A DNA stretch of 64,000 bases from Streptomyces thermolineatus. GTDB lineage: Bacteria > Actinomycetota > Actinomycetes > Streptomycetales > Streptomycetaceae. Below the pieces are notes generated by a model. That model saw nothing but the letters and a program-made list of their open reading frames with translations, had not been told where the DNA came from and did not search any database. This document shows positions 1-64,000 of this stretch, piece by piece. The translations under genes were made by a program, and so were the position numbers. How positions within the stretch are numbered: the first letter of the stretch is position 1; every line of letters starts with the position of its first letter. The stretch lies in the NCBI RefSeq assembly GCF_039533165.1, contig NZ_BAAATA010000012.1. One strand, written 5' to 3'.

Positions 1-493
1 AGCCGAACTGGCCGGCCTGGGCGGCGGCGGTCTGCCTGTCCGGGTCGAAGGCGGGGGCGCCGCGCAGGATCGGGTCGCCCCAGCGGACGACGACGTTCTG
101 CTCGTAGCCGGCCGGGACCGTCACCGCGTCGGCGGTGTTGGGGGCGACGGGTGCGAAGCGCAGGCCCCGGGCGCCGTCGGCGGCCGCGCCGGCGCCGGCG
201 GTCCCGCCCGGGGCGGACGGTCCGGCCGGCGCGGCGGCGGCGTCCGTCAGGCCGCCCGTGACCGCCGCGGTGCCCGCGGCCGCCAGGGTGACGACGGCGC
301 CGGCTCGGAGGACGGAGCGGCGCGACAGGGCGTCGGAGACGACGTCGCCGAAGTAGGCGTTGGCCGTGGTGTTGGGTGCCTCGTGGGCACAGGCGTCACC
401 GCACTTGAAACGGCAGGTCAGTGCCGAACGCCCGCCGACGTGGGTGGTGAGCAGCGGGAGCGTCCTGCGGCCTTCGCCGGAGCCTGGTCGCAC
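1..493 (-). CDS. PhoX-like (DUF839) secreted phosphatase, N-terminal part; gene continues beyond window start
   Basis: The minus-strand translation from the GTG at 493 has a perfect AGGAGG RBS 6 nt upstream. It reads VRPGSGEGRR...RRSVLRAGAVVTLAAAG (Tat-like) followed by GLRFAPVAPNTADAVTVPAGYEQNVVVRWGDPI, a motif typical of PhoX. The ORF is not in the supplied track because it runs off the window edge. Confidence 0.55.
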   Translation of the reverse strand, partial: MRPGSGEGRRTLPLLTTHVGGRSALTCRFKCGDACAHEAPNTTANAYFGDVVSDALSRRSVLRAGAVVTLAAAGTAAVTGGLTDAAAAPAGPSAPGGTAGAGAAADGARGLRFAPVAPNTADAVTVPAGYEQNVVVRWGDPILRGAPAFDPDRQTAAAQAGQFG

Positions 494-698
494 GTTTTCC
501 TCCTGGAACCGTGGTGGTGATCGGTTCGGACGGTAGTCGCGGACGGTCGGCGGCGAGCCTCTCCGGGGTGAACGGGGAGTGAATGCGGAGTCACTTCTGG
601 GGCAATGCGGTGACCGGCCGGTGACCGTCGGTCGCGGAAGCGGACCGGGCGCCGCCGAACGGCACCCGGTCCGCGTGCCGCACCGGGCGGCCGGGGGA

Positions 699-1778
699 TC
701 ACGCCGCGGCGGGCAGCTCCGGGTGCTCCTCCTTCTCCTGCGCGTCGAAGGAGGCGAGGGTCCGGGCGAAGTCCCTGGTGGAGAGCAGCAGCTTGTAGAT
801 GATGGCGAGCTCGAAGACCATCAGCAGGACGGCCGCACCGACGGTGACGGGGACGAGCGCGCCGACCGCGGGGCCGACGATGAAGACGGCCATCTGGAAC
901 TCGATGCCGCTCACCAGGTGGGTGCGGATGCGGCGGCGCAGCAGGAAGGTGCGGAACCGGGCGTACCAGGGGAAGCGGCTGCGGAACTCCTGGTGCAGGT
1001 CGACGACGCCGGTCGGCACCGGGGCGACGGCCGCACCGGGCAGACCGGCCCCCTCCGGCCCGCCGTCGGCCGCGGCACCGGCCACGGGCACGGCCACGAC
1101 ACCGGCGGCACCGGCGGCACCGGCGGCGTCGGCGGCGTCGGCGGCGTCGGCGTCGGCCCGGGTGCCGACCTCGGTGTCGGCCTCGGGGTTGTCGCGGAGC
1201 AGGTCCTCCATGAAGGCGACCTCCCGCTCGGCCCCGGCCCGGCGCGCCTGCCGGGCGCGGGCCTTGATCTGCTTGCGCATGCCGTGGCGGATCTTGAAGA
1301 TCTGCAGGGCGTCGACGTAGCGCAGCATGTCGAGGAAGACGACGGCGAGCGCCAGCCACACGTAGAGGACGTCCCCGGTCCGGACGTACTGGCCGCCCAT
1401 CAGGGCGACGGCGCAGAACAGCACCCGCACGCGGTCGAACACGTAGTCCAGCCACGCGCCGAAGACGGACCCGGTGCCTGTCAGGCGGGCGAGCTTTCCG
1501 TCCATGCAGTCCAGCACGAAGCTGACGTGGTACAGCGCGGCCCCGGCCAGCAGCCACCGCCAGTCCCCCTGCGCGAAGCAGGCCGCCGCGCCCAGCCCCA
1601 GGACCAGCGCGGCCCAGGTGATGCCGTTGGGGGTGACCCAGCGGGCCCGCCGGGCCGTGAAGCGGACCAGTGGAGTGGCCACCGGGTCCACGAGGAGCAC
1701 GGTCCACCACGCGTCCCTTTTCTTCTCGGTGACGCGGCGGACCTCGGCGAGCGGGGGTATGTCGTGCAGCATGGTCAA
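699..1778 (-). CDS. CDP-alcohol phosphatidyltransferase family membrane protein
   Basis: The motif DCMDGKLARLTGTGSVFGAWLDYVFDRV matches the D-G-x2-A-R...G-x3-D-x3-D signature. Hydrophobic segments are present. The C-terminus is Ala-rich with a TM segment. Confidence 0.7.
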   Translation of the reverse strand: MTMLHDIPPLAEVRRVTEKKRDAWWTVLLVDPVATPLVRFTARRARWVTPNGITWAALVLGLGAAACFAQGDWRWLLAGAALYHVSFVLDCMDGKLARLTGTGSVFGAWLDYVFDRVRVLFCAVALMGGQYVRTGDVLYVWLALAVVFLDMLRYVDALQIFKIRHGMRKQIKARARQARRAGAEREVAFMEDLLRDNPEADTEVGTRADADAADAADAAGAAGAAGVVAVPVAGAAADGGPEGAGLPGAAVAPVPTGVVDLHQEFRSRFPWYARFRTFLLRRRIRTHLVSGIEFQMAVFIVGPAVGALVPVTVGAAVLLMVFELAIIYKLLLSTRDFARTLASFDAQEKEEHPELPAAA

Positions 1779-2033
1779 CTTTCCTGCATGGAACGGCGTT
1801 TCACGCCACGCTAGGAATTCCGTTCACCAAAGAGCAAGATGCCGGCCATACAACCTTCTTCCCTCGTCAGAGGTCTTGTGATCAACAAGGGTCCACGGAA
1901 TTCCCAGGCGTCCGTGCCGTTTCCGCGCTCTTTTCCGCGCCGCGGCGGCCCCCTTTTCTCTGCTGCCCTCCCCCGTCCCCCCGCAATTCCCCGCGCCCGG
2001 CTCTTTCCCGGCGCGGTCCGCCCGGGTGCGAGA

Positions 2034-2975
2034 ATGACCGGGCAAGGACGGCGGCGGGGCCCACGGAGGTGGCGGGTGGCAGGGACGGAGCGGGGCACGG
2101 CGGTGCTGCCCTTCACCGAGGCGCGGGCCCGTTCGGTCCTCGCCGCGCTTCGCGGTGCGGACGCCGCGGCGGACGCGAGGCTCGTCGCGTTCAGCGAGAA
2201 CGCGGTGTTCGCCCTGCCGGACGGGCAGGTGGCCAAGGTCGGGCGCAGCGCGGAGCTGCTGGACCGGGCCCGCCACGAGCTGCGGGTCTCGCAGTGGCTG
2301 GCCGGCCGGGACGTGCCCTCGGTGCGCCCGGCGGACCCGTCGGCCCACCTGGTGGACGGGCACCCCGTCACCTTCTGGAAGCGGCTGCCGGAAGCCGTGC
2401 GCCCCGCCCGCCCGGCCGACCTGGCCCCCCTGCTCGCCCTCGTGCACTCCCTGCCGTCACCGCCGTTCGACCTGCCCCGCCGGGAACTGCTGGGCGGCGT
2501 GGAGCGCTGGCTGCGGCTGGCCGGGGACGCGATCGACCCCGAGGACGCGCGGTTCCTGCGCGAGCGCCGCGACGGCTTCGCCCCCGCCGCGGCCGCCCTG
2601 ACCCCGCACCTGCCGCCCGGGCCGATCCACGGGGACGCGCTGCCGCGCAACGTCCTGGTGGGCCCGGACGGACCCGTGCTGGTGGACCTGGAGACGTTCT
2701 CCCTGGACCTGCGCGAGCACGACCTGGTGGTCCTGGACCTCAGCCGGGACCGCTACGGCCTCCCCGCCGCCGAGTACGAAGCGTTCACCGCCGCCTACGG
2801 CTGGGACGTGCGCGAGTGGGAGGGGTGCGCGGTGCTGCGCGGCGCCCGGGAGACGGCCAGTTGCGCCTGGGTCGCCCAGCACGCCCCGGCGAACCCCGGG
2901 GCCCGGGCGGAGTTCCGCCGCCGGGTGGCCTCCCTGCGCGACGGCGACCCCACCGTCCGCTGGTACCCGTTCTGA
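2034..2975 (+). CDS. phosphotransferase (APH/choline-kinase-like) family protein
   Basis: IHGDALPRNVLVGPDGPVLVDLETFS is a Brenner/APH catalytic motif. The ATG at 2034 is in frame with ORF 1839..2975. Confidence 0.6.
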   Translation: MTGQGRRRGPRRWRVAGTERGTAVLPFTEARARSVLAALRGADAAADARLVAFSENAVFALPDGQVAKVGRSAELLDRARHELRVSQWLAGRDVPSVRPADPSAHLVDGHPVTFWKRLPEAVRPARPADLAPLLALVHSLPSPPFDLPRRELLGGVERWLRLAGDAIDPEDARFLRERRDGFAPAAAALTPHLPPGPIHGDALPRNVLVGPDGPVLVDLETFSLDLREHDLVVLDLSRDRYGLPAAEYEAFTAAYGWDVREWEGCAVLRGARETASCAWVAQHAPANPGARAEFRRRVASLRDGDPTVRWYPF

Positions 2976-3050
2976 GCCCTCCGGGCCCACCCCGCCCCCG
3001 CTCCCGCCCCGCCCCCGCCCGGGCCGGTCGGGGCCGGCGCGGGCGTGCGG

Positions 3051-3569
3051 TCAGCGGCCCGCCGCCGTCTCGATCCAGGTGAGGATCGCCCGGACGGTGT
3101 CCGGCTCGAGGTCGGCGATGGCGCGGATCGCGCTCCCGTCGCCGGGCATCGGCGGGATGCCGGCGGCGATCAGGGCCGAGTGCAGCGCCAGCCGGTGCTG
3201 GTCCTGCGGGGCGAGCAGCGACCTGCGGCGCGCCGCGCCGTCCTTCGCGGCGGGCCGTGCGGACGGGGCCGCGCCGCCGCCGGGCGCGGAGGCGGGCACG
3301 GGGGCGGGCGGAGAGGCGGGGCCGGCGGGGGCCGCGGGGCCGGCCGGAACGGGCGGGGCGAGGTAGTAGCCTCCCCCCGCGGTCTGCGGGGCGGGGCCGG
3401 AGGGCGCCTGCTGCCCGGAGGGCGCTGTGCCGGCGGGCGCCTCCCCGGACGGCGCCGCCCCGGGGGGTACCGTGCCCGCGGGCAGGGTCTCGGGGCAGGT
3501 GCCCAGGAGGGCGTCGAGGTCCCCCAGAGGCACGAAAACGGTGTCGTTCCATGGATGGGCCATGGTCAT
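3051..3569 (-). CDS. hypothetical Pro/Ala-rich protein
   Basis: The ORF starts MTMAHPWNDTVFVPLGDLDAL, followed by a long P/A/G low-complexity tract and a conserved-looking C-terminal segment DQHRLALHSALIAAGIPPMPGDGSAIRAIADLE. No family is recognised. Confidence 0.35.
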   Translation of the reverse strand: MTMAHPWNDTVFVPLGDLDALLGTCPETLPAGTVPPGAAPSGEAPAGTAPSGQQAPSGPAPQTAGGGYYLAPPVPAGPAAPAGPASPPAPVPASAPGGGAAPSARPAAKDGAARRRSLLAPQDQHRLALHSALIAAGIPPMPGDGSAIRAIADLEPDTVRAILTWIETAAGR

Positions 3570-3770
3570 GGCGGCCTCCCGGCAGCTGAGGAAACGACAG
3601 GACCCCTTGTCAACCCCGCAAGGGGCCGACTGGTTCTGCCGGTTCCCAGGATTCACGCGATGGGCGCAACGCGGCGCCGGGACATTCGCACCTGTGCTCG
3701 GAGAGCACCAGCCGGAACGATTCCCCAACGGCGGGCCCCGGGACGGGAGCCGCCCCGGGACGGGGGTGCG

Positions 3771-5051
3771 TCAGGACACGGGGCGCGAGTCGGCCCAGAA
3801 CCCCTCGAACTCCTCGCGGTAGACGTCGAAGAGCCCGTGCTCGCCCCCGCTGTCGCCGTGCACCAGGTCCCGGGACCGCCCCCGGCCGCCGCGCAGCACC
3901 AGCACCGGCGCCTCCATGCCGCGGGCGCGGCGCAGGTAGGACTGGACGACCGCCAGCCCGTCGGAGCCGTCGCCGTCGACGAGGTAGGCGGTGAAGCGGG
4001 GGGTCTCGTCGAAGACCCGGATCTCGAACGCCCCGGTGTCGTGGACCCGGGAGCGGACCCGGCGCATGTGCATGATGTTCATCTCCACCGACCGGCTCAG
4101 CTCCCCCCTGCCGAGGCCGAGTTCGCGCTCGCGGCGGCGCACGGCGCTGCTGGCCGGGTTGAGGAAGAGCAGCCGGACCCTGGCCCCGGACTCGGCCAGC
4201 CGCACCAGGCGCCGGCCGGAGTAGTTCTGCACCAGCAGGTTCAGCCCTATGCCGATGGCGTCCAGGCGGCGCGACCGGCCGAAGAGGTCCTCCACCGGCA
4301 GCTGCCGCTGCAGCCGCACCCGGTCGGGGTGGACCGCCACGACGTCGGCGTAGCGGTCGCCGACCAGCTCCTCGACCGCGTCCACCGCGAGCCGGTCCGA
4401 GGAGGGCGTGCCGCCGGCGGTGCCCAGCAGGCCCAGCAGCCGCTGGGCGGCCCGCTCGGCCTGCGCGAGCACGGTCCCGGACAGGTTGCGGTTGCGCGAG
4501 ACGACGTGCCGGGCGACCTCCAGCTCGTCCAGGGCCAGTTCCAGTTCGCGCCGGTCCTCCAGGAACGGGTCGAAGCAGGGCCAGTGCTGGACGACCAGCT
4601 CGCGCAGCTGCGGCAGGGTGAGGAAGCTGATGACGTTGTCGTCGGCCGGGTCCAGCAGGTACCCCTTGCGCCGGCTGACCTCGCGGACGGCCGCGGCGCG
4701 CTGCACCCACTCCTGCCCCGCGGGCCCGGCCGCCGCGACCACCCACTCCTCGCCGTGCACCGGCTCGTACACCGGCCGCAGCACGGCGGCCACGACGGCC
4801 CGCAGCCGCTGCTCGACCAGGTTCAGCCAGACGTACGCCCGCCCGGCCCGCCGGGCGCGGCTGCGCACCTCTGCCCAGGCGTCGGTGCCCCAGTCCAGTT
4901 CCGCTCCGATCTCCGGGGGCCGGGCGACGGCCACGGCGGCGGCCGCCGGCTCGCCGCTCGGGTAGGGGTCTCCCTGGTCTCCGCCACCGGGGAGCACCAG
5001 TCCTCCCGAGGTCACCACCGCACCGCCCTTTCGACCCCCGTCCACGATCAA
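3771..5051 (-). CDS. hypothetical two-domain protein: N-terminal all-helical Swt1/HEPN-like domain plus C-terminal alpha/beta domain resembling the C-terminal domains of actinobacterial XRE-type regulators (DUF5919-like); start uncertain
   Basis: The N-terminal half reads VEQRLRAVVAAVL...EEWV...NVISFLTLPQLRELVVQHWPCFDPFLEDRRELELALDELEVARHVVSRNRNLS, a pattern reminiscent of Swt1-like HEPN, but no canonical Rx4-6H motif is seen. The C-terminal half reads VRLLFLNPASSAVRRRERELG...EIRVFDETPRFTAYLVDGDG...PVLVLRGG. The true start may be an internal GTG because the first ~50 aa are low complexity. Confidence 0.45.
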   Translation of the reverse strand: MIVDGGRKGGAVVTSGGLVLPGGGDQGDPYPSGEPAAAAVAVARPPEIGAELDWGTDAWAEVRSRARRAGRAYVWLNLVEQRLRAVVAAVLRPVYEPVHGEEWVVAAAGPAGQEWVQRAAAVREVSRRKGYLLDPADDNVISFLTLPQLRELVVQHWPCFDPFLEDRRELELALDELEVARHVVSRNRNLSGTVLAQAERAAQRLLGLLGTAGGTPSSDRLAVDAVEELVGDRYADVVAVHPDRVRLQRQLPVEDLFGRSRRLDAIGIGLNLLVQNYSGRRLVRLAESGARVRLLFLNPASSAVRRRERELGLGRGELSRSVEMNIMHMRRVRSRVHDTGAFEIRVFDETPRFTAYLVDGDGSDGLAVVQSYLRRARGMEAPVLVLRGGRGRSRDLVHGDSGGEHGLFDVYREEFEGFWADSRPVS

Positions 5052-5094
5052 GGAAGACTACTGCGACGGCGGCGGACGGCGCAGCCCGATGAGC

Positions 5095-6405
5095 CTACTG
5101 TCCTTCCTCCCAGCGGGGTTCGCCGTTGTAGCGCGGATCGTGCAGGTGGTCGGGCGTGATCGGGCTCATGGCGGTGACGTCGCGCGGGGCGATCTGGAAA
5201 CCCTGCCAGTGGACGGGCATCGGCGCCTGGTCCTCGTCGCGGGCGATGTGGTGGAAGCCGACGTTGACCCACACCACGGGCCTGGTCAGCTCCTGCCCGT
5301 CGACGAACCGGTCGACGGTGTCGGCGCACCTCGACTCGAACTCCCGGTTCCCGCTGGCGTACTTCTCGCACCCCTTGTACTGCGTGAAGTAGACGTCGTG
5401 CGAGGTGTACTCGTGCGGCGCGTACTTGTCGGTGTGCTGCTGGACGATCTCCCAGGAGCGGGGGTGGCCGTCCGCGTTCTTCCCGGTGTTGCTGACCACC
5501 CGCCACCAGCGGCTGGGAGCGGCGTCGCCGGCGGTCTCCTTCACCAGCCGCTTCCTGGTGGTCCTCAGCCGGGCCACGCCGTCGGCGCTGCGGCCGTTCG
5601 GCTCGGTGTCCCACTGCTCGACCTTGGCCTTCTCGGAGCCGTCGATGTCGAAGTCCAGCCGCCAGAAGACGTTGTGGTGGTGGCTGGTGGCCTTGTCCCG
5701 GTTGCCCTTGCCGAGCGGCATCCCGGTGGTGTCGCCGGCGTCGTAGTCGGCGGGCGAGAGGTTGCCGGTGGCGCCCTCCTTGGCCGTGACGGTGCCGTCG
5801 TCGGAGAAGTTCCACTGGGTGATGTAGTGGTAGTAGCCGACCGAGTTGACCACGTAGACGACCAGGTCGTCGCCCTGGGCGCTGTCGGTGCGGCCGGGGT
5901 CCTCGCCGATGTCGGAGCTGTTGCCGTGGTAGGCGAACCCGCGCGGCTGCGTGGTCACGCACAGCGCCGGGACGGGCCGCTCGCCCTCGACCCTGATGTT
6001 CTTGACGGTGCCGCCGGGGCAGTCGGCGGGCGCCAGCTTCTCCGGCGTACTGCCGAAGTAGAACGAGGTGACGTCGTTGTACTCCTGGGCGCCGTTGTCG
6101 TAGGGCACGTTGATCTGCGCGAGGCGGGCCGAGGCGAGCACCTTGATCGGCCTGCTCTCGTGCCTGGGCTGGTAGGAGACGTTCTCCAGGACCAGGCCGG
6201 CGGTGGGGCTGTTGTGCCAGCACATCCGCCACGTGGTGCCGTTGGGGAGCTTCTTGGCGATCGCCGATCCGGCGCTGCAGCCGGTGGCGGACGGCGGGGC
6301 GGGCTCCGGGGCGGCCTGCGCCGCGGGCCCGGCGGAGGCGCCGGTGGTCAGGACGAGGAGCGCCGGTGCCGCGAGGAGGGCGAGGCGCCGCACGGATGCG
6401 TGCAT
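5095..6405 (-). CDS. secreted copper amine oxidase-like protein (catalytic domain only)
   Basis: There is a signal peptide MHASVRRLALLAAPALLVLTTGASA. SHHHNVFWRLDFDIDGS matches the HxH...F..RLD...DG copper-site motif of CuAOs. VNVGFHHIARDEDQAPMPV matches the third His ligand motif (G.H..R.ED.P.MP). A TPQ-like region GYYHY deviates from the canonical NYD/EY. The protein is only 436 aa and lacks the N2/N3 domains. Confidence 0.5.
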   Translation of the reverse strand: MHASVRRLALLAAPALLVLTTGASAGPAAQAAPEPAPPSATGCSAGSAIAKKLPNGTTWRMCWHNSPTAGLVLENVSYQPRHESRPIKVLASARLAQINVPYDNGAQEYNDVTSFYFGSTPEKLAPADCPGGTVKNIRVEGERPVPALCVTTQPRGFAYHGNSSDIGEDPGRTDSAQGDDLVVYVVNSVGYYHYITQWNFSDDGTVTAKEGATGNLSPADYDAGDTTGMPLGKGNRDKATSHHHNVFWRLDFDIDGSEKAKVEQWDTEPNGRSADGVARLRTTRKRLVKETAGDAAPSRWWRVVSNTGKNADGHPRSWEIVQQHTDKYAPHEYTSHDVYFTQYKGCEKYASGNREFESRCADTVDRFVDGQELTRPVVWVNVGFHHIARDEDQAPMPVHWQGFQIAPRDVTAMSPITPDHLHDPRYNGEPRWEEGQ

Positions 6406-6561
6406 GGGACGTGACTCCGCTTCTTGGGATCCCCGGTCGGGGAGGAGACGGTGGGGTGCGCACCGGCGCCGGACGCCGCGCTCGTGCGGCGGGGCCGCGC
6501 GCCGCGGCCGTGCGCCGCGGCCGTGCGGCGGGGCGGGGCACCGGGCGTGCCGGGCGGCGCC

Positions 6562-7431
6562 CTACGGCAGGCGCAGGGCGGTGCGGGCGCTCAGGTCGAC
6601 GACCAGGTGGCGCACGTCGATCCACGGCCCGTCCGCCACCCGGGTGAACAGGCGTACGCACCGGTGCTCGCCGCACTTCGCGGCCGGCCCGGTCACGCCC
6701 TCGGGCGCGCGGTAGGTCAGGCCGCGGGTGTCCAGCTGGGCGGCCCGGGCGAGTGTCCGGCCGGTGGCGGCCCGGTAGTCCTCCTTCAGCCCCGCGCCGA
6801 GCGGGCTGTCCAGCAGGACGCCGACGGCCTCGGCCGCCTCGGCCCGCGAGGGCGGCGGCTGGGCGTTCCCGTTCCTCTCCGAGGCGACGACCTCGTGCTC
6901 CGTCAGGTCGACGGTCTTCTTCACCAGCGTGTCGTCGGAGTAGTCGTAGAAGTAGACCTCGGCGCGGCGGTGGCCGTCCCCTCCGGTGCCCCCGTCCCCG
7001 GAGGGCCGGGCGAGGGCGGTGCTGAGGTACTGGGCGTCCCCGTCCTTCCCGCGGACGTCCTCGGCGGCCGTGCGCAGTCCCCGGTCGCGCGCCAGGGCCA
7101 GGTCCCTGGCCGCCTCGATCTCGTCCGGGGTGAGGGCGTCGCGCCCGGTCCCGGTCTCCGCGGGCGGGGCGGGCTCCTCCACCACGCCGGGCGCGTCGTC
7201 CGCTCGGGACGCGCCGTCCGCACCGGGCGCGCCGTCCGCGGACGCCGCCCGCCCGGGCCCGTCCGCCCGTCCCGGCCGGCCGGTGCTCGCCGCGCCCGCC
7301 GTCCCGTCCTGTCCCGCCGCGTTCAGCGGCACGGTCACCGCCAGCATCGCGGCGGTGCAGGTGACCGCCAGTCCCGCCCCGATCGCCGCGCGCCGCAGCA
7401 CCGTGCGGCGGCGTTCCCCCCGTGGTTCCAC
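6562..7431 (-). CDS. hypothetical secreted protein (Tat-like signal)
   Basis: From the GTG at 7431 the protein begins VEPRGERRRTVLRRAAIGAGLAVTCTAAMLA. A Gly/Ala-rich linker follows. The C-terminal domain reads RAEVYFYDYSDDTLVKKTVDLTEHEVV...KCGEHRCVRLF. No family is recognised. It lies directly upstream of the amine oxidase gene on the same strand. Confidence 0.4.
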   Translation of the reverse strand: MEPRGERRRTVLRRAAIGAGLAVTCTAAMLAVTVPLNAAGQDGTAGAASTGRPGRADGPGRAASADGAPGADGASRADDAPGVVEEPAPPAETGTGRDALTPDEIEAARDLALARDRGLRTAAEDVRGKDGDAQYLSTALARPSGDGGTGGDGHRRAEVYFYDYSDDTLVKKTVDLTEHEVVASERNGNAQPPPSRAEAAEAVGVLLDSPLGAGLKEDYRAATGRTLARAAQLDTRGLTYRAPEGVTGPAAKCGEHRCVRLFTRVADGPWIDVRHLVVDLSARTALRLP

Positions 7432-7713
7432 TGCTTCCCCCGTGTCCGTCGTACGTCCGGCAGGGCCGGCCCTCTCCGGGCCCGTCGGACCCTGCCGTCC
7501 CTGGGGACGCAGCCGGGCCCGGGCGGGTTGCACGGGGCGGGTGGGCCGTGCGGGTCGCGTGGGGCACGAGGGGGGCTCACGGGGGCGCGCGGCGCGACAC
7601 CGAGGACGGAAGATGGGCGAAAAGCGCACGGATCGCCCCGGACTGGGTGAGGATTTTCCCGGAACCGGTGGCCGACAGGAGCACCGGCACCGGATGACGG
7701 GAAGAGACACAGC

Positions 7714-9852
<2,139 letters not shown>

Positions 9853-9883
9853 CGCCCGCGGGCGCGGCTCCGCCCGCCGGCGG

Positions 9884-9950
9884 CGGGTACGGGGGTACGG
9901 GTGGCGGGTACGGAAGTGCGGGTACGGGGGTGCGGGTACAGGGGTGCGGG
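9884..9950 (+). repeat. G-tract tandem repeat (GGGTACGGG-like units), G-quadruplex-prone
   Basis: At least 9 runs of G3-G5 are separated by 3-4 nt loops (TAC/TGC). The array lies in the glgX-treY intergenic region. Confidence 0.75.
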
Positions 9951-10070
9951 CGCGTCGGTGCCCGCGCCCGGCGCGTCCCGGCCCGGGCGCGCCCCCCGTT
10001 CGGCCGGAAAGCGCCCCCGCCCCGGGCCCCCGGGTGGTGAGCGGCCCGGCCACGGGGTAGTCAGAGCCTC

Positions 10071-12626
10071 ATGACGCCGACGCCCGAGCAGCACCGGCCC
10101 GAACAGCACCGGCCCGAACCGGCCCCCGCCGGAACGGCCCCGGCGGCCCCGGCGGTGCCCACCGCGACGTACCGGCTGCAGCTCCAGCCGGACTTCCCCC
10201 TGTCCGCGGCCGAGGCCGCCGTCCCCCGTCTGGCCGCACTGGGCGTCTCGCACCTGCACCTGTCCCCGGTGCTCCGGGCCTGTCCCGGCTCCACCCACGG
10301 CTACGACGTGGTCGACCACACCCGGATCGGCGAGGAGATCGGCGGCGAGGACGCCCTGCGCTCCCTGGCCCGCACCGCCCGCGCGCACGGCATGGGGCTG
10401 GTCGTGGACGTCGTGCCCAACCACATGGCCGTCCCCGTCCCCGAGCACCTGAGCGAACCGCTGTGGGAGGTGCTGCGCGACGGCCCCGGGTCCCGCTTCG
10501 CCGACTGGTTCGACATCGACTGGGCGGCGCAGGAGGGCCGGCTGCTGCTGCCCGTCCTCGGCGGCCGGCTGGGTCCCGAGCTCGGCGCCCTGGAGACCGG
10601 CACCGCCACCGTCCGGGGCCGGGAGGAGAGGGTGCTGCGCTACCACGACCACGTCTTCCCGCTGCGGCCCGGCACCGAGGACCTGCCCCTGCCCGGGCTG
10701 CTGGAGCACCAGTGGTACCGCCTGGCCTGGTGGCGGCTGGCCCGCACCGAGCTCAACCACCGCCGCTTCTTCACCATCTCCGACCTCATCGGGGTGCGCG
10801 TGGAGGACGAGGCGGTCTTCGCCGCCACCCACGGCAAGCTCCTGGAACTCGTCCGCGACGGGGTCGTGGACGGCCTGCGCGTGGACCACCCCGACGGCCT
10901 CGCCGACCCCCGCGGCTACCTGCGCCGCCTGCACGCGGCCACCGGCGGGCGGTGGACCGTGGTGGAGAAGATCCTCGGCCCCGGCGAACCCCTGCCCGCA
11001 GACTGGCCCTGCGCGGGCACCACCGGCTACGACGCGCTCAAGCACGTCGACGGCCTGTTCGTCGACCCGGCGGGCGCCGCCCGCCTGGCCGAGGTGTGGA
11101 CCGACTTCGCCCGCCTCCCCGCCACCCTGGGCGGCAACTGGGCGGCCACCGTCGCCCGCGCCACCGAGGAGGTCGTCACCGAGGACCTGGCGACCGAGGT
11201 CGCCCGCCTGGTCCGCGCCGCCGACCGCGTCTGCTCGAAGGATCCGCAGCTGGCGGACCACGCCCCGTGGGCGCTGCGCACCGCCGTGCGGGGGCTGCTG
11301 GCGGGCATCCCCGTCTACCGCCCCTACGTCGTCCCCGGCGAGCCCGCCCCCGAACGCGACGCCGCCCTGCTGGAGGCCGCCGCCGGGCCCGCCCGCGCGG
11401 CCTTCGCCGTCCCCGAGGAGGCGCACGCGGTCGACGTCGTGCGCGACCTGGCGCTCGGGCGGCTCGGCCGCGGCCCCGACCACGACGACTTCGCCGTCCG
11501 CTTCGCCCAGGTCTCCTCCGCGCTGCGCGCCAAGGCGGTCGAGGACACCGCCTTCTACCGCTGGCACCCGCTGCTGGGCGTGAACGAGGTCGGCGGCGAC
11601 CCGGCGCGCCCCGGCACCTCCCCGGAGGACTTCCACGCCTTCGCCGCCCGCATCCAGCGCGACTGGCCGGCCACCGCCACGGTGCTGTCCACCCACGACA
11701 CCAAGCGCAGCGCGGACGTGCGCGCCCGGCTGGCCGTGCTGTCCGAGGTGCCCGAACTGTGGCGCGAGTGGCTGGAGAAGGAGTCCGCGGCCGACGGGCG
11801 CGGCAGGCCCGCCGCCCCGGACCGCCAGGTGGAGTACCTGGTGCGGCAGACCGCGATCGGCCTGGGGCACTGCGACGCGGAACGGCTGGTGCCCGCCATG
11901 CTGAAGTCGGTGCGCGAGGCCCGCCTGCGCACCGGCTGGACCACCGCGGACCCCGACTACGAGGCCGCCGTGGAGGCGTTCGTCCGCGGCCTGTGCGAGG
12001 ACGAGGAACAGGTGGCCGCCCTGGCCTCGTTCACCGCCGTCCTGGAACCGTACGCGCACGCCAACTCCCTCGGCGCCGCCCTGGTCCACCTGACGATGCC
12101 CGGCGTCCCCGACCTCTACCAGGGCTCCGAGCGGGAGCTGCTCACCCTCGTGGACCCGGACAACCGACGCCCGGTGGACTTCCCCCGTCCCTTCGACGCC
12201 GACGGGTTCGAACGCTCCTTGTCCCTGGGCCGGGGGCCCACCGGGAACCTGTCCGACCGCAAGCTCCGGCTGACCGCCACCGCCCTGCGGCTGCGCCGAG
12301 AGCACCCCGAGTGGTTCGGCGCCGGAGGCGGCTACGCCCCGCTGCACGCCCGCGGCCCGGCCGCCGAGCACCTGCTCGCCTTCCTCCGCGGCGGCGGGGA
12401 CGGCGAGGGCGGGACGGACGGCGGGGCCGGCGGGGCGATCACCGCCGTCGTCCGGCTCTCCCGCGACCTCGCGCAGTCCGGCGGCTGGCACGACACCGTC
12501 CTGGACCTGCCCAAGGGCCCCTGGACCGACCTGATCACCGGCGCCGTCCACCCCGCCGGCCCCAACCGCGCCTCGGCCCTCTTCGCCGGCGGCCCCGCCG
12601 TCCTCCTCGTGCCCACACCCCGCTGA
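10071..12626 (+). CDS. treY: malto-oligosyltrehalose synthase TreY
   Basis: TYRLQLQPDFPLSAAEAAVPRLAALGVSHLHLSPV and VVDVVPNHMAV are present. The length is 851 aa. The gene sits immediately downstream of glgX as in the treX-treY-treZ arrangement. Confidence 0.9.
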   Translation: MTPTPEQHRPEQHRPEPAPAGTAPAAPAVPTATYRLQLQPDFPLSAAEAAVPRLAALGVSHLHLSPVLRACPGSTHGYDVVDHTRIGEEIGGEDALRSLARTARAHGMGLVVDVVPNHMAVPVPEHLSEPLWEVLRDGPGSRFADWFDIDWAAQEGRLLLPVLGGRLGPELGALETGTATVRGREERVLRYHDHVFPLRPGTEDLPLPGLLEHQWYRLAWWRLARTELNHRRFFTISDLIGVRVEDEAVFAATHGKLLELVRDGVVDGLRVDHPDGLADPRGYLRRLHAATGGRWTVVEKILGPGEPLPADWPCAGTTGYDALKHVDGLFVDPAGAARLAEVWTDFARLPATLGGNWAATVARATEEVVTEDLATEVARLVRAADRVCSKDPQLADHAPWALRTAVRGLLAGIPVYRPYVVPGEPAPERDAALLEAAAGPARAAFAVPEEAHAVDVVRDLALGRLGRGPDHDDFAVRFAQVSSALRAKAVEDTAFYRWHPLLGVNEVGGDPARPGTSPEDFHAFAARIQRDWPATATVLSTHDTKRSADVRARLAVLSEVPELWREWLEKESAADGRGRPAAPDRQVEYLVRQTAIGLGHCDAERLVPAMLKSVREARLRTGWTTADPDYEAAVEAFVRGLCEDEEQVAALASFTAVLEPYAHANSLGAALVHLTMPGVPDLYQGSERELLTLVDPDNRRPVDFPRPFDADGFERSLSLGRGPTGNLSDRKLRLTATALRLRREHPEWFGAGGGYAPLHARGPAAEHLLAFLRGGGDGEGGTDGGAGGAITAVVRLSRDLAQSGGWHDTVLDLPKGPWTDLITGAVHPAGPNRASALFAGGPAVLLVPTPR

Positions 12627-12732
12627 GCCCCGCCCCCCTGCGACGCCGTTCCGGGACCGCCCGGAACGGCGCTACCCTGCTCCCGTCGCGCTGCAGTGGG
12701 GCAGCGGGCGCTGTACGTCGTCGGGGGGTGGC

Positions 12733-14619
12733 GTGGCCGGGTCAGGTATTCGGCCGACCGAGGCGGGGGACCCGCAGTCGTTCGGCCCTTATCGCGTGCT
12801 CGGGCGCCTCGGCTCCGGGGCCATGGGACGGGTGTACCTGGCGTCCTCGCCCGGCGGCCGGCTGGTCGCGGTGAAGACGCTGCTGGCCGAGGCGGCGGTC
12901 GGCGACGCCGACCGGGAGCGGTTCGCCCGCGAGGTGAAGCTCGCCCGCCGGGTCAAGGACATCCACACCGTGGACGTGGTCGCCGCCGACGTCGAGGCGC
13001 GGCCGCCGTGGATGGCCACCGAGTACGTTCCCGCACCCTCGCTCGCCGAACTGGTGCAGCAGGCCGGCACGCTGCCCGCCGGCGCCGTCGAGCGGGTGGC
13101 CGCCGGCGCGGCGGAGGCCCTGCTCTGCCTGCACCGGGCGGAGGTCGTCCACCGGGACGTCAAACCGTCCAACATCCTGCTGCCGCCGGACGGCCCGCGC
13201 CTGATCGACTTCGGCATCTCCCACGCGGCCGACACCACGCGGACCATGCTCACCCTGGGCACCATCGCCTTCACCTCGCCCGAGCAGGCGAGCGGCGAGC
13301 CGAGCACCACGGCCTCGGACGTCTACTCGCTGGGCGCCACACTGTTCCACCTCGCGGTCGGCCGACCGCCCTACACCGAGGTGGGCGACACGCTGCGGCT
13401 GCTGTCGCAGGTCTCGCGGGGGCAGGTGGACCTGTCCGGCCTGCCGCCCGAACTGGAACCGCTGATCCTCCCGTGCCTGAGGACGGACCCGGAGGAACGC
13501 CCGGAGCCCGCGCGGATCGTCGGGCAGCTCGCCGGCGCCCTCGCCGGCGGGCCGGCGTCGCCGGGCGGCACGGGCTGGCTGCCCCCGGCGTGGGCCCGGC
13601 TCGTCGACGAGTACGGGCGCCGCGGGCAGGAGCTGCAAAGGGGCGCGGCCCGGGCGTCGTCGCCGGACGCACCGACCGAGAACCTCAGGAACCGCGGGGC
13701 CTCCGGCTCCCCCACGCGCCCCTACACCCGCCTCCACGACCACCCGCGCCAGGACGAGGAGCAGCAGCGCCCGGACGAGGAGCAGCAGCACCCGGACGGG
13801 GGCCGTCCGCGCCAGGACGGGGGCCGTCCGCGTCCGCAGGGGGTTCGGCCACGCCCCGAGAGGGTGCGTCCGAGCACCGGGACCGGCTCCCCGGCAGGGG
13901 CCGTCCCCGCGGCCGCCGAGGAGACCCGGAGGACCGAGAAGGCGCAGAAGGGCTGGGGAGGCGTTCTCCTCCTCGTCGCGGCCGTCTGGTTCTTCGCCCT
14001 CTACCAGCAGAACCAGGACGACGACCCGTCAGCGGGGGCGGCGAGCACGGGCTCGAGTGCGGGTTCGAGCGCGGGCACGGGCTCGCAGGGGTACTACACG
14101 CCGCCGCCCTCGCCCACCCCCGATCCGGAGGACCTCGCCTTCCGGGCGGTGAGCCCCGGCGACTGCCTCGACGCCTACCAGGACGGCGAGGACTGGAACA
14201 CCGACGTGCCCCGGACCGTCGACTGCGACGCGGCCAGCGCCTACTTCTGGGTGTCCGACACCTCGGACTCCTTCGGCTCGGACTGCCCGACGGGCGCGGG
14301 GCGCAGCTACTGGTCCCACGTGGGGACCACCGGCAGCACCACGCTGTGCGTGCAACGCCAGTTCCGCGAGGGCCAGTGCTTCGTGGTGAAGCAGTCGGAC
14401 AAGGGCGCCGTCCAGGACGGGCTGCTCACGAACGTGTGGAACTGCGACGCGGACACCGTCCCGTCGGGCTACAACCAGATACTCCGGATCACCGGCTACT
14501 ACAAGGCGCCGAAGACGATCCCGCGCGGGTTCTGCTCCGAGGACCAGTACGACCGGACCTCCTACTGGACCTGGGAGGTCGACGACGGCAAGTCCGTCCT
14601 GTGCACCACGGTCGCCTGA
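12733..14619 (+). CDS. Ser/Thr protein kinase with Cys-rich extracellular C-terminal domain
   Basis: The Gly-loop GRLGSGAMGRVYLA, VAVK, HRDVKPSNILL and DFG are present. A Pro/Arg-rich linker and a TM segment (VLLLVAAVWFFALY) follow. The ~200-aa extracytoplasmic domain contains 8 Cys. Confidence 0.8.
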   Translation: MAGSGIRPTEAGDPQSFGPYRVLGRLGSGAMGRVYLASSPGGRLVAVKTLLAEAAVGDADRERFAREVKLARRVKDIHTVDVVAADVEARPPWMATEYVPAPSLAELVQQAGTLPAGAVERVAAGAAEALLCLHRAEVVHRDVKPSNILLPPDGPRLIDFGISHAADTTRTMLTLGTIAFTSPEQASGEPSTTASDVYSLGATLFHLAVGRPPYTEVGDTLRLLSQVSRGQVDLSGLPPELEPLILPCLRTDPEERPEPARIVGQLAGALAGGPASPGGTGWLPPAWARLVDEYGRRGQELQRGAARASSPDAPTENLRNRGASGSPTRPYTRLHDHPRQDEEQQRPDEEQQHPDGGRPRQDGGRPRPQGVRPRPERVRPSTGTGSPAGAVPAAAEETRRTEKAQKGWGGVLLLVAAVWFFALYQQNQDDDPSAGAASTGSSAGSSAGTGSQGYYTPPPSPTPDPEDLAFRAVSPGDCLDAYQDGEDWNTDVPRTVDCDAASAYFWVSDTSDSFGSDCPTGAGRSYWSHVGTTGSTTLCVQRQFREGQCFVVKQSDKGAVQDGLLTNVWNCDADTVPSGYNQILRITGYYKAPKTIPRGFCSEDQYDRTSYWTWEVDDGKSVLCTTVA

Positions 14620-14626
14620 CGGGCCC

Positions 14627-14672
14627 CGGGGCCGTCCGCCCGGGGCCGTCCGGGGCCGTCCGGGGCCGTCCG
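14627..14672. repeat. 10-bp tandem repeat x4 (CCGGGGCCGT)
   Basis: The repeat was read directly immediately after the Ser/Thr kinase stop codon. Confidence 0.8.
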
Positions 14673-14765
14673 GCGTGCCGCCGCGCATGCCCGTCGCGGC
14701 GGCGGGTACGACCCCTCCCGTGCGGGGGCGTCGCGGAAGCGGCCGAGGAGTGAGGGGTTTCGGAA

Positions 14766-15140
14766 GTGATTCGAAAGCTGCAGGCGGTCGCGCTGGACTG
14801 CGCCGACCCGGTACGGCTTGCGGAGTTCTACGCGGACCTGCTCGGCGGCCGGGTGGTCCCGGACCCGGAGGACCCCGGCTGGGTCGAGGTGCACGGGTTC
14901 GAGGGGACGCCGCTGGCCTGCCAGCGGGTGGACGGCTACCGGCCGCCCGAGTGGCCCGGCCAGGAGCGCCCGCAGCAGATCCACCTGGACTTCGACGTGG
15001 ACGATCTCGACGGGGAGGAGAAGCGGGCCCTCGCCCTCGGTGCGACCGTGCTGGAGCGGACGGACCGGATCCGTCCGGAGGCCAACTGGCGGGTCTACGC
15101 GGATCCGGCCGGCCATCCGTTCTGCCTCTGCCTCCACTGA
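14766..15140 (+). CDS. VOC (glyoxalase/bleomycin-resistance) family protein
   Basis: The ORF is 124 aa. AVALDCADPVRLAEFYADLLGG...HLDFDVDDLD is typical of VOC family small proteins. It uses a GTG start. Confidence 0.6.
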   Translation: MIRKLQAVALDCADPVRLAEFYADLLGGRVVPDPEDPGWVEVHGFEGTPLACQRVDGYRPPEWPGQERPQQIHLDFDVDDLDGEEKRALALGATVLERTDRIRPEANWRVYADPAGHPFCLCLH

Positions 15141-15198
15141 GCCTGCTGAGCCCGCCGGGCCGGCCCGCCGGTTCGTCCGCCGCGGGCCGGCCCGGTCC

Positions 15199-15816
15199 CT
15201 ACGACGGCACGGCCGGCTCCTTGCGGGGCCGGTCACCCGCCGCGGACCCGCAGAGCCTGTCCACGTGCATGTCGAGGATCCGCCGGGCCTCGTCCTGGCC
15301 GAGCTGCCCGAGGAGCACCTGGACGGTGAGGCCGTCGGCGAGGGCGAGCAGCGTGCGCGCCTCCAGTTCGGCGTCCACGGCAGTGCCGGCGGCTTCCCGG
15401 ACCAGGCGGGCGAGCAGGCCCTGCACCGCCGGGTAGCCGTCCCGGAGGATCCCCGCCATCGCGGGGGTGACGGCGGCGCGGGCGACGAACGCCAGCCAGA
15501 CCTGCGCCTCCGGGCGCCGCTCGGCGCCGAGCAGGGCGAGGTCCCCGGCCACGCGGGCCAGGGCCGGGGCGGGCGGTGACGGTTCGTCGGCGGCCGCGCG
15601 CACCCTGGCGGCGAACGCCTCGCTGACGTGCGCCAGGGCGAGGGCGAGCATCTCGTCCTTGGTGCGGAAGCTGCGCTGGACGGCCCCCATGGACATCCCG
15701 GCCTGCCGGGCGACGTCGCGCAGGGTGACGCCCTCCAGTCCGTGCTCGTCGGCCAGCGCGTACACCGCCTCGATCACCCGGCGCCGTCGCTGTTCGTGGT
15801 CCACCTGCTTGGGCAT
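15199..15816 (-). CDS. TetR family transcriptional regulator
   Basis: The N-terminal HTH reads RRRVIEAVYALADEHGLEGVTLRDVARQAGMSMGAVQRSFRTKDEML. The gene is divergent from the amidase gene. Confidence 0.85.
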   Translation of the reverse strand: MPKQVDHEQRRRRVIEAVYALADEHGLEGVTLRDVARQAGMSMGAVQRSFRTKDEMLALALAHVSEAFAARVRAAADEPSPPAPALARVAGDLALLGAERRPEAQVWLAFVARAAVTPAMAGILRDGYPAVQGLLARLVREAAGTAVDAELEARTLLALADGLTVQVLLGQLGQDEARRILDMHVDRLCGSAAGDRPRKEPAVPS

Positions 15817-15855
15817 GCCGCCTCCACCGCCCGCCGCTCCGGTCCCGTTCTTTTC

Positions 15856-15904
15856 CGATGCAAGTGCATCGGATACCAGTGTACGATCCGATGCACTCGC
15901 ATCG
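15856..15904. promoter_or_regulatory. two tandem palindromic operator-like sites in TetR/amidase divergent intergenic region
   Basis: CGATGCA-AG-TGCATCG at 15856..15871 is a perfect 7-bp inverted repeat. CGATGCA-CT-CGCATCG at 15889..15904 is a near-identical second site. Both lie between the TetR start (15816, minus) and the amidase GTG (15927). Confidence 0.55.
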
Positions 15905-15926
15905 GAAAACGGAGGGCCGCGTCACC

Positions 15927-17381
15927 GTGGGAACCGAACTCTGGAAGTGGACCGCCGCCGAACTGGCCGCCGCGGTCGCCTGCGGGGAGATCAGCGCCGC
16001 AGAGGTCGTCGAGAGCCACCTCGCCCGGATCGCCGAGGTCAACCCGGTGGTCAACGCCGTGACGCAGACGCTCGCCGACACCGCGCGCCGCGATGCCGAG
16101 GACCTCGACCGGCGGCGCGCGGCCGGCGAGCGGCCGGGCCCGCTGGCCGGCGTGCCGTTCACCGTGAAGGAGAACATCGGCATCGGCGGGGTGCCGACCA
16201 CGCACGGCCTGGCGCACTTCCGGGGGATGCGGGCCGGGGAGGACGCCCCGCCGGTGGCCCGGCTGCGGGCGGCGGGCGCGATCCCCGTCGGGCACAGCAA
16301 CATGCCCGACCTGACCGTGGGCGGGATGCACCCGCGCAGCGAACTGTTCGGGGAGACGCGCAACCCGTGGCACCCCGGCCGCACCCCCGGCGGCAGCAGC
16401 GGCGGCGACGGGGCCGCCGTGGCCTCCGGCATGGCACCGCTGGGACTGGGCAACGACTCGGGCGGCTCGATCCGCATCCCGGCCGCCTTCTGCGGTACGG
16501 CCGGGCTGAAACCCACGTACGGCCGCTTCCCCTCCGACCATCGCATCGGCCCGGACGACCCGGCCCTGGCCTCCCAGTTCGTGCCGGTGGACGGCCCCCT
16601 CGCCCGCACGGTCGGCGACCTGCGCCTGGCCTACGAGGCACTGGCCGGAACGGACCCGCGCGACCCGCGCGCCGTCCCCGTGCCGCTGTACGGGCCGGAA
16701 GCCGGGACGCGGCCGAGGGTGGCGGTGGTGGCCGACCCCGGCGGCCAGGGGGTGCACCCCGGCGTGCGGGCGGCGGTCGCCGCCGCGGCGGACGCCCTCC
16801 GGGACGCCGGGTACGAGGTGGAGGAGATCCCCGACGTCCCCCGCATGGCGGAGACCCTCGCGGCGTACGGCCACATGGTCATGACGGAGTTCGCGCTCGC
16901 CTGGCCGCGGATCCGCACGGTACTGCCCGAAAGCAGCCGCGCCTACATCGAGATGTCGATGGAACGGACCCCGCCCGTCGAACTCCCCGAGTACCTGCGG
17001 CTGACCGGTGTCCGCCTGGGCCTCCAGCGGGACTGGGCCCGCCTCTTCCAGCGGTACCGGCTGGTCCTCGGGCCGGTGTTCACCGAGCCGCCGGTCGAAC
17101 CGGGCCTGGAGTCCGGCAGCACGGACGGGCACGAGCGGGTGACCCGCGCGATGCGGCTGTGCACCGCGACCAGCTTCGTCGGGCTTCCGGCGGTGGCCGT
17201 CCCCGGCGGGGTCCTCGACGGGCTGCCGCAGGGGGTGCAGCTGATCGGGCCGATGTACAGGGAGGACCTGTGCCTGGCCGGCGCGGAGGCCGTCGAACGG
17301 CGGATCGGCGTGCTGACACCCGTCGAGCCCCGGCCGACCCCCGTCGAGCCCCGGTCCGGCGGCACTGCCCTGCTCGCGTGA
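15927..17381 (+). CDS. amidase (amidase-signature family)
   Basis: The signature GGSSGGDGAAVASGMAPLGLGNDSGGSIRIPAAFCG is present. The GTG at 15927 has a GGAGGG RBS 10 nt upstream. Confidence 0.8.
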   Translation: MGTELWKWTAAELAAAVACGEISAAEVVESHLARIAEVNPVVNAVTQTLADTARRDAEDLDRRRAAGERPGPLAGVPFTVKENIGIGGVPTTHGLAHFRGMRAGEDAPPVARLRAAGAIPVGHSNMPDLTVGGMHPRSELFGETRNPWHPGRTPGGSSGGDGAAVASGMAPLGLGNDSGGSIRIPAAFCGTAGLKPTYGRFPSDHRIGPDDPALASQFVPVDGPLARTVGDLRLAYEALAGTDPRDPRAVPVPLYGPEAGTRPRVAVVADPGGQGVHPGVRAAVAAAADALRDAGYEVEEIPDVPRMAETLAAYGHMVMTEFALAWPRIRTVLPESSRAYIEMSMERTPPVELPEYLRLTGVRLGLQRDWARLFQRYRLVLGPVFTEPPVEPGLESGSTDGHERVTRAMRLCTATSFVGLPAVAVPGGVLDGLPQGVQLIGPMYREDLCLAGAEAVERRIGVLTPVEPRPTPVEPRSGGTALLA

Positions 17382-17429
17382 CCGCCCCCCGGCTCGCGTG
17401 ACCGCCCCCCGCTCGCGTGACCGCCCTCC
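17372..17429. repeat. 19-bp tandem direct repeat x3 (GCTCGCGTGACCGCCCCCC) overlapping amidase stop codon
   Basis: Units lie at 17372..17390, 17392..17410 and 17411..17429. The third unit is slightly diverged (CCCTCC). The first unit contains the amidase TGA. Confidence 0.8.
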
Positions 17430-17447
17430 GGCCGGTGCCGCCCCGCC

Positions 17448-17690
17448 TCACCCCGGTGCGGGCGCCTCCGGCTCCAGCAACCGGGGAACCTCCCGCCGCA
17501 GCAGGTCGACGAAGGCGCGCACCGCGCCCCGGAACTCCACCCGGGCGAACGCGACCGCGTCCCGCCGCCAGGGCTCCCGGAACGACACCGCCCGGGCCGC
17601 CCGGCGGGCCTGCACCGCGCTGCGCACGGCGAGTTCGGCGTTCGGCAGGAGGAGCACGGAACCGGACGGGTGCTGGGCGTCCACCTGGTC
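17448..17690 (-). pseudogene. LysR-family regulator C-terminal fragment (remnant)
   Basis: The minus-strand translation reads PSGSVLLLPNAELAVRSAVQARRAARAVSFREPWRRDAVAFARVEFRGAVRAFVDLLRRE. This fits the LysR C-terminal co-inducer domain ending. No N-terminal HTH is present. The upstream frame overlaps other genes. Confidence 0.4.
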
Positions 17691-17873
17691 GGACCGCACG
17701 TGTCGGAGATGATCACGCAGAGCCAGCTGATCGTCGGCCGGCATGCCGAGCCCGCCGACGTGGCCCGGCACATCCACCCCCACCCCACGCTCTCCGAGGC
17801 CGTCGGCGAGGCGTTCCTCAGCCTGGCCGGCCGCGGACTCCACCAGCAGGCGCCCCGGCTCAGCGCTCCGTGA
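17640..17873 (+). pseudogene. dihydrolipoamide dehydrogenase (pyridine nucleotide-disulfide oxidoreductase) C-terminal fragment
   Basis: The ORF 17670..17873 translation VHLVGPHVSEMITQSQLIVGRHAEPADVARHIHPHPTLSEAVGEAF matches the dimerisation-domain C-terminus (HAHPTLSEA motif) of Lpd-type flavoproteins. The rest of the ~460-aa protein is absent. Confidence 0.5.
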
Positions 17874-18084
17874 GCGGCGCGGCGGACGCGGCGAAGGCGA
17901 CGAACGCCGTCCACGCCTCCGGGGAGAACGCGAGCGTCCCGCCCTCCCGGTCCTTGGAGTCCCGCACGCGGACGGCACCGGGGGCCACGGCGACCTCCAC
18001 GCACTCCCCGCCGTCGCCGCCGCTGTAACTGCTCTTGAACCAGGTCGGTTCAAGGACTGCGCCTTCGGACCGATCGTTGCTCAC
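17860..18084 (-). CDS. DUF397 domain protein
   Basis: The ORF is 74 aa. WFKSSYSGGDGGECVEVAV...VRVRDSKDREGGTLAFSPEAWTAF is the classic DUF397 pattern. Confidence 0.8.
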   Translation of the reverse strand: MSNDRSEGAVLEPTWFKSSYSGGDGGECVEVAVAPGAVRVRDSKDREGGTLAFSPEAWTAFVAFAASAAPLTER

Positions 18085-18896
18085 AGTTCCCCCAATACCT
18101 GCTCGATGAGGCTCACCGACTCTTCCGGGCTGAGGGCCTGGGCGCGCAGGATCCCGTAGCGCTGCATGAGCACACTCACCTCGTCCTGCTCGGAGATCAG
18201 GAAACTGCCGCGCTGGCCCTCGACGTAGGCCAGGTTACGGCGATCCTGGGTTTCCAGCAGCACCATCGGGCCTTCCAGTCCGGCATGCGTCTCCCGACAG
18301 GTCGGCATGACCTGGAGGGAGACGTTGCGCATCCGCGAGCATTCCAGCAGACGCCTCAACTGCCCCTCCATGACGGCGGAACCACCGATCGGTCGTCGGA
18401 CCACCACCTCCTCGATCACGAAACCCAGTACCGGGCGCGGCGTACGCGTCAGCAGAGTCTGGCGGTCGAGTCGCGCCGCAACGCGCCGCTCCACCTCGTC
18501 GTCGTCGGGCGGAGGACAACTGCCGCCGACCACCGCCCGGGCGTACTCCTCGGTCTGGAGCACGCCCGGGACGGTCTGGTTGCTGTACAAATACATGCTC
18601 ACCGCGTCCGCCTCCAGCATCGCGAAGTCCTGGAACCAGGACGGGTAGCGCGCCTGGGCGAGGAAGGATGCGCCGATCCTGAGCACGCCGCGTGCGTCCA
18701 GTGCCTCGTCGGCCTGGTCCACGAAGCCCTGCTGGGGGATCCGCCGGCCCTGCTCGACGGCGGCCACCATCGCCTCCGAGTACCCCACCCGCTCGCCGAG
18801 TTCGGCGCGGGAGAGCCCCGCACGCCCTCTGAGCAGCTTCAGTTGGCTGCCGAAGTACTTGAGTGTCGTCGAGCCCGCGTCGTTCCTGTTTCCCAT
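18081..18896 (-). CDS. XRE-family HTH regulator with DUF5753 C-terminal domain (WhiJ-like)
   Basis: From the ATG at 18896 the HTH reads LKYFGSQLKLLRGRAGLSRAELGERVGYSEAMVAAVEQGRRIP. A DUF5753-like C-terminal domain follows. There is a 4-bp overlap with the downstream DUF397 gene. Confidence 0.8.
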   Translation of the reverse strand: MGNRNDAGSTTLKYFGSQLKLLRGRAGLSRAELGERVGYSEAMVAAVEQGRRIPQQGFVDQADEALDARGVLRIGASFLAQARYPSWFQDFAMLEADAVSMYLYSNQTVPGVLQTEEYARAVVGGSCPPPDDDEVERRVAARLDRQTLLTRTPRPVLGFVIEEVVVRRPIGGSAVMEGQLRRLLECSRMRNVSLQVMPTCRETHAGLEGPMVLLETQDRRNLAYVEGQRGSFLISEQDEVSVLMQRYGILRAQALSPEESVSLIEQVLGEL

Positions 18897-19050
18897 TCCT
18901 GTCACCCCGTTCGCCGTCGTGTGTGTCCTCCAACTCCGCACGGGCGCAGGGGGTGACGGCGAGCGGCGCGTACCGGTCGGCCGTCACCGCAGACAGCGGT
19001 GCGGGTCCTCGGGAGAGACCTGGCCAGGGTAGGCGGCCTTACGGATCTTT

Positions 19051-19587
19051 GTGCTGATGAAGACTGACATTCCCTCTTCCGTGACTCCGTGTTTCGCCAT
19101 CACCTCCAGCGAGCGGGCGTTCCCCCGGCATCCGTACTCCGTGCGGGCCGCACGGGACCACGTCGCCGCCGTGGTCTCCCGGCTCGCCCCACCCCCGCCG
19201 GGACCTCCGGCTCCTCCGGCCGGTGACGACCGGCTGGACGACGTCCTGGTGTGCGTCTCGGAGCTGGCCACCAACGCCCTGGTCCACGGCGCCCCGCCGG
19301 ACTGCGGTTTCCTGCTGCGGATCACCCTGGTCCGCACGTCCGCCACCGGGGCGGCGACCCTGCGCGTCGAGGTGCACGACGACGGGAAGGACCTGCCGGA
19401 GCAGGCCCCGGACCGGCTCTCTGTCTCCGCCCCCGGCCGGGAGGGCGTGCCCGGGACCGGCGGCCGCGGACTGCTGCTCGTCTCCGCCCTCGCCGACGCC
19501 TGGGGCGTCTCCCGCTTCCGCACCGGCCCGGGCAAGGCGGTCTGGGCCGAGTTCCGGTTCCCCCGGGGCGCGGGCGGAGAGCACTGA
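19051..19587 (+). CDS. ATP-binding protein (HATPase_c, anti-sigma-factor/Ser kinase-like) divergent from WhiJ-like regulator
   Basis: LDDVLVCVSELATNALVHG (N-box) and GTGGRGLLLVSALADAWGV (G-box) are present. The arrangement is the typical third member of XRE/DUF397/ATPase loci. Confidence 0.75.
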   Translation: MLMKTDIPSSVTPCFAITSSERAFPRHPYSVRAARDHVAAVVSRLAPPPPGPPAPPAGDDRLDDVLVCVSELATNALVHGAPPDCGFLLRITLVRTSATGAATLRVEVHDDGKDLPEQAPDRLSVSAPGREGVPGTGGRGLLLVSALADAWGVSRFRTGPGKAVWAEFRFPRGAGGEH

Positions 19588-19921
19588 GGCGGGCACCCGG
19601 CGCGCGGCCCGGGAGCGGCGGACGTTGTCGGACCCGTCTGCGACGGTGCGCGCGGGGCGGCGCGAGGAGCCGTCCGGATCGGCACCGGGGGCATGATGAC
19701 AAATCGCGACCACGGCTGGGCGGGTGTGACCTGGAAGGACCGGCAGGACCACGAGGTCGTCCGGCGGCGTCTCGACCACGGGGCCGATCCGGAGGGATGG
19801 GGCGCTGGGGCCTGTTGTGAATGTCCTGATCGCGCGGGGTCCGGCGCCCACTGGGGGTGTCATTGTCAGTGGTGCTGTGCATGATCGGCGCGTCAGCTTT
19901 TCGCGGAGGCAGGGAAGCACC

Positions 19922-20263
19922 ATGCCGATCACAAACCAGCAGGTAACGGAGCACGCGTTCCTGCGGCAGATGTACGACGACTCGTACTTCCCCGATCGTG
20001 TGGTCGATCAGGGGAAGGCGATCCTGCTGCGGCTGTGCGAACGCATCGAGGCCAAGCAGCCGCTGGACCTGGAGAGCCTGTACGCACTCACCCGGGCTGC
20101 GACGGAGGAGTTCAACCTGCTGGACAGGGAGTTCGTGGCGGCCGGGAGCGAGATCGAGACGGTGGCGCGGGAGTGGATCTGTGACGAGTTTTGCTTTGTC
20201 GCGTCGGCATACGGGTTCATGGACGCGGATGCGGAGGAGCTGACCTCCGGCCGGGACTGGTGA
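19922..20263 (+). CDS. hypothetical small protein (113 aa), markedly lower GC than surroundings
   Basis: The protein reads MPITNQQVTEHAFLRQMYDDSYFPDRVVDQGKAILLRLCERIEAKQPLDLESLYALTRAATEEFNLLDREFVAAGSEIETVAREWICDEFCFVASAYGFMDADAEELTSGRDW. A GGAGGCAGGG RBS is present. Composition is roughly 60% GC against >70% for the neighbours. Confidence 0.5.
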   Translation: MPITNQQVTEHAFLRQMYDDSYFPDRVVDQGKAILLRLCERIEAKQPLDLESLYALTRAATEEFNLLDREFVAAGSEIETVAREWICDEFCFVASAYGFMDADAEELTSGRDW

Positions 20264-20269
20264 ACGACG

Positions 20270-21202
20270 ACGGGAAGGCCGCCTCCGATCAGAGCCATTC
20301 GTTGAGGGCTGCGATCAGCACGGTCGCCTCGTGGCGGACGGCGAGCTTGTCGTAGCGGGTGGCCACGGCACGGTGCCTCTTGAGGCGGTTGTCCCGCGCT
20401 CGGCCGCGTGGCGCTGGCGGTGGTCGGCCGGGGCGAAGCGCGGCGGCCGACCACGGCGGGAGCCGAGTTTCAGGCGGTTGCGCGCCTGGTCGGCCTTGTC
20501 CGGGATGGTGCAGCGGATCCCGCGGCGGCGCAGGTAGGCGCGGTTCCTTCGGGAGGCGTACGCCTTGTCAGCACGCACTCGATCGGGACGGACACGTGGC
20601 CGGCCCGATGCGAGGCACGCGGACCTTTGCCGGCACGGGTTCGAACTGCGGTGAGTCCCCGCGCTGTCCTGCCGTGATCACGATCGGCATGGGCTTCCGG
20701 CCCTGCTCGAAGACCAGGTGCAGCTTGGTGGTGAACCCGCCGCGCGAGCGTCCCGGCCCGTGATCACGGGGTTCGGTGAAGACGCCACCTGGTGGTTCCT
20801 TCTGCAGGTCGCCCTGGCTGCGGGCTCCGGCCGCGTGCTGGTGGGCACGACGGACCGTGGAGTCGACGCTCGGGTCCCGGGTGATCGCCCCCTCCGCGTC
20901 AGCCGGGACCTGAAGCCGGGTGAGGACCCTGTGCCGGGTTCCGTCCCGCTGCCACCGGCGGAACAGGTCATAGACCCGGCCCCGCGGTCCGTGCTCGACG
21001 GGGACGCCCCGCCACGGAACACCGGTCCGGACCCGGAACCGTATGCCGTCGATCAGACGCCGCCGGGGCCGGACGGGCGGCCGCCCTGCCCCGGCGCCCT
21101 TCGGCAACAACGGCTCCAGCACCGCCCACTGCTCGTCCGTGGGATCTCCCCGACCCATGAACCTGATCATCCACAGCCCGAGAGCCGCTTTCGATGCACG
21201 GC
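20270..21202 (-). mobile_element. IS5-family (IS427/DUF4096-type) insertion sequence, ~0.93 kb, transposase disrupted
   Basis: The transposase N-terminus reads MIRFMGRGDPTDEQWAVLEPLLPKGAGAGRPPVRPRRRLIDGIRFRVRTGVPWRGVPVEHGPRGRVYDLFRRWQRDG. The DDE region reads DKAYASRRNRAYLRRRGIRCTIPDK. The canonical C-terminus RDNRLKRHRAVATRYDKLAVRHEATVLIAAINEWL* is only readable in a third frame ending at 20290. Boundaries are inferred from the transposase start and stop. TIRs and target duplication were not verified. Confidence 0.7.
20290..21170 (-). pseudogene. IS5-family transposase with frame disruptions
   Basis: The coding potential is split over three frames. ORF 20568..21170 is the N-terminal part. 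ORF 20315..20578 is the central part. A further frame carries the C-terminal NRLKRHRAVATRYDK...NEWL. The last shift looks like a 1-bp deletion within the conserved INRLK codons. The first shift could be a natural orfA/orfB frameshift site. Confidence 0.6.
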
Positions 21203-22231
21203 CTAGTAGTAACGCAGCAGCGCGCCCTGGCCGCGATGGTCGGAGTACTGCGGGGCCAGGGTGCCGGCGCCGCCGGCCGACTGGCGGGCGAGCGCGTAGT
21301 CGACGGTGACCTGGTTGTAGACGGCGTAGGTCTTCACAAACAGGAAGTCGATCCGGGTACTGGCGTGGGTCCAGTGATTGGCGTCCAGGCAGTTGTAGTC
21401 GCCCCCGCAAGCACGGTACATCGCGTCCTTCCAGCCCAGGTTCGCGACGGTGGTGCCGCAGGTACCGGGGTAGTCGACGTTGGTGCCCTTGTACCAGCAC
21501 TCCCAGGCGACCTGCCCGGAGGAGTTGAGGGTGCCGTCGAGGTGGTTCCAGTCCCCCGCCATGATCTGCATCGACGCCGAGCCGAGGCCCTGGACCGCCG
21601 AGCTGATGCTCTTCGTGTTCTCCCACGCGCAGTCGGCGTCGGGGTTGGACGCGTTGTCCGCGACGACGGGCAGGTGGACGGATGCCACGTTGATGAACTT
21701 GCTCGTGTCGAGGTCGTCCTTGAGGCGCAGCACCAATGCGTACCAGTTGCTCAGAGTGGTGCAGTCCGCGTCCGCGTTCGCCCGCGTCTTGAGCTGGACC
21801 TCCTGCATGGTGCCGCCGACGTACGACAGCCGACCGGTCCGGTACGCGATGGCGGATCCGCCGGTCTCCGCCGTCTCGTAGCAGTGGTAGTCGAGCCCCC
21901 CGGTGCTGTTCTGCAGGTCGGTCACGAACTGCTGGCAGCTCGGGACGCCCAGCGACGCCGTGCCGGCCTCCTGCAGCGTCACGATGTCCGGCACGTACGC
22001 GACCCGGGCCGGGTCGGTGATGTAGGCGATGAACTCGCGGTAGTCGGTGCAGGGGCTGGTGCCGCAGCTGCTCGAATCGGTGCGCATGTGGTGCGTGTTG
22101 AGGTTCCAGACCTGCAGCCGGTCGGTCGGCGCGCCTGTCTGGCCGGCGGCGTACGCGGTCCCGGCGTGCACCGTCACGATGCCGAGCGCGCCCATCAGTG
22201 CCGCGACGATGAAGGTCAGCAGAGACCTCAT
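21203..22231 (-). CDS. secreted endonuclease/exonuclease/phosphatase (EEP) family protein
   Basis: The signal peptide is MRSLLTFIVAALMGALGIVTVHAGTAYAAG. LQVWNLNTHHM, IVTLQE, MAGDWNHLD and SDHRG are EEP catalytic motifs. The 5' end of the gene is low in GC. The stop codon lies directly at the IS boundary. Confidence 0.65.
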   Translation of the reverse strand: MRSLLTFIVAALMGALGIVTVHAGTAYAAGQTGAPTDRLQVWNLNTHHMRTDSSSCGTSPCTDYREFIAYITDPARVAYVPDIVTLQEAGTASLGVPSCQQFVTDLQNSTGGLDYHCYETAETGGSAIAYRTGRLSYVGGTMQEVQLKTRANADADCTTLSNWYALVLRLKDDLDTSKFINVASVHLPVVADNASNPDADCAWENTKSISSAVQGLGSASMQIMAGDWNHLDGTLNSSGQVAWECWYKGTNVDYPGTCGTTVANLGWKDAMYRACGGDYNCLDANHWTHASTRIDFLFVKTYAVYNQVTVDYALARQSAGGAGTLAPQYSDHRGQGALLRYY

Positions 22232-22574
22232 GGACCGCTTGGCCCGTCGTACGCGTCGGTCCGCCGGCACTGCCGGGGCGACCGCCGCCACCCCTCTGAA
22301 TGCCTTGTTCATGTCAATGTTCACGAGCGGTCAGTCTGATGGACCGTCAAAGACAATGGCAACAGGACTGGCACGTTCCGCGCAAAGCCTGTCGGCGGGG
22401 CGAGCGGGGGTGACCGGGTGCCCCGCTCGTGCACGGCCCACGGCCGACCCGGCAGTCGTACCGGCGGCCGTAGCCCCGTCGAAGGCGCCGCTGGAAGCCG
22501 GTTTCCGGGCATGGGCCCCGAGGCACGGCGGAAACCGGTTGGCAGAGGCCGGAGTCCACGGCCAGGATCACGGT

Positions 22575-23177
22575 ATGACGGTTTTCCTGGCGACCGGCCG
22601 GATGGTGCTGCGCCCGTTCACCGGGGCCGACGCGGACCACTTGGCCGCCCTCGACGGCGACCCGGAGGTCATGCGGTTCCTCGACGGGGGCGGCCCGACC
22701 TCCCCCGAGGCGGTTCGGGCGCACGTCCTGCCCCGGCTGATGTCCCGCCACGCGTGGCCCGCGGTCCACGGCTACTGGGCCGCCGAGGCCGGGGGTGGCG
22801 AGGGGAGCGGCGGAGGCGCCGGCCGCGCCGGGGAGTTCCTGGGCTGGTTCGAGTTCCGGCCGCTGGACGAGGACGGCGGCGGCGGGACGGTCGAGCTCGG
22901 GTACCGGCTGCGCCGGGCGGCCTGGGGGCTCGGACTGGCCACCGAGGGGGCCCGGGCCCTGCTGCACAAGGGATTCACCGAGCTCGGCGTGGAGCGCGTG
23001 ACGGCCACCACGATGGCGGTCAACGTCGGCTCCCGCCGGGTGATGGAGAAGGCCGGGCTGCGGTACGTGCGCACCTTCCACCAGGAGTGGCCGCACCCGC
23101 TGCCGGGATCCGAGCACGGCGAGGTGGAGTACGCGCTGACCGCGCAGGAGTGGCGGCGGGAGGCCCCGCCCGCCTGA
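22575..23177 (+). CDS. GNAT family N-acetyltransferase (RimJ/RimL-like)
   Basis: MTVFLATGRMVLRPFTGADADHLAALDGDPEVMRFL is typical of the Acetyltransf_3 N-terminus. The acetyl-CoA motif RRAAWGLGLATEGARALL is present. Confidence 0.75.
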   Translation: MTVFLATGRMVLRPFTGADADHLAALDGDPEVMRFLDGGGPTSPEAVRAHVLPRLMSRHAWPAVHGYWAAEAGGGEGSGGGAGRAGEFLGWFEFRPLDEDGGGGTVELGYRLRRAAWGLGLATEGARALLHKGFTELGVERVTATTMAVNVGSRRVMEKAGLRYVRTFHQEWPHPLPGSEHGEVEYALTAQEWRREAPPA

Positions 23178-23343
23178 ACGCCGGAGCCGGCGAACCGCGG
23201 CGGCAAACCATAAAGGGGAAAGGGCGAAACAGACAGGTCTTCTACGCTTTGCCACCCCGGTCCCGCCGATGCGCCGGCAGGGCGGCCACCCGGCCGCCGT
23301 TGCTCAACGGTTGCTCAATTCCCTTGGGAATCAAGGAAGCAGC

Positions 23344-25500
23344 GTGGGACGATCAGTGACTTGCACCACACTGTGCGTTCCTGCGCCCGCGCGTGTCCGA
23401 GGGGAGACAAGCAGCGTGCCCGAACCACCCGAACACCCCGTCGGCATCGAGGGGATAGAGGCGCTCTACCGCGAGTGCCGGCAGCGTACCGGCAGCACCC
23501 GGCGACGGCGGGAGGGGGACCTGCCGGTCATCGTGCTGGTGGGCCGCCGGGGCAACGGCAAGACCGCCGTGCTCAAGTGGCTCCGGCACCGCGGGTCGCG
23601 GCGCCCCTGCGCGATGTACGACTTCCGCGACGCGGGCGCGGTGCGGCCCCACGAGGTGGCCCGGCAGATCGCCTTCGGCCTGTCCCAGCGCCTGCACCGG
23701 CAGCCTCCGCTGTACTTCCCGCGGCTGCAGCTGGGGCTGCTGGCGGTCGCCCCGGGGCTGACCCTGGACGGCTCCGACGCCCGGCTCGCCGGCGCACAGC
23801 TGCGGGAGGCGCTGCGGCGCGACGAGGCGCGGGGCCAGTTCGCCGACCAGGTGTCGAACGCGGTCGGGTTCCTGCAGGAGCTCAACCTGCTGCCCGTCCC
23901 CGGTGTCGCGTTCGCGGCCGGCCTGCTCCTGCGCGGCCGGTCGGTGCTGCCGCCCAGGGCCGTGTGGAGGACCGGCCTGGCCTGGTACAGCCGGCACCGC
24001 CAGCACGCGCCGCTGGACGCGCTGGTGCACCTGAACAAGCTGAGCAGGAGCACCTCGCCCGCCGACCTGGCCGAGGTCGACGAGCAGTTGTGCAGGGCCT
24101 TCCTCGCCGACCTGCGCGCCGGCTACCGGCGCGGCCGGCGGGACCGCAACTGCACGGTCCTGCTGGACAACGTCGACAGCCCCGGGGGCCGCCCGTTCCT
24201 GGACCTGCTGGTGCGGCTGCGCGACACCGACGCGCAGGACGGCCTGGACCCCGACCCGCTGGTCGTCCTCGCCACCGCCTCGACGATCCGCAGGGTGCCC
24301 GGAGTGTCCTCCGCCGGGCCGGGGCTGCCGCGGATCCGGCAGGCGGAGGCCGTCTCCTACCGGGACTGGGCCGACAGCCGGCCGGCCCGCCCGCACGACA
24401 GCACCTGGCGCTGGTACCCCGTGCAACTGCCCGACCTGACCGCCGCCGAGGTCTCCCGGCTGGGCGCGCGGCTGGCGCCGCGGCTGCCGGAGGCCACCCC
24501 GCTGGTACACCGGCTGACCTACGGCCACCCGTGGAGCGTGCACCTGCTGCACGGGGCGGTCTCGGAGATCATCGGCCAGGGCGGCGGCGACCCGGAGCTG
24601 CGCAGGATCCTGGAGCGGGAGGTGGAGCCGCAGGACGGCGCGGGCGGCACTGGCGCCCCGCACGGCGCGGGCGGCACCGGCGGCGCGGTGCGGCTGGAGC
24701 AGCACGCCCTGCACCACCTGCTGCAGGACCTGGGCGACCAGCAGCGCAGGGCCCTCGTCCTGTGCTCGGCGGCGCGGGAGTTCGACACGGCCACCGACGC
24801 CGGGCTGCTGACGCGCTTCACCGAGCAGACCCAGCGGACGCTGGGTCAGGAGGTCCGCTCCCGGCTGTGGCTCGTCGACCCGGTCCCGGAGGACGCGGGC
24901 ACCCGCGGCGGCAGGGGGTCCGGCTACCTCCTCGGCCCGGCGGCGCCGCACCTGCTGAGCAGCGGTCCGGTCATGCACACCTGGCTGCGGCTGCTCCTGC
25001 TCGGGGAGCTGGCCGGCCTTCCGGACTCCAGCCCGCTGAACTGGACCACGGCGCACGAGCAGCTGTGCGGCTGGCACCGGGACCACGACCGGCCCGTGGA
25101 CGCCCTGTACCACCGGCTGGCGCTCGGCGGGCTCGACGAGGTCGTCGAGCACCTGTCCGCCCGCATGTGGGAGCTGCCCGGCACCGCGGCCTGGCTGTAC
25201 GAGCTGTACGCGGTCACCGCGGCCCCGATGCGGCGGCCCGTGGACCCGGAGGTCTCGGCCGCCGAGCGGGCGGACGCCCTGGCGCGCGAGCTGGCGCCGC
25301 GGTCCTTCCGCGACAGCCGCTCCCTCGCCGTGCTGACCGCCGCGCTGTGGCTGGCGGCCGACCCGCGCAACCGCCTGCCCAACGCCGCTCCCGAGCTGAA
25401 CTACACGATCAGCTCGATGTTCCTGGAACTGGCCGTGACCTCCGACGCCCGCATCGCCGGGCTGCGGCACGAGGCCGCCCGGTACGACGTCCACCTGTGA
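23344..25500 (+). CDS. STAND-type P-loop NTPase (NB-ARC-like core) with C-terminal helical domain
   Basis: The Walker A is VIVLVGRRGNGKTAVLKWL and the Walker B is CTVLLDNVD. Sensor-like LVVLATASTIRR and a GxP-like HRLTYGHPWSVHLL follow. The ~330-aa helical C-terminal region has no recognisable effector domain. The GTG at 23344 has an AAGGAAG RBS. The ORF is open from 23269. Confidence 0.6.
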   Translation: MGRSVTCTTLCVPAPARVRGETSSVPEPPEHPVGIEGIEALYRECRQRTGSTRRRREGDLPVIVLVGRRGNGKTAVLKWLRHRGSRRPCAMYDFRDAGAVRPHEVARQIAFGLSQRLHRQPPLYFPRLQLGLLAVAPGLTLDGSDARLAGAQLREALRRDEARGQFADQVSNAVGFLQELNLLPVPGVAFAAGLLLRGRSVLPPRAVWRTGLAWYSRHRQHAPLDALVHLNKLSRSTSPADLAEVDEQLCRAFLADLRAGYRRGRRDRNCTVLLDNVDSPGGRPFLDLLVRLRDTDAQDGLDPDPLVVLATASTIRRVPGVSSAGPGLPRIRQAEAVSYRDWADSRPARPHDSTWRWYPVQLPDLTAAEVSRLGARLAPRLPEATPLVHRLTYGHPWSVHLLHGAVSEIIGQGGGDPELRRILEREVEPQDGAGGTGAPHGAGGTGGAVRLEQHALHHLLQDLGDQQRRALVLCSAAREFDTATDAGLLTRFTEQTQRTLGQEVRSRLWLVDPVPEDAGTRGGRGSGYLLGPAAPHLLSSGPVMHTWLRLLLLGELAGLPDSSPLNWTTAHEQLCGWHRDHDRPVDALYHRLALGGLDEVVEHLSARMWELPGTAAWLYELYAVTAAPMRRPVDPEVSAAERADALARELAPRSFRDSRSLAVLTAALWLAADPRNRLPNAAPELNYTISSMFLELAVTSDARIAGLRHEAARYDVHL

Positions 25501-25584
25501 TCGGCGGTCCGGCGGACCGCCGGACCGCGCGCCCCGCCCGGCAGTGAACCGCTCGCCGGGCAGCGCACCGAAGGGAGCGCCCCG

Positions 25585-27132
25585 ATGACCCCGTCCAGGT
25601 CCGTGCCGGACCCTCTGTCCGCCTTCGACGCCCCCTACGACCCCGTCCCTCCCTGGTGGAGGGGGTGGCGCGGGACCGTGGCGGTGCTGCTCGCCCTCGC
25701 ACTGGCCGCCGCCGGAGCCGTGTGGCTGGCCCTGCCGGAGGACACCTCCTGCGCCGAGGGGGTGGCGCGGGTCTCCCCGGAGGGGGAGTGCGTCGGGCTG
25801 ACCGACGGCAGCCACGCCTTCTCCTCCGACCTCGAGCACGTCTTCGGCCTGATCCGGAAGGAGAACGAGCGGGTCGTGGAGCAGGCCGGCAAGCCCGGCG
25901 GGGCGCCGTACGTCAGCGTCGTCTACCTGATGCGGATGGTCCCGGGCCCCGGTGACACCAACACCCTCGCCTCCGTCCGGCACGAACTGCAGGGCGCCCA
26001 CATCGCCCAGTACCAGGCCAACCACGCCGGGGTGCGCGGCGACTCCCCGCAGATCAGGCTGCTGCTCGCGCACACGGGGGCGGGCAAGCAGGAGCGGGAC
26101 TTCACCCTGGAGCGGATCCGGGAACGCAGGAAGCAGGACCGGATCGTGGCGGTCGCGGGCCTGGGCACCAGCACCGACGCCACCGAGACCACCGTGCGCC
26201 GGCTCATCCGCACCGGGCTCCCGGCCGTCGGCGCGGTGATCACCTCCAACAGCCTGGAGGGGATCAACGGCCTGGTGCGGGTCGCCCCCTCCAACGCGGA
26301 CGAGGCCGCGGCCGCCGCGCACTACCTGAAGGAGTCGCACCCGAGGGCGAAGGTGCTGCTCGTGCGGGACCGCCGCAAGGACGACCACTACAGCAAGACC
26401 CTCGCCGAGTCCTTCGAGAAGAACTTCCCCGCCGACCGGATCGTGCAGCGGATGGAGTTCGACTCCTCCCGCAGCAGCGTGTCGACGTACTTCACCATCC
26501 AGACGGCGAACCTGTGCCAGGCGAAACCGGACGTGGTCTTCTTCGCCGGCCGCGGGGTCGACCTGCCCAGGATGCTCAGCCCGCTGTCCGGCCGGCACTG
26601 CAAGGACCGCGAGCTGACGGTGATCTCCGGCGACGACGCCTCGCAGACCGCCCAGGCCGAGGGGTTCGACAAGGTCACCGAGGCGCTGCAGCGGGGCAGG
26701 ATCCGTCTGGTCTACACCGGGCTGGCCCACCAGGACGCGTGGAAGAAGGAACCGGGCGCCTTCGACCCGGTGGCGGTCGGCGTGTTCGGCAAGGACGGCC
26801 GCTTCCGGAAGGCGTTCCCCCGCGAGGGGCTCGACGACGGCCAGGCGATCATGGGGCACGACGCCGTCGTCACCGCGGTCGCCGCGATCCGCGAGGCCAC
26901 CCGCGGGGTCCCGGCCCAGAAGATCACCGGGAGCGACGTCATGCAGCTGCTGTCCGCCCTCCAGGGCGAGACCGCCGTGGCCGGTGCCAGCGGGCTGATC
27001 AGCCTGGCGCCCAACGGCAGCCCGGTCGACAAGGCGATCCCGGTCATCGAGATAGACGGCCGCGGCCGGGTGTCCACCGTGGCGGTCTCCTCCCGCACCG
27101 GCGAGCCGCCGCGCGGCACCCCCGGCGGGTGA
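25585..27132 (+). CDS. membrane-anchored periplasmic-binding-protein type 1 (Leu/Ile/Val-binding/Peripla_BP_6-like) domain protein
   Basis: An N-terminal cytoplasmic segment precedes a single TM (GTVAVLLALALAAAGAVWLAL). The extracytoplasmic domain has PBP1 features (IVAVAGLGTSTDA, AVGAVITSNSLEG, KVLLVRD, DVVFFAG). The RBS is AAGGGAG. Confidence 0.6.
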   Translation: MTPSRSVPDPLSAFDAPYDPVPPWWRGWRGTVAVLLALALAAAGAVWLALPEDTSCAEGVARVSPEGECVGLTDGSHAFSSDLEHVFGLIRKENERVVEQAGKPGGAPYVSVVYLMRMVPGPGDTNTLASVRHELQGAHIAQYQANHAGVRGDSPQIRLLLAHTGAGKQERDFTLERIRERRKQDRIVAVAGLGTSTDATETTVRRLIRTGLPAVGAVITSNSLEGINGLVRVAPSNADEAAAAAHYLKESHPRAKVLLVRDRRKDDHYSKTLAESFEKNFPADRIVQRMEFDSSRSSVSTYFTIQTANLCQAKPDVVFFAGRGVDLPRMLSPLSGRHCKDRELTVISGDDASQTAQAEGFDKVTEALQRGRIRLVYTGLAHQDAWKKEPGAFDPVAVGVFGKDGRFRKAFPREGLDDGQAIMGHDAVVTAVAAIREATRGVPAQKITGSDVMQLLSALQGETAVAGASGLISLAPNGSPVDKAIPVIEIDGRGRVSTVAVSSRTGEPPRGTPGG

Positions 27133-27180
27133 CGCGGCCGGACGGCCCGGCGCGCACCGTGGCGGTCCGGGCGGCGGCCG

Positions 27181-29079
27181 GTGATCCTGGAGGACCGCCG
27201 GCCGGGCGGCCTGGAGGAAGGGAGCGCACAGGTGGCGTACGAGGTGTGGGCGCCGGAAGCGCGCCGGGTGGAGGTACGGATCGGCGGCGGCGCGGACAGC
27301 GGTGACGGCGGCAGCGGCGGCGGCAACGGCACAGACCATCCGATGCGGCCCGTCCCCGGCCGGGACGGCTGGTGGCGCTCGGCCGACGGCCTGCCGCGCG
27401 AGCACGGCACCCGGTACGCGTTCCGCCTCGACGGCGGCCCGCTGCGGCCCGACCCGCGCTCGCGCCGCCAGCCGGACGGCCCCGACGGGCCGAGCGCCGT
27501 CGTCGACCACTCCGCCTTCCCCTGGACCGACGCCGGCTGGACCGGGCGCCCCCTGGCCGGCGCCGTGCTGTACGAGCTGCACGTGGGCACCTTCACCCCC
27601 GAGGGCACCTTCGACGCGGCGGCCGGGCGGCTGGACCACCTGGTGCGCCTGGGCGTCACCCACGTGGAGCTGATGCCGGTGTGCTCCTTCCCGGGGGTGC
27701 ACGGCTGGGGGTACGACGGGGTGTCGCCGTGGGCGGTGCACGAGCCCTACGGCGGCCCGGACGGCCTCAAGCGCTTCGTGGACGCCGCCCACGCCGCCGG
27801 GCTGGCCGTCGTGCTGGACGTGGTGCACAACCACCTCGGCCCGTCCGGCAACCACCTCCCGGCCTTCGGCCCGTACTTCACCGACACCCACCACACCCCG
27901 TGGGGCTCGGCCGTCAACCTCGACGCCCCCGGCTCGGACGAGGTGCGCGCCTACCTGATCGGCAGCGCCCTGTCCTGGCTGCGCGACCACCACCTGGACG
28001 GCCTGCGGCTGGACGCCGTGCACGCCCTCGCCGACACCCGGGCGGTGCACTTCCTGGAGGAACTGTCGGCCGCCGTCGACGCCCTGTCCGCCTCCCTGGG
28101 CCGCCCGCTGGTGCTGATCGCCGAGTCCGACCGCAACGACCCGCGCACCACCGCCGCCCGCGAGGCCGGCGGCCTGGGCCTGCACGCCCAGTGGAACGAC
28201 GACTTCCACCACGCCCTGCACACCGCCCTGACCGGCGAGTCCCGCGGCTACTACGCGGACTTCGCCCGAGCGCCGATGGCCGCGCTGGCCCGCACCCTGA
28301 CCGGGGTGTGGTTCCACGACGGCTGCTTCTCCTCCTTCCGCGGCCGCGCCCACGGGCGCCCGGTGGACCGGCGCACCACCCCCGCCCACCGCTTCCTCGG
28401 CTACGCCCAGACCCACGACCAGGTCGGCAACCGGGCGGTCGGCGACCGGCTGTCCGCCTCCCTGCCGCCCGGCCTGCTCGCGGCGGGCGCGGCACTCGTC
28501 CTCACATCGCCGTTCACCCCGATGCTGTTCATGGGCGAGGAGTGGGGCGCCGGCACCCCGTGGCAGTTCTTCACCGACCACACCGACCCGGAGCTGGCCG
28601 AGGCGGTGCGGCGCGGCCGCAGGCGGGAGTTCGCGGCGCACGGCTGGTCCGAGGAGAACGTCCCCGACCCGCAGGACCCGGCCACCCGGGACCGCTCCTG
28701 CCTGGACTGGTCCGAGCCGGGGCGCGCCCCGCACGCCGGCCTGCTGGAGTGGCACCGCACCCTGCTCGCCCTGCGCCGCGCGCTCCCGGAGCTGACCGAC
28801 CCCGACCTGACGGCGGTGTCGGTGGACTTCGACGAGGCCGCCCGGTGGATCACCGTCCGACGCGGAGAGGTGCACACCGTCGTGAACCTCTCCGGCACGC
28901 CCGTCGGGATCCCCCTGCACGGACACGGCGGCGGGGACGCGGGAGGAGGCGGGACCGTCGAGCTGCTGGCCGCCTTCGCGGACTCCGGCGCGGACGTCCC
29001 CCCTCCCTCCCCCGGCGGGCCCCTGCGCCTGCCGCCCCGGTCCGCCGCCGTCCTGCGCCGACGGCCCGTCCTGCGCTGA
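27181..29079 (+). CDS. treZ: malto-oligosyltrehalose trehalohydrolase TreZ
   Basis: YEVWAPEARRVEVRI, GAVLYELHVGTFTPEGTF, GVTHVELMPV and VVLDVVHNHLGPSGN are present. The protein is 632 aa and uses a GTG start. Confidence 0.9.
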   Translation: MILEDRRPGGLEEGSAQVAYEVWAPEARRVEVRIGGGADSGDGGSGGGNGTDHPMRPVPGRDGWWRSADGLPREHGTRYAFRLDGGPLRPDPRSRRQPDGPDGPSAVVDHSAFPWTDAGWTGRPLAGAVLYELHVGTFTPEGTFDAAAGRLDHLVRLGVTHVELMPVCSFPGVHGWGYDGVSPWAVHEPYGGPDGLKRFVDAAHAAGLAVVLDVVHNHLGPSGNHLPAFGPYFTDTHHTPWGSAVNLDAPGSDEVRAYLIGSALSWLRDHHLDGLRLDAVHALADTRAVHFLEELSAAVDALSASLGRPLVLIAESDRNDPRTTAAREAGGLGLHAQWNDDFHHALHTALTGESRGYYADFARAPMAALARTLTGVWFHDGCFSSFRGRAHGRPVDRRTTPAHRFLGYAQTHDQVGNRAVGDRLSASLPPGLLAAGAALVLTSPFTPMLFMGEEWGAGTPWQFFTDHTDPELAEAVRRGRRREFAAHGWSEENVPDPQDPATRDRSCLDWSEPGRAPHAGLLEWHRTLLALRRALPELTDPDLTAVSVDFDEAARWITVRRGEVHTVVNLSGTPVGIPLHGHGGGDAGGGGTVELLAAFADSGADVPPPSPGGPLRLPPRSAAVLRRRPVLR

Positions 29080-29097
29080 CGGGCCCGGGCCCGTTTG
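29079..29097 (+). terminator. possible intrinsic terminator/hairpin after treZ
   Basis: The palindromic GC stem ACGGGCCCGGGCCCGT is followed by TTTGAC immediately after the treZ stop. Confidence 0.3.
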
Positions 29098-29100
29098 ACT

Positions 29101-29120
29101 TAGGTATTTAAACATACCTA
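29101..29120. promoter_or_regulatory. AT-rich palindrome (TAGGTAT-TTAAAC-ATACCTA), candidate MarR operator
   Basis: The 7-bp perfect inverted arms have a 6-bp spacer. They lie 12 bp upstream of the MarR ATG. The AT-richness is exceptional for this sequence. Confidence 0.5.
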
Positions 29121-29131
29121 TCTTGGAAAAC

Positions 29132-29605
29132 ATGTCCGACAGCAGTGCGTCCGAACAGCGCATCGACCGCGTGGCCTCCGAGCTCGCGGCGTGCCTGCCC
29201 GCACTGCACCGGGCCCTGGAGCGGCGGATCGCGGCGGAGTACCCCCACCCCAAGCCGCCCGAGGGGCAGCTCGCGCTGCTGCGGTTCGTCGAGCAGCACG
29301 AGGGCGCCACGGTCCGCGAGGCGGCCGAGGCTCTGCTGATGAAGCCCAACAACGTCAGCGCCCTGGTCTCCCAGCTCACGGAGCGCGGAGAACTGGAGCG
29401 CCGGCAGGACAGCGCCGACAAGCGGGTCGCCCACCTCCACACCACCGAGCTCTCGCGGCAGCGGATCGCCGAGGTGCGCGACCTCGAGGAGCACCACCTC
29501 GGCCGGGCACTGCTGTCCCTCACCGACGGCGAGACGGACGCGCTCGGTTCCGCCGTCGGGGCGCTGAAAGCGCTGACGCGCCACCTCCACCCCGCGACCC
29601 GCTGA
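29132..29605 (+). CDS. MarR family transcriptional regulator
   Basis: LALLRFVEQHEGATVREAAEALLMKPNNVSALVSQLTERGELERRQDSADKRVAHLHTTE is a winged-helix MarR core. A TTG at 29123 is an alternative start. Confidence 0.8.
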   Translation: MSDSSASEQRIDRVASELAACLPALHRALERRIAAEYPHPKPPEGQLALLRFVEQHEGATVREAAEALLMKPNNVSALVSQLTERGELERRQDSADKRVAHLHTTELSRQRIAEVRDLEEHHLGRALLSLTDGETDALGSAVGALKALTRHLHPATR

Positions 29606-29846
29606 CGACAGCGGGCCGCGGGCCCGCGCGCGTTCCCGCGCCGAAGCGCTCCGCACTCCGCGTTCCGCTTCCCCTTACTCCCCTTTCCTCCCCTCCCGAG
29701 GGCGGTCCTCGTCCGGACGGCCCTCGTTCGCGGTCCCCGCCCGCCCCGCCCCTCGCCGGCCGGGCGGACGACCGGGCCTGCCGTGGAACTGCCCACCACC
29801 CCGTGCAGTTCGTCCGTCCCCTTTCGAGAAAGAAACGGCTCTCTTC

Positions 29847-31460
29847 ATGGCGTCCACCGACGTGGATAACCCTGCCCCGGCCACGGCTGCCCCCGTGCCG
29901 TCGAAGTCCGCGCGCCGCCGGGCCAACCCCTGGCTCGCCCTGGCCGCGGTGTCGTTCGGCCTGCTCATGGTGCAGCTCGACGGCTCCGTCGTCGCCATCG
30001 CCAACCCGGCGATCGGCAAGAGCCTCGGGGCCGACACCGCGGAGCTGCAGTGGGTCACCAACTCCTACCTGCTCGCGCTCGCCGCCTCGATGATCCTCGG
30101 CGGCAAGCTCGGCGACCGGTTCGGCCGGCGCTTCCACTACCTCGCCGGAGTCGGCGGGTTCGTCGTCGCCTCGGTCGCCATCGGCCTGGTCGGCAGCATC
30201 GAGGGCGTGATCGCCTTCCGTGCCCTGCAGGGCCTGTGCGGCGGCATCCTGATGCCCAACACCCTGGGCATCCTGCGCGCCGTCTTCCCCCCGAAGAAGT
30301 TCGCGCTCGCGGTCGGCATCTGGGGCATGGTCTCGGCCGTCTCGACCTCGCTGGGCCCGATCGTCGGCGGCCTGCTCGTCGAGCACGTCAACTGGGAGTC
30401 GGTCTTCTACCTGAACGCGCCGATCGGTGTCGTCGCCCTGCTGTTCAGCGCGGCGGTCCTCGCGGAGTCGAAGAACTCCACCGGCCACCACCGCTTCGAC
30501 GTCCCCGGTGTCGTCCTGCTCGCCGCGGGCCTGCTCGCGCTCGTCCTCGGCATCGTCAAGGGCGAGACCTGGGGCTGGACCTCCGCCGGGACCCTCGGCT
30601 CCGTCGTCGCCGGCCTGGTGGTCCTGGTCCTCTTCGGGTGGTACGAGACCCGGCAGGAGCACCCGCTGCTGCCGATGCGCCTGTTCCGCAACCGGTCGCT
30701 GACCACCGGCGCGGTCATGACCCTGCTGAACTTCTTCGTGATGCTCGGCGGCATCTTCTTCATCATGCTGTACCTGCAGAACGTGCGCGGCTACACGCCG
30801 GTCGAGGCGGGCATCAGCACGCTGCCGATGTCGATCGCCTCGCTGTTCGCCTCCCCGATCGGCTCCCAGCTGACCGCCCGCTTCGGTCCGCGCGTCACGA
30901 TCCCGCTGGGCCTGGCCCTCTCGGCCGCCGCCATGTTCGGCATGCTCACCTGGACCGTCGACTCGTCCTACGCGACGATGTGGCCGCCGTACATCGCGAT
31001 GGGCCTCGGCGTCGGCATCGTGCTGCCCGCCACGGCCGCCGCGATCATCGGCAACGCGCCGGTCGAGGACGGCGGCACGGCCTCCGGCCTGCAGTCCACC
31101 ATGCTGCAGATCGGCGGTGCCCTCGGCACCTCCGTCCTCGTCACCGTGATCGCCGGCAAGGTCGGTTCCTCGCTGTTCGGCGAGCTCACCCGCGCGGGCG
31201 TCCCGGCCGCCACCGCCCACGGCCTGGAGAAGGCCGAGGACGCCGTCACGATGGGCATCGCCCCGGTCTCCCCCGACATGCCGGCGCAGCTCAGGGCCGC
31301 GGTCGTCGAAGGCAGCGGCCAGGCGTTCGTCAACGGCCTGCACTCCGCCGTCACCGTGACGGGGATCCTCTGCCTGATCGGTGCCGTGGTCGCCGTCCTC
31401 GGCATCAGGGGCCGCGCCGAGGAGGGGCAGGAGGACGTGGTGGTCGTCGCCGCCCACTGA
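29847..31460 (+). CDS. MFS transporter, DHA2/EmrB-QacA (14-TMS) drug efflux type
   Basis: The ORF is 537 aa with many hydrophobic segments. LGGKLGDRFGRR is the motif A-like sequence. It is paired with the upstream MarR. Confidence 0.85.
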   Translation: MASTDVDNPAPATAAPVPSKSARRRANPWLALAAVSFGLLMVQLDGSVVAIANPAIGKSLGADTAELQWVTNSYLLALAASMILGGKLGDRFGRRFHYLAGVGGFVVASVAIGLVGSIEGVIAFRALQGLCGGILMPNTLGILRAVFPPKKFALAVGIWGMVSAVSTSLGPIVGGLLVEHVNWESVFYLNAPIGVVALLFSAAVLAESKNSTGHHRFDVPGVVLLAAGLLALVLGIVKGETWGWTSAGTLGSVVAGLVVLVLFGWYETRQEHPLLPMRLFRNRSLTTGAVMTLLNFFVMLGGIFFIMLYLQNVRGYTPVEAGISTLPMSIASLFASPIGSQLTARFGPRVTIPLGLALSAAAMFGMLTWTVDSSYATMWPPYIAMGLGVGIVLPATAAAIIGNAPVEDGGTASGLQSTMLQIGGALGTSVLVTVIAGKVGSSLFGELTRAGVPAATAHGLEKAEDAVTMGIAPVSPDMPAQLRAAVVEGSGQAFVNGLHSAVTVTGILCLIGAVVAVLGIRGRAEEGQEDVVVVAAH

Positions 31461-31691
31461 GCGGACGCCCTCCCGCCGGTCCCGGCGTGCGGCGGCCGGA
31501 CAAAGGCCCCGTCCGCTGCCCCTCGCCGTGACCGGCGCCCGACTCCGCGCCCCGGGCCGGAACCCGGGGAGCGGAGCCGACGACGGGACGGGGCCGCAGG
31601 AGCCGAATCCGGTGGGCCGGCACCGAACCGCCGTGTACCGTGGCGCTCTTCGGGCGGCGCAGGCCCCCGGAGTCCCGAACGGGTGCCTCCG

Positions 31692-32537
31692 ATGCCCTTC
31701 CCCGACTCCCCCTTCTCCGACTCCCCCGTCCCCGGCTCCCCCGCCGACCGCGCCGCGGCCGGGGCCGCCGAGCGGGAACTGCGGGCCGCGGTCACGCACG
31801 TGGCCGAGGTCTTCGCCGGCACGGCCGCCCACCCCGACGAGAAGGGCTGCTCGTACTGCTGGCCGGAGGAGGAGATCGCCCTGCTCCGCGACCCCGACGC
31901 GGCTCTCCCCGACGAACTCGTCGGCGCGGTCGCCCGCGAGGTGGGCAGCCACTGGGACGACCACCCGGCGGTGGTCCGCCGGATCCTCCCGCGGCTCGTG
32001 GTCCTCATGGTCCGCGGGGAGGCGAACACCGTGGGCATGGAGGCGGCCCAACTGGCCCGGGCCGGCATACCGTCGTGGCCCCGGGAGGAGGCGGAGGCCG
32101 TCAGGCGGTTCCTCGACGCCTGGTGGACCGCGACCCTGCGGCACCCCGACCCGCCGACACCCGCGGCGGACGTGTTCGAGACCTGCGCCATGGTCTCCGG
32201 CACCTTCACCCCCTGGCTCGACCGGTGGGCGCGGGAGCGCGGCCCGGCTGCCGACGCGCACCTCGGGCTCGCGGTGGAGGAGTGGGAGGACGACCTCTCC
32301 GCCGACAGCGGCATCTGCAGCGGCTTCCACGTCCCCTGGGCGGGCGGCGAGGAGCCGGTCGACGAGCTGCGGTCCTGGACGGCGGCGCACGCACCGGGCC
32401 GGCTCCGTGCCCGCGGCGCCGACCCGGTGACCGTTCACCGCGTCGCACTGCTCGCCCTGCCCGCGGAGGAGCGCTGGGAGGAGCGGCACTGGCCCCCGCA
32501 CCTGTGGCAGGCCCTGCTCGGGGCCCGGAGCTCCTGA
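31692..32537 (+). CDS. hypothetical protein
   Basis: The 281-aa ORF shows codon-usage periodicity consistent with coding. No recognisable family is seen. A GTG at 31683 is an alternative start. Confidence 0.4.
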   Translation: MPFPDSPFSDSPVPGSPADRAAAGAAERELRAAVTHVAEVFAGTAAHPDEKGCSYCWPEEEIALLRDPDAALPDELVGAVAREVGSHWDDHPAVVRRILPRLVVLMVRGEANTVGMEAAQLARAGIPSWPREEAEAVRRFLDAWWTATLRHPDPPTPAADVFETCAMVSGTFTPWLDRWARERGPAADAHLGLAVEEWEDDLSADSGICSGFHVPWAGGEEPVDELRSWTAAHAPGRLRARGADPVTVHRVALLALPAEERWEERHWPPHLWQALLGARSS

Positions 32538-32622
32538 CGGAACGCGGTCCGCGGGCACGGCGCCGACGGACCGGCCGTGGCCGGCACGAGCGGGCACCCC
32601 GGGCCCCCGCGAGCCGCCGGCG

Positions 32623-33285
32623 TCAGCGGTTGCGCGGGGTCACCAGGCCGGATTCGTAGGCGAGGATCACGAGTTGGGCGCGGTCCCGGGCGCGGAGCTT
32701 GGCCATGGCCCGGTTGACGTGGGTCTTCGCGGTCGTCGGGCTGATCACCATGCGGTCGGCGATCCGGTCGTTGGACAGGCCCTGGGCGACCAGGGCGACG
32801 GCCTCGCGTTCGCGGGCCGTCAGTTCCTCCAGCTCCGGGACGGGACCGGCGTGGAGCGGCTGGGTGACGTACCGGTCGATCAGCTTGCGGGTGATCGACG
32901 GCGCGAGCAGGGCGTCGCCGCGCGCGGCGACGCGCACGGCGTGCAGGAAGTCCTCCGGCACGATGTCCTTGACGAGGAACCCGGCGGCTCCGGCGCGCAG
33001 CGCGTCGAAGACGTACTCGTCGAAGCCGTAGTTGGTGAGGATGACGACGTGCACCCCGGCCAGGGCCGGGTCCGCGGCGATGCGCCGGGTCGCCTCGATG
33101 CCGTCGACGACCGGCATCCGGATGTCGACGAGAGCGACGTCGGGCAGGTGCTCCTTCGCCAGGGCCAGCCCCTCCCGTCCGTCGGAGGCCTCGGCCACCA
33201 CCTCGATGTCGTCCTCGAGGTCGAGGAGCGCGCGGAATCCGCTGCGGATCAGCGGCTGGTCGTCGACCAGCAGGACCCGGATCAC
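32623..33285 (-). CDS. two-component response regulator, NarL/LuxR family
   Basis: MIRVLLVDDQPLIRSGFRALL...DVALVDIRMPVVDG is the receiver domain. The C-terminal LuxR HTH is LTAREREAVALVAQGLSNDRIADRMVISPTTAKTHV. Confidence 0.9.
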   Translation of the reverse strand: MIRVLLVDDQPLIRSGFRALLDLEDDIEVVAEASDGREGLALAKEHLPDVALVDIRMPVVDGIEATRRIAADPALAGVHVVILTNYGFDEYVFDALRAGAAGFLVKDIVPEDFLHAVRVAARGDALLAPSITRKLIDRYVTQPLHAGPVPELEELTAREREAVALVAQGLSNDRIADRMVISPTTAKTHVNRAMAKLRARDRAQLVILAYESGLVTPRNR

Positions 33286-34409
33286 GGTGTCCGGTCCACG
33301 GGGAGCTCGGCCTGCACGGTGAAGCCGCCCCCGCTGCGCGGTTCCGCGCGCAGGCGACCGCCGAGGGCCGTGACGCGTTCGCGCATCCCGAGCAGCCCGA
33401 CGCCGGGCACCGGCACGGCGTCCGGCGTGGCCCCGCCGTCGTCGTCGACGCGCACGGCGAGGGTGTCCGGACGGCAGTCGATCCGGACCGACGCCGTGGC
33501 GGCGCCGGCGTGGCGGGCGATGTTGGTGAGCGCCTCCTGGACGATCCGGTAGACGGTCCGGTCCACCGCGGCCGGCACGCCCTGTCGTTGCCCCTCGATC
33601 GTCAGCGTCGCGTCCAGTCCGATGCCGCGGGCCCCTTCCACCAGTTCCCGGACGTGGTCGAGCCCGCGCGGCGGGGCCGTGTCGTCGTCGCGCAGCGCCC
33701 CCAGGGTCGCGCGCAGCTCCCGGGTCGCCTCACGCCCGGCCCCCTGGATCGCCAACAGCGCCTCCGGCACCTGTTCGCCGCGCCTGCGGGCCACGTGGAC
33801 GGCGGCTTCGGCCTGCACCTTGATGATCGAGATCTGGTGGGTGAGCGAATCGTGCAGCTCCCGCGCGATGCGCAGCCGCTCCTCGTCGGCGCGGCGCCGC
33901 GCGGCCTCCTCCCGGGTGCGCTCGGCCTCGTCCGCCCGCCGCTCGGCCTGCCGCAGCGCTTCGCCCGCGGCGCCTGCCGCGACCAGCCAGGCCAGTTCGA
34001 GGGCGCCCCGGGCCCGCGCGAACGCCTCGCCCGTGTCGTGCAGGCCCGAGGCCAGGGCCGCGAGGGGGAGAACGGCGACCACGGCCACGCTCGCCACCAC
34101 CGCGGCGGTGCGGTGTCCCGCCCGTACGGCCGCGTACACCGCGAACAGGTAGGCGACGGCAGGCACGTCGAAACCGGCCGCCTGGTAGCCCGCCGCGCAC
34201 AGGCCGGTGACGGCCAGGACGGGAACCGGGGCCCGCCGGCGGGCCGCCAGCGACAGGCCGCCGGCCGTCAGCAGTACGGGGCCGAGCAGCCCGGCGTCCG
34301 TGGCGGAGCGCTGACCGGACAACCCCGTGACCAGCAGCGCCGTCGCCACGCAGACGGCGATCGCCCAGTCCCTGGCACCGGCCGGGACACCGGACAGTCC
34401 TGCACCCAT
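33282..34409 (-). CDS. sensor histidine kinase (HisKA_3/NarX-DesK type)
   Basis: The H-box is ARELHDSLTHQISIIKVQAEAA. An HATPase_c C-terminus and N-terminal TM segments are present. There is a 4-bp overlap with the response-regulator gene. Confidence 0.85.
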   Translation of the reverse strand: MGAGLSGVPAGARDWAIAVCVATALLVTGLSGQRSATDAGLLGPVLLTAGGLSLAARRRAPVPVLAVTGLCAAGYQAAGFDVPAVAYLFAVYAAVRAGHRTAAVVASVAVVAVLPLAALASGLHDTGEAFARARGALELAWLVAAGAAGEALRQAERRADEAERTREEAARRRADEERLRIARELHDSLTHQISIIKVQAEAAVHVARRRGEQVPEALLAIQGAGREATRELRATLGALRDDDTAPPRGLDHVRELVEGARGIGLDATLTIEGQRQGVPAAVDRTVYRIVQEALTNIARHAGAATASVRIDCRPDTLAVRVDDDGGATPDAVPVPGVGLLGMRERVTALGGRLRAEPRSGGGFTVQAELPVDRTP

Positions 34410-34637
34410 GCGCGCACCCTAGCCGGGTACGGCTGCGGGCGGGTCACGCTTGCGGACGATCGCGGGCTACCGCGCCCGCAGTACCTTCCCGGCGCCTGCG
34501 GCGTCCGCGGCATCCGGGTGCGCCGTCGGCGGCAGCGCGAAGTGCCTGCGCCCGGGGGACGACCGGCGGCGCGTCCGGCGCCATGATCGGGCCACATCCG
34601 AACCCCGGAAACGAGACGCCCGAAAGAGGAGAAGGAC

Positions 34638-35087
34638 ATGAGCCCGTCGAGAGTCCCGATGCCGGTCCGGCGTGTGCTTGCCGTGGCCGGAACCGCCCTG
34701 CTCGGGGTGTTCGTGCTCGCCGCGCCGGCGGCCGCGAACGCCTCGGTCCGGTCGGCCGCCGACGTGTACACCATGAGTTCCGGGCGGCTCGGGGCCGCCG
34801 CGGCCGCCGTGCTGGGGCTTGCCGGCGCGGTCGTCGGCGGGCTGGCCCTGGCCCGCCCCGCCGGTCGTTCCGGCACCGGGTCCGGGCGGCCCGGGGCCGT
34901 CGCGGCCCTGGCTGCGGGGCTGGTCGGCACGGCCCTCGGCGGGCTGGTCGTGGCCACGGCCGACGGCGGCCTCGGCACCGGCAACGGGCTGGGCGGGGGC
35001 GTCGTGGCCCTGGTGGTGGGGCTGATCGCAACGGCCCTCGGCGGGCTGGCCCTGGTCCGCTCCCGCCGCACCGCCCGGCAGCCGTAG
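34638..35087 (+). CDS. small membrane protein (DUF6223-like), Gly/Ala-rich TM helices
   Basis: The ORF is 149 aa with a strong GAGGAGAAGG RBS and three hydrophobic helices. Such proteins are commonly adjacent to HisKA_3 two-component systems in actinomycetes. Confidence 0.5.
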   Translation: MSPSRVPMPVRRVLAVAGTALLGVFVLAAPAAANASVRSAADVYTMSSGRLGAAAAAVLGLAGAVVGGLALARPAGRSGTGSGRPGAVAALAAGLVGTALGGLVVATADGGLGTGNGLGGGVVALVVGLIATALGGLALVRSRRTARQP

Positions 35088-35098
35088 TCCCGCACGCC

Positions 35099-35234
35099 GG
35101 AAGCCACCCGCGGGAAGCCGCCCGCGGGAAGCCGCCCGCGGGAAGCCGCCCGCGGGGGGCGCCGGAGCGCCGGGGCCGGCGCAGCCGTCGCCGGGCCGCA
35201 GCCGGGCCGTCGCCGGGCCGTCGCCGGGCCGGGG
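35099..35234. repeat. two short GC-rich tandem repeat arrays in convergent intergenic region
   Basis: A 14-bp unit GGAAGCCGCCCGCG x4 lies at 35099..35154. An ~11-bp unit CGCCGGGCCGT x3-4 lies at 35187..35234. Confidence 0.8.
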
Positions 35235-35294
35235 GCGTACCGGCGCGGCCCGGGCCGGGCCCGCGGCCCGCCCGGGTGCGCATCCGCCCGGGCG

Positions 35295-36041
35295 TCAGCC
35301 GCGCCCGGGGAAACGCCCCGCCAGGAACTGCTCGAACGTCACCTCGCCCACGGCCCGCTCCGGTGCCAGATGACCGCCGGCCCGGAACGCCCGGTAGGCC
35401 TTGCCTGCCAGGGGCACGTTCAGCAGGGGGCGGCGCCGGCCGCTCGCGCGCAGGTAGGCCCGGGCGAGCTCCGGGAGCGTACGGACCTCGGGCCCGCCCA
35501 TGTCCGGGACCCGCCCCGCGGGCTCCCCGGCGGCGAGCCCGGCCAGCCGGGCGGCGACCTCCGCCGCCTCGACCGGCTGGTCGGCAACCCCTGCCGGGAG
35601 CAGCACGACCGGCGGCTTCGCCAGCCCCTCCAGGACCTGCAGCACCAGGTCGTGGAACTGCGTCGCGCGCAGCACCGTCCAGCCGAGCCCCGACTCCTCG
35701 ATCATCCTCTCGACGGCGAGCTTGGTCCGGTAGTAGCCGAACGGCACCCGGTCGACGCCGACGATCGAGATGTACGCCAGGTGCCGCACCCCGGCCCGGC
35801 GGGACGCCTCGATCAGGTGGCGTGCCGCCAGGTCGTCGCCGCCGCGCGGCATGGTCGCGCAGTGCACGACGGTGTCCACGCCGTCGACGGCCGCGGCCAG
35901 GCCCGTGCCCTCGCGCAGGTCAACGGCGTACGGCCGGGAGTGCCGGCTCAGCACGCGCACCTCGTGCCCGTCCGCGCGCAGCCGCTCGGTGACGAGCCGG
36001 CCGAGCGTTCCGGTTCCGCCGGTCACCAGGATCGTGGTCAT
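35295..36041 (-). CDS. NAD(P)H-binding oxidoreductase (NmrA/atypical SDR family)
   Basis: MTTILVTGGTGTLGRLVTERLRADGHEVRVLSR is a Rossmann GxxGxxG motif. Confidence 0.7.
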   Translation of the reverse strand: MTTILVTGGTGTLGRLVTERLRADGHEVRVLSRHSRPYAVDLREGTGLAAAVDGVDTVVHCATMPRGGDDLAARHLIEASRRAGVRHLAYISIVGVDRVPFGYYRTKLAVERMIEESGLGWTVLRATQFHDLVLQVLEGLAKPPVVLLPAGVADQPVEAAEVAARLAGLAAGEPAGRVPDMGGPEVRTLPELARAYLRASGRRRPLLNVPLAGKAYRAFRAGGHLAPERAVGEVTFEQFLAGRFPGRG

Positions 36042-36171
36042 CGCAGTCGCCGTCCCTTCGACGGGCGCGCTCCCCAATGGAGCGCGCCTCGTCCAAGGAG
36101 ACCGGCTGGCGGGCGGAAGTGTGACGGCCTCCTCGTGGCCGCCTCATGACCGCGCCCGCGCCCGTGCCGGG

Positions 36172-37569
36172 TCAGCGGCCCCAGGGGCCGGTGATCGCGA
36201 AGGTGACGCCCGGGTCGTAGACGTTGACGTACATGGTGCGGTTGCCGTCGGCGGGGCCGGAGAAGGTGACGCCGGCCAGTTCGCCCCAGGCCGGCTCGAG
36301 CGGGGTGCCGATGTCGATGCGGTTGCGCAGCACCGGGTAGACCTCGCCGTCGCGGGTGACGCCGAAGACGTGCTGGGCGCCGTCGCCGTCCTCGCAGACC
36401 ATCAGGCCGCCCTGCGGGGCGAGGCAGATGTTGTCCGGGGCCTCGCCGGGGAGCTGCACGTCCGTGGAGGGGCCGAATACCACCACCAGGGTCAGGCGGC
36501 GCTCGGCCGGGTCGTAGCGCCACACCTGCCCGTGGTGGTCGGCGGCCGAGCCCTCCTCCGCGCGGGCGAAGGAGGAGACGAAGTAGACGCTGCGGCCGCC
36601 CCAGTAGCAGCCCTCCAGCTTCTGGGCGTGGGTGATGCCCCCGCGGCCGAAGTCCTGGTGGCGGATCGGGGTGCGGGCCGCCAGCGGGTCGGGGACGTCG
36701 GCCCACTCGATCCGCTCGAAGACCGTCCCGGCCTCCCGGACGGCGGACAGGTCGGGCACCCCGGGGACGCGCATGGCCTGCAGCCGGCCGCCGGCCCGCA
36801 GGCTGCCGCGCCCGCCCAGCGGCTTCTCCGGCAGGAAGCGGTAGAAGAGGCCGAAGGGGCGCTCGAAGGCGTCCTCGGTCTCGTAGACGGTGCCGTTGCG
36901 CGGGTCGACGGCGACCGCCTCGTGCTGGAAGCGGCCCATGGCGGTCAGCGGCACGGCGCCGGTGCGGCGCGGGTCGTACGGGTCGACCTCGAAGACGAAG
37001 CCGTGGTCCTCGGTGTACCCGTTGGTGCCCGCCCGGTCCTCTGTCTCCTCGCAGGTGAGCCAGGTGTTCCAGGGGGTGGGGCCGCCGGCGCAGTTGACCG
37101 CGGTGCCGGCGATCGCGACGCGCTCGCCCGCCCGCCCGCCGGAGGCGGACAGCTCCAGGGCGGTGCAGCCGCCCTTGGCCTGCGGGTCGTAGGTCAGGCC
37201 GTCCACGACGGGGACGGGCGCACCGGCGTTGGCGCGGTTCTCGTGGTTGCGCACCAGGTGCACCCGGCCGCCGCGGCCGGGGAAGGCGGCCATGCCGTCG
37301 CAGTGGCCGGGGACCGTGCCCTCCCCGGAGGACATCCGATCGCCGGTGCGCGAGAGCACCCGGTACCGGAACCCCTCGGGGAGGTCGAGCATGCCGTCCG
37401 GGTCGGGGACGAGCGGGCCGTAGCCGGCGTCGCCCTTCCCGCGGAGGGAGTTGGCGGGCGGCAGTGCGCCCGCCGCCCCGGCGAAGAGTTCGGGGATGCA
37501 CCCGCTGACGGTGATCGACGCGGCCAGGGCCCCGGATCCGGCGAGCACCCGGCGTCGTGAAACGGACAT
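36172..37569 (-). CDS. PhoX-like/DUF839 secreted protein (Tat signal)
   Basis: MSVSRRRVLAGSGALAASITVSG is a Tat motif. The DUF839 body is LVRNHE...TCEETEDRAGTNGY...DNICLAPQGGLMVCEDGDG. The ATG at 37567..37569 lies inside the larger artefactual ORF. Confidence 0.7.
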   Translation of the reverse strand: MSVSRRRVLAGSGALAASITVSGCIPELFAGAAGALPPANSLRGKGDAGYGPLVPDPDGMLDLPEGFRYRVLSRTGDRMSSGEGTVPGHCDGMAAFPGRGGRVHLVRNHENRANAGAPVPVVDGLTYDPQAKGGCTALELSASGGRAGERVAIAGTAVNCAGGPTPWNTWLTCEETEDRAGTNGYTEDHGFVFEVDPYDPRRTGAVPLTAMGRFQHEAVAVDPRNGTVYETEDAFERPFGLFYRFLPEKPLGGRGSLRAGGRLQAMRVPGVPDLSAVREAGTVFERIEWADVPDPLAARTPIRHQDFGRGGITHAQKLEGCYWGGRSVYFVSSFARAEEGSAADHHGQVWRYDPAERRLTLVVVFGPSTDVQLPGEAPDNICLAPQGGLMVCEDGDGAQHVFGVTRDGEVYPVLRNRIDIGTPLEPAWGELAGVTFSGPADGNRTMYVNVYDPGVTFAITGPWGR

Positions 37570-37688
37570 GGTCTCTCCCTGCTGGCGGACAGGAACATGA
37601 CCCGGCCGTGTGTACCACGTCACAGGCCGGACCGGAACCGCGCCTGCCCCCGCACCGCGTCCGCGGAGGTTCGGTCCGGGCCGCCCGC

Positions 37689-38801
37689 CTACCGGCCCTC
37701 CGCCACGACCTTGCCGCTGTCGCGGGCCAGGGCGACCAGGCGGGATATCGCCCGGAAGTACTTCTTGCGGTAGCCGCCGCGCAGCATCTCCTCGCTGAAC
37801 ATCTCGTCGAACGGCACCCCGGAGGCCGTCACCGGCACCTCGCGGTCGTAGAGCCGGTCGGCCAGGACGACCAGCCGCAGCGCCGTGCCCTGGTCGGGCA
37901 CCGGCGTGACGCCGCGCAGGAAGACCGCGCTCACCCCGTCGGTCAGGGCGCCGTAGCGGCTGGGGTGGACGCGGGAGAGGTGGTCCAGCAGGGCGCCGAA
38001 GTCGTCGAGGGAGGCTCCGGGGACGCCGGAGGCGGCGGCGGTGACCTCCTCGTCGGTGTACGGGGCGGGGGCCGCGGGCAGGCCGCGGTGGCGGTAGTCC
38101 TCGCCGTCGACGCGCAGGGAGCGGAAGTGCGCGGACAGGCCCTGGATCTCCCGCATGAAGTCGGAGGCGGCGAAGCGGCCCTCGCCGAGCTTGCCGGGCA
38201 GGGTGTTGGAGGTGGCCATCAGCTTCACGCCGGCGTCGGCCAGTTTCGCCAGCAGGGTGGAGACCAGGACGGTGTCGCCCGGGTCGTCGAGCTCGAACTC
38301 GTCGATGCACAGCAGCCTGTGGTCGCTGAGCGCCTGCACCGCGTGCTGGAAGCCGAGCGCGCCCACCAGGTTGGTCAGCTCCACGAAGGTGCCGAACGCC
38401 TTCTGCTCGCGCGGGGCGGGGGCCGCGTGCCAGGTGGAGGCGAGCAGGTGGGTCTTGCCGACGCCGTAGCCGCCGTCGAGGTAGACGCCCGTGGGGCCGG
38501 CCGGGGCCGCGGGGGCGGCGGGGGCGCGGCGGAACCAGCGGCGGCGGCCGCCCTCCCCGGGGGCGCCGACGGAGGCGGCGAAGCCGCGCAGCACCCGCAC
38601 CGCCTCGGCCTGGCTGGGCTGCGCGGGGTCGGGGATGTAGTTGTCGAAGCGCACCCCGTCGAAACGCGGGGGCGGCACCATCTCGGCGACGAGCCGGTCG
38701 GCGGGCACGTGCGGTTCGCGGTCGCACAGGGAGACCGGGCCGGCGGCCGCGGGGGGCGGCGTCGGGCCGGAGGAGGGCGTGGGGGAGGCTGCGGAGGACA
38801 C
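37689..38801 (-). CDS. zapE: cell division protein ZapE (AFG1-like ATPase)
   Basis: GVYLDGGYGVGKTHLLAS is the Walker A and LLCIDEFELDDPGD is the Walker B. A GTG start at 38801 is proposed. The upstream part of the track ORF is Pro/Arg-rich and is probably not translated. Confidence 0.65.
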   Translation of the reverse strand: MSSAASPTPSSGPTPPPAAAGPVSLCDREPHVPADRLVAEMVPPPRFDGVRFDNYIPDPAQPSQAEAVRVLRGFAASVGAPGEGGRRRWFRRAPAAPAAPAGPTGVYLDGGYGVGKTHLLASTWHAAPAPREQKAFGTFVELTNLVGALGFQHAVQALSDHRLLCIDEFELDDPGDTVLVSTLLAKLADAGVKLMATSNTLPGKLGEGRFAASDFMREIQGLSAHFRSLRVDGEDYRHRGLPAAPAPYTDEEVTAAASGVPGASLDDFGALLDHLSRVHPSRYGALTDGVSAVFLRGVTPVPDQGTALRLVVLADRLYDREVPVTASGVPFDEMFSEEMLRGGYRKKYFRAISRLVALARDSGKVVAEGR

Positions 38802-38875
38802 AGCCCTCCACCTTACGTCCTCGTGTCCGCGGGCAGCGTGGGCCGTGCCACACCGGCCGTGCCACACTGCGGGGC

Positions 38876-39763
38876 ATGCGCCGCCTGTACCCCGTGCACC
38901 CCGCCCCCGACCTGCCCGCCTCCCCCTCCGCCGGGCCCACCGGCCGGGAGGCCGGCACCACCGGCCCCCTCGCCCCCGGCACTCCGGGCGTCCCGGGCAC
39001 TCCGGGCACCCCGGGCACCCCGGGCACCCCGGAGGACCTGGGCACCCTGGAGGGCCTCGCCGAGGCGTACGCCTACCCGCCGGGCACGGACGCCTCCGCA
39101 CCGTGGCTGCGCGGCAACATGGTGAGCAGCCTCGACGGCGCCGCCCACCACGCCGGGCACTCCCGGCCGCTGTCCTGCGAGGCGGACGTGCGGATCCTCG
39201 GGCTGCTGCGGGCACTGGCGGACGTGGTGGTCGTCGGCGCCGGGACGATCCGCACCGAGGGGTACGGGCCGCTGCGGGCCCGCAAGGCGTTCGCCGGGCG
39301 GCGGGCTGCGCTGGGACAGACCCCGGCCCCGGCGATCGCAGTGGTCACCTCCGGCTGCGACCTCGACTTCTCCTCCCCCCTGTTCACCGAGGCCCTCACC
39401 CCGACCGTGCTGCTGACCGGGACCGCCGCCCCCGAGGCCCGGGTGCGCGCGGCACGGGAGGCCGGCGCCGTGGTGATCACGGCCGGCGAGGGGACGGGCG
39501 TGGACCCGGCGCGGGCGGTGCGCGAGCTGGCCAGGCACGGCTGGGGACGGCTGCTGACCGAGGGCGGCCCGCAGCTGCTGGGGCAGTTCGCCGGGGCCGG
39601 GGTGCTGGACGAGCTGTGCCTGACGATCGCGCCCCTGGTCACCTCGGGCGACGCCTCCCGGATCATGAGCGGGCCCGGGCTCGACGAGCCCCGGCGCTTC
39701 TCCCCCGCCTCGATCCTGGAGGAGGACGGCTTCCTGTTCACCCGCTACGTCAGGAATCGTTGA
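38876..39763 (+). CDS. RibD C-terminal domain (dihydrofolate reductase-like) reductase family protein
   Basis: NMVSSLDG, VVVGAGTIRTEGYGP and LTEGGPQLLGQF are RibD_C motifs. The N-terminus contains a (GTP)n repeat encoded by the 9-bp tandem repeat at 38978..39031. Confidence 0.6.
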   Translation: MRRLYPVHPAPDLPASPSAGPTGREAGTTGPLAPGTPGVPGTPGTPGTPGTPEDLGTLEGLAEAYAYPPGTDASAPWLRGNMVSSLDGAAHHAGHSRPLSCEADVRILGLLRALADVVVVGAGTIRTEGYGPLRARKAFAGRRAALGQTPAPAIAVVTSGCDLDFSSPLFTEALTPTVLLTGTAAPEARVRAAREAGAVVITAGEGTGVDPARAVRELARHGWGRLLTEGGPQLLGQFAGAGVLDELCLTIAPLVTSGDASRIMSGPGLDEPRRFSPASILEEDGFLFTRYVRNR

Positions 39764-39867
39764 TTCCCGTCCGCTTTTCGGGGAAAACTGCCCCGCGTGC
39801 CCCGTCGATCCGGGGGCAGACGGTTCTCGCGGGGGCCGGCCGGCCACCGGGAAGGAAAGGCGTGCCC

Positions 39868-40335
39868 GTGTTCACGACGGTACTGATGATCGAAAGACCC
39901 CTCGCGCCGGAGGACGTGGAGACGGTCACCACCCTGCACGGCGACGAGCCGGTGTCGTTCGTGGTCCTCATGCAGCCGCGCGGCGACCAGGACCTCCTGC
40001 TGCGCGCACTGGACGACGTCGCCCTGGGCCAGCTGGACAAGGCCGTGCACGAGGACGACGAGCCCGAGGGAGAGGAGGCCACCACCGCCGCCGGACGCGC
40101 CCTCGCGCACAGCCTGCAGTCGCTGCGCGACGCCGGCTCCGAGGCCGTCGGGCAGATCGTCGACAAGCACCCGGTGGACCTGCTGCGCTCGGTCGTGGCC
40201 GAGACCGGCGCCGACGAGGTGATCGTGCTGACCGCCCCGCACCTGGTGGAGGAGTTCTTCCACCGCGACTGGGCCTCCCGGGCGCGCCACAAGGTGGGCG
40301 TCCCGGTGCTCAAGCTCTTCGCCCACAACGAGTAG
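39868..40335 (+). CDS. conserved hypothetical protein (155 aa)
   Basis: The GTG at 39868 follows a GGAAGGAAAGG RBS. The protein begins VFTTVLMIERPLAPEDVETVTTLHGDEPVSFVVLMQP. No family is recognised. It lies upstream of murC. Confidence 0.4.
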   Translation: MFTTVLMIERPLAPEDVETVTTLHGDEPVSFVVLMQPRGDQDLLLRALDDVALGQLDKAVHEDDEPEGEEATTAAGRALAHSLQSLRDAGSEAVGQIVDKHPVDLLRSVVAETGADEVIVLTAPHLVEEFFHRDWASRARHKVGVPVLKLFAHNE

Positions 40336-40401
40336 GCTCGCCGGGGCGCGCCCGCGCGGCGCGCCCCGTACCGCGACCGCTCGACCAGGGGAGACCCGCA
40401 G

Positions 40402-41796
<1,395 letters not shown>

Positions 41797-41831
41797 ACCG
41801 GACGGCCGAGCGACACGAGGAGGGACCCGCC

Positions 41832-42239
41832 GTGGGTTACGAGGTCGACAGGACCGAGCAGGAGTGGCGCGAGCGGCTGACGGAGGAGGAGTACCGGGTG
41901 CTCCGCCAGGCCGGCACCGAGCGCCCCTTCACCGGCGAGTACACCGGCACCAAGGCCGAGGGCGTCTACTCGTGCCGGGCCTGCGGGGCCGAACTGTTCC
42001 GCTCCGACACCAAGTTCGAGAGCCACTGCGGCTGGCCCAGCTTCTACGACCCGGCCGACAGCGACGCCGTGGAACTGATCGAGGACCGCTCGCTCGGCAT
42101 GGTGCGCACCGAGGTGCGCTGCGCCCGCTGCGGCAGCCACCTGGGCCACGTCTTCTCCGGCGAGGGCTACCCGACCCCCACCGACCAGCGGTACTGCATC
42201 AACTCGATCTCCCTGCGACTGGTCCCCGAGGAGGGCTGA
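41832..42239 (+). CDS. msrB: peptide-methionine (R)-S-oxide reductase MsrB
   Basis: YSCRACGAELF...HCGWPSF...RCARCGSHLGHVF is the SelR/MsrB zinc and catalytic motif set. Confidence 0.9.
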   Translation: MGYEVDRTEQEWRERLTEEEYRVLRQAGTERPFTGEYTGTKAEGVYSCRACGAELFRSDTKFESHCGWPSFYDPADSDAVELIEDRSLGMVRTEVRCARCGSHLGHVFSGEGYPTPTDQRYCINSISLRLVPEEG

Positions 42240-42327
42240 CGTACATAGGGGCAGTCCGTCCGCCCGGTCCCGCCGCCGCCCCCGTCCTGCGCCGGGGCCC
42301 GCGGCGGGACCCTGGCATTCTTGGACC

Positions 42328-43065
42328 GTGACCAGCACTCCCTCCACCCCCGGTACCGGCGCCGCCGGCGACCGCGCCGGGGAGCAGGCCCCCGCGCCGG
42401 GCCCCGTGACCGAGTTCGTCCTCCCGCTCGTCGTCCGCGTCGAACGGGCCGACCCCCCGGCGCGCACCGCGGCGCTGGAGACGGCGGCGCGCGCCGTACT
42501 GGCGTTCCTGTCCGACGAGCGGTCCACCGACGGTGAGTGGTCGCAGGCGGTGCGCGCCTGGGAGGGCGCCCGGATCCGCAAGGTGGTGCGCCGGGCCCGG
42601 GGCGCGGAGTGGCGCCGCGCGGAAGCCCTGGACGGGCTGACCCTCGACGGCGGAGGGGCGCAGGTGCGGGTCTTCCCGCCGGTGCCGCTGGACGGCTGGC
42701 CCAAGGACCTGGCCCGCCTCCAGGTGTCGGGGACGGAACTCGCGGACCCGTCCGTGCCGCCGGCCCCCGGGCCGGGACTGCCGGTGCTGTGGCTCAACCC
42801 GGAGCTGGGCATGACGGCCGGCAAGGCGATGGCTCAGGTCGCCCACGCCGCGCAGCTGGCCTGGTGGCGGCTGGACGGGGACGCCCGCGAGCGGTGGCGC
42901 GCCTCGGGGTTCGCGCTGGCGGTCCGCACGGCGCCGGGGGCGCAGGCCTGGCAGCGGCTGGTCGCCTCCGGTCTCCCGGTGGTGCGGGACGCGGGCTTCA
43001 CCGAGATCGCCCCGGGCTCGTGCACGGTCGTGGCCGAACACCCGGCACTGACCGACCGGGGGTGA
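42328..43065 (+). CDS. peptidyl-tRNA hydrolase PTH2-like domain protein
   Basis: The C-terminal region MTAGKAMAQVAHAA...DAGFTEIAPGSCTVVA matches the Pth2 family. The N-terminus is Pro/Ala-rich. Confidence 0.5.
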   Translation: MTSTPSTPGTGAAGDRAGEQAPAPGPVTEFVLPLVVRVERADPPARTAALETAARAVLAFLSDERSTDGEWSQAVRAWEGARIRKVVRRARGAEWRRAEALDGLTLDGGGAQVRVFPPVPLDGWPKDLARLQVSGTELADPSVPPAPGPGLPVLWLNPELGMTAGKAMAQVAHAAQLAWWRLDGDARERWRASGFALAVRTAPGAQAWQRLVASGLPVVRDAGFTEIAPGSCTVVAEHPALTDRG

Positions 43066-43102
43066 ACCGGTCCGGAGACGGACCGGGGTCACGGGCCGGG
43101 AG

Positions 43103-43678
43103 TCACGGGCCGGGAGTCACGGGCGGCCGGCGTCGGGACCGGCCGGCGGTGCGGGCCGCGGGCCACAGGCCGACGACCCGGTCGGCGACCTGCTCGACAG
43201 TCAGCCCGGTGGTGTCCACGACCAGGGTGCCGCCGGGGTCGGCCGCGGCGATGGCCTCCGACTGGGCGGTGGAGCGCTCCAGTTGGTCCTCGGTGCCGGA
43301 GCCGATCTCCCGGCGGCGGACCCGCTGCGCCAGCACCTGCGGCGAGGCGGTCAGCCGGACGACGGTGAAGGCCGCGCGGGGCACCGCGTCGGCGATCCAG
43401 GCGAGTTCCTGCCGCAGGTCGGCGAAGACCCCGCACAGCACCAGCCGGGTGTGGCCCAGGCCCAGGTAGGTGGACCACAGGGCGGCCAGGTTGGTGCGGG
43501 CCGGCTCGAAGGCTGGCAGGCCGGGGACGGGCCAGGGGTGCATCCGGTCCAGTTCGTCGGCGTCGACCGTCGCGTGGGCGATGCCGGACCGGCCGAGCAG
43601 CGCCGAGACCTCGTGGGCGGTCGAGGTCTTGCCCACCCCCGCCGCCCCGCAGATCACCAGCACGTCCACGTCCGCCAT
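43103..43678 (-). CDS. P-loop kinase/ATPase (AAA_33-like)
   Basis: [24 protein letters not shown] is the Walker A. The C-terminal VTPGPVTPGP tail is encoded by the 15-bp tandem repeat at 43087..43125. Confidence 0.55.
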
Positions 43679-43796
43679 GCCGAGCAAGTCTGATGCCGTC
43701 CGTAAGCTCAAATCAACCTCTGGAAACGAGACATCGGGATTGGGCGGCGGCCGCGGCGGCGATCACACCGGCAGGCGCGAAGGCGGAGGGGGAACC

Positions 43797-44660
43797 GTGG
43801 AACAGTTGGGCCTGGGGATCGGCTGGCGTCCGGAGATCGCGGACGCCGTGGAGGAGCTGGCCTCCGCGGAGGGGCCGGAGAGGGTCCGGTGGGTGGAGGT
43901 GGTGGCCGAGAACATATGCCCCGGCCACCTGCCCGACTCCCTGGTCCGGCTGCGCGGGCGCGGGGTGACCGTGGTTCCGCACGGGGTCTCGCTGGGCCTG
44001 GGCGGCGCGGAGCGGCCCGACCCGCAGCGGCTGGCGGCCCTGGCCGAGCGGGCCGAGGCGCTGGGGGCTCCCCTGGTGACCGAGCACATCGCGTTCGTCC
44101 GGGCGGGCGGGGCCGCGACCGGCTCCCCCCGCCTGGAAGCGGGCCACCTGCTGCCGGTGCCGCGCTCGCGCGACGCCTTGGAGGTGCTGGTGGAGAACGT
44201 GCGGATCGCCCAGGACTCGCTGCCGGTCCCGCTGGCACTGGAGAACGTCGCGGCGCTGTTCGGCTGGCCGGACGACGACATGGGCGAGGGCGCCTTCCTG
44301 GCCGAGCTGGCCGGGCGGACCGGCGTGAAGCTGCTGGTCGACGTGGCCAACCTGCACACCAACCGCGTCAACCGGGGCGAGGACCCGGTCGAGGCCCTGG
44401 ACGCGCTGCCCGACGGGGCCCTGGCGTACGTGCACGTCGCCGGAGGGGCCGAGCGCGACGGGATCTGGCACGACACCCACGCCCACCCCGTGCCCGGCCC
44501 GGTGCTGGAGGTCCTGGAGGCGCTGTGCGAGCGGCACCGCCCGCCGGGCGTCCTGCTCGAGCGCGACGACGACTTCCCGCCGCTGCCGGAGCTGGCGGGC
44601 GAACTGCGGTCCGTGCGGCGGGTCCTGGAGCGGAGCGGGAGGAGCAGCCGTGTCGGGTGA
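43797..44660 (+). CDS. DUF692 (MbnB-like, TIM-barrel) family protein
   Basis: [15 protein letters not shown]...VEVVAENI...[12 protein letters not shown]...LVTEHIAF are characteristic of the DUF692/UPF0276 family. The GTG at 43797 has a GGAGGGGG RBS. Confidence 0.65.
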
Positions 44661-45177
44661 GAAGCGTCCCGCGGCGGACGGAACGAGTGCCGGCGGGGCC
44701 GGCGGGACCAGTGGTGCCGGCGGGACCGGCGGGACCGGCGGGGGGACGGAGGGCGCCCGGCAGCGCCTGGCGCTCGCGCAGACGGCGCTGCTGTCGGCCC
44801 TCGTCGCGGGCACGCCCGTGCCCCCGGGCTTCGACCCGGCGCGGATAAGGGCCCAGAAGGCGGCCCTGGCCGCGAAGCGGGCGAACGTGGTGGCCAGGAT
44901 CGCCCCGGAGCTGCCGCGGATCCTGGGGGACGGGTACCGGCCGGCGTTCCTGCGCCACGCCCACCGCACGCCGATGGACGGCGGCTACCGGCACGACGCG
45001 CTGGCGTTCGCCCGGGACGTGCTCGGCCGGGCCGAGCTGACCCGGCGCCAGCGCGGGGAGCTGGCGCAGTGGCTGTACGAGCGGTCCGGTCCGGCTCCCC
45101 GCCGGGGCGGGCGGATCGTCCGGCTGCTGGCCGGCCTGCGGACGGTCCGCGCCGACCGGCCGGCGCGCCGCGGCTGA
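44650..45177 (+). CDS. DUF2063-like (putative DNA-binding) protein, short
   Basis: [45 protein letters not shown] resembles the DUF2063 N-terminal region. There is an 11-bp overlap with the DUF692 stop, suggesting translational coupling. Confidence 0.45.
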
Positions 45178-45255
45178 GCCGCCCGGAGCCCCCGGAGCCG
45201 CGCGGGGCCGCCCGGAGTCCCCGGAGCCGCGCGGGGCTGCCCGGAGCCGCCCACG
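45178..45255. repeat. ~30-bp tandem repeat x2.5 (GCCGCCCGGAGCCCCCGGAGCCGCGCGGGG) in convergent intergenic region
   Basis: The repeat was read directly. It lies between the DUF2063-like gene stop and the hemQ stop. Confidence 0.8.
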
Positions 45256-45437
45256 TCCGTCCGGGACCGCGCACAACGGCGGACGCCCCCGGCGGCCCGG
45301 TCCGCCCCCCGTCCCGTCCGGGGCCGGGGGAAGCGGGCCGGGCCGCCGGGGGCGCACCCGCGAACGGTGTCGGGGTGGCCGGGGGCGGGCCGAGGGGCCG
45401 GGGCGGGCCGGGGAGGTCCGTCCGGGCCGGGTCCGTC

Positions 45438-46175
45438 TCAGGCCAGGCCGGCGACCAGTTCGGAGACGGCCTTGCGGCGGCCGGTGTAGAAGGGGACCTC
45501 CTCGCGCACGTGCATCCGCGCCCGGGAGCCGCGCAGGTGCCGCATGAGGTCGACGATCCGGTGCAGCTCGTCGGCCTCGAAGGCCAGCATCCACTCGTAG
45601 TCGCCCAGGGCGAAGGAGGCGACGGTGTTGGCGCGCACGTCCGGGAAGCCGCGCGCCATCTTTCCGTGCTCCGCCAGCATCTGGCGGCGCTCCTCGTCCT
45701 CCAGCAGGTACCAGTCGTAGGAGCGCACGAACGGGTAGACGCAGATGTAGTCGCGCGGGGTCTCGTCGGCCAGGAACGCCGGGATGTGGCTCTTGTTGAA
45801 CTCCGCGGGGCGGTGCAGGGCCATGTTGGACCACACGGGTTCCAGGGCGCGGCCCAGGCGGGTGCGGCGGAACCGGTTGTAGGCGTCCTGCAGGGCGTCG
45901 GAGTCCTCGGAGTGCCACCAGACCATCACGTCGGCGTCGGCGCGCAGGCCGGAGACGTCGTAGGTGCCGCGCACCGTGACGCCCTTGGCGGCGAGCTGGT
46001 CGAACAGCTCCTGGACCTCGTCCGCCCAGCCGGCACGGTCCTCGGGCAGGGCCTCGCGCAGCCGGAAGACGGACCACAGCGTGTAGCGGATGACCTGGTT
46101 GAGGTCGCGGGCCTTGGGCCGCTCGCCCCGGTCGGGCGCGGCGCTCTTCTCGGATGCAGCAGTGCTCTCGGTCAT
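45438..46175 (-). CDS. hemQ: coproheme decarboxylase (HemQ/ChdC, chlorite dismutase family)
   Basis: YTLWSVFRL..., [24 protein letters not shown] and [14 protein letters not shown] are present. Confidence 0.85.
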
Positions 46176-46179
46176 GGCC

Positions 46180-47640
46180 CTATTGTCCCGCGCCGCCGCC
46201 GGCGCCCGTGCCCGGGGTGCCCCCCAGCAGCGCGTCGGCGGCGCGCCGCGCGGAGCCGATGCAGGCGGGGATGCCGACCCCGTCGTAGAGGGCTCCGCAC
46301 ACCTGCAGTCCGGGGAGTCCGGCGACGTGCGCGCGGACGCGGGCGACCCGGTCGAGGTGGCCGACGGGGTACTGCGGCAGGCCGCGGTCCCAGCGGGTGA
46401 CGCGGGCGGCGACCGGGGCCGCGGTCAGGCCGATCGCCTCGCCCAGGTCGTGCCGGGACAGCCGGACCAGGTCGGTGTCGTCGCGGAGCAGGTCGGCCTC
46501 CTCGCCGTGCCGCCCGACCGAGGTGCGCAGCACCAGCACGTCGGGGTCGGCGTCGCCCACCCATCCCCACTTGACGCTGGAGAACGTCGAGGCCTTGATG
46601 GTGCGGCCGTCGACCGGCGGCACCAGGAAGCCGCTGCCCCGCGGCTGCACGGCCAGGTCACGGCGGCGGAAGGCCATGGTGACCAGCGCCATGCTCGCGT
46701 ACTCCACCGGCGCCAGTTCGGCCGCGGCTCCGGGTGCCTCGGACGACAGCAGCCGGGAGGCGGCAGCGGCGGGGACGGAGAGCACCACCGCGTCGGCGTC
46801 GAGCACCTCGGTGCCGTGCGGGGCGGAGGTCTCGACCCGCCAGCCGGACGCGGTGCGGCGCAGGGCGCGCGCCTCGGTGCCGGTGCGCACCTCGGCCCCG
46901 GCGGCCCGGCAGGCCTCGGCGACGGCCTGCGGCAGCCGCCCGACGCCGCCCTCGATGCCGAGGAAGACCGGGCCCGCGTCCTGGGTGCGGGCGGCGGCCC
47001 GGTGGAGTTCCTCGCGGACGCCCGCGATCAGGGACCGGTGCGGCGAGCGGGCGATCTCGAACAGCTTGGGGACGGCGGCGCGCATCGAGATCTCGTGGGC
47101 GTTGCCCGCGTAGACGCCGCCCAGCAGCGGCTCGACCAGCCGGTCGACGACCTCGCGGCCGAGCCTCGCCTCCACGAAGGCGCCGACGGCGACGTCGTCC
47201 TCGACCGGGGTGCGCGGCAGCAGGTGGTCGAGCGGGATCCTGGCGAGCCCGGCCGGGGAGATCACGCCGGAGGCGGCCACCGGGCCGAGGTCCCCGGGGA
47301 CGCCCATGAGGTGGCCCTTGGGCATGGGCCGCAGCGCTCCCCTGGTCCACAGGGAGGCGCTCGCGGTGGCCGGGGGCTGCAGCGCGTCGGCCAGGCCGAC
47401 GGCGCGGGCCAGTCCGACGGCCTCCGGGCGGCGGGCGAGCATCGACTCGGCCCCCAGGTCGACCGGGACCCCCGCGATCTCGTCGGCGTACAGCTTGCCG
47501 CCGAGCCGGGAGGAGGCCTCCAGGACGGTGACCCGGGGCACTCCGCCCGAGGTCAGGAACCAGGCGGCGGCGAGGCCCGAGATGCCTCCTCCGACCACCA
47601 CGACGTGCCGGGGAAGCGGGCCCGTGTGCGCAGCGCTCAT
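46180..47640 (-). CDS. hemY: protoporphyrinogen/coproporphyrinogen III oxidase (HemY/CgoX)
   Basis: [16 protein letters not shown] is the FAD GxGxxG motif. The protein is 486 aa. The ATG is at 47640. It lies immediately upstream of hemQ. Confidence 0.8.
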
Positions 47641-47806
47641 GCCCCAACTCTTCCAGACGGGGCGGCGCCGCACGGCACCGGGGGCGCCTGCCGGAGGTGC
47701 CCGTTCCGCGTCCGGACCGTGACCTGTTCGGAACCCGCGTCCGGCAACCCGGACCCGGCGGGCCCCGTCGAACGGGGGACAGTCACGCCACCGACGCTGG
47801 GGGACC

Positions 47807-48952
47807 TTGATGAACCGACCGGACACCGCCGCCGCGCCCCGTCCGAGAACCGCGGCGGCCGGCGCCGCCGTGCCCGCCCTGCTCCTGGCCGCCGTACTGG
47901 CCCTGGCCGGCTGCGGGGCGGCCGACACCGGCTCCGCCTCGAAGTCCGACTCGCAGGCGGCGCAGGCCGACGCCCCCGGCCGGGGGGAGGGGGGAGCCGG
48001 GGCGGCCGCGCCGTCCTCGGCGCCCGGGGCGTCGGACGCGAAGGGCTCCCGGGCCGCGACGCCCAGGCCCGCGGCCTCCCACATCGTGCACACCGCCTCG
48101 CTGGAGGTGCGGGTCGACGTCCTGGAGAAGGCGGCGGACTCCGCCCGCACCCTGGCCGACCGCGCCGAGGGGTACGTCGCCGACGAAGTCACGCGCGGCG
48201 GCTCCGGGGACGAGGACGAGGACTACTCGCGGATGACCCTCAAGGTCCCGCCCGCGCGGTACTCGCAGCTGCTCGACGACCTGGAGGAGCTCGGCGAGGT
48301 CGAGGAGCGCAAGGTCTCCTCGGAGGACGTCACCGGCCAGGTGGTCGACGTGGAGAGCCGGCTGAGGACGCAGCGGGCGAGCGTGGAGCGGGTCCGCAAG
48401 CTGATGGACCGTGCCGAGGACCTCAGCGACGTGGTGACCCTGGAGGGGGAGCTGAGCAGGCGCCAGGCCGACCTGGAGGCGCTGGAGGCCCAGCTGGAGT
48501 CGCTGCAGGAGCGCACCGGCATGGCCACGGTCACCCTCACCCTCGTGACAGAGGGCGACAGCTCGCCGCGGGAGGAGGACGAGGGCGTCTGGGACGCCTT
48601 CACCGGCGCGCTGGCGGACGGCTGGCACGCCTTCTACACGGCCTTCCGCGGCCTGCTCGTGATCGTCGGGTCGGTGCTGCCGTTCGCGGTGGTGCTGGCG
48701 CCGGTGGCGTGGCTGCTGCTCAGGAGGCGGCGCGCGAACGCGCCCTCGGCCGTCCCCGCCGCCCCGTCCGCCTCCCCGGTCGTCCCCGCTCCTGCGGGCG
48801 CGCCCGGGGCAGGGGCGAAGACCCCGTCGGGGGCGGAGGCCTCCTCGGGGGCGGAGGCCCCGTCGGGGGCAGAGGCCCCGTCGGAGTCGGACGCCGGGGC
48901 CGCGCCCGGCGGCGCCCGGGACGGCGCCGCGGCCGAGGAGCGCCGCGGCTGA
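47807..48952 (+). CDS. DUF4349 domain lipoprotein
   Basis: The lipobox is LALAGCGA. A coiled-coil region follows (SRLRTQRASVERVRKLMDRAEDLSDVVTLEGELSRRQADLEALEAQLESLQ). A C-terminal TM and an Ala/Pro-rich tail are present. Confidence 0.55.
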   Translation: MMNRPDTAAAPRPRTAAAGAAVPALLLAAVLALAGCGAADTGSASKSDSQAAQADAPGRGEGGAGAAAPSSAPGASDAKGSRAATPRPAASHIVHTASLEVRVDVLEKAADSARTLADRAEGYVADEVTRGGSGDEDEDYSRMTLKVPPARYSQLLDDLEELGEVEERKVSSEDVTGQVVDVESRLRTQRASVERVRKLMDRAEDLSDVVTLEGELSRRQADLEALEAQLESLQERTGMATVTLTLVTEGDSSPREEDEGVWDAFTGALADGWHAFYTAFRGLLVIVGSVLPFAVVLAPVAWLLLRRRRANAPSAVPAAPSASPVVPAPAGAPGAGAKTPSGAEASSGAEAPSGAEAPSESDAGAAPGGARDGAAAEERRG

Positions 48953-48997
48953 CACCCCTCCCCCGTCGCCCCGCGGGGCGACGGGGGTCCGCGGGTC

Positions 48998-50062
48998 CTA
49001 CCGGACCTCGGTCACGGTGTGCACGAACTCGACGAGCCGGGTGAGCGCGTCCGGGTCGGTGGAGGGGAGCACGCCGTGGCCGAGGTTGAAGATGTGGCCC
49101 TCCAGCGAGGAGGCGGCGTGCAGCACCTCGCGGGCCTTGGTCTCCACGGCCTTCGTCGGGGCGAAGAGCACGGCCGGGTCGAGGTTGCCCTGCAGGGCCT
49201 TGCCCGGGCCCACGCGCTGCCCGGCCACGTCCAGCGGCACCCGCCAGTCCACGCCGACGACGTCCGCGCCGGCCTCGCCCATCAGCCCGAGCAGCTCGCC
49301 GGTCCCGACGCCGAAGTGGATGCGCGGCACCCCGAGGCCGCCGACGGCGTCGAAGACCTTGGCGCTGTGCGCCATCACCGAGCGGCGGTAGTCGTCGGGG
49401 GCGAGGGCCCCGACCCAGGAGTCGAAGAGCTGGACGGCGGAGGCCCCGGCGTCGATCTGCACCTTCAGGAAGGCGGCGGTGATGTCGGCGAGGCGGTCCA
49501 GCAGGGCGTGCCACAGCTCCGGCTCGCCGTACATCATGGCCTTGGTGTGCTCGTGGTTGCGCGAGGGGCCGCCCTCGACCAGGTAGCTGGCGAGCGTGAA
49601 CGGGGCTCCTGCGAAGCCGATCAGCGGGGTGGCGCCCAGCTGCTCGGTGAGCATCCCGATCGCCTCGGTGACGTAGGAGACGTCGTCCGGCTCCAGGGGG
49701 CGCAGCCGCTGCAGGTCGGCGGCGGTGCGCACCGGTTCGGCGACGACCGGGCCGACGCCGGGCTTGATGTCGAGGTCGATGCCGATGGCCTTCAGCGGCA
49801 CCACGATGTCGCTGAAGTAGATGGCGGCGTCGACCTTGTGCCGGCGGACCGGCTGCATGGTGATCTCGGCGACCAGGTCGGGGCGCATGCACGAGTCCAG
49901 CATGGCGATGCCCTCGCGCACCTTGAGGTACTCGGGCAGCGACCGGCCGGCCTGCCGCATGAACCACACGGGGGTGTGCGGCACCGGCTCTCGCCGGCAG
50001 GCCTTGAGGAATGCCGAGTCTGCGGTGGGTCGGCTGTCGCGGGGCTCCTGGTTCGCACTCAC
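48998..50062 (-). CDS. hemE: uroporphyrinogen decarboxylase
   Basis: [15 protein letters not shown] is the HemE signature. A GTG start at 50062 is proposed. The first 30 aa of the track ORF are unlikely to be translated. Confidence 0.9.
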
Positions 50063-50150
50063 GCACCGATCTTCGCACGACGGCCCACCGACCCGCCCAC
50101 GGTGCCGCTCCTCCGCTGCTGCGGGGGCCCGGCCGCCTAGTCTTCCGGTC

Positions 50151-50771
50151 ATGGCTGCGGCTCATGGACACCTCCCGGAGGACGACACGATCCCCGCCGC
50201 GTTCCGGCGGGCGGTCGCCGGCCTGCACTCGGCCCGGGTCCGTTCCGAGGTCGGGCTGGAGACGATGGGCGCGCCGAAACGGCTGGCCTCCTTCGCCCAC
50301 GCGCTGACCGCCTCGGTCACGGTGGACGACGAGGAGCTGGCCGACGGGCGGCTGGTGCTGCTGCACGAGCCGGACGGGCACGAGGAGTGGCAGGGGTCGT
50401 TCCGCGTGGTGACGCTGACCCGCGCCGAGCTGGAGCCGGAGATGGCCTCGGACCCCCTGCTGCCCGAGGTGGCCTGGTCGTGGCTGACCGGGGCGCTGCA
50501 CGCCCGGGGCGCACGGTTCGCCGCGCCGAGCGGGACCGTCTCCCACACCTCCTCCCACTACTTCGGCGCGCTGTCGCAGAGGCCGGCGTCGACGCAGATC
50601 GAGATCCGGGCGTCGTGGACCCCGCTGGAGGGCCCCGACGGGGTGCCGGACACCGCCGCGCACCTGGCGGCCTGGTCCGACCTGCTGTGCACGGGCGCGG
50701 GGCTGCCGCCGGCGCCCGCCGAGCAGGGGATCGTCCCGATGCCCGCGCGGCGCGACCGCTTCACCCGCTGA
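50151..50771 (+). CDS. DUF3000 domain protein
   Basis: The ORF is 206 aa and is a conserved actinobacterial family divergent from hemE. It uses an ATG at 50151. Confidence 0.55.
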
Positions 50772-50979
50772 GCCACGGGGTCCCACCCGCCGGGCCGCGG
50801 GGCCCCACCCGCTGACCCCCGGGACCCCGCCCCGCCGGGCCCCGCCCCTCCGAGCCGCGCGTCTTTACCCACTGGGCCACGCGCCACACCCGTCGGCCGA
50901 CAGCGGTCATCCCAAAGAGGGAATTGTCCCAATTCATGCGCAGACGGACACGATCTTTCCCTCAAGGATCGGGCGTCAG

Positions 50980-51729
50980 GTGCCGAAGCAGGAAATGACC
51001 CTTTCCACCGCGGAGGTCCGAAATTCCCCGACGGACTTCCGCGACCGCCACGAAACAGGAGGCCCGGTGTCGGTTCTTCTCGAGCACCCCACAAGCCTGG
51101 TCGCCTACCGCCCGAACAAGCCGACGGCCATGGTTGTCGTGGGCGACCCCCGAGTGCGCAGCACCGTCACCCGCCATCTGTGGGCCCTGGGTGTCCGTGA
51201 CGTGATCGAGGCGTCGTCCATCGCCGAGGCCCGGCCCCGGGTCGGAACGCCCCGGGACATCTGCGTCGCCGATGTCCACCTCCCCGACGGATCCGGTCTG
51301 ACCCTCCTCGCCGAGACGCGCGCGGCGGGCTGGCCCAACGGACTCGCCCTGTCCGCCGCCGACGACATCGGCGCGGTGCGCGACGCCCTCGCCGGCGGCG
51401 TCAAGGGCTACGTGGTCACCGGCACCCGCAACAACGTCGGCCACCTCACCCGCCCCGGTGCCGCTCCGATCGGGGCGGCCGCGGCCGCCCGGATGCGGCG
51501 GGCACCGGGCGCCGCCGGGCAGCCCGGCGGCTACCGGGAGCTCTCCGGCCGCGAGGTCGAGGTGCTCCGGCTGGTCGCCGAAGGCCAGTCCAACAAGGCC
51601 ATCGGCGTCTCGATGGGCCTGTCCGCACTCACCGTCAAGAGCCACCTCGCCCGCATCGCCCGCAAGCTGGGCACCGGTGACCGGGCCGGAATGGTCGCCG
51701 TCGCCCTGCGCACCGGCATCATCCACTGA
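50980..51729 (+). CDS. LuxR-family response regulator, possibly atypical (WhiI-like); start uncertain
   Basis: The receiver-like segment reads MVVVGDPRVRSTV...CVADVHLPDGSG. The C-terminal LuxR HTH is LSGREVEVLRLVAEGQSNKAIGVSMGLSALTVKSHL. The acidic pocket position (VGDP) looks degenerate. An internal ATG at ~51130 is an alternative start. Confidence 0.6.
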   Translation: MPKQEMTLSTAEVRNSPTDFRDRHETGGPVSVLLEHPTSLVAYRPNKPTAMVVVGDPRVRSTVTRHLWALGVRDVIEASSIAEARPRVGTPRDICVADVHLPDGSGLTLLAETRAAGWPNGLALSAADDIGAVRDALAGGVKGYVVTGTRNNVGHLTRPGAAPIGAAAAARMRRAPGAAGQPGGYRELSGREVEVLRLVAEGQSNKAIGVSMGLSALTVKSHLARIARKLGTGDRAGMVAVALRTGIIH

Positions 51730-51807
51730 CCTCCTCCCCCTCCCGGGCGTCCGCCGACGGAACGTTTCCGTCGGCGGACGTTTGCCGTGCACAGCTACCC
51801 TTGACGG

Positions 51808-53046
51808 GTGACCGACGCCCAAGAGACCGCAATAGACGAAACCCCGGCGCCGGTCCCGCTGCTGGATCCGCGCGAGGGCATCCCGCCGGTGATCGCCAGC
51901 CAGGAGGCCTTCGCCGCGACGGTGGACGCCTTCGCATCGGGCACCGGCCCGGTCGCTGTCGACGCCGAGCGCGCTTCCGGCTACCGCTACGGCCAGCGGG
52001 CCTACCTGGTCCAGCTGCGCCGTGCCGGAGCGGGTACCGCGCTGATCGACCCCGTCGCCTGCCCCGACCTGTCCCCCCTGGGCCGGGTGATCGGCGACGC
52101 CGAGTGGGTGCTGCACGCCGCCGGCCAGGACCTGCCCTGCCTGGGCGAGGTCGGCATGCGCCCGGCGGCCCTGTTCGACACCGAGCTGGCCGGGCGACTG
52201 GCCGGCTTCGCCCGGGTCGGCCTGGGCGCCATGGTGGAGAAGGTCCTCGGCTACACGCTGGAGAAGGGCCACTCTGCCGTCGACTGGTCCACCCGTCCGC
52301 TGCCCGAGCCGTGGCTGCGCTACGCCGCGCTCGACGTCGAACTGCTGGTGGACCTGCGGGACGCGCTCGAGGAGGAGCTGGCCGGCCAGGGCAAGCTGGC
52401 GTGGGCCCGGCAGGAGTTCTCGGCGCTGGCCGCCGCCCCGCCGCCGCTGCCGCGCGTGGACCCCTGGCGCCGCACCTCCGGCGTGCACAAGGTGCGGCGG
52501 CGCCGGCAGCTGGCCGTCGTGCGGGAGCTGTGGACGACCCGGGACCGGATCGCCCGGGAGCGGGACGTCTCCCCCGGCCGGGTGCTCCCCGACGCCGCCA
52601 TCGTGGCGGCGGCCCTCGCCGTTCCGGCGGACACCCGTGCGCTCGCCGCGCTGCCCGGGTTCAACCAGCGCGCGGGCCGCGCCCGGCTGGAGACGTGGCA
52701 GGCCGCGGTGGACCGCGCGAAGGCGCTGGCCGAGCGGGACCTGCCGCAGCACACGGCCCCCGCGCACGGCCCGCCCCCGCCGCGCGCCTGGGCCGACAAG
52801 GACCCGGCCGCCGCGGCGCGCCTGTCCGCCGCCCGGGCCGCGGTCACCGCGCTGGCCGAGGAGCTGGGAATGCCGCAGGAGAACCTGGTCTCCCCCGACT
52901 CGGTGCGGCGGGTGTGCTGGGAGCCCCCGGCCGACCCGACCCCGCAGTCCGTCGCACAGGCGCTGACCGCCCTCGGTGCCCGCCCCTGGCAGGTGGAGCA
53001 GGTCTCCGCGCTGCTCGCCGGCGCCCTCGCCCGCGGCGCGGGCTGA
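51808..53046 (+). CDS. rnd: ribonuclease D
   Basis: The DEDDy exonuclease motifs are AVDAERASGYRYGQRAYLVQL and HAAGQDLPCL. The YAALDVELL region and a C-terminal HRDC-like region are present. Confidence 0.8.
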   Translation: MTDAQETAIDETPAPVPLLDPREGIPPVIASQEAFAATVDAFASGTGPVAVDAERASGYRYGQRAYLVQLRRAGAGTALIDPVACPDLSPLGRVIGDAEWVLHAAGQDLPCLGEVGMRPAALFDTELAGRLAGFARVGLGAMVEKVLGYTLEKGHSAVDWSTRPLPEPWLRYAALDVELLVDLRDALEEELAGQGKLAWARQEFSALAAAPPPLPRVDPWRRTSGVHKVRRRRQLAVVRELWTTRDRIARERDVSPGRVLPDAAIVAAALAVPADTRALAALPGFNQRAGRARLETWQAAVDRAKALAERDLPQHTAPAHGPPPPRAWADKDPAAAARLSAARAAVTALAEELGMPQENLVSPDSVRRVCWEPPADPTPQSVAQALTALGARPWQVEQVSALLAGALARGAG

Positions 53047-53230
53047 ACCGTCCCGCTCCTTCCGGGCCGGGCCCGCCGGGCCGGCCCGGAGCGGGGACGC
53101 CGGTGTGAGGTGCGCCGCTTCGGGGGTGGGGGGTGGGCACACTGGTTACCCGCGAGTAGCATGACCGTGGAGCCGCCGCACGTTCCCGCGGTGCGCCCAG
53201 CAGTGCCCCCGCATCTGGAGGAGAGCCAAC

Positions 53231-54451
53231 GTGCCTCGTACCGCGAGGGACGTCGTCTTCGTCGACGGCGTCCGCACCCCGTTCGGCAAGGCGGGCCCCA
53301 AGGGGATCTACCACGAGACCCGCGCCGACGACCTGGTGATCAAGTGCATCCGGGAGCTGCTGCGGCGCAACCCGGACCTGCCCCCGGAGCGCATCGACGA
53401 GGTCGCCCTCGCCGCGACGACCCAGATCGGCGACCAGGGCCTGACCCTCGGCCGCACCGCCGGCATCCTCGCCGGCCTGCCGCAGTCCGTCCCGGGCTTC
53501 TCGATCGACCGCATGTGCGCCGGCGCGATGACCGCCGTGACCACCACCGCCGGCGGCATCGCCTTCGGCGCGTACGACGTGGTCGTGGCCGGCGGCGTCG
53601 AGCACATGGGCCGCCACCCGATGGGCGAGGGCGTCGACCCCAACCCGCGCCTGGTCTCGGAGAAGCTGGTCGACCAGTCCGCCATGTTCATGGGCATGAC
53701 GGCGGAGAACATCCACGACCGCTTCCCGCACCTGACCAAGCAGCGCGCCGACGAGTACGCGGTCCGCAGCCAGGAGAAGGCCGCCAAGGCGTACGCCGAC
53801 GGCAAGATCCAGCAGGACCTGGTGCCGGTCGCGATCCGCCGCACCAGCCCCGAGGCGGGCGAGACCGGCTGGGGCCTGGCCACCGTCGACGAGCCGATGC
53901 GCCCGGGCACCACGCTGGAGAACCTGACCGGCCTGAAGACCCCGTTCCGCGCGCACGGCCGCGTCACCGCGGGCAACGCCGCCGGCCTCAACGACGGCGC
54001 CACCGCCTCGATCCTGGCCGCCGAGGACGTGGCCCGCGAGCTGGGCCTGCCCGTCAAGATGCGCCTGGTCTCCTACTCCTTCGCGGGCGTCGAGCCCGAG
54101 GTCATGGGCATCGGCCCGGTCCCGGCGACCGAGAAGGCCCTGGCCAAGGCCGGCCTGACGATCGACGACATCGGCCTGTTCGAGATCAACGAGGCGTTCG
54201 CCGTCCAGGTGCTCTCGCTCCTGGACCACTACGGCATCGCCGACGACGACCCCCGGGTCAACCAGTACGGTGGCGCGATCGCGTTCGGCCACCCGCTGGC
54301 CTCCTCCGGCGTCCGGCTGATGACCCAGCTGGCCCGTCAGTTCGAGGAGCAGCCGCACGTGCGCTACGGCCTGACGACCATGTGCGTCGGCTTCGGCATG
54401 GGCGGAACGGTCATCTGGGAGAACCCGCACTTCGACGGAGGCAGCAAGTGA
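53231..54451 (+). CDS. fadA: acetyl-CoA C-acyltransferase (3-ketoacyl-CoA thiolase)
   Basis: VFVDGVRTPFGKA... is typical of the thiolase N-terminus. The C-terminal motif is GLTTMCVGFGMGG. Confidence 0.9.
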   Translation: MPRTARDVVFVDGVRTPFGKAGPKGIYHETRADDLVIKCIRELLRRNPDLPPERIDEVALAATTQIGDQGLTLGRTAGILAGLPQSVPGFSIDRMCAGAMTAVTTTAGGIAFGAYDVVVAGGVEHMGRHPMGEGVDPNPRLVSEKLVDQSAMFMGMTAENIHDRFPHLTKQRADEYAVRSQEKAAKAYADGKIQQDLVPVAIRRTSPEAGETGWGLATVDEPMRPGTTLENLTGLKTPFRAHGRVTAGNAAGLNDGATASILAAEDVARELGLPVKMRLVSYSFAGVEPEVMGIGPVPATEKALAKAGLTIDDIGLFEINEAFAVQVLSLLDHYGIADDDPRVNQYGGAIAFGHPLASSGVRLMTQLARQFEEQPHVRYGLTTMCVGFGMGGTVIWENPHFDGGSK

Positions 54452-56574
54452 CCACCACCGCCGAACTTCTTCAGGGAGCGGCCGCGCTGTTCCCCGACGA
54501 GGTCGTGACCCGCGCCGACGTGCGCCACCTCGACCTCCCCGGCGCCGGGCGCTTCGCCCTGATCACGCTGGACAACGGCCTGGACCACACCAAGCCGACC
54601 ACCTTCGGCCCGCAGTCGCTGGGCAACCTCGACAAGGCGATCGACCAGGTCGAGGCCGAGGCCGCCAAGGGCGAGATCGTCGGCGTCGGCATCACCGGCA
54701 AGCCGTTCATCTTCGCCGTCGGCGCCGACCTCAAGGGCGTGGAGCTCCTCACCGCCCGCGAGCAGGCCCACGCCATCGGCAAGGGCGGGCACGACGTCTT
54801 CAAGCGCCTGTCCTCGCTGGCCGTGCCGACCTTCGCCTACTACAACGGCGCGGCGATGGGCGGCGGCGTCGAGGTCGGCCTGCACTGCTCCTACCGCACC
54901 GTCTCGGCCGCGGTCCCCGCGTTCTCCCTGCCCGAGGTCTTCCTCGGCCTGGTGCCCGGCTGGGGCGGCTGCGTCCTGCTGCCGAACCTGATCGGCGCCG
55001 ACCGCGCGGTCTCGGTGATCATCGAGAACTCGCTCAACCAGAACAAGCAGCTCAAGGGCGTGCAGGTCTACGAGCTCGGCATCGCCGACGCCCTCTTCGA
55101 GGGCGCCGACTTCCTCGAGCAGTCCCTGCTGTGGACCGCCTCCGTCCTCAAGGGCGAGATCGAGGTCGCGCGCGCCGACGTCGACCGCGGCGAGGCCTGG
55201 GACCAGGCCGTCGCCCGCGGCCGCGCGATCGCCGACAGCAAGGTGCACGGCGCCGCCCCGGCCGCCTACCGGGCGCTGGACATCATCGCCGCGGCGAAGA
55301 ACGGCGACCTGCGCGCCGGCTTCGACGCCGAGGACGACGCGCTGGCCGACCTCATCATGGGCGGCGAGCTGCGCAGCGGCCTGTACGCCTTCAACCTGGT
55401 GCAGAAGCGCGCCAAGCGCCCGGCCGGTGCGCCGGACAGGTCGCTGGCCCGCAAGGTCACCAAGGTCGGCGTCGTCGGCGCGGGCCTGATGGCCTCGCAG
55501 CTGGCGCTGCTGTTCGCCCGCCGCCTCGAGGTGCCGGTCGTGCTGACCGACATCGACCAGGAGCGCGTGGACAAGGGCGTGGGCTACGTCCACGGCGAGA
55601 TCGACAAGCTCCTCGCCAAGCGCCGCATCAACGGCGACAAGGCCAACCGCCTCAAGGCGCTGGTCACCGGCTCCCTGGACAAGGCCACCGCCTTCGCGGA
55701 CGCGGACTTCGTCATCGAGGCCGTGTTCGAGGAGATGGGCGTCAAGCAGAACGTCTTCGCCGAGGTCGAGGCCGTCGTCAAGCCCGAGGCGATCCTGGCG
55801 ACCAACACCTCCTCGCTGTCGGTCACCGAGATGGCGTCCAAGCTCAAGCACCCCGAGCGGGTCGTGGGCTTCCACTTCTTCAACCCGGTCGCCGTCCTGC
55901 CGCTGCTGGAGATCGTCCGCGGCGAGCGGACCGACGACGCCTCGCTGGCCACCGCCTTCGGCGTGGCCAAGCAGCTGAAGAAGACCGCGGTGCTGGTCAA
56001 GGACGCCCCGGCGTTCGTCGTCAACCGCGTGCTGACCCGGTTCCTCGGCGAGGTCCTGGCCTCCATCGACGAGGGCACCCCGGTCGAGGTCGCGGACCGC
56101 GCGCTGGCCCCCCTGGGCCTGCCGATGTCCCCGATCGTGCTCCTGGAGCTGGTCGGCCCGGCCGTCGCCCACCACGTGGCCGGCACGCTGAACGCCGCCT
56201 TCCCCGACCGCTTCGGCGTCTCGGAGAACCTCGGCCGCATCGTCGCGGCGGGCAAGCGCTCCATCTACACCTACGCCTCCGGCAAGCCCGAGGTCGACCC
56301 CGAGGTGGCGGCGCTTTTCCAGGTCGGCGACAAGCCGCAGACCGAGGAGCAGGTGCGCGAGCGCGCCGAGAACGCCATCGCCGAGGAGATCCGGCTCATG
56401 CTGGACGAGGGCGTGGTGGCCGAGGCCCAGGACGTCGACCTGTGCCTGATCACCGGCGCGGGCTGGCCGTTCCACCTGGGCGGCATCACCCCGTACCTGG
56501 ACCGCGAGGGCGTCTCCGAGCGGGTGAACGGCAAGCCGTTCCTCGCCCCGGGCGTCGCCTCCGTCCCCGCGTAG
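54448..56574 (+). CDS. fadB: fatty-acid oxidation multifunctional protein (enoyl-CoA hydratase / 3-hydroxyacyl-CoA dehydrogenase)
   Basis: The crotonase fold is FAVGADLKG...AAMGGGVE. The NAD-binding motif is VGVVGAGLMASQLA. The protein is 708 aa. The GTG overlaps the fadA stop. Confidence 0.9.
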   Translation: MTTTAELLQGAAALFPDEVVTRADVRHLDLPGAGRFALITLDNGLDHTKPTTFGPQSLGNLDKAIDQVEAEAAKGEIVGVGITGKPFIFAVGADLKGVELLTAREQAHAIGKGGHDVFKRLSSLAVPTFAYYNGAAMGGGVEVGLHCSYRTVSAAVPAFSLPEVFLGLVPGWGGCVLLPNLIGADRAVSVIIENSLNQNKQLKGVQVYELGIADALFEGADFLEQSLLWTASVLKGEIEVARADVDRGEAWDQAVARGRAIADSKVHGAAPAAYRALDIIAAAKNGDLRAGFDAEDDALADLIMGGELRSGLYAFNLVQKRAKRPAGAPDRSLARKVTKVGVVGAGLMASQLALLFARRLEVPVVLTDIDQERVDKGVGYVHGEIDKLLAKRRINGDKANRLKALVTGSLDKATAFADADFVIEAVFEEMGVKQNVFAEVEAVVKPEAILATNTSSLSVTEMASKLKHPERVVGFHFFNPVAVLPLLEIVRGERTDDASLATAFGVAKQLKKTAVLVKDAPAFVVNRVLTRFLGEVLASIDEGTPVEVADRALAPLGLPMSPIVLLELVGPAVAHHVAGTLNAAFPDRFGVSENLGRIVAAGKRSIYTYASGKPEVDPEVAALFQVGDKPQTEEQVRERAENAIAEEIRLMLDEGVVAEAQDVDLCLITGAGWPFHLGGITPYLDREGVSERVNGKPFLAPGVASVPA

Positions 56575-56714
56575 GGCGCGGCGGGCGCACGCGCCCGGAC
56601 ACGGCAGAGCCGGCGGGCCGCCGCCGGGAGGTCTCCCTCCCGGCGGCGCCCCCCCCCCTTCCGTGCACCACCGCCCGGGCCGGCCGGGCCGGTCGACCCC
56701 GGTCCGGGGGCCGG

Positions 56715-57890
56715 TCAGCCCCGGTCCGCGGAGCCCCGTTCGCCGGGGGCCCGGTCGGCGCGGGACTTCCCTCCCGCCGGGTACGGCGCCGCGCCGCCGC
56801 GCGCGTTCCAGAAGGCCACGGTCAGGTCCTTCGCCAGAGCCCTGCGCTCGTGCGGGGCGGGCTCCCCCGGGCCGTTGCGCACCAGCCGCGCCACCGTCTC
56901 CTCCACCGCGGCGAGCACGTCGTCCAGGACCATCGTCCGGAACCTCGCGTCCAGCGCCGCCACCCGGGTGCGGTGCATCACCTCCGCCACCTGCGGCGCG
57001 TACTCCAGCCGCAGCGGGCGGGCGGCGAACACCTGGAGGCCGGCCGGACGGGCCTGCGCCGCCAGCAGCCGGGTCAGCTGCTCGCCGACCCGCTCCGCGT
57101 CCCGCAGCGTCGGCCCTCCCACGCCCCGGAAGTCGTCGGCGGGCGCCTGCGAGAAGACCCGGCAGACCGCCGACTCGACCAGTTCGCGCAGGTACGCCTC
57201 GTGGTCGTCCACCGAGAAACGGGCCCTGGCGCTGTCGCGCACCCGCCACACCAGCAGCACCACGACCTGCAGCGGGACGCCCTCGGAGTCCACGGCCGGC
57301 ATCGGACGGCTGCGCCAGTGCCGCAGCCGCACGTCCACCCGCTGCCGGGCCGCCACCGGGTCGAGCCACAGCAGGCCGGTGCGGCGCACCGTGCCCCGGT
57401 AGGCGCCGGAGCGGCTGAGCACCCACACGCTGCCCGCCCGGCCCCGAACCAGACCGCCGGAGACCAGCAGGACGACGACGGACGGCAGGACCAGCGCCGC
57501 CCACAGCACCGCCCCGGTGAGCCCCCCGTGGCCGGGGGGCGGCAGCGCCGCGGTGGGCAGGGCCCGGTCGAGCGCGCCGATCCGCCACAGCGCCCAGCAG
57601 AGCGTGACGACGGCGGCGACTCCGCACAGCAGGACGGGCGCCCCGGGCAGGCAGCGGGCGGGGCGCTCCTCGACGCCGGCGACCGGCGTGTCCCCGAACG
57701 GCTCGGACCGCACCGCCGGGGCAGGGGCCGCCGCCGGCGCGGGAACGGCCGCCGGGGCGACCGCGGTGGCGGGGCCGGGAGCGACGGCGGGGCCGAAGCC
57801 GGGCACGGTCGAGGGGCCGAAGCCCGGCGCCGGGCCGAAGCCGGGGCCGGGGCCGGGGCCGGGGGCCGGGGTGGGCAAGGACGGTCTCAT
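56715..57890 (-). CDS. SPFH/band-7 domain membrane protein with long Pro/Gly-rich N-terminus
   Basis: The TM is LLCGVAAVVTLCWALW. The SPFH-like core is VDSEGVPLQVVVLLVWRVRDSARARFSVDDHEAYLRELVESAV. Confidence 0.55.
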   Translation of the reverse strand: MRPSLPTPAPGPGPGPGFGPAPGFGPSTVPGFGPAVAPGPATAVAPAAVPAPAAAPAPAVRSEPFGDTPVAGVEERPARCLPGAPVLLCGVAAVVTLCWALWRIGALDRALPTAALPPPGHGGLTGAVLWAALVLPSVVVLLVSGGLVRGRAGSVWVLSRSGAYRGTVRRTGLLWLDPVAARQRVDVRLRHWRSRPMPAVDSEGVPLQVVVLLVWRVRDSARARFSVDDHEAYLRELVESAVCRVFSQAPADDFRGVGGPTLRDAERVGEQLTRLLAAQARPAGLQVFAARPLRLEYAPQVAEVMHRTRVAALDARFRTMVLDDVLAAVEETVARLVRNGPGEPAPHERRALAKDLTVAFWNARGGAAPYPAGGKSRADRAPGERGSADRG

Positions 57891-58939
57891 GGGAACAGCC
57901 GCCTCCAGGTCTCGGGGCCGGGGAAGCCGTCGGCGTCCGGGCCGGACCATCCCTGGGCCCGCTGGAACGCCGCGACGTTGCGACGGTCGGCCTCGCTCCA
58001 GGTGCGGGAGGGGCCCTGCCGGTAGTGGGCGGCGAACCCTCGGTGCACCAGGCGTTCGCCGAGGAGCAGCACGTGGTCCCCGTGGCGGCCCGGGCCGAAG
58101 CGGCCGGCGCCGGGAAAGGCTCCGCCGTACGGGGGGCCGCCGTGGTACGAGGAACCGCCGTCGTACGGGGAGCCGTCGTACGAGGGGCCGTCACCGTCCG
58201 GGGGGCCGTCGGCCCCGGAGGAGGAGCCGGTGTCCGGCGGGCGCTCCTGCGCGCCCTCCTCGACCACGTGCTTGTAGCGGTAGGGGAGGTACTTGCCGGA
58301 GTCGTCCCAGTAGGCGTACGGGGTCGCCTGCTTGCGGGCGTGGGGACGGGCGGCCTCGTAGGCGACGTACCAGGAGCGGGAGGAGTCGGCCCACCCGCCG
58401 AAGAGGGTCACGTGCGAGCCGTCCCGGGGGTTCGCCGGGTCGTGGTGGAGCAGCATGTCCCCGGGGCGCAGGTCCTCGCGGGCGATCCGGACGGCGTACT
58501 CGTCCAGGCTCCCGGTCCACTCGTTGGACCCCAGGCCCCAGGCCATGGAGACGAAACCGGAGCAGTCCTGCCGGTAACCGTCCGACCAGGTGCGGGACAT
58601 GCTGTACGGGACCGCGGCGTCGGTCCACCGGGAGGCCCGCTCGATGATCTGCGTGCGGGTCAGCCTCATGGGGGTGTGGGCGGCCGGGGCGGACGCCGTC
58701 CCGGTCCGCTCGGTCGCGGGGGCGGCCGCTTCGGGAGCGGCCGCGGCGTGCGCCGCGCCGGTGCCGACGGCCGTTCCCAGCACCGTGACCGCCACCGTCG
58801 GCACGGCGGGACGCCACGGCACCGGGACGGGGGCCGGCGGGGCCGTCCGGGCCCACCGGTCGGCGAGGCGGCCGCGGGCGCAGTCGTCGCACGGGCAGTC
58901 GGACGGAGGGTCCGTCTCGAGGAACTCCGGCATCTCCAT
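57887..58939 (-). CDS. secreted NlpC/P60-family cysteine peptidase with C-terminal peptidoglycan-binding (PG_binding_1-like) domain
   Basis: The catalytic Cys context is [15 protein letters not shown] and the His context is [11 protein letters not shown]. The C-terminal PG_binding_1-like region is [17 protein letters not shown]...[27 protein letters not shown]. There is a 4-bp overlap with the SPFH gene. Confidence 0.65.
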
Positions 58940-59001
58940 GGTCCCTTGTTACCCGGATCATCACAGGATCCCGGGGCGACACCAGCGCGCATCCGTGTGG
59001 A

Positions 59002-59042
59002 CCTGACGAGGCGTCGGAGGATCCTTCCGACGCGGCGTCAGG
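59002..59042. repeat. 41-bp near-perfect palindrome centred on GATC
   Basis: The sequence is CCTGACGAGGCGTCGGAGGATCCTTCCGACGCGGCGTCAGG. It lies between the NlpC/P60 gene start and the Tn3 transposase fragment. Confidence 0.8.
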
Positions 59043-59370
59043 TCGGAGCGACCGTCCGGACCCTGTTCTCCCGAAGCCACGACGAAGTCAGGTGACGATC
59101 CACCGGCACGTCGAGAAGAAGTCGCTGCGCCTCTACGACCGGCTCAAGTCCTGCTCTGTCTCCGAGGTGGCGGCGATGATCGTGGGCGTACTGCGGCACT
59201 GCACGGATGTGGAGATCGACCGGCAGTACACCGACACGCACGGCGCCTCCGTCGTCGGGTTCGCCTTCGCCCACGTGCTCGGCTTCAACCTGTTGCCCCG
59301 GTTGAAGAACGTCGGCTCGACGCGGCCGTGCCGGCCGGCGGCCGGGGAGGACGAGAAGTGGCCGAGCCCG
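59040..59370 (+). pseudogene. Tn3-family transposase (TnpA) internal fragment
   Basis: The translation [50 protein letters not shown] matches the highly conserved Tn3 TnpA catalytic-core segment (CTD.EI...Y.DTHG...F...HLLGF.LLPRLKNI). Only ~100 aa of a ~1000-aa protein are present. Confidence 0.6.
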
Positions 59371-59451
59371 GCGCCGGGCCAGGTCACCGGCCGAATCCCC
59401 TGTGCCGATGTTCCGTCTCGCCCTCGAGGGACATCGGCACAGGGGTGCCGT

Positions 59452-61335
59452 TCAGAAGCCGTGGTGGACGGTCCCGGCTTTGGCAACGGCGCCGTGCTCC
59501 AGGCCCTGTGCCTTGAGGATGGCTGCGTATTCACCGCTGGCGATCAGCTTGTCGAGTGCCTTCATGAGTGCGTCGCGCAGGGCCGTGTCCGAGCTGTCCA
59601 CGGCCATGCCCAGCGGGATGTCATCGGTCAGGTCGACTTTGGTCAAGTGGAGTTCGCCGTCGGAGGCTCGTACTTGCTCGACGGCGAAAGGAAGTGCCGT
59701 GATCCTCCCGTGCAGTGTGTCCGTGCGGAGAGCCTCGTCGATCGAGTGCTTTCCGCACAGCTCGGTAGACGTCTTCTTGACCGCCTCCTCGACAAAGCCG
59801 TGGTTCAGGAATGAGAAATTCTTGCCGCAGAGGTCGGCCTTCGACCGGATGCCCTGAGCGGTCTCCCACGGGGCGACGACGGCGTACCCGACGTCGAAGT
59901 AGTGGATGAGGACCAGGTCCTGCTCGTCCCCGTCGAAGTCGTCCGGGCCACCCGGCATGGCCAGGTCGAAGGTTTCCGCAGGCGGACCCGGGGCCAAGGC
60001 ATTTTCGTCCTCCCGGTTCAGGAGGCCGTTGATCATGTCGCTGGGACTCTCGATGTAGAAGAGCTCCACTTTCAGGCCGAGCTGATCACCGAGTGCACGG
60101 GCCAGGTCGGGGCCGATGGTGGGGGTGTCGCCGTCGGACGGGGGTACCGTGCCGTCGTTCACCGCGACCTTGAGGGTTCCCGGTTCCCAGAGGCCGAGTT
60201 TGTTCGTCCGGGCGCTGCTGCGGCTCGGGTCCTCCGACCCTTCCGCGTCGCCGGAGGGGCCTTTGGCGAGGTAGACCGCCGTTACCGTCAGCGCCACGGC
60301 CAGTGCCGCCGCCCCGACGGCCGGCCAGGTCCGCCGGCGCCGGAGCGAGGAGGAGGGCGAGGAAGAGGACGGTACGGAAGACGGGGTGTCGGGTTCGGCA
60401 GCCGGGGCGGTGGTCCTGGCGGTCGGGGCCGGCGGGCCGGCCTCCGGGAGCCGCACGGTCGGTCCCGTGCCCTCCGCGACGGCGGCCAGCATCGCGTCGA
60501 GTCGTTCGGCCGAGGGCCGTTGCGCCGGATCGGCGACGAGAAGCTCCGTCAGCACGGGGGCCAGGGCACCGGCCCGGACAGGCGGTGGTACCTCACCGTC
60601 AAGGACGGCCGCCATGGTGGCAAGCACGGTCGGCCGTCGCATGGGGCTGTGGCCCTCGATGCAGATGTACAGCATGATGCCCAGCGACCAGAGGTCCGAG
60701 GCGGGGTCGTCGTCCTTGCCCCTGATGCGTTCGGGTGCGATGTACTCGGGCGTTCCGATGAGCTCGCCGGTCGCGGTAAGCGCCGTGGATGCGCCCGTGG
60801 CGAGGGCCGGGTCGGTCCGCTGGAGGACGGCGATGCCGAAGTCGGTGAGCACCGCGTTGCCGTCCGGGCGCAGCAGCACGTTGGCGGGTTTCACGTCGCG
60901 GTGGCAGATACCGGCGGCGTGTGCGGTACGCAGTGCGGCCAGCACTTGCCGGCCGATACGAGCGCCCTCCCGGGGTTCCAGTCGCGTCCCCCGGTCCAGG
61001 AGGTCCGCCAGGCTGCCGCCGGACACCAGCTCCATCACGAGCCAGGGGAAGGAGCCCTCGGCGCCCTCCACGACATGATGGATCGTCACCACGTGCGGGT
61101 TGCTGATCCGGGCCAGTGCACGGGCCTCACGCAGCACGCGTTCGCGCAGCACTCCGGAGGCCCCGGCGCCCTCGGGAGCGAGATACGGAGCCGGTGGGGT
61201 GACCTGCTTGACGGCGACCTCGCGGTGCAGCACCAGATCACGCGCCCGCCATACGGTGCCCATCCCGCCGCTGCCCAGCCGCTCCACCAACTCGAAGCGA
61301 CCGTCTATGACTTCACCGCTCCGGCCCTCAACCAT
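59452..61335 (-). CDS. Ser/Thr protein kinase with extracellular solute-binding-protein family-3-like sensor domain
   Basis: The kinase core is [31 protein letters not shown] and DFG. A TM ([20 protein letters not shown]) follows. The C-terminal domain is like SBP_bac_3 ([12 protein letters not shown]...GYAVV...ALPFAVEQV). The sensor-domain DNA is visibly lower in GC than the kinase domain. Confidence 0.8.
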
Positions 61336-61717
61336 GTGTGCAGAGTAGTGGGCCCGTCCGTGCCCCGGGCACTACATCGGCCACACGTACCGCAAGGCGT
61401 CTCGGCTCATCCTGCGGTTCGATCGCATTCCGTCGCCGCCCCGGCTTCGGCGCGAAGACCGTCGACGAATACAACGGCCCCGGCCGAGCCGTGGTCGTCT
61501 TTCACCGGTTCTGCCGTTCCACGCAGTGCAGCCCCGGGCGACCGGTCGTCTCCTCACCGGCGATCACTCCCCAGGCCGTTGAGTCCGCGGTCGGAGCGAG
61601 GGCCGACGGGACGGGTTCAGGGTGGGACAGGTTCGGGGTGGGGCGGTACGGGGGTGGGGCCGGGGCGCGCGGCCGGCCGGCGGGAGGCGGCTCCCGGTGT
61701 GTGCCACAGTGGCGGGC

Positions 61718-62146
61718 ATGGAGAACGCCGCCGCCCAGCCCGCGTGCCCTCCCCCGCTTGTCGTGGTGGACGGGGCCAACGTCGTCGGTTCGGTGCCCGA
61801 CGGCTGGTGGCGCGACCGCGCCGCGGCGAACGCGCGCCTGCGCGACGAACTGGCCGGCCTGCCCGCGCGGGGACTGCCGGACCGCGAGAACGTGCCCGGG
61901 TGGGCCGTGGGGACGCCCGTCGAGGTGGTGCTGGTCGTGGAGGGGGCCGCGCGCGGCGTGGCCGGGGTGCCCGGGGTGCGCGTGTCCGCCGCCCCCGGGG
62001 AGGGCGACGACCACATCGTGGAGGTGGTGGCGGGGCGCGAGCCGGGGCGCCGCTGCCTGGTCGTCACCGCGGACCGGCTGCTGCGGACACGGGTCCGCGC
62101 CCTCGGCGCGGAGACCTGCGGCCCGAGGGCCGTCCGCCGCGGCTGA
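61718..62146 (+). CDS. NYN-domain (YacP-like, PIN-like nuclease fold) protein
   Basis: LVVVDGANVVGSVPDGWWRDRAAA...VEVVLVVEG...GDDHIVEVVAG...RCLVVTADRLL matches the NYN/YacP pattern. Confidence 0.55.
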   Translation: MENAAAQPACPPPLVVVDGANVVGSVPDGWWRDRAAANARLRDELAGLPARGLPDRENVPGWAVGTPVEVVLVVEGAARGVAGVPGVRVSAAPGEGDDHIVEVVAGREPGRRCLVVTADRLLRTRVRALGAETCGPRAVRRG

Positions 62147-62466
62147 GCCCTCCCGCGGCGGGTCGGTACCGGTGGGCTCGTGTGTTGAGGAATGAATCTT
62201 CGCCCACCGTTCGGATCAAGGCCGGAGGTCTCAGCGACCCCGGTGACCGGAGGCTCATCGGCTCCAGATCCCACCAGCCTCGGTGACCGGCCCAGTGAAG
62301 GTCTTGTCATGACGGTCGAGGACCTTCGCGATGACGGAGCCGCGACCTGGAGGACGAGCCGGCGGATCGTGGAAGCCCTGCCGCGCTGCGGCGAGAAATC
62401 GATCTCGCGCAGGCGGCCCCGCGAGGTTCCCAGGATCCGGAAGAATCCGGGGAGTGCGACTGGAGA

Positions 62467-63162
62467 TCAGGACACGGCCCAGGCTTCAGCACGCCAACCC
62501 GGTGTCTCCTTGTCCAGCCATTCCTCAACAGTCCTTCGCCAGGGATCCGAAGGATCGCTGGCGGCGACATCGGCCCACGTGTCCTCCGCCATGTCCGGGT
62601 CGACGAACAGGCTGTCGAGGTATGCGTTGAAATCCTCGGCCACCTTCGCGAAGACAGGGCTGTCCAGATACCCGGGGAGGGGGACGGCGTGGACGAACGC
62701 ATGGAGCCGGCCATGAGTGGCCGGGTTCAGGTCCAGGAAGAGGGTGTCGCCGCCACCGTTGCGGGCGATGGGCAACAGACCGGTCGAAGAGACGTTCTCG
62801 GCGAGCCACACGTCGCGGCTGCGCCGGTACTCTCCCAGAAGGGTTCCCCAGCCGTACTCGCCGGCGTCGTCACGGCCCAGCCGGTGGAGATCACCGAAAC
62901 CCTGGAGGGGCTCCGGTTCGCACGCCGGGATACGGATTGTGTAGTCCAGCCTTTCCCCACCCGCACTCTCCAGGAACGCACGATATGCAGGCGGCAGGGG
63001 CGCCCCGGTCTCCCGTTCAAGTGCGTCGCACTCACCCGGGTCGAACGGCCTGAACGGACCGCCCACCAGGCGACCCCGGTACCAACGCGAGAACCCCTCG
63101 GACACGGACAGAGTGTCGCATCCCGCTGTGACGCCCCCCAAGCCACTGTTCACCTCTCGCAC
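62467..63162 (-). CDS. SMI1/KNR4 (SUKH-1) family protein, candidate polymorphic-toxin immunity protein
   Basis: FDPGECDALERETGAPLPPAYRAFLESAGGERL...GLLPIARNGGGDTLFLDL is the classic SMI1/KNR4 signature. Confidence 0.75.
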   Translation of the reverse strand: MREVNSGLGGVTAGCDTLSVSEGFSRWYRGRLVGGPFRPFDPGECDALERETGAPLPPAYRAFLESAGGERLDYTIRIPACEPEPLQGFGDLHRLGRDDAGEYGWGTLLGEYRRSRDVWLAENVSSTGLLPIARNGGGDTLFLDLNPATHGRLHAFVHAVPLPGYLDSPVFAKVAEDFNAYLDSLFVDPDMAEDTWADVAASDPSDPWRRTVEEWLDKETPGWRAEAWAVS

Positions 63163-63246
63163 ACAGCCGTCATTCCCTCCCTCCGTACCTCACGGACGGC
63201 TCACACCCTGCGCCGGGAACCACGGGGAGACCCGCCCGGGCACGAA

Positions 63247-63294
63247 AGGCCGGACGTGGGAGGCCGGACGTAGGAGGCCGGACGTAGGAGGCGG
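63247..63294. repeat. 14-bp tandem repeat x3.5 (AGGCCGGACGTAGG)
   Basis: The repeat was read directly in the intergenic region upstream of the SMI1/KNR4 gene. Confidence 0.8.
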
Positions 63295-63310
63295 CCCCGG
63301 CGGGCAGCGG

Positions 63311-64000
63311 TCAGCGTGGGGCGGTGTTCCGGGCGTAGAGCACGGCGCCGTCCGCCTCGGCGACCCGGTGGTAGTGCTCGTCCAGCAGGCGGCGCACCGT
63401 GGGGATGTGCTCCGGGGCGTACGGGGCGCCCCGCGAGTCGTCGACGACCAGGGCCGGCGGGTGCTCCGCCATGTCCTCCCGGAAGTCCTCCCAGGCGCCC
63501 GGCACCGCGTACCGCTCCCCCACCCGGGCGTCGCCCCGGCCGCCGCTGAAGTTCGTCAGGAAGCCCGCCGTCAGGTGGCGGCCGGCGGGGCGGCGGCCGG
63601 CCAGCCAGTACTGCTCGGGACGCATCCCCCAGACCAGGATCCGGTCCCGCTCCCCGGTGTGCGCCCGGACCTGCTCCGCCACCGCCAGGGAGTGCCGCAG
63701 TCCCTGCGGCTCGGCGAGCAGGCCCCACCCCAGGAACACCGCGGCCGCGGCGGCGCTCCACGCCAGGGCCGGCCGCCGCCAGCGGGGCAGGGCGTCCAGT
63801 GCGCACGCCCCCGCCAGGACCAGCGGCGGCAGCAGTTGCAGGTAGTAGTGGCCGAAGAACTGGAAGCCGGTCGTCACCGCGGCCGCCGAGGCCGCCAGCC
63901 ACAGGAGCGGCGCGCCGCCGACGGCCGGGGCGTCGGCGGCCGGTCCGTCGGCGGCCGGGGGCCGCCGCGCCGCGACCACGCCGGCCGCGACGACCGCCAG
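63311..64000 (-). CDS. membrane glycosyltransferase (GT39/GT83-like) C-terminal portion; gene continues beyond window end
   Basis: The C-terminal TM helices and soluble tail are visible (LLWLAASAAAVTTGFQFFGHYYLQLLPPLVLAGACAL...ILVWGMRPEQYWLAGRRPA...). This is partial and the family assignment is tentative. Confidence 0.4.
   Translation of the reverse strand: MAVVAAGVVAARRPPAADGPAADAPAVGGAPLLWLAASAAAVTTGFQFFGHYYLQLLPPLVLAGACALDALPRWRRPALAWSAAAAAVFLGWGLLAEPQGLRHSLAVAEQVRAHTGERDRILVWGMRPEQYWLAGRRPAGRHLTAGFLTNFSGGRGDARVGERYAVPGAWEDFREDMAEHPPALVVDDSRGAPYAPEHIPTVRRLLDEHYHRVAEADGAVLYARNTAPR

Follow-up and report, generated by a model that had tools for sequence, protein, structure and literature searches.

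A SAV2148-family protein of Streptomyces thermolineatus joins a HEPN domain with a degenerate catalytic motif to a PLD-fold DUF5919 domain in a conserved Streptomycetaceae core gene

The 64-kb stretch of the Streptomyces thermolineatus genome analyzed here (the window) contains, on the minus strand, an open reading frame (ORF) at 3771..5051 that counts 426 codons from a TTG at 5051. Its GC1/GC2/GC3 values (0.80/0.49/0.96) are as expected for a genuine actinobacterial gene of high GC content and differ from those of the ORFs that overlap it in other frames, and the peptide strings that the original prediction cited for this gene all occur in its translation. Translation probably starts not at TTG 5051 but at GTG 5018 or GTG 5015, 11 to 12 codons inside the ORF, because the N termini of homologues (MSSGGLELP, MTSGGLVLP, or MVTSGG) and a Shine-Dalgarno-like GAAAGGG, ~7 to 10 nt upstream, fit there; counted from GTG 5018, the coding sequence is 3771..5018 (minus strand, stop codon at 3771-3773) and specifies 415 aa. 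Residue numbers given below are those of the longer ORF. A perfect 12-bp G+C-rich hairpin, seen in the centroid fold at 3735..3761 (minus strand), 10 nt past the stop codon, is a possible terminator lacking a U tract, with a z-score (−0.75) that does not reach significance against so GC-rich a background; scans of the locus for sigma-70 promoters, consensus terminators, and Rfam families are empty.

The N-terminal part of the protein is a HEPN domain of the SAV2148/Swt1-like type (aa 38-252; 4296..4940, minus strand), which is all-helical in the structural model, in keeping with the alpha-helical bundle of the HEPN superfamily, and which matches PF18725 (HEPN_SAV2148) over profile positions 2-216 of 216 with 399.8 bits (cutoff 26.4; E = 3.1e-120). 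It is followed by DUF5919 (PF19319; aa 263-426, bases 3774-4265), matched over profile positions 1-161 of 161 with 285 bits (cutoff 23.5; E = 2e-85), and together with ~40 conserved residues upstream, which supply the first strand and helix, this segment forms a single phospholipase D (PLD)-fold domain at the C terminus (3774..4379, minus strand). The original prediction of a Swt1-type HEPN domain at the N terminus and a DUF5919-like domain at the C terminus is thus upheld, as is the absence of a helix-turn-helix (HTH), none being found in the Pfam scan. No NCBIfam model and no PDB sequence matches the protein.

The gene is an orthologue of S. avermitilis SAV_2148, and its product is an ordinary, already known member of a catalogued family whose members NCBI names "SAV2148 family HEPN domain-containing protein"; it is 99% identical to GQS52_05675 of Streptomyces sp. 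SCUT-3. The family was described in 2013 as a Swt1-like HEPN fused to "phospholipase D nuclease, inactive" (Anantharaman et al. 2013, Biol Direct 8:15; PMC3710099, Table 1), and with a Pfam and NCBI name and members in at least 565 species genomes the arrangement is not the unusual standalone architecture it was first taken for. That survey places the SAV2148 family in the Swt1-like group, but the Swt1 profile itself (PF18731, HEPN_Swt1) has no match to the window protein even at an E value of ≤10, and five of the distant relatives scanned match it at E = 1e-5 to 1.5e-4 with 22.5 to 25.9 bits, below the cutoff of 27.5. Apart from incidental table entries, the 2013 survey is all that a literature search on SAV2148, DUF5919, and SCO6076-6086 brought up, with no experiment on a family member. 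In S. coelicolor, SCO6083 is probably the orthologue, judging from the annotations of SCO6078 ("alpha amylase"), SCO6084 ("DNA polymerase III epsilon"), and SCO6086 ("transporter").

Alignment with distant relatives locates a degenerate HEPN active-site motif at R181-H-V-V-S-R186-N-R188 (4488..4511, minus strand), in which Arg186 occupies the position of the catalytic His. The seven distant full-length relatives aligned, which belong to a rare group at 21 to 32% identity, have R-N-x-x-x-H-x-R with the R, N, H, and R invariant, whereas the window protein lacks the canonical Rx4-6H motif of active HEPN RNases, exactly as had been noted from its sequence. The same substitution is present in all 84 Streptomycetaceae loci compared, with RNVVSRNR in 75, RHVVSRNR in 8, and RHIVARNR in 1, and the SAV2148 clade retains both arginines of the RNase motif. 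In the eight RHVVSRNR members, among them the window protein, position +1 of the motif is a His. With its His lost, the HEPN domain of the clade appears from its sequence to be catalytically dead, although loss of the His is not strict proof that all RNase activity is gone.

In the AlphaFold model of the window protein (pLDDT 83.9), DUF5919 has the PLD alpha/beta fold, and its top Foldseek matches all belong to the PLD superfamily; the nearest are the ligand-binding domains of TrmB and TrmBL2, the FAM83 pseudo-PLD domain, and Nuc-type nucleases, so that the predicted domain resembles the C-terminal effector-binding domain of TrmB. The assignment rests on the predicted structure, since none of 22 DUF5919 domains matched a PLDc or TrmB family of Pfam at E ≤ 10; a DUF5919 profile likewise had no match among PDB sequences. 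From its spacing and its position at the start of model strand 342-347, R352-F-T354-A-Y-L-V-D359 (3975..3998, minus strand) is the likely counterpart of the catalytic HxKxxxxD motif of the PLD superfamily: the spacing is the same, with Arg in place of the His and Thr in place of the Lys. RFTAYLVD is present in 79 of the 84 Streptomycetaceae members, and other DUF5919 proteins have Asn at the Lys position (R-x-N-x-x-x-x-D). Conservation within DUF5919 is strongest at Arg, Asn, Gln, Tyr, and Glu residues. The domain occurs behind either a HEPN or an HTH domain, the latter (HTH_31) in ~290-aa regulators such as P0141.

SAV2148-family proteins are encoded in at least 565 species-representative genomes with ~78% identity, and those in the best 80 of these are 73 to 82% identical to the window protein; mean column identity among 18 aligned members is 80%. 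Over the 80 loci the median identity is 78% for the window protein, compared with 83% for GlgX and 59% for TreY. Divergent from the family gene are a glgX-like isoamylase gene (7714-9852, plus strand) and a treY-like gene (10071-12626, plus strand), both identified by Pfam, and tblastn finds GlgX at all 80 related loci and TreY at 78. The glgX-treY order is the same at three further clade loci (L083, L085, and L172, the last with a family protein 66% identical), and the fixed synteny also takes in an APH gene. The family gene is therefore a vertically inherited core gene of the Streptomycetaceae and not one of a mobile island.

The intervening genes are more variable, and in about half of the genomes, the window included, two unrelated genes lie between the family gene and glgX. 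A copper amine oxidase gene (5095..6405, minus strand; PF01179, E = 2.5e-38) with a signal-peptide-like N terminus ends 76 nt before the family-gene start, but it is present at only 42 of the 80 related loci and is context, not part of a family module; where this insert is absent, the intergenic gap to glgX is only ~300 nt (L083). The ORF at 6562..7935 is overextended, its residues 1-74 being antisense to the 5′ end of glgX, and its real C-terminal part is matched at only ~40 of the 80 loci (the L085 gene is ~243 aa). On the other side of the family gene is a P/A-rich ORF of ~173 aa (3051..3572, minus strand), which has no Pfam match and no homologue among the related loci searched; this ORF and the secreted amine oxidase are the neighbors originally described.

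The P/A-rich ORF lies where the relatives have a DEDDh exonuclease. An RNase_T-family gene is located downstream on the same strand at all 80 loci, starting within ~500 nt of the stop codon at 78 of them, and the exonuclease is also present at L083, where its sequence contains the DEDDh motifs DLETTG, YNAAFD, and HDASADA, and at L085. It matches NF005927 ("DNA polymerase III epsilon-like") above the cutoff and is probably SCO6084 in S. coelicolor; the gaps between the two genes are 70 to 230 nt. No DEDDh exonuclease gene is present in the window, where homology to L085 stops at 3771 and restarts at 2979; at L172 unrelated genes intervene and the exonuclease gene lies 5 kb off, and at L173 it is absent. 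Apart from this replacement, the window protein is the same as other SAV_2148 family members, sharing both full-length profiles, the ~410- to 425-aa length, the degenerate motif, and the glgX-treY synteny, and it is 77 to 85% identical to the members listed from Streptomyces, Actinacidiphila, and Wenjunlia.

Outside the Streptomyces clade, DUF5919 genes almost always have a different partner. Among 80 metagenomic HTH-DUF5919 loci, found with an HTH-DUF5919 alignment, a PF00459 (inositol-monophosphatase-family; IMPase) gene follows on the same strand at 70, and nine of the ten exceptions are contigs ending at the DUF5919 gene. A same-strand PF00459 gene is also next at the P0141 locus (HTH-DUF5919) and at four of five distant HEPN-DUF5919 loci. 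All five IMPase partners checked keep the DPxDGT motif and the acidic Glu-Glu/Glu motif, and WDxxxG is evident in four by eye and in three with a narrower pattern. There is no IMPase-like ORF anywhere in the 64-kb window and no annotated IMPase adjoining the family gene at L083, L085, or L172, and what holds for DUF5919 at large may therefore not apply to Streptomyces.

Because both domains lack their catalytic residues, a sensor or regulator is more likely than a toxin, and the reading that we favor, with somewhat better than even confidence, is that the family protein is a ligand-sensing, noncatalytic regulator built from two inactivated enzyme-derived domains. DUF5919 would bind a phosphorylated small molecule in its remodeled, Arg-rich former active site, with a sugar phosphate, an inositol phosphate, or a nucleotide such as pAp as candidate ligands, and, as single-domain PLD nucleases and HEPN dimers do by analogy, it would probably also dimerize the protein. 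The dead HEPN domain would bind to an RNA or protein partner and leave it uncut, such that the output would be posttranscriptional or at the protein level. The family appears to derive from a wider two-gene module that pairs a DUF5919 protein, with an HTH or an active HEPN domain as output, with a downstream IMPase-family phosphatase, whose role would be to control how much ligand is present.

Two alternatives retain catalysis, and both are very improbable. HEPN domains are typically defense RNases (PMC3710099), and the toxin or abortive-infection role implied by the original prediction would make the protein an active HEPN RNase of an abortive-infection, toxin-antitoxin, or other defense system; in keeping with this, its aa 60-191 match the PADLOC candidate PDC-M34B (E = 4e-11), and some distant relatives have an intact RNxxxH, one of which (L088) adjoins LmuB-like and HNH genes. 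However, the PADLOC match covers the HEPN part only, not the full length of PDC-M34B, and there is no PDC-M34A among the scanned neighbor proteins of related loci. Arg replaces the catalytic His in each of the 84 clade members, and the gene is a ~78% conserved core gene, syntenic in at least 565 species, whereas defense genes are patchy and fast evolving. It is flanked by metabolic genes (glgX/treY, amine oxidase, and APH), with neither an island context nor an antitoxin-like, small, or otherwise cognate partner gene among its neighbors, and the active-toxin reading was rejected on the lost His, the core synteny, and the metabolic flanks. An equally slim chance attaches to an active PLD-type nuclease or phosphodiesterase that uses the dead HEPN as a nucleic-acid-binding module; this was rejected because the catalytic pair is replaced, every aligned DUF5919 sequence having Arg for the His of HxK and Thr/Asn for the Lys, and the lack of a PLDc Pfam match even at E = 10 and the noncatalytic TrmB, TrmBL2, and FAM83 domains among the top structural neighbors also speak against it.

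The remaining alternatives turn on the neighboring genes. The protein could respond to carbohydrates and regulate the divergent glycogen-to-trehalose genes glgX-treY-treZ; DUF5919 would then recognize a sugar, free or phosphorylated, much as TrmB does maltose and trehalose, and the dead HEPN would act as in MtlR. The divergent arrangement with glgX-treY at all 80 loci and at L083, L085, and L172, and the short gap to glgX where the amine-oxidase insert is absent, fit this proposal, but synteny limited to one bacterial family could reflect inheritance alone and is weak evidence of functional linkage; two unrelated genes lie between it and glgX in about half of the genomes, the usual partner of DUF5919 in the wider family is an IMPase gene rather than a glycogen gene, and the protein has no DNA-binding domain, and we regard it as unlikely. 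Less likely still is that the protein recruits RNA or another substrate to the downstream DEDDh 3′-5′ exonuclease. Although the pairing is consistent across the 80 loci, L083, and L085, and the partner has recognizable DEDDh motifs and an above-cutoff NF005927 match, neighboring positions in a single genus may reflect synteny and nothing more, the gaps between the genes suggest no translational coupling, and at L172 the two genes are well separated. An obligate exonuclease partnership was rejected, as the pair is broken in this window by replacement of the exonuclease gene and L173 has no exonuclease.

The proposed noncatalytic regulator has partial counterparts among known systems. Relative to the Swt1/Abi2-type HEPN RNases (AbiF/AbiD, Swt1-like, and PDC-M34B), it has Arg for the catalytic His, is fused to DUF5919, and is encoded by a core chromosomal rather than a defense-island gene. 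TrmB and TrmBL2, which combine an HTH with a sugar-binding effector domain, have no detectable sequence similarity to it and differ in being archaeal rather than bacterial (Actinobacteria) and in having a winged-helix rather than a HEPN output. The pseudo-PLD domains of FAM83 (DUF1669) and MITD1 are eukaryotic, with unrelated partners and replacement residues other than those of DUF5919, and MtlR/YggD, a HEPN-fold regulator of the mannitol operon, is a single-domain gammaproteobacterial protein without DUF5919. A functional analogy may be drawn with Csm6/Csx1 (CARF-HEPN) and Csa3 (CARF-HTH), in which, as appears to be the case for DUF5919, one type of sensor is coupled to either a HEPN or an HTH output; an enzyme removes the signal in CARF systems, and the adjacent IMPase-family phosphatase could be the DUF5919 counterpart. 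However, the CARF sensor is Rossmann-like rather than PLD-like, DUF5919 has no CRISPR or cyclase context, and the Streptomyces clade differs further in its dead HEPN and, in the window and at L083, L085, and L172, in the lack of an IMPase partner.

A broader and more tentative proposal, which we consider possible but hold with clearly less confidence than the regulator reading itself, is that DUF5919 is an unrecognized, widespread PLD/TrmB-like sensor of a signal in the form of a phosphorylated small molecule, whose level a cotranscribed IMPase-family phosphatase would set. The output would be transcription in HTH-DUF5919 proteins and RNA cleavage in active HEPN-DUF5919 proteins, and a dead copy would have been domesticated in the Streptomycetaceae, possibly as a core regulator of RNA turnover or of glycogen-trehalose metabolism. 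If true, this would be a signal-gated RNase/regulator system like the CARF systems and unrelated to CRISPR. For Streptomyces, the interest that remains is in a core gene of ~80% identity made of two inactivated nuclease-type domains. For the wider family, DUF5919 may be a ligand sensor that, at hundreds of actinobacterial loci, is closely tied to an IMPase-family phosphatase; if this holds, the DUF would gain a function, a class of XRE-type regulators would be accounted for, and a new small-molecule-controlled HEPN RNase would be indicated.

The minus-strand ORF at 3771..5051 codes for a member of the SAV2148 family, an assignment that is close to certain, with full-length Pfam matches to PF18725 ('SAV2148-like HEPN'; ORF aa 38-252, E=3.1e-120, 399.8 bits against a cut-off of 26.4) and PF19319 ('DUF5919'; ORF aa 263-426, E=2e-85, 285 bits against a cut-off of 23.5). 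The original prediction had correctly recognised both domains and the Swt1-type character of the HEPN half, and the Pfam search likewise agrees with it in finding no HTH. The HEPN-DUF5919 fusion is not the unusual architecture that it proposed, being already catalogued in a family that has been described and named. NCBIfam has no model for the protein, and PADLOC gives only a partial, HEPN-level match to candidate PDC-M34B (aa 60-191, E=4e-11). A protein database search returned 942 relatives at E<=1e-5, the closest from Streptomyces sp. SCUT-3 (99% identity); the best 120 are 77-100% identical, come from Streptomyces, Actinacidiphila, and Wenjunlia, and are mostly named 'SAV2148 family HEPN domain-containing protein' by NCBI. 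In the searched literature, no paper beyond a 2013 HEPN survey mentions SAV2148 or DUF5919.

The ORF is real and has a codon-position GC of 0.80/0.49/0.96, the signature of a true gene in an actinobacterial genome of 70-78% G+C; ORFs overlapping it in other frames lack this signature, and its translation contains all of the peptide strings originally quoted. The true start is most likely GTG 5018 or 5015 (414-415 aa) and not TTG 5051, because homologue N-termini in the family alignment read MSSGGLELP, MTSGGLVLP, or MVTSGG and a GAAAGGG site lies upstream of GTG 5018. An N-terminal tail motif, S-S/T-G-G-L-x-L-P-x-G (window ~4985-5015, minus strand; residues 2-12 of the 415-aa form), is kept across the genus, is spelled SSGGLELPP in 45 loci, and might act as a degron or in short linear interactions; the tail around it is otherwise disordered in the structural model (pLDDT <50). 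Ten nucleotides past the stop codon is a perfect 12-bp, G+C-rich hairpin (3735-3761, minus strand) arising from a direct duplication of CCCGTCCCGGGGC, which is a possible U-tract-less terminator and is not significant against shuffles (z = -0.75).

Clustering the whole family at 50% yields only 193 representatives at E<=1e-3, among which are distant full-length relatives (proteins P0132, P0134, P0137, P0168, P0230, P0140, and P0250; 21-32% identity, 348-400 aa). All six that were scanned against Pfam have both domains, and five have sub-threshold matches to PF18731 Swt1 (E ~1e-5 to 1e-4). In the alignment these relatives carry the canonical R-N-x-x-x-H-x-R motif with R, N, H, and R invariant, whereas the Streptomycetaceae clade has Arg at the His position: RNVVSRNR in 75 loci, RHVVSRNR in 8 (including the window), and RHIVARNR in one. 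Because the canonical motif is present in distant relatives and the clade still has the Arg residues on either side and further HEPN landmarks (E..LR, W, FL, W..F), the alignment indicates that the clade's ancestor was an active Swt1/Abi2-type RNase and that the catalytic His was lost while strong purifying selection on the protein continued. The 2013 survey terms such loss 'inactive' (PMC3710099).

In an AlphaFold2 model built from a 50-sequence alignment (mean pLDDT 83.9), residues 45-202 (415-aa numbering) form a helical N-domain and residues 214-415 an alpha/beta C-domain. The top 28 Foldseek matches of the C-domain in the PDB all belong to the PLD superfamily, with SauUSI, FAM83, vaccinia F13, BfiI, phosphatidylserine synthase, and PLD among them; no sequence-level link of DUF5919 to PLDc families or PDB chains was found. 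The conserved C-domain starts ~40 residues ahead of the Pfam DUF5919 boundary, and that stretch contains an invariant Arg. The segment R-F-T-A-Y-L-V-D, at the start of model strand 342-347, has the HxKxxxxD spacing with His replaced by Arg and Lys by Thr (Asn in other DUF5919 proteins), and from spacing and secondary structure we infer that the two are equivalent. Each half of the protein has an enzyme fold but not the catalytic residues, and in the model the C-domain is most like ligand- or partner-binding PLD-fold domains (TrmB, FAM83).

Scanning one genome per species shows relatives encoded in at least 565 species genomes. At the best 80 loci (73-82% identity; median 78%), the neighbours are a GlgX-like isoamylase (80/80, median identity 83%; window 7714-9852, plus strand), a TreY-like gene (78/80, 59%; 10071-12626, plus strand), an APH-family kinase (76/80, 74%), and a copper amine oxidase (42/80, 55%). 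Gene order is the same in annotated loci L083 and L085 and in L172 (relative 66% identical). The SAV2148-type gene is a vertically inherited core gene rather than an island gene, with conservation similar to that of GlgX. Only about half of the related genomes have the insert that separates glgX from the SAV2148-type gene here (5095-7300, minus strand), which consists of the copper amine oxidase gene, whose product has an N-terminus resembling a signal peptide, and a ~243-aa ORF upstream of it. The mechanically called ORF 6562..7935 (457 aa) runs too far, as its first 74 codons are antisense to the 5' end of glgX. In S. coelicolor, SCO6083 is probably the orthologue, judging from gene order: published tables give 'alpha amylase' for SCO6078, 'DNA polymerase III subunit epsilon' for SCO6084, and 'transport system membrane protein' for SCO6086; the tag SCO6083 itself was not found in the searched literature.

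A same-strand DEDDh exonuclease gene (PF00929 RNase_T; also NF005927 'DNA polymerase III epsilon' subfamily, scoring 306.8 bits where the cut-off is 186) lies downstream in 80/80 clade loci, starting within ~500 nt in 78, and is missing from this position in the window. Homology to the closest syntenic locus, L085, breaks off exactly at 3771, the SAV2148-type stop codon, and picks up again at 2979, where the APH gene stops, and the intervening 791 bp (2980-3770) carry an unrelated P/A-rich ORF (3051..3572, minus strand, ~173 aa, MTMAHPWNDTVFVPLGDLD..., G+C up to 84%) that matches no Pfam family and lacks a homologue in the other fetched loci searched. The whole 64-kb window has no RNase_T, inositol-monophosphatase family (IMPase), or second DUF5919 ORF. 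L172 has the exonuclease gene at a distance of 5 kb and L173 lacks it, and its pairing with the SAV2148-type gene may therefore be synteny and not an obligate partnership.

Other DUF5919 proteins are mostly HTH_31-DUF5919 (~290 aa). Almost always, the next gene on the same strand after such a DUF5919 gene, in many cases overlapping it, is a PF00459 IMPase gene. This holds for four of five distant HEPN-DUF5919 loci (L081, L082, L088, and L091; not L086), for the P0141 locus, and for 70/80 metagenomic HTH-DUF5919 loci, where nine of the ten remaining contigs end at the gene and L170 alone truly lacks PF00459. No IMPase partner occurs in the three annotated Streptomyces clade loci (L083, L085, L172). 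The partner phosphatases examined have DPxDGT (5/5) and the WDxxxG metal-binding motif (4/5), and fall under every NCBIfam equivalog cut-off, with HisN, SuhB, and CysQ nearest. A sensor-like domain with an HTH or RNase output and a phosphatase is like CARF-HTH and CARF-HEPN systems with their signal-degrading enzymes, by analogy and not by membership. DUF5919 locus contexts are mixed. At L088:2244-5038 an active-type HEPN-DUF5919 and IMPase pair directly follows LmuB-like ATPase and HNH nuclease genes, in what looks like a defence island, and an EamA-family transporter gene flanks HEPN-DUF5919 loci L082 and L091. Among the metagenomic loci (L092-L171), twelve have an FtsK/SpoIIIE-like ORF and six a GntR-type ORF (e.g., L169:969-1802 and L145:517-1275); integrative conjugative elements of actinomycetes typically carry such genes, and some HTH-DUF5919 modules may thus be carried on mobile elements.

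The best-supported functional class is a non-toxic, non-catalytic, ligand-sensing regulator, which we favour by a modest degree. In this reading the former PLD site of DUF5919, remodelled and Arg-rich, would serve to bind a phosphorylated small molecule; the domain would probably also make the protein a dimer, and the dead HEPN domain would attach to RNA or a partner but not cleave it. A more specific role as a sugar-responsive regulator of glgX-treYZ has TrmB and MtlR as precedents, along with the divergent synteny, and is unlikely. Action as a specificity factor of that DEDDh exonuclease would suit its place in all 80 clade loci, and is rather less probable, with the gene missing here and in L173. 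An active toxin or defence RNase, as the motif of the distant relatives would allow, and an active PLD nuclease are both highly improbable for a protein with Arg at the HEPN His position and Arg and Thr in the PLD-like segment. The DUF5919-IMPase linkage and TrmB-like fold, of which no discussion was found in the searchable literature, make the family a reasonable target for ligand screens.

What the first reader, a model, noticed from the sequence alone, without database searches (positions are those of the whole stretch)
12627..27180. A ~14.5-kb accessory island splits the glgX-treY-treZ trehalose operon
glgX (treX), treY and treZ are classically contiguous and co-oriented in actinobacteria such as Mycobacterium. 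Here glgX and treY are adjacent and treZ is co-oriented, but 14.5 kb lie between treY and treZ. The inserted block has hallmarks of acquired or rearranged DNA. These include an IS5-family element with a decayed transposase and two truncated gene fragments (LysR and Lpd C-termini). A 19-bp tandem triplication sits at a junction. There are also low-GC stretches (19.9-20.3 kb and the 5' end of the EEP gene) and signalling/defence-flavoured cargo (a WhiJ-like triad and a STAND NTPase).
Basis: partly seen in the sequence, partly recalled or inferred. Interest (0 to 1): 0.7.

Follow-up and report, generated by a model that had tools for sequence, protein, structure and literature searches.

The report
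Old variable gap between treY and treZ
The 14.5 kb between two trehalose genes in this Streptomyces thermolineatus window is real, but it is the local version of a gap found in every Streptomyces sampled, mostly inherited from an ancestor, with only about 2.6 kb swapped in recently beside a dead insertion sequence.

Summary
glgX (7714-9852) and treY (10071-12626) are adjacent, and treZ (ORF from 27181) is co-oriented 14.55 kb downstream. The decayed IS5 element, the LysR and Lpd C-terminal remnants, the 19-bp tandem repeat, the low-GC stretches and the WhiJ-type triad are all there.

The reading as one acquired island that split a classical operon is only partly supported.
1. All 12 Streptomyces-type genomes examined have treY and treZ separated, by 0.76 to more than 10 kb. 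S. venezuelae also has them apart (SVEN_5896 and SVEN_5890). Kitasatospora (21 of 21) and Kribbella (18 of 18) keep them adjacent.
2. The sister lineage Streptomyces sp. SCUT-3 (about 96% nucleotide identity) carries the same 14.3-kb interval, collinear. Cargo proteins are 80-99% identical, most of them as conserved as the flanking genes.
3. There is no integrase, tRNA gene or border repeat. GC is 73.4% in the interval and 74.5-74.9% in the flanks.
4. Some contents are old residents. LysR-Lpd remnants match intact pairs in other species' gaps. The NTPase and binding-protein pair also precedes treZ in Streptantibioticus.

Only 19805-22413 is a clear lineage-specific replacement: a DUF5713 gene, an IS5 pseudogene and a secreted EEP-family gene, at 68.5% GC.

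Verdict: ordinary genome plasticity at a long-standing variable locus. Interest is low.

The parts
7714..9852 (+). glgX (treX) glycogen debranching enzyme, left conserved flank
   Evidence: TIGR02100 987 bits, above the cut-off. The exact protein is GAA2488627.1 of S. thermolineatus. It is 99.7% identical in SCUT-3.
10071..12626 (+). treY malto-oligosyltrehalose synthase, left border of the interval
   Evidence: TIGR02401 840 bits. It is 98% identical in SCUT-3.
12645..12670 (+). Perfect 11-bp G+C-rich hairpin 19 nt after the treY stop; a candidate transcript end for glgX-treY (inferred)
   Evidence: RNA fold of 12620-12700: -42.7 kcal/mol, z = -3.87, 0 of 200 shuffles fold as well. It has no T-run, so the simple terminator scan did not list it.
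12733..14619 (+). Ser/Thr protein kinase (cargo, shared with SCUT-3)
   Evidence: Pkinase 131 bits. The AfsK-like NCBIfam hit is far below its cut-off. It is 92% identical in SCUT-3.
14766..15140 (+). Glyoxalase_6 domain protein (cargo, shared)
   Evidence: PF18029 102 bits; 96% identical in SCUT-3.
15199..15816 (-). TetR-family regulator, divergent from the amidase gene (cargo, shared)
   Evidence: TetR_N and TetR_C_6; 97.6% identical in SCUT-3.
15858..17381 (+). Amidase (cargo, shared)
   Evidence: PF01425 325 bits; NF005687 464 bits, above the cut-off; 96% identical in SCUT-3.
17368..17430 (+). 19-20-bp tandem repeat, about 3.3 copies, that includes the amidase stop codon; it lies at the left edge of a 419-bp indel relative to SCUT-3
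   Evidence: Tandem Repeats Finder, score 103. SCUT-3 has two copies. Collinearity with SCUT-3 breaks at 17406/17407.
17493..17573 (-). Remnant of the C-terminus of a LysR-family regulator
   Evidence: tblastn with the intact LysR of L004 and L007: 27 aa, 56-58% identity, E = 3-4e-4, a weak match.
17661..17873 (+). Remnant of the C-terminus of a dihydrolipoyl-dehydrogenase-like flavoprotein (Lpd)
   Evidence: Pyr_redox_dim positions 57-109 of 110. It is 85% identical over 61 aa to the intact Lpd in the treY-treZ gap of S. coffeae (L004) and 81% to that of S. piniterrae (L007). SCUT-3 keeps a different Lpd remnant, residues 287-310.
17860..18084 (-). DUF397 protein, part of the WhiJ-type triad
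   Evidence: PF04149 85 bits.
18081..18896 (-). WhiJ-like XRE regulator (HTH_31 + DUF5753)
   Evidence: DUF5753 175 bits; 98% identical in SCUT-3.
19051..19587 (+). HATPase_c_2 anti-sigma-factor-like kinase, divergent from the WhiJ-like gene
   Evidence: PF13581 48 bits; 88% identical in SCUT-3.
19696..19804 (+). 5' remnant (about 36 codons) of the ankyrin-repeat gene that is intact in SCUT-3; it marks the left breakpoint of the replacement
   Evidence: tblastn with SCUT-3 Ank residues 1-49: 67% identity at 19696-19842. Nucleotide collinearity ends at 19804.
19805..21206 (-). 1.4-kb unit of a DUF5713 gene (19919-20263, +) plus an IS5-family pseudogene copy (about 20276-21206, -)
   Evidence: The unit is 84% identical over 1,410 bp to S. 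microflavus linear plasmid NZ_CP054927.1, where it is bounded by CTAG on both sides. The outer end CTGGGGCCTGTTGTGAATG resembles the IS terminus CTAGGCCGTGCATCGAAAG. DUF5713 scores 145 bits. The transposase frame is broken.
21203..22231 (-). Secreted endonuclease/exonuclease/phosphatase-family protein; its TAG stop lies in the CTAG at the IS end
   Evidence: The Exo_endo_phos hit is below the cut-off. A signal peptide is visible in the translation. Only 72 homologues were found in 5.8 billion proteins, one of them in another named Streptomyces. None is on plasmids. The gene is absent from SCUT-3.
19805..22413 (.). Lineage-specific replaced segment; in SCUT-3 and HB2AG this position holds Ank, a questin-oxidase-like gene and a glyoxalase gene (2.65 kb)
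   Evidence: blastn of the window against SCUT-3. GC is 68.5% against 73-75%. The segment is present in the second S. thermolineatus-type strain, NPDC059637.
22575..23177 (+). GNAT acetyltransferase (Acetyltransf_3), shared with SCUT-3
   Evidence: 107 bits; 80% identical in SCUT-3.
23416..25500 (+). P-loop NTPase of about 695 aa, STAND-like, family uncharacterised
   Evidence: Walker A GxxGxGKT and Walker B LDNxD are invariant in six homologues. Pfam hits are sub-threshold only. There are no PADLOC or PDB relatives. It is 96.7% identical in SCUT-3 and 48% in Streptantibioticus.
25585..27132 (+). Membrane-anchored type-1 periplasmic-binding-protein-like sensor, always paired with the NTPase gene
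   Evidence: 99 homologues, named by their sources as ABC substrate-binding proteins or Peripla_BP_6. An N-terminal transmembrane helix is visible. The pair is conserved in L098-L101 and in at least 14 of 33 metagenome loci. In Streptantibioticus parmotrematis the pair lies directly upstream of treZ.
27181..29079 (+). treZ malto-oligosyltrehalose trehalohydrolase, right border of the interval (annotated start in the related strain corresponds to 27232)
   Evidence: TIGR02402 744 bits; 95% identical in SCUT-3.
29068..31585 (+). MarR + MFS transporter indel just downstream of treZ; it lies outside the reported interval but belongs to the same pattern of flux
   Evidence: It is absent from SCUT-3, which has 74 bp there, and present in NPDC059637. 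An 18-bp duplication that includes the treZ stop sits at the junction.

Best explanation
The treY-treZ junction is a long-standing variable locus in Streptomyces, not the site of one island insertion.

The adjacent arrangement, kept in Kitasatospora, Kribbella and many other actinomycetes, was broken early in the Streptomyces-type lineage. The smallest configuration seen is a single FHA/DUF1707 gene between the two genes. Since then different lineages have gained, lost and decayed different genes at this position.

In the S. thermolineatus / SCUT-3 clade the interval had already reached about 14 kb before the two lineages diverged. At that stage it held a kinase, a glyoxalase, a TetR-amidase pair, a decaying LysR-Lpd pair, a WhiJ-type triad, Ank, a questin-oxidase-like gene, a second glyoxalase, a GNAT, and the NTPase and binding-protein pair. 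It has been inherited vertically since.

In the S. thermolineatus lineage about 2.65 kb (the 3' part of Ank, the questin-oxidase-like gene and the glyoxalase) was replaced. The replacement is about 2.6 kb of foreign-looking DNA: a DUF5713 + IS5 unit also found on a Streptomyces linear plasmid, plus a rare secreted EEP-family gene. The IS copy has since decayed.

Insertions are tolerated here, by inference, because glgX-treY and treZ are separate transcription units. There is a strong hairpin after treY, and treZ has its own developmental regulation in S. venezuelae.

Shown: synteny, identities, breakpoints and remnants. Inferred: the order of ancient events, the transcriptional independence in this species, and the mechanism of the replacement.
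For: 1. Gaps by group: Kitasatospora-type 21 of 21 at 84 bp or less; Kribbella 18 of 18 at 26 bp or less; Streptomyces-type 10 of 10 at 764 bp or more (median 5.3 kb). S. microflavus has 6.5 kb and S. peucetius 8.2 kb. S. venezuelae has treY SVEN_5896 and treZ SVEN_5890.

2. Content turnover: 43 gene families in the interval across 12 genomes. Only FHA/DUF1707, a GNAT-like protein of about 300 aa, LysR and Lpd are shared beyond the sister pair. FHA/DUF1707 recurs in 9 distinct genomes, and in L001 it is the only gene in the gap.

3. The window is collinear with SCUT-3 at 93-97% nucleotide identity across the interval. Cargo proteins are 80-99% identical (most 88-99%) and flank proteins 95-99.7%. 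NPDC059637 has the same layout at 99%.

4. Polarity of the replacement: the window keeps the first about 36 codons of the SCUT-3 Ank gene up to the breakpoint.

5. The DUF5713-IS5 unit is shared with plasmid NZ_CP054927.1, where it is bounded by CTAG. The EEP gene is rare and patchily distributed. The segment has 68.5% GC.

6. LysR-Lpd remnants in the window, a different remnant in SCUT-3, and intact pairs in the gaps of L004 and L007.

7. The order FHA, NTPase, binding protein, treZ, AFG1, RibD_C in Streptantibioticus matches the treZ side of this clade.

8. No tRNA gene, integrase or border repeat. There is a hairpin after treY.
Against: - Sampling of Streptomyces is small: 12 genomes plus one literature case, chosen by TreY or TreZ similarity.
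- No outgroup carries the kinase-to-amidase block, so its origin and date are unknown. It could have entered as one piece just before the SCUT-3 / S. thermolineatus split.
- GC3 and codon-usage scores of interval ORFs are slightly lower than the rest of the window (Mann-Whitney p about 0.02). That test included some spurious ORFs.
- Transcriptional independence of treZ was not tested in this organism. treZ follows the binding-protein gene by only 48-99 bp and could be co-transcribed with it.
- The left target duplication of the DUF5713-IS5 unit is imperfect in the window (CTGG against CTAG). The replacement mechanism is therefore unresolved.
Confidence: 0.8

Rival explanations
1. A single, recently acquired genomic island of about 14.5 kb inserted between treY and treZ and split a formerly contiguous operon.
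For: Adjacent treY-treZ is common outside Streptomyces. The interval contains an IS5 remnant, gene fragments and some lower-GC DNA. None of its intact genes occurs in the interval of any non-sister genome.
Against: - The same interval occurs in SCUT-3 and HB2AG at 93-97% nucleotide identity, with most cargo as conserved as the flanks.
- There is no integrase, tRNA gene or border repeat.
- GC is 73.4% against 74.5-74.9% in the flanks.
- The LysR-Lpd remnants and the NTPase and binding-protein pair next to treZ have counterparts at the same locus in other species and genera.
- Every Streptomyces-type genome examined already has a split.
Confidence: 0.05
2. A chromosomal rearrangement (inversion or translocation) moved treZ and its neighbourhood away from treY. 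The interval would then be ordinary chromosome brought in by the rearrangement rather than accreted cargo.
For: There are no hallmarks of site-specific integration. Codon usage of most cargo is native. In Streptantibioticus treY is not within 8 kb upstream of treZ.
Against: treZ stays co-oriented with treY and on the same side in all 12 Streptomyces-type genomes, with gap sizes forming a graded series from 0.76 kb upward. The contents differ in almost every genome. That pattern fits repeated local gain and loss better than one rearrangement.
Confidence: 0.07
3. The cargo is functionally tied to trehalose and alpha-glucan metabolism. For example, the NTPase and binding-protein pair, or the kinase, would sense sugars and control treZ or treY, so the arrangement would be a selected supra-operon.
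For: The NTPase, the binding protein and treZ are co-oriented with 84-bp and 48-99-bp spacers, and the same order occurs in Streptantibioticus parmotrematis. Type-1 binding-protein domains commonly bind sugars or amino acids (established knowledge). Ser/Thr phosphorylation of GlgE-pathway enzymes is reported in the literature cited in PMC5042117.
Against: The NTPase and binding-protein pair occurs without treZ in S. marincola, S. paludis and Kitasatospora, and in all 33 metagenome loci. The other cargo is absent from every other species' interval. No experiment bears on it.
Confidence: 0.08

Closest known systems
Streptomyces venezuelae glgX2 / treY / treZ layout (SVEN_5898, SVEN_5896, SVEN_5890; PMC5042117)
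   Same: glgX and treY are close together. treZ is co-located but separated from treY by several unrelated genes. According to that paper, treZ is regulated separately by a sporulation-specific factor.
   Different: There are five intervening locus tags there, against 13-14 genes (14.5 kb) here. The contents were not compared directly because the S. venezuelae sequence was not fetched.
Contiguous treX(glgX)-treY-treZ clusters of Kitasatospora, Kribbella and Mycobacterium
   Same: The same three enzymes in the same order and orientation. In Kitasatospora the HEPN_SAV2148 gene also lies upstream of glgX.
   Different: There treY and treZ abut or overlap, with gaps of -32 to +84 bp in 39 of 39 genomes. 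Here they are 14.5 kb apart. The Mycobacterium arrangement is from general knowledge and was not tested here.
Chromosomal hotspots of gene flux between conserved core genes (concept of Oliveira, Touchon and Rocha, 2017; cited from memory, not read here)
   Same: Conserved flanks (glgX-treY on one side, treZ on the other) with different accessory genes in nearly every genome. Few or no self-mobility genes. IS debris and pseudogenes are present.
   Different: The core flanks are two genes of one pathway that are adjacent in related genera. Turnover here is slow enough that sister species at about 96% identity share 11 of 13-14 genes.
IS5-family insertion sequences of Streptomyces plasmids (for example the intact copy on S. 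goshikiensis plasmid NZ_CP115939.1)
   Same: 86% nucleotide identity over about 930 bp, a DUF4096 + DDE transposase, and the terminal sequence ...CACGGCCTAG.
   Different: The window copy is a pseudogene. It travels with an adjacent DUF5713 gene as a 1.4-kb unit bounded by an extra IS-end-like sequence. Among the records examined, that unit was seen elsewhere only on S. microflavus plasmid NZ_CP054927.1.
WhiJ-associated gene triads of Streptomyces (XRE/DUF5753 regulator, DUF397 protein, HATPase_c_2 anti-sigma-like protein)
   Same: All three Pfam families are present in the usual arrangement. DUF397 lies just downstream of the regulator and overlaps it. The HATPase gene is divergent.
   Different: Nothing distinctive was found. 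In strain HB2AG the triad is partly deleted.

Membership tests
Integrative genomic island (site-specific) | Integrase or recombinase gene inside the island | tested here: not met
   Pfam and NCBIfam scans of all interval ORFs found none. The only mobility gene is a broken IS5 DDE transposase.
Integrative genomic island (site-specific) | Insertion next to a tRNA gene and/or flanking direct repeats (att sites) | tested here: not met
   No tRNA gene in the 64-kb window. No direct repeat of 9 nt or more between the two borders; the null distribution typically gives 8-9 nt.
Integrative genomic island (site-specific) | Base composition or codon usage distinct from the host | tested here: inconclusive
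   GC is 73.4% in the interval against 74.5 and 74.9% in the flanks. GC3 of the real cargo genes is 0.86-0.98. Mann-Whitney p is about 0.02, but the test included spurious ORFs. Only 19805-22413 stands out, at 68.5%.
Integrative genomic island (site-specific) | Presence or absence polymorphism among close relatives | tested here: not met
   The interval is present and collinear in SCUT-3, HB2AG and NPDC059637. No empty site was found.
Contiguous glgX-treY-treZ operon | All three enzymes present and co-oriented | tested here: met
   Equivalog-level NCBIfam hits for all three, all on the + strand.
Contiguous glgX-treY-treZ operon | treY and treZ adjacent, as one transcription unit | tested here: not met
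   They are 14,554 bp apart. A strong hairpin follows treY. Transcription itself cannot be tested with these tools.
Chromosomal gene-flux hotspot | Conserved flanking core genes with different accessory content across genomes | tested here: met
   12 genomes hold 43 gene families, and only 4 families are shared beyond the sister pair. Gaps range from 0.76 to more than 10 kb. The sample is small.
IS5 family insertion sequence | DDE transposase with a DUF4096 N-terminal region | tested here: met
   DUF4096 79 bits. DDE_Tnp_1 and DDE_Tnp_1_2 fragments are sub-threshold. It is 65% identical over 291 aa to an annotated IS5-family transposase.
IS5 family insertion sequence | Intact transposase, terminal inverted repeats and a target-site duplication | tested here: not met
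   The frame is broken by 5-bp and 1-bp deletions. The inner end is degenerate. The outer ends resemble each other at about 11-13 of 19 positions. The flanking sequence is CTGG on one side and CTAG on the other.
WhiJ-type triad | XRE/DUF5753 regulator with adjacent DUF397 and HATPase_c_2 genes | tested here: met
   DUF5753 175 bits, DUF397 85 bits, HATPase_c_2 48 bits, all above their cut-offs.
STAND NTPase | P-loop NTPase core with Walker A and Walker B motifs | tested here: met
   GxxGxGKT and LDNxD are invariant in six homologues.
STAND NTPase | Membership of a recognised STAND family (NACHT, NB-ARC, nSTAND) at the curated threshold, and STAND domain architecture | tested here: not met
   AAA_22 scores 21.1 bits against a cut-off of 27, AAA_16 17.6 against 32.6, and nSTAND6 13.9 against 27.7. 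There are no NCBIfam, PADLOC or PDB relatives.

The most novel reading that the evidence does not exclude
The treY|treZ junction may be a true, genus-wide hotspot of gene accretion in Streptomyces. It would have been founded by the insertion of an FHA/DUF1707 gene and kept open because treZ came under separate developmental control. As a sub-case, the P-loop NTPase and membrane-anchored binding-protein pair, an uncharacterised two-gene module conserved across Streptomycetaceae and fused elsewhere to kinase or caspase domains, may have been recruited in some lineages to control treZ.
Probability: 0.2. Interest if true: 0.4.

Novelty: new member of a known kind. Interest (0 to 1): 0.22.

Why it matters
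It matters mainly as a correction. Using Mycobacterium as the reference for 'classical' synteny overstated how unusual this locus is. In Streptomyces a split treY/treZ is normal, and this window shows the largest version among the genomes sampled here.

There is modest value for comparative genomics. The locus is a clean, easily anchored example of slow gene turnover between two conserved pathway genes. It has datable events: independent decay of a LysR-Lpd pair, an IS-associated 2.6-kb replacement, and an IS5 copy carrying a passenger DUF5713 gene that is shared with a linear plasmid.

The work also flags an uncharacterised, widely conserved pair of a P-loop NTPase and a binding-protein-like sensor.

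Tried and rejected
- Border repeats (att-like) at 12.6 and 27.15 kb: none beyond chance.
- tRNA genes and Rfam families in the whole window: none.
- Consensus promoter and terminator scan of 9.6-29.5 kb: uninformative, as expected for 75% GC DNA. It found only the MarR promoter-like site.
- PADLOC scan for the 'defence-flavoured' cargo: only generic kinase-domain hits for the kinase, and nothing for the NTPase, the binding protein, the GNAT or DUF5713. The defence reading is not supported.
- PDB sequence searches for the NTPase (single sequence and profile) and for the binding protein: only P-loop noise or nothing.
A single-sequence run was not attempted.
- EEP protein against plasmids: no match.
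- Exact look-up of the S. thermolineatus TreZ protein P0124: not on record, so the complete S. thermolineatus genome could not be compared.
- Metagenome scan with the binding-protein alignment, to test linkage to treZ: 33 loci, none with treZ. This argues against general functional coupling.
- The mechanical ORFs 6562-7935, 14562-15236, 17448-17978 and the 376-aa form of the GNAT gene were rejected as over-extended or spurious, by comparison with annotated relatives.

Full report
**Source and gene map.** The window is about 75% G+C. Its GlgX protein is an exact match to Streptomyces thermolineatus GAA2488627.1 and to Streptomyces sp. NPDC059637. Mechanical ORFs are unreliable at this G+C content, so genes were called by third-position G+C and checked with Pfam and NCBIfam and with annotated relatives. 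The map is:
- glgX 7714-9852 +
- treY 10071-12626 +
- Ser/Thr kinase 12733-14619 +
- Glyoxalase_6 protein 14766-15140 +
- TetR regulator 15199-15816 -
- amidase 15858-17381 +
- a 19-20-bp tandem repeat over the amidase stop, 17368-17430
- LysR remnant 17493-17573 -
- Lpd remnant 17661-17873 +
- DUF397 protein 17860-18084 -
- WhiJ-like XRE/DUF5753 regulator 18081-18896 -
- HATPase_c_2 protein 19051-19587 +
- DUF5713 protein 19919-20263 +
- IS5-family pseudogene, about 20276-21206 -
- secreted EEP-family protein 21203-22231 -
- GNAT acetyltransferase 22575-23177 +
- P-loop NTPase 23416-25500 +
- membrane-anchored type-1 binding-protein-like gene 25585-27132 +
- treZ, ORF from 27181 to 29079 +
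- MarR regulator and MFS transporter downstream of treZ

**The observation.** The three trehalose and glycogen genes score above the equivalog cut-offs, and 14,554 bp separate treY from treZ. Two qualifications apply. The 'STAND NTPase' label rests only on a P-loop with sub-threshold Pfam hits. The low-GC stretches (63-70%) are matched elsewhere in the window. No duplication is present at the two borders. The window has no tRNA gene and no Rfam family.

**Is a split unusual?** A scan of one genome per species with TreY gave 80 loci. I located GlgX, TreY, TreZ and all cargo proteins in them by tblastn.
- In Kitasatospora-type genomes (21 of 21) and Kribbella (18 of 18), treY and treZ abut or overlap (-32 to +84 bp).
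- In all 10 nearest Streptomyces-type genomes (Streptomyces, Actinacidiphila, Wenjunlia; they share the order HEPN_SAV2148, glgX, treY) the two genes are separated by 0.76 to more than 10 kb, with a median of 5.3 kb.
- Two mainstream species reached through TreZ homologues show the same pattern: S. microflavus 6.5 kb and S. peucetius 8.2 kb.
- In S. venezuelae the published locus tags are glgX2 SVEN_5898, treY SVEN_5896 and treZ SVEN_5890. [quoted passage not shown]

A split treY/treZ is therefore the norm in this genus.

**What fills the gap elsewhere?** Gene calls and Pfam scans of the gaps, and clustering of all gap proteins from 12 genomes, gave 43 families. Only four are shared beyond the sister pair:
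- an FHA/DUF1707 gene on the opposite strand, found in 9 distinct genomes and the sole gap gene in L001;
- a GNAT-like protein of about 300 aa;
- a divergent LysR-Lpd pair.

None of the window's intact cargo genes occurs in any non-sister interval. This is the signature of a locus with continual gain and loss between conserved flanks.

**Close relatives.** TreZ has one cluster of relatives at about 93% identity, and then drops to 77% or less. That cluster includes Streptomyces sp. SCUT-3 (complete genome CP046907.1), HB2AG, DJ and NPDC059506. The SCUT-3 locus, joined from L086 and L087, is collinear with the window at 93-97% nucleotide identity, and its treY-treZ interval is 14.3 kb. Cargo proteins are 80-99% identical:
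- kinase 92%, glyoxalase 96%, TetR 97.6%, amidase 96%
- DUF397 protein 91%, WhiJ-like regulator 98%, HATPase 88%, GNAT 80%
- NTPase 96.7%, binding protein 98.8%

The flanking proteins are similar: GlgX 99.7%, TreY 98%, TreZ 95% and the copper amine oxidase 96.6%. NPDC059637 is 99% identical and has the same layout throughout. The interval predates the split of these lineages.

**Differences from SCUT-3**.

(i) 17407-17825, 419 bp against 90 bp in SCUT-3. This holds the LysR and Lpd C-terminal remnants. The two C-termini face outward, as expected if the middle of a divergent LysR-Lpd pair was deleted. SCUT-3 retains a different piece of Lpd (residues 287-310). Intact LysR-Lpd pairs lie in the treY-treZ gap of S. 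coffeae (L004) and S. piniterrae (L007), and are 81-85% identical to the window's Lpd remnant. The pair is therefore an old resident that decayed independently in the two lineages. The tandem repeat at the left edge has three copies here and two in SCUT-3.

(ii) 19805-22413, 2.6 kb at 68.5% GC. This replaces the 2.65 kb of Ank, a questin-oxidase-like gene and a glyoxalase gene found in SCUT-3 and HB2AG. The window still has the first about 36 codons of Ank up to the breakpoint, so the SCUT-3 state is ancestral.

The incoming DNA begins exactly at the end of a 1.4-kb unit, DUF5713 plus IS5. That unit is 84% identical over 1,410 bp to S. microflavus linear plasmid NZ_CP054927.1, where it is bounded by CTAG on both sides. 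Its outer end resembles the IS terminus. This suggests an IS5 copy that mobilises a passenger gene through an extra end (inference).

The other IS end lies in the CTAG that supplies the TAG stop of the EEP gene. The EEP protein has a signal peptide. It has only 72 homologues in 5.8 billion proteins, one in another named Streptomyces and the rest in scattered actinomycetes or metagenomes. None is on plasmids. The transposase is broken by 5-bp and 1-bp deletions. This 2.6 kb is the one segment that behaves like recently acquired DNA. How it entered (transposition followed by deletion, or recombination) is unresolved, because the left flank reads CTGG rather than CTAG.

(iii) 29068-31585, MarR + MFS, just outside the reported interval. 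It is absent from SCUT-3, and an 18-bp duplication that includes the treZ stop sits at the junction.

**The treZ-proximal pair.** The 515-aa protein has no Pfam hit itself. Its 99 homologues are named ABC substrate-binding proteins or Peripla_BP_6 by their sources, and it has an N-terminal transmembrane helix. In every context examined it follows a P-loop NTPase of about 695 aa: S. paludis, S. marincola, Kitasatospora sp. HPMI-4, Streptantibioticus parmotrematis and at least 14 of 33 metagenome loci.

In Streptantibioticus the order is FHA/DUF1707, NTPase, binding protein, treZ, AFG1, RibD_C. This matches the treZ side of the SCUT-3 and S. thermolineatus locus. This part of the 'island' is therefore probably older than the genus-level divergence in that lineage.

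Elsewhere the pair lies in unrelated neighbourhoods and never next to treZ, so a general functional link to trehalose metabolism is unlikely. The binding-protein domain is also found fused to a protein kinase (P0200) and to a caspase-family protein (P0201). That points to a sensor role (inference).

**Composition and mobility hallmarks.** The interval has 73.4% GC against 74.5% and 74.9% in the flanks. The real cargo genes have third-position G+C of 0.86-0.98, which is typical of the host. A rank test gave p of about 0.02 but included spurious ORFs. No integrase was found. PADLOC gave only generic kinase-domain matches. An 11-bp perfect hairpin lies 19 nt after the treY stop (z = -3.9). It is a plausible end for the glgX-treY transcript and would explain why insertions downstream are tolerated (inference).

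**Conclusion.** The coordinates and features are correct, but the interval is not an island that recently split an operon. It is the S. thermolineatus-clade version of a locus that is split and variable in every Streptomyces sampled. It is a mosaic of old residents, decayed genes and clade-specific cargo inherited vertically since before the SCUT-3 / S. thermolineatus divergence. One IS-associated 2.6-kb replacement is specific to S. thermolineatus.

I rate confidence in this reading at 0.8. The main gaps are the small Streptomyces sample, the unknown origin of the kinase-to-amidase block, and the lack of transcript data.

Noticed in passing
window 3771-5051 (-): A HEPN_SAV2148 + DUF5919 gene lies upstream of glgX here and in all 31 Streptomyces-type and Kitasatospora-type loci (66-84% identity). 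This linkage is much more stable than the treY-treZ junction. It gives weak PADLOC hits to PDC-M34B.
   Followed up: partly
window 17368-17430 and 29048-29087: Two short tandem duplications each include a stop codon, one of the amidase gene and one of treZ. Each sits exactly at an indel junction relative to SCUT-3, with 3 against 2 copies and 2 against 1 copy. This suggests slippage or microhomology repair at the breakpoints.
   Followed up: partly
window 29068-31585: A MarR + MFS transporter pair just downstream of treZ is present in S. thermolineatus-type strains and absent from SCUT-3, which has 74 bp there. An AT-rich palindrome, TAGGTATTTAAACATACCTA, and the only sigma-70-like promoter match of the region lie upstream of the MarR gene.
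   Followed up: partly
window 23416-27132; L098-L101; L103-L127: A P-loop NTPase of about 695 aa and a membrane-anchored type-1 binding-protein-like gene of about 510 aa form a conserved, uncharacterised two-gene module across Streptomycetaceae and in soil metagenomes. In S. paludis it sits beside DUF2397/DUF2398/DUF3323 genes and a type ISP restriction enzyme. The binding-protein domain also occurs fused to kinase and caspase domains.
   Followed up: partly
window 19805-21206; L095 3001-4408: An IS5-family element and a neighbouring DUF5713 gene form a 1.4-kb unit. The unit is shared at 84% identity with S. microflavus linear plasmid NZ_CP054927.1 and is bounded there by CTAG, as if the IS mobilises a passenger gene through an additional end.
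   Followed up: partly
L088 about 20600-20720 (Streptomyces sp. HB2AG), corresponding to window 18735-19275: Strain HB2AG has a deletion of about 540 bp. It removes the 5' ends of the divergent WhiJ-like and HATPase_c_2 genes, so the triad is decaying in that strain.
   Followed up: no
L009 12419-22418 (Streptomyces sp. CA-111067): No treZ lies within 10 kb downstream of treY, and the ORFs there have lower third-position G+C (0.83-0.92). This may be a larger or more foreign insertion at the same junction.
   Followed up: no
window 6562-7935 (-): The long mechanical ORF that overlaps the glgX start is over-extended. Relatives annotate a 289-aa protein with no Pfam family (about 6562-7431), conserved next to the copper amine oxidase gene.
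   Followed up: no

What the first reader, a model, noticed from the sequence alone, without database searches (positions are those of the whole stretch)
17372..17873. Junction scar: 19-bp tandem triplication overlapping the amidase stop, followed by LysR and Lpd gene fragments
GCTCGCGTGACCGCCCCCC occurs three times in tandem from 17372, with the first copy providing the amidase TGA. Immediately downstream the minus strand encodes only the last ~75 aa of a LysR-type regulator (co-inducer domain ending ...AVRAFVDLLRRE). The plus strand encodes only the last ~65 aa of a dihydrolipoamide-dehydrogenase-type flavoprotein (HIHPHPTLSEA). Neither has its N-terminal part. This looks like the footprint of illegitimate recombination or deletion that brought the TetR-amidase block next to the WhiJ-like locus.
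Basis: seen in the sequence. Interest (0 to 1): 0.55.

Follow-up and report, generated by a model that had tools for sequence, protein, structure and literature searches.

The report
Decayed LysR–Lpd gene pair remnant
This is about 400 bases of dead-gene debris, what is left of a regulator gene and a dihydrolipoyl dehydrogenase gene that sit intact between the trehalose genes treY and treZ in other Streptomyces, with an ordinary short tandem repeat beside it.

Summary
GCTCGCGTGACCGCCCCCC occurs exactly at 17372 and 17392, separated by one spacer G, and with one mismatch at 17411. A degenerate fourth copy follows. The amidase stop lies in copy 1. The plus strand at 17663-17849 encodes the last 62 codons of a dihydrolipoyl dehydrogenase.

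The minus-strand LysR remnant is not "the last 75 aa". It is two short pieces fused in frame: about aa 64-86 (linker helix) and aa 263-293 plus the C-terminal tail.

Five Streptomyces genomes carry the intact divergent LysR<->Lpd pair at the same place, between treY and treZ. At least ten other lineages carry independently eroded versions with different breakpoints. The window lost about 1.5 kb (both 5' halves plus the shared promoter region) and then about 0.5 kb inside LysR.

The TetR-amidase block on the left and the WhiJ-like block on the right are separate lineage-specific insertions. The deletion did not join them.

The repeat is identical in a second strain, so it is unlikely to be an assembly artefact. 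It shows no terminator, Rfam match or unusual fold. About 20 comparable arrays occur in this window.

Verdict: ordinary pseudogene decay plus slippage repeats. Interest is low.

The parts
10071..12626 (+). treY (malto-oligosyltrehalose synthase). Conserved left anchor of the syntenic interval. Its 3' end diverges from other species after about 12400-12500.
   Evidence: Pfam Alpha-amylase. blastn to treY of L001-L012: window 10110-12393.
12733..17381 (.). Lineage-specific block inserted between treY and the LysR remnant: Ser/Thr kinase (12733-14619 +), glyoxalase-like (14766-15140 +), TetR (15199-15816 -) and amidase (15858/15891-17381 +).
   Evidence: Pfam. No homologues in the treY-treZ interval of 11 other Streptomyces loci (tblastn). 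The TetR-amidase cassette is found in an unrelated context in L090, with homology to window 15236-17330 only.
17312..17353 (+). 21-bp tandem duplication inside the amidase 3' end (TPVEPRP / TPVEPRS). It starts the non-native C-terminal tail.
   Evidence: the repeat finder D2. TRF 17315-17354. Homologous amidases end at ...TPV(E/D)PRP*. Homology to L090 ends at 17330.
17368..17447 (+). 19/20-bp tandem array: copies at 17372, 17392 and 17411, plus a degenerate copy at 17430-17447. The amidase stop TGA at 17379-17381 lies in copy 1.
   Evidence: Identical in strain GCA_042734795.1.
17448..17573 (-). LysR remnant, piece B: C-terminal end (L008 LysR aa 263-293 plus tail) with its stop codon at 17448-17450.
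   Evidence: BLASTP E 2e-6. tblastn against the L002 LysR fragment, E 8e-10. Coding-type GC1/2/3 of 0.88/0.55/0.95.
17574..17650 (-). LysR remnant, piece A: linker helix (aa ~64-86), fused in frame to piece B. The internal-deletion junction is at about 17574-17589.
   Evidence: blastn 17590-17650 against L007/L008/L010 LysR, 90% over 61 nt. tblastn 17645-17574.
17651..17662 (.). 12-nt junction that replaces about 1,530 nt of the ancestral pair: LysR aa 1-63, the divergent promoter region, and Lpd aa 1-417.
   Evidence: In L008, coordinates 8482-10011 lie between the two matched segments.
17663..17849 (+). Lpd (dihydrolipoyl dehydrogenase paralogue) remnant: the last 62 codons, aa 418-479, part of the dimerisation domain including HxHPTLSE.
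   Evidence: Pfam PF02852 E 5e-12. TIGR01350 positions 402-460. 80-87% nucleotide identity to intact orthologues.
17850..17873 (+). Read-through tail (APRLSAP*). The native stop found in most orthologues (…LHQQ*) is absent. This is the right edge of homology to other genomes, and the ORF runs 14 nt into the convergent DUF397 gene.
   Evidence: Alignment of 12 loci. Homology ends at 17849-17858. DUF397 ORF 17860..18084.
17860..27180 (.). Lineage-specific DNA to the right of the remnant: DUF397, XRE/DUF5753 and HATPase_c_2 (the WhiJ-like trio), DUF5713, broken IS5-family transposase, Exo_endo_phos protein and others. It takes the place of the FHA/DUF1707 gene found in the other loci examined.
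   Evidence: Pfam. No FHA, M14 or SSI homologues in the window.
27181..29079 (+). treZ (malto-oligosyltrehalose trehalohydrolase). Conserved right anchor.
   Evidence: Pfam Alpha-amylase + DUF3459. blastn and tblastn to treZ of the other loci.

Best explanation
The interval 17448-17873 is a non-functional relic of an ancestral gene pair: a LysR-type regulator transcribed divergently from a dihydrolipoyl dehydrogenase paralogue. In Streptomyces this pair lies between treY and treZ.

In the lineage of this window (Streptomyces thermolineatus or a close relative), one deletion of about 1.5 kb removed the HTH of LysR, the shared promoter region and the first 417 codons of Lpd. A second deletion of about 0.5 kb removed most of the LysR effector domain. 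What survives is the outer 3' ends of both genes. The likely reason is that deletions reaching further would damage neighbouring genes (inference).

Separately, a kinase/glyoxalase/TetR/amidase block was inserted between treY and the LysR 3' end. A WhiJ-like, IS-containing block replaced the DNA to the right of the Lpd stop.

The roughly 110 nt between the native end of the amidase and the LysR stop is junction filler made mostly of short tandem duplications: 21 bp x2, then 19/20 bp x3-4. These are most simply explained by replication slippage in GC-rich DNA (inference). They shifted the amidase stop about 17 codons downstream into the first repeat copy. No function is indicated for the repeat or for either remnant.
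For: The intact pair sits at the same syntenic position. L008-L012 carry glgX-treY-LysR(316 aa, HTH_1+LysR_substrate)<->Lpd(479 aa)-...-treZ. The L008 Lpd scores 428.7 bits on TIGR01350, above the cutoff of 408.8. The window has glgX, treY and treZ in the same order, with the remnant between them.

Breakpoints are mapped. Window 17590-17650 corresponds to L008 8421-8481, and window 17663-17849 corresponds to L008 10012-10198. LysR piece B is shown.

Decay happened repeatedly and independently:
- L007 has both genes frameshifted.
- L092 keeps LysR 218-293 and Lpd 36-479.
- L091 keeps LysR 219-292 and Lpd 359-479.
- L002 keeps LysR 147-306 and Lpd 418-479.
- L001, L003, L005 and L006 keep only Lpd from about aa 404-416 to the end.
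- Metagenome contigs L094-L097 have further different breakpoints.
- In treY and treZ trees, lineages with remnants are interspersed with lineages that have the intact pair.

Constraint is relaxed. Over the 62 shared codons, pooled pN/pS is 0.12 among intact copies and 0.27 among remnants. Against the consensus of the intact copies, dN/dS is 0.50 for L003, 0.37 for L005 and 0.15 for the window. In the window the conserved W-D is replaced by R-H, and the native stop is lost. The start codon is not conserved among remnants.

Flanking blocks are lineage-specific. An IS remnant lies on the right.

The repeat is the same in a second strain. About 20 TRF arrays score >=70 in the 64 kb. A different 10-nt array at 14639 varies by 30 nt between the two strains. 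No terminator, Rfam hit or unusual fold was found.
Against: The order and mechanism of the events are inferred, not observed. No target-site duplication, inverted repeat or clear microhomology marks any junction.

The Lpd remnants of L001 and L002 have low dN/dS against the intact consensus (0.07-0.08). The window's remnant keeps a coding-type GC3 of 0.94. Both facts fit recent loss, but they do not by themselves exclude residual selection.

In six lineages the Lpd-side breakpoint falls within 36 nt (L008 coordinates 9977-10012). I attribute this mainly to ascertainment, because my protein search returned only short ORFs similar in extent to the query. The less biased DNA-pattern scan gave breakpoints at aa ~365-377. 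That sample is small, only 5 contigs.
Confidence: 0.85

Rival explanations
1. One reading: a single illegitimate recombination or deletion fused a TetR-amidase region to the WhiJ-like locus, clipping an unrelated LysR gene and an unrelated Lpd gene at the junction.
For: Both remnants lack their 5' parts. They sit between two functionally unrelated blocks, and repeats are present at one edge.
Against: The two remnants belong to one ancestral divergent pair, and their ancestral neighbours are treY and FHA/treZ, not amidase or WhiJ. The remnant still lies between the two blocks. Other species have the same kind of remnant with no amidase or WhiJ genes nearby. At least two deletions are needed for LysR alone.
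Confidence: 0.07
2. The Lpd C-terminal piece is kept by selection as a small protein (for example a mimic of the E3 dimer interface) or as a DNA/RNA element. This would explain why many Streptomyces lineages keep just the last 60-120 codons.
For: 49 short stand-alone ORFs of this type were found, several of them on Mb-scale contigs. Six lineages have breakpoints within 36 nt of each other. L001 and L002 have low dN/dS against the intact consensus. The HxHPTLSE motif is preserved.
Against: Start codons and N-termini are not conserved. The stop is lost in the window and in L001. L003, L005 and L006 have dN/dS of 0.29-0.50 against the intact consensus, with radical changes such as H->P, M->P and L->P. 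P0033 has an 11-aa internal deletion. Downstream genes differ in identity and orientation, so no shared promoter role is plausible. No Rfam hit was found. Breakpoints in the pattern-based sample are spread out. The protein search was biased towards short ORFs.
Confidence: 0.05
3. The tandem array is a functional element, such as a terminator for the convergent amidase and LysR transcripts, or an array of protein-binding sites.
For: It sits directly after a stop codon. A 13-nt imperfect inverted repeat (17358-17370 / 17430-17442) brackets it. It is unchanged between two strains.
Against: No terminator-like site was found. Folding is no better than shuffles (z -0.74 and +1.32). The unit is found nowhere else in the window or in 11 related loci. 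The closest amidase cassette, L090, has unrelated sequence there. The likely TetR operator palindromes are in the TetR-amidase intergenic region instead.
Confidence: 0.05
4. The triplication is an assembly artefact.
For: Short GC-rich tandem repeats are prone to errors in some assemblies.
Against: An independent assembly of a different strain (GCA_042734795.1; 26 SNPs and 2 indels in 8.6 kb) has the identical 200-nt region, base for base. At about 60 nt the array is far shorter than a read.
Confidence: 0.03

Closest known systems
Bacterial pseudogene remnants produced by deletional decay (deletional bias of bacterial genomes; own knowledge, e.g. Mira, Ochman & Moran 2001)
   Same: Loss of function is followed by stepwise deletions. 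The remnants keep ancestral codon-position composition and show raised dN/dS. Different lineages show different stages, from frameshift only through to small 3' stubs.
   Different: Nothing essential differs. It is a clear example because the intact, frameshifted and eroded states are all available at one syntenic site.
LysR-type transcriptional regulator divergently transcribed from its target gene (classical LTTR architecture; own knowledge)
   Same: In L008-L012 the intact orthologues have HTH_1 + LysR_substrate, lie head to head with the Lpd gene, and have about 90-145 nt between their start codons.
   Different: The window keeps only about 20 codons of the linker helix and about 40 C-terminal codons. 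There is no HTH, no effector domain and no promoter region.
Dihydrolipoyl dehydrogenase (E3; TIGR01350; Pfam Pyr_redox_2 + Pyr_redox_dim)
   Same: The last 62 codons match the end of the dimerisation domain, including the HxHPTLSE motif that carries the active-site His-Glu pair in E3 enzymes (role of the motif from own knowledge; match).
   Different: There is no FAD/NAD-binding domain and no CxxxxC redox centre. The native stop is lost. It cannot be an enzyme.
Short tandem repeats or minisatellites generated by replication slippage in high-GC actinomycete DNA
   Same: The copies are head to tail with a 19-20 nt period and 3-4 copies. There are many similar arrays in the same window, and another array varies between strains.
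   Different: This array overlaps a stop codon and, together with a 21-bp duplication, gives the amidase a non-native C-terminal tail of about 17 aa.

Membership tests
Dihydrolipoyl dehydrogenase (TIGR01350 / PF07992 + PF02852) | N-terminal FAD/NAD(P)-binding Pyr_redox_2 domain with a redox-active CxxxxC | tested here: not met
   No Lpd-like sequence lies upstream of 17663 in any frame. The L008 orthologue has the domain (GGTCLHRGCIPSK; PF07992 E 3e-58).
Dihydrolipoyl dehydrogenase (TIGR01350 / PF07992 + PF02852) | C-terminal dimerisation domain (PF02852) with the HxxPTLSE motif | tested here: inconclusive
   Only profile positions 62-109 of 110 are present (E 5e-12). The motif HIHPHPTLSE is present. 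About the first half of the domain is missing.
Dihydrolipoyl dehydrogenase (TIGR01350 / PF07992 + PF02852) | Whole-protein score above the NCBIfam equivalog cutoff (408.8 bits) | tested here: not met
   The window fragment scores 55.5 bits. The intact L008 orthologue scores 428.7 bits.
LysR-type transcriptional regulator | N-terminal winged HTH (PF00126) | tested here: not met
   Absent. The remnant starts at about aa 64, after the HTH, which spans aa 3-62 in L008.
LysR-type transcriptional regulator | LysR_substrate effector domain (PF03466) | tested here: not met
   No Pfam hit at E<=10. Only aa 263-293 align. Aa ~87-262 are deleted.
LysR-type transcriptional regulator | Orthology to an intact LysR at the same locus in relatives | tested here: met
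   90% nucleotide identity over 61 nt to LysR of L007, L008 and L010. The position between treY and Lpd is syntenic.
Tandem repeat (slippage-type minisatellite) | At least 2 head-to-tail copies, more than expected by chance | tested here: met
   TRF score 112, 4.1 copies. 0 of 100 shuffles gave 3 matches.
Tandem repeat (slippage-type minisatellite) | Copy-number variation between strains | tested here: not met
   The array is identical in the one other strain available. A different array at 14639 does vary.
Mobile-element insertion scar | Target-site duplication or terminal inverted repeats flanking the inserted block | tested here: not met
   No significant match between 12300-12800 and 17300-17480 (best is a 10-mer, E 0.065). 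The repeat unit is absent elsewhere.
Intrinsic terminator | GC-rich hairpin followed by a T-run, or a fold more stable than shuffles | tested here: not met
   No terminator-like sites in 17000-18300. z-scores -0.74 and +1.32.

The most novel reading that the evidence does not exclude
The last roughly 60-120 codons of this Lpd paralogue are retained non-randomly across many independent Streptomyces lineages. Either the stub encodes a micro-protein that mimics the E3 dimer interface (it carries the HxHPTLSE active-site loop), or the DNA holds an element needed by whatever lies downstream. On this reading the window's 17663-17873 ORF would be a degenerate member of a recurrent 'domain-stub' gene.
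Probability: 0.04. Interest if true: 0.6.

Novelty: new member of a known kind. Interest (0 to 1): 0.15.

Why it matters
It matters mainly for annotation and for reconstructing the history of this locus.

Annotation. Neither the 83-aa minus-strand ORF (called as a gene in GCA_042734795.1) nor the short 'dihydrolipoyl dehydrogenase' ORFs called in several Streptomyces genomes are likely to be functional genes. They would be better flagged as pseudogene fragments.

History. The locus shows the treY-treZ interval of Streptomyces as a site of repeated gene loss and insertion. The intact, frameshifted and eroded states of one LysR-Lpd pair are all available at one syntenic position. That would make a convenient small data set for studying deletion spectra in high-GC actinomycetes.

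No new mechanism or system is implied.

Tried and rejected
- **Pfam on the minus-strand ORF and its C-terminal 80 and 115 aa.** No LysR hit, even at E<=10. LysR identity could only be shown through orthologues.
- **Genome-contig scan with an alignment of the fragments.** Only five Streptomyces loci came back. They turned out to be the useful intact ones.
- **Context of the second-closest amidase, P0053.** No DNA was available.
- **Target-site duplication or shared sequence** between the treY end (12300-12800) and the amidase/LysR junction. Nothing significant.
- **Terminator scan, RNA folding of both strands, and Rfam at E<=1.** All negative.
- **A deletion hotspot at Lpd aa 404-418.** I considered this because six lineages have breakpoints within 36 nt. 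I set it aside as mainly an ascertainment effect. The word-based protein search returned only ORFs of 126 aa or less. L091, L092 and the metagenome contigs have breakpoints at aa 36, 359, ~365-377 and elsewhere.
- **The long minus-strand ORF 17448..18053 (201 aa) as a real gene.** Rejected. Beyond 17650 it is antisense to the Lpd remnant and has a non-coding codon-position GC pattern, GC1 0.94 and GC3 0.82.
Full report
**1. What is in the sequence**

The window is 74.5% G+C. The unit GCTCGCGTGACCGCCCCCC is exact at 17372-17390 and 17392-17410, with one extra G at 17391. It recurs with one mismatch at 17411-17429. Tandem Repeats Finder extends the array to 17368-17444: period 20, 4.1 copies, score 112. 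This is because 17430-17447 is a degenerate fourth copy. No other copy exists in the window at up to 3 mismatches. None of 100 shuffles gave three matches at up to 2 mismatches.

The amidase ORF (15858..17381; Pfam Amidase, E 1e-96) ends with TGA at 17379-17381, inside copy 1. Just upstream, a 21-bp tandem duplication (17312-17353) encodes TPVEPRP/TPVEPRS.

**2. The two gene fragments**

On the plus strand, 17670-17870 matches Pfam Pyr_redox_dim positions 62-109 of 110 (E 5e-12). 17664-17849 matches the dihydrolipoyl dehydrogenase equivalog TIGR01350 at positions 402-460 of 461.

The minus-strand ORF gives no Pfam hit at all. Comparison with intact orthologues found later shows that it is LysR-derived, but in two pieces fused in frame:
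- 17590-17650 corresponds to aa ~64-86, the linker helix just after the HTH (90% nucleotide identity over 61 nt).
- 17451-17573 corresponds to aa 263-293 plus the tail (BLASTP E 2e-6; E 8e-10 against L002).

Most of the effector domain, aa ~87-262, is missing. The description 'last ~75 aa of the co-inducer domain' is therefore not accurate.

**3. Where the fragments come from**

A protein search with the Lpd fragment returned 49 hits. All were short (47-126 aa) stand-alone ORFs, mostly from Streptomyces. Their genomic contexts put them directly after glgX-treY and before treZ.

The window has the same frame: glgX at 7714-9852, treY at 10071-12626 and treZ at 27181-29079. glgX/treX, treY and treZ are the known α-glucan-to-trehalose genes of Streptomyces. 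In S. venezuelae, treY (SVEN_5896) and treZ (SVEN_5890) are likewise separated by several genes (PMC5042117).

Five genomes (L008-L012) carry the intact arrangement: treY, then a 316-aa LysR (HTH_1 + LysR_substrate) on the minus strand, then head to head with it a 479-aa Lpd, then variable M14 peptidase and SSI genes, an FHA/DUF1707 gene, and treZ. The L008 Lpd scores 428.7 bits on TIGR01350, above the cutoff of 408.8.

Against L008, the window keeps 8421-8481 (LysR) and 10012-10198 (Lpd). The 1,530 nt in between are replaced by 12 nt at 17651-17662. Those 1,530 nt comprise LysR aa 1-63, the divergent promoter region and Lpd aa 1-417. Because the two genes are divergent, a single internal deletion explains why both fragments lack their N-terminal parts. 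A second deletion removed LysR aa ~87-262. Of about 2.5 kb, 402 nt remain.

**4. The decay is recurrent, not peculiar to this genome**

Other lineages show other stages:

| Locus | LysR retained | Lpd retained |
|---|---|---|
| L007 | full length, disrupted | full length, disrupted |
| L092 | aa 218-293 | aa 36-479, frameshifted |
| L091 | aa 219-292 | aa 359-479 |
| L002 | aa 147-306 | aa 418-479 |
| L001, L003, L005, L006 | none | from about aa 404-416 |

Sister comparisons (L091/L001, L092/L002/L003) show that neither member derives from the other by one deletion.

In neighbour-joining trees of treY and treZ, lineages with remnants are interspersed with lineages that have the intact pair. 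For example, L006 is sister to L009, and L005 is sister to L010+L011. That implies at least four or five independent losses.

A DNA-pattern scan of metagenome contigs is less biased about breakpoints. It gave five contigs. One was intact over the part present, and four were eroded, with breakpoints or frameshifts at aa ~365-377 and internal deletions.

**5. Are the stubs under selection?**

Over the 62 shared codons, pooled pN/pS is 0.12 among intact genes and 0.27 among remnants. Against the consensus of the intact copies, dN/dS is:
- L003: 0.50
- L005: 0.37
- L006: 0.29
- L007 (frameshifted): 0.30
- the window: 0.15
- L001 and L002: 0.07-0.08

Values between the intact level and 1 are what is expected when part of the divergence predates the loss. 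The remnants have different or no start codons. One (P0033) has an 11-aa internal deletion. The window and L001 have lost the native stop. In the window the conserved G-W-D-A-E-P has become G-R-H-A-E-P.

The remnants keep coding-type codon-position G+C (0.82/0.44/0.94 for the Lpd piece). This fits relatively recent loss.

Six lineages have Lpd-side breakpoints within 36 nt. I attribute this chiefly to ascertainment, because the word-based search returned only ORFs about as long as my query. It remains the one feature I cannot fully explain.

**6. The flanks**

None of the window's kinase, glyoxalase, TetR, amidase, DUF397, XRE or ATPase proteins has a homologue in the treY-treZ interval of the other loci.

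The nearest TetR-amidase cassette is L090, whose amidase is 86% identical. It sits in an unrelated context, and its DNA homology to the window stops at 17330. That is the native end of the amidase, since homologues end ...TPV(E/D)PRP*. So 17331-17447 is junction DNA made almost entirely of the two tandem duplications. It gives the amidase a non-native tail of about 17 residues (the duplicated TPVEPRS followed by GGTALLA).

To the right, homology to other genomes ends at 17849-17858. A WhiJ-like trio follows (DUF397, XRE/DUF5753, HATPase_c_2), then DUF5713, broken IS5-family transposase pieces and other genes, up to treZ. The FHA/DUF1707 gene conserved in the other loci examined is absent.

The remnant is therefore a small island of ancestral DNA between two lineage-specific insertions. 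The deletion did not bring the two blocks together. No target-site duplication or terminal repeat marks the left block, so how it inserted is unknown.

**7. The repeat**

The amidase is 100% identical to one annotated in Streptomyces thermolineatus. A second strain, GCA_042734795.1, differs from the window by 26 SNPs and 2 indels over 8.6 kb. It is identical to the window from 16579 to 22084, including all repeat copies. This argues strongly against an assembly artefact.

The same comparison shows a different tandem array, a 10-nt unit at 14639 just after the kinase stop, differing by 30 nt between the strains. The window contains about 20 separate TRF arrays scoring >=70. Such arrays are commonplace and dynamic in this genome.

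The 19-mer array has no terminator-like site, folds no better than shuffles and has no Rfam match. A 13-nt imperfect inverted repeat brackets it, but this has no detectable consequence for folding.

**8. Verdict**

This is ordinary pseudogene decay of a divergent LysR-Lpd pair in a variable interval between treY and treZ, bordered by slippage-type tandem duplications. Novelty and interest are low. The practical value is correcting annotation of the small ORFs called here and in other genomes.

Noticed in passing
window 15851-15909: The TetR-amidase intergenic region holds two copies of a 20-nt palindromic motif, TCCGATGCAAGTGCATCGGA and TCCGATGCACTCGCATCGGA, 33 nt apart. Together they form a 24-nt inverted repeat. 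These are probably the TetR operators.
   Followed up: partly
window 14639 (just after the kinase stop at 14619): The second strain (GCA_042734795.1) has 30 extra nucleotides here, three extra copies of a 10-nt unit CCGGGGCCG(C/T). This is strain-level copy-number variation of a short tandem repeat.
   Followed up: partly
window 13746-13819: An in-frame 21-bp x3.5 repeat inside the Ser/Thr kinase gene encodes the (Q/E)-rich RQDEEQQRPDEEQQHPDGGRPRQDGGRP stretch. It carries 5 of the 26 SNPs between the two strains.
   Followed up: no
window 12393-12626: treY is 851 aa here against 784-805 aa in the other loci. Nucleotide homology to other species fades after about 12400-12500, so the 3' end may have been remodelled when the neighbouring block was inserted. 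A hairpin, GCCGTTCCGGG-ACCG-CCCGGAACGGC, follows the stop.
   Followed up: partly
window 20315-21626: Broken IS5-family transposase: DUF4096 and DDE_Tnp_1_2 pieces in different frames and ORFs. It marks the right-hand lineage-specific block as containing mobile DNA.
   Followed up: no
L007 3711-4861; L091 4371-4592; L092 4988-5213: Three unrelated lineages have a LysR discontinuity at nearly the same residue: aa 224-230 interrupted in L007, and remnants starting at aa 219 and 218 in L091 and L092. This could be a second local breakpoint cluster or a coincidence.
   Followed up: no
L001 4848-5879 and L091 3219-4226: In this clade a roughly 1-kb ORF with weak P450 similarity lies between treY and the Lpd stub, where LysR would be. 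It is another lineage-specific insertion in the same interval.
   Followed up: no
L005 and L006, between the treY stop and the Lpd stub: Long perfect GC-rich hairpins sit directly against the Lpd stub, for example GCCGGGACCCGCCGGGAG-ACCG-CTCCCGGCGGGTCCCGGC in L005. They are probably treY terminators, seen in the alignment.
   Followed up: no
window 17358-17370 / 17430-17442: A 13-nt imperfect inverted repeat (85% complementary) brackets the three good repeat copies. With a single copy it would have formed a stem with a loop of about 20 nt.
   Followed up: partly
window 17448-17699 (-): The annotation of GCA_042734795.1 calls an 83-aa hypothetical gene here. It is the chimeric LysR remnant and is almost certainly not a real gene.
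   Followed up: yes
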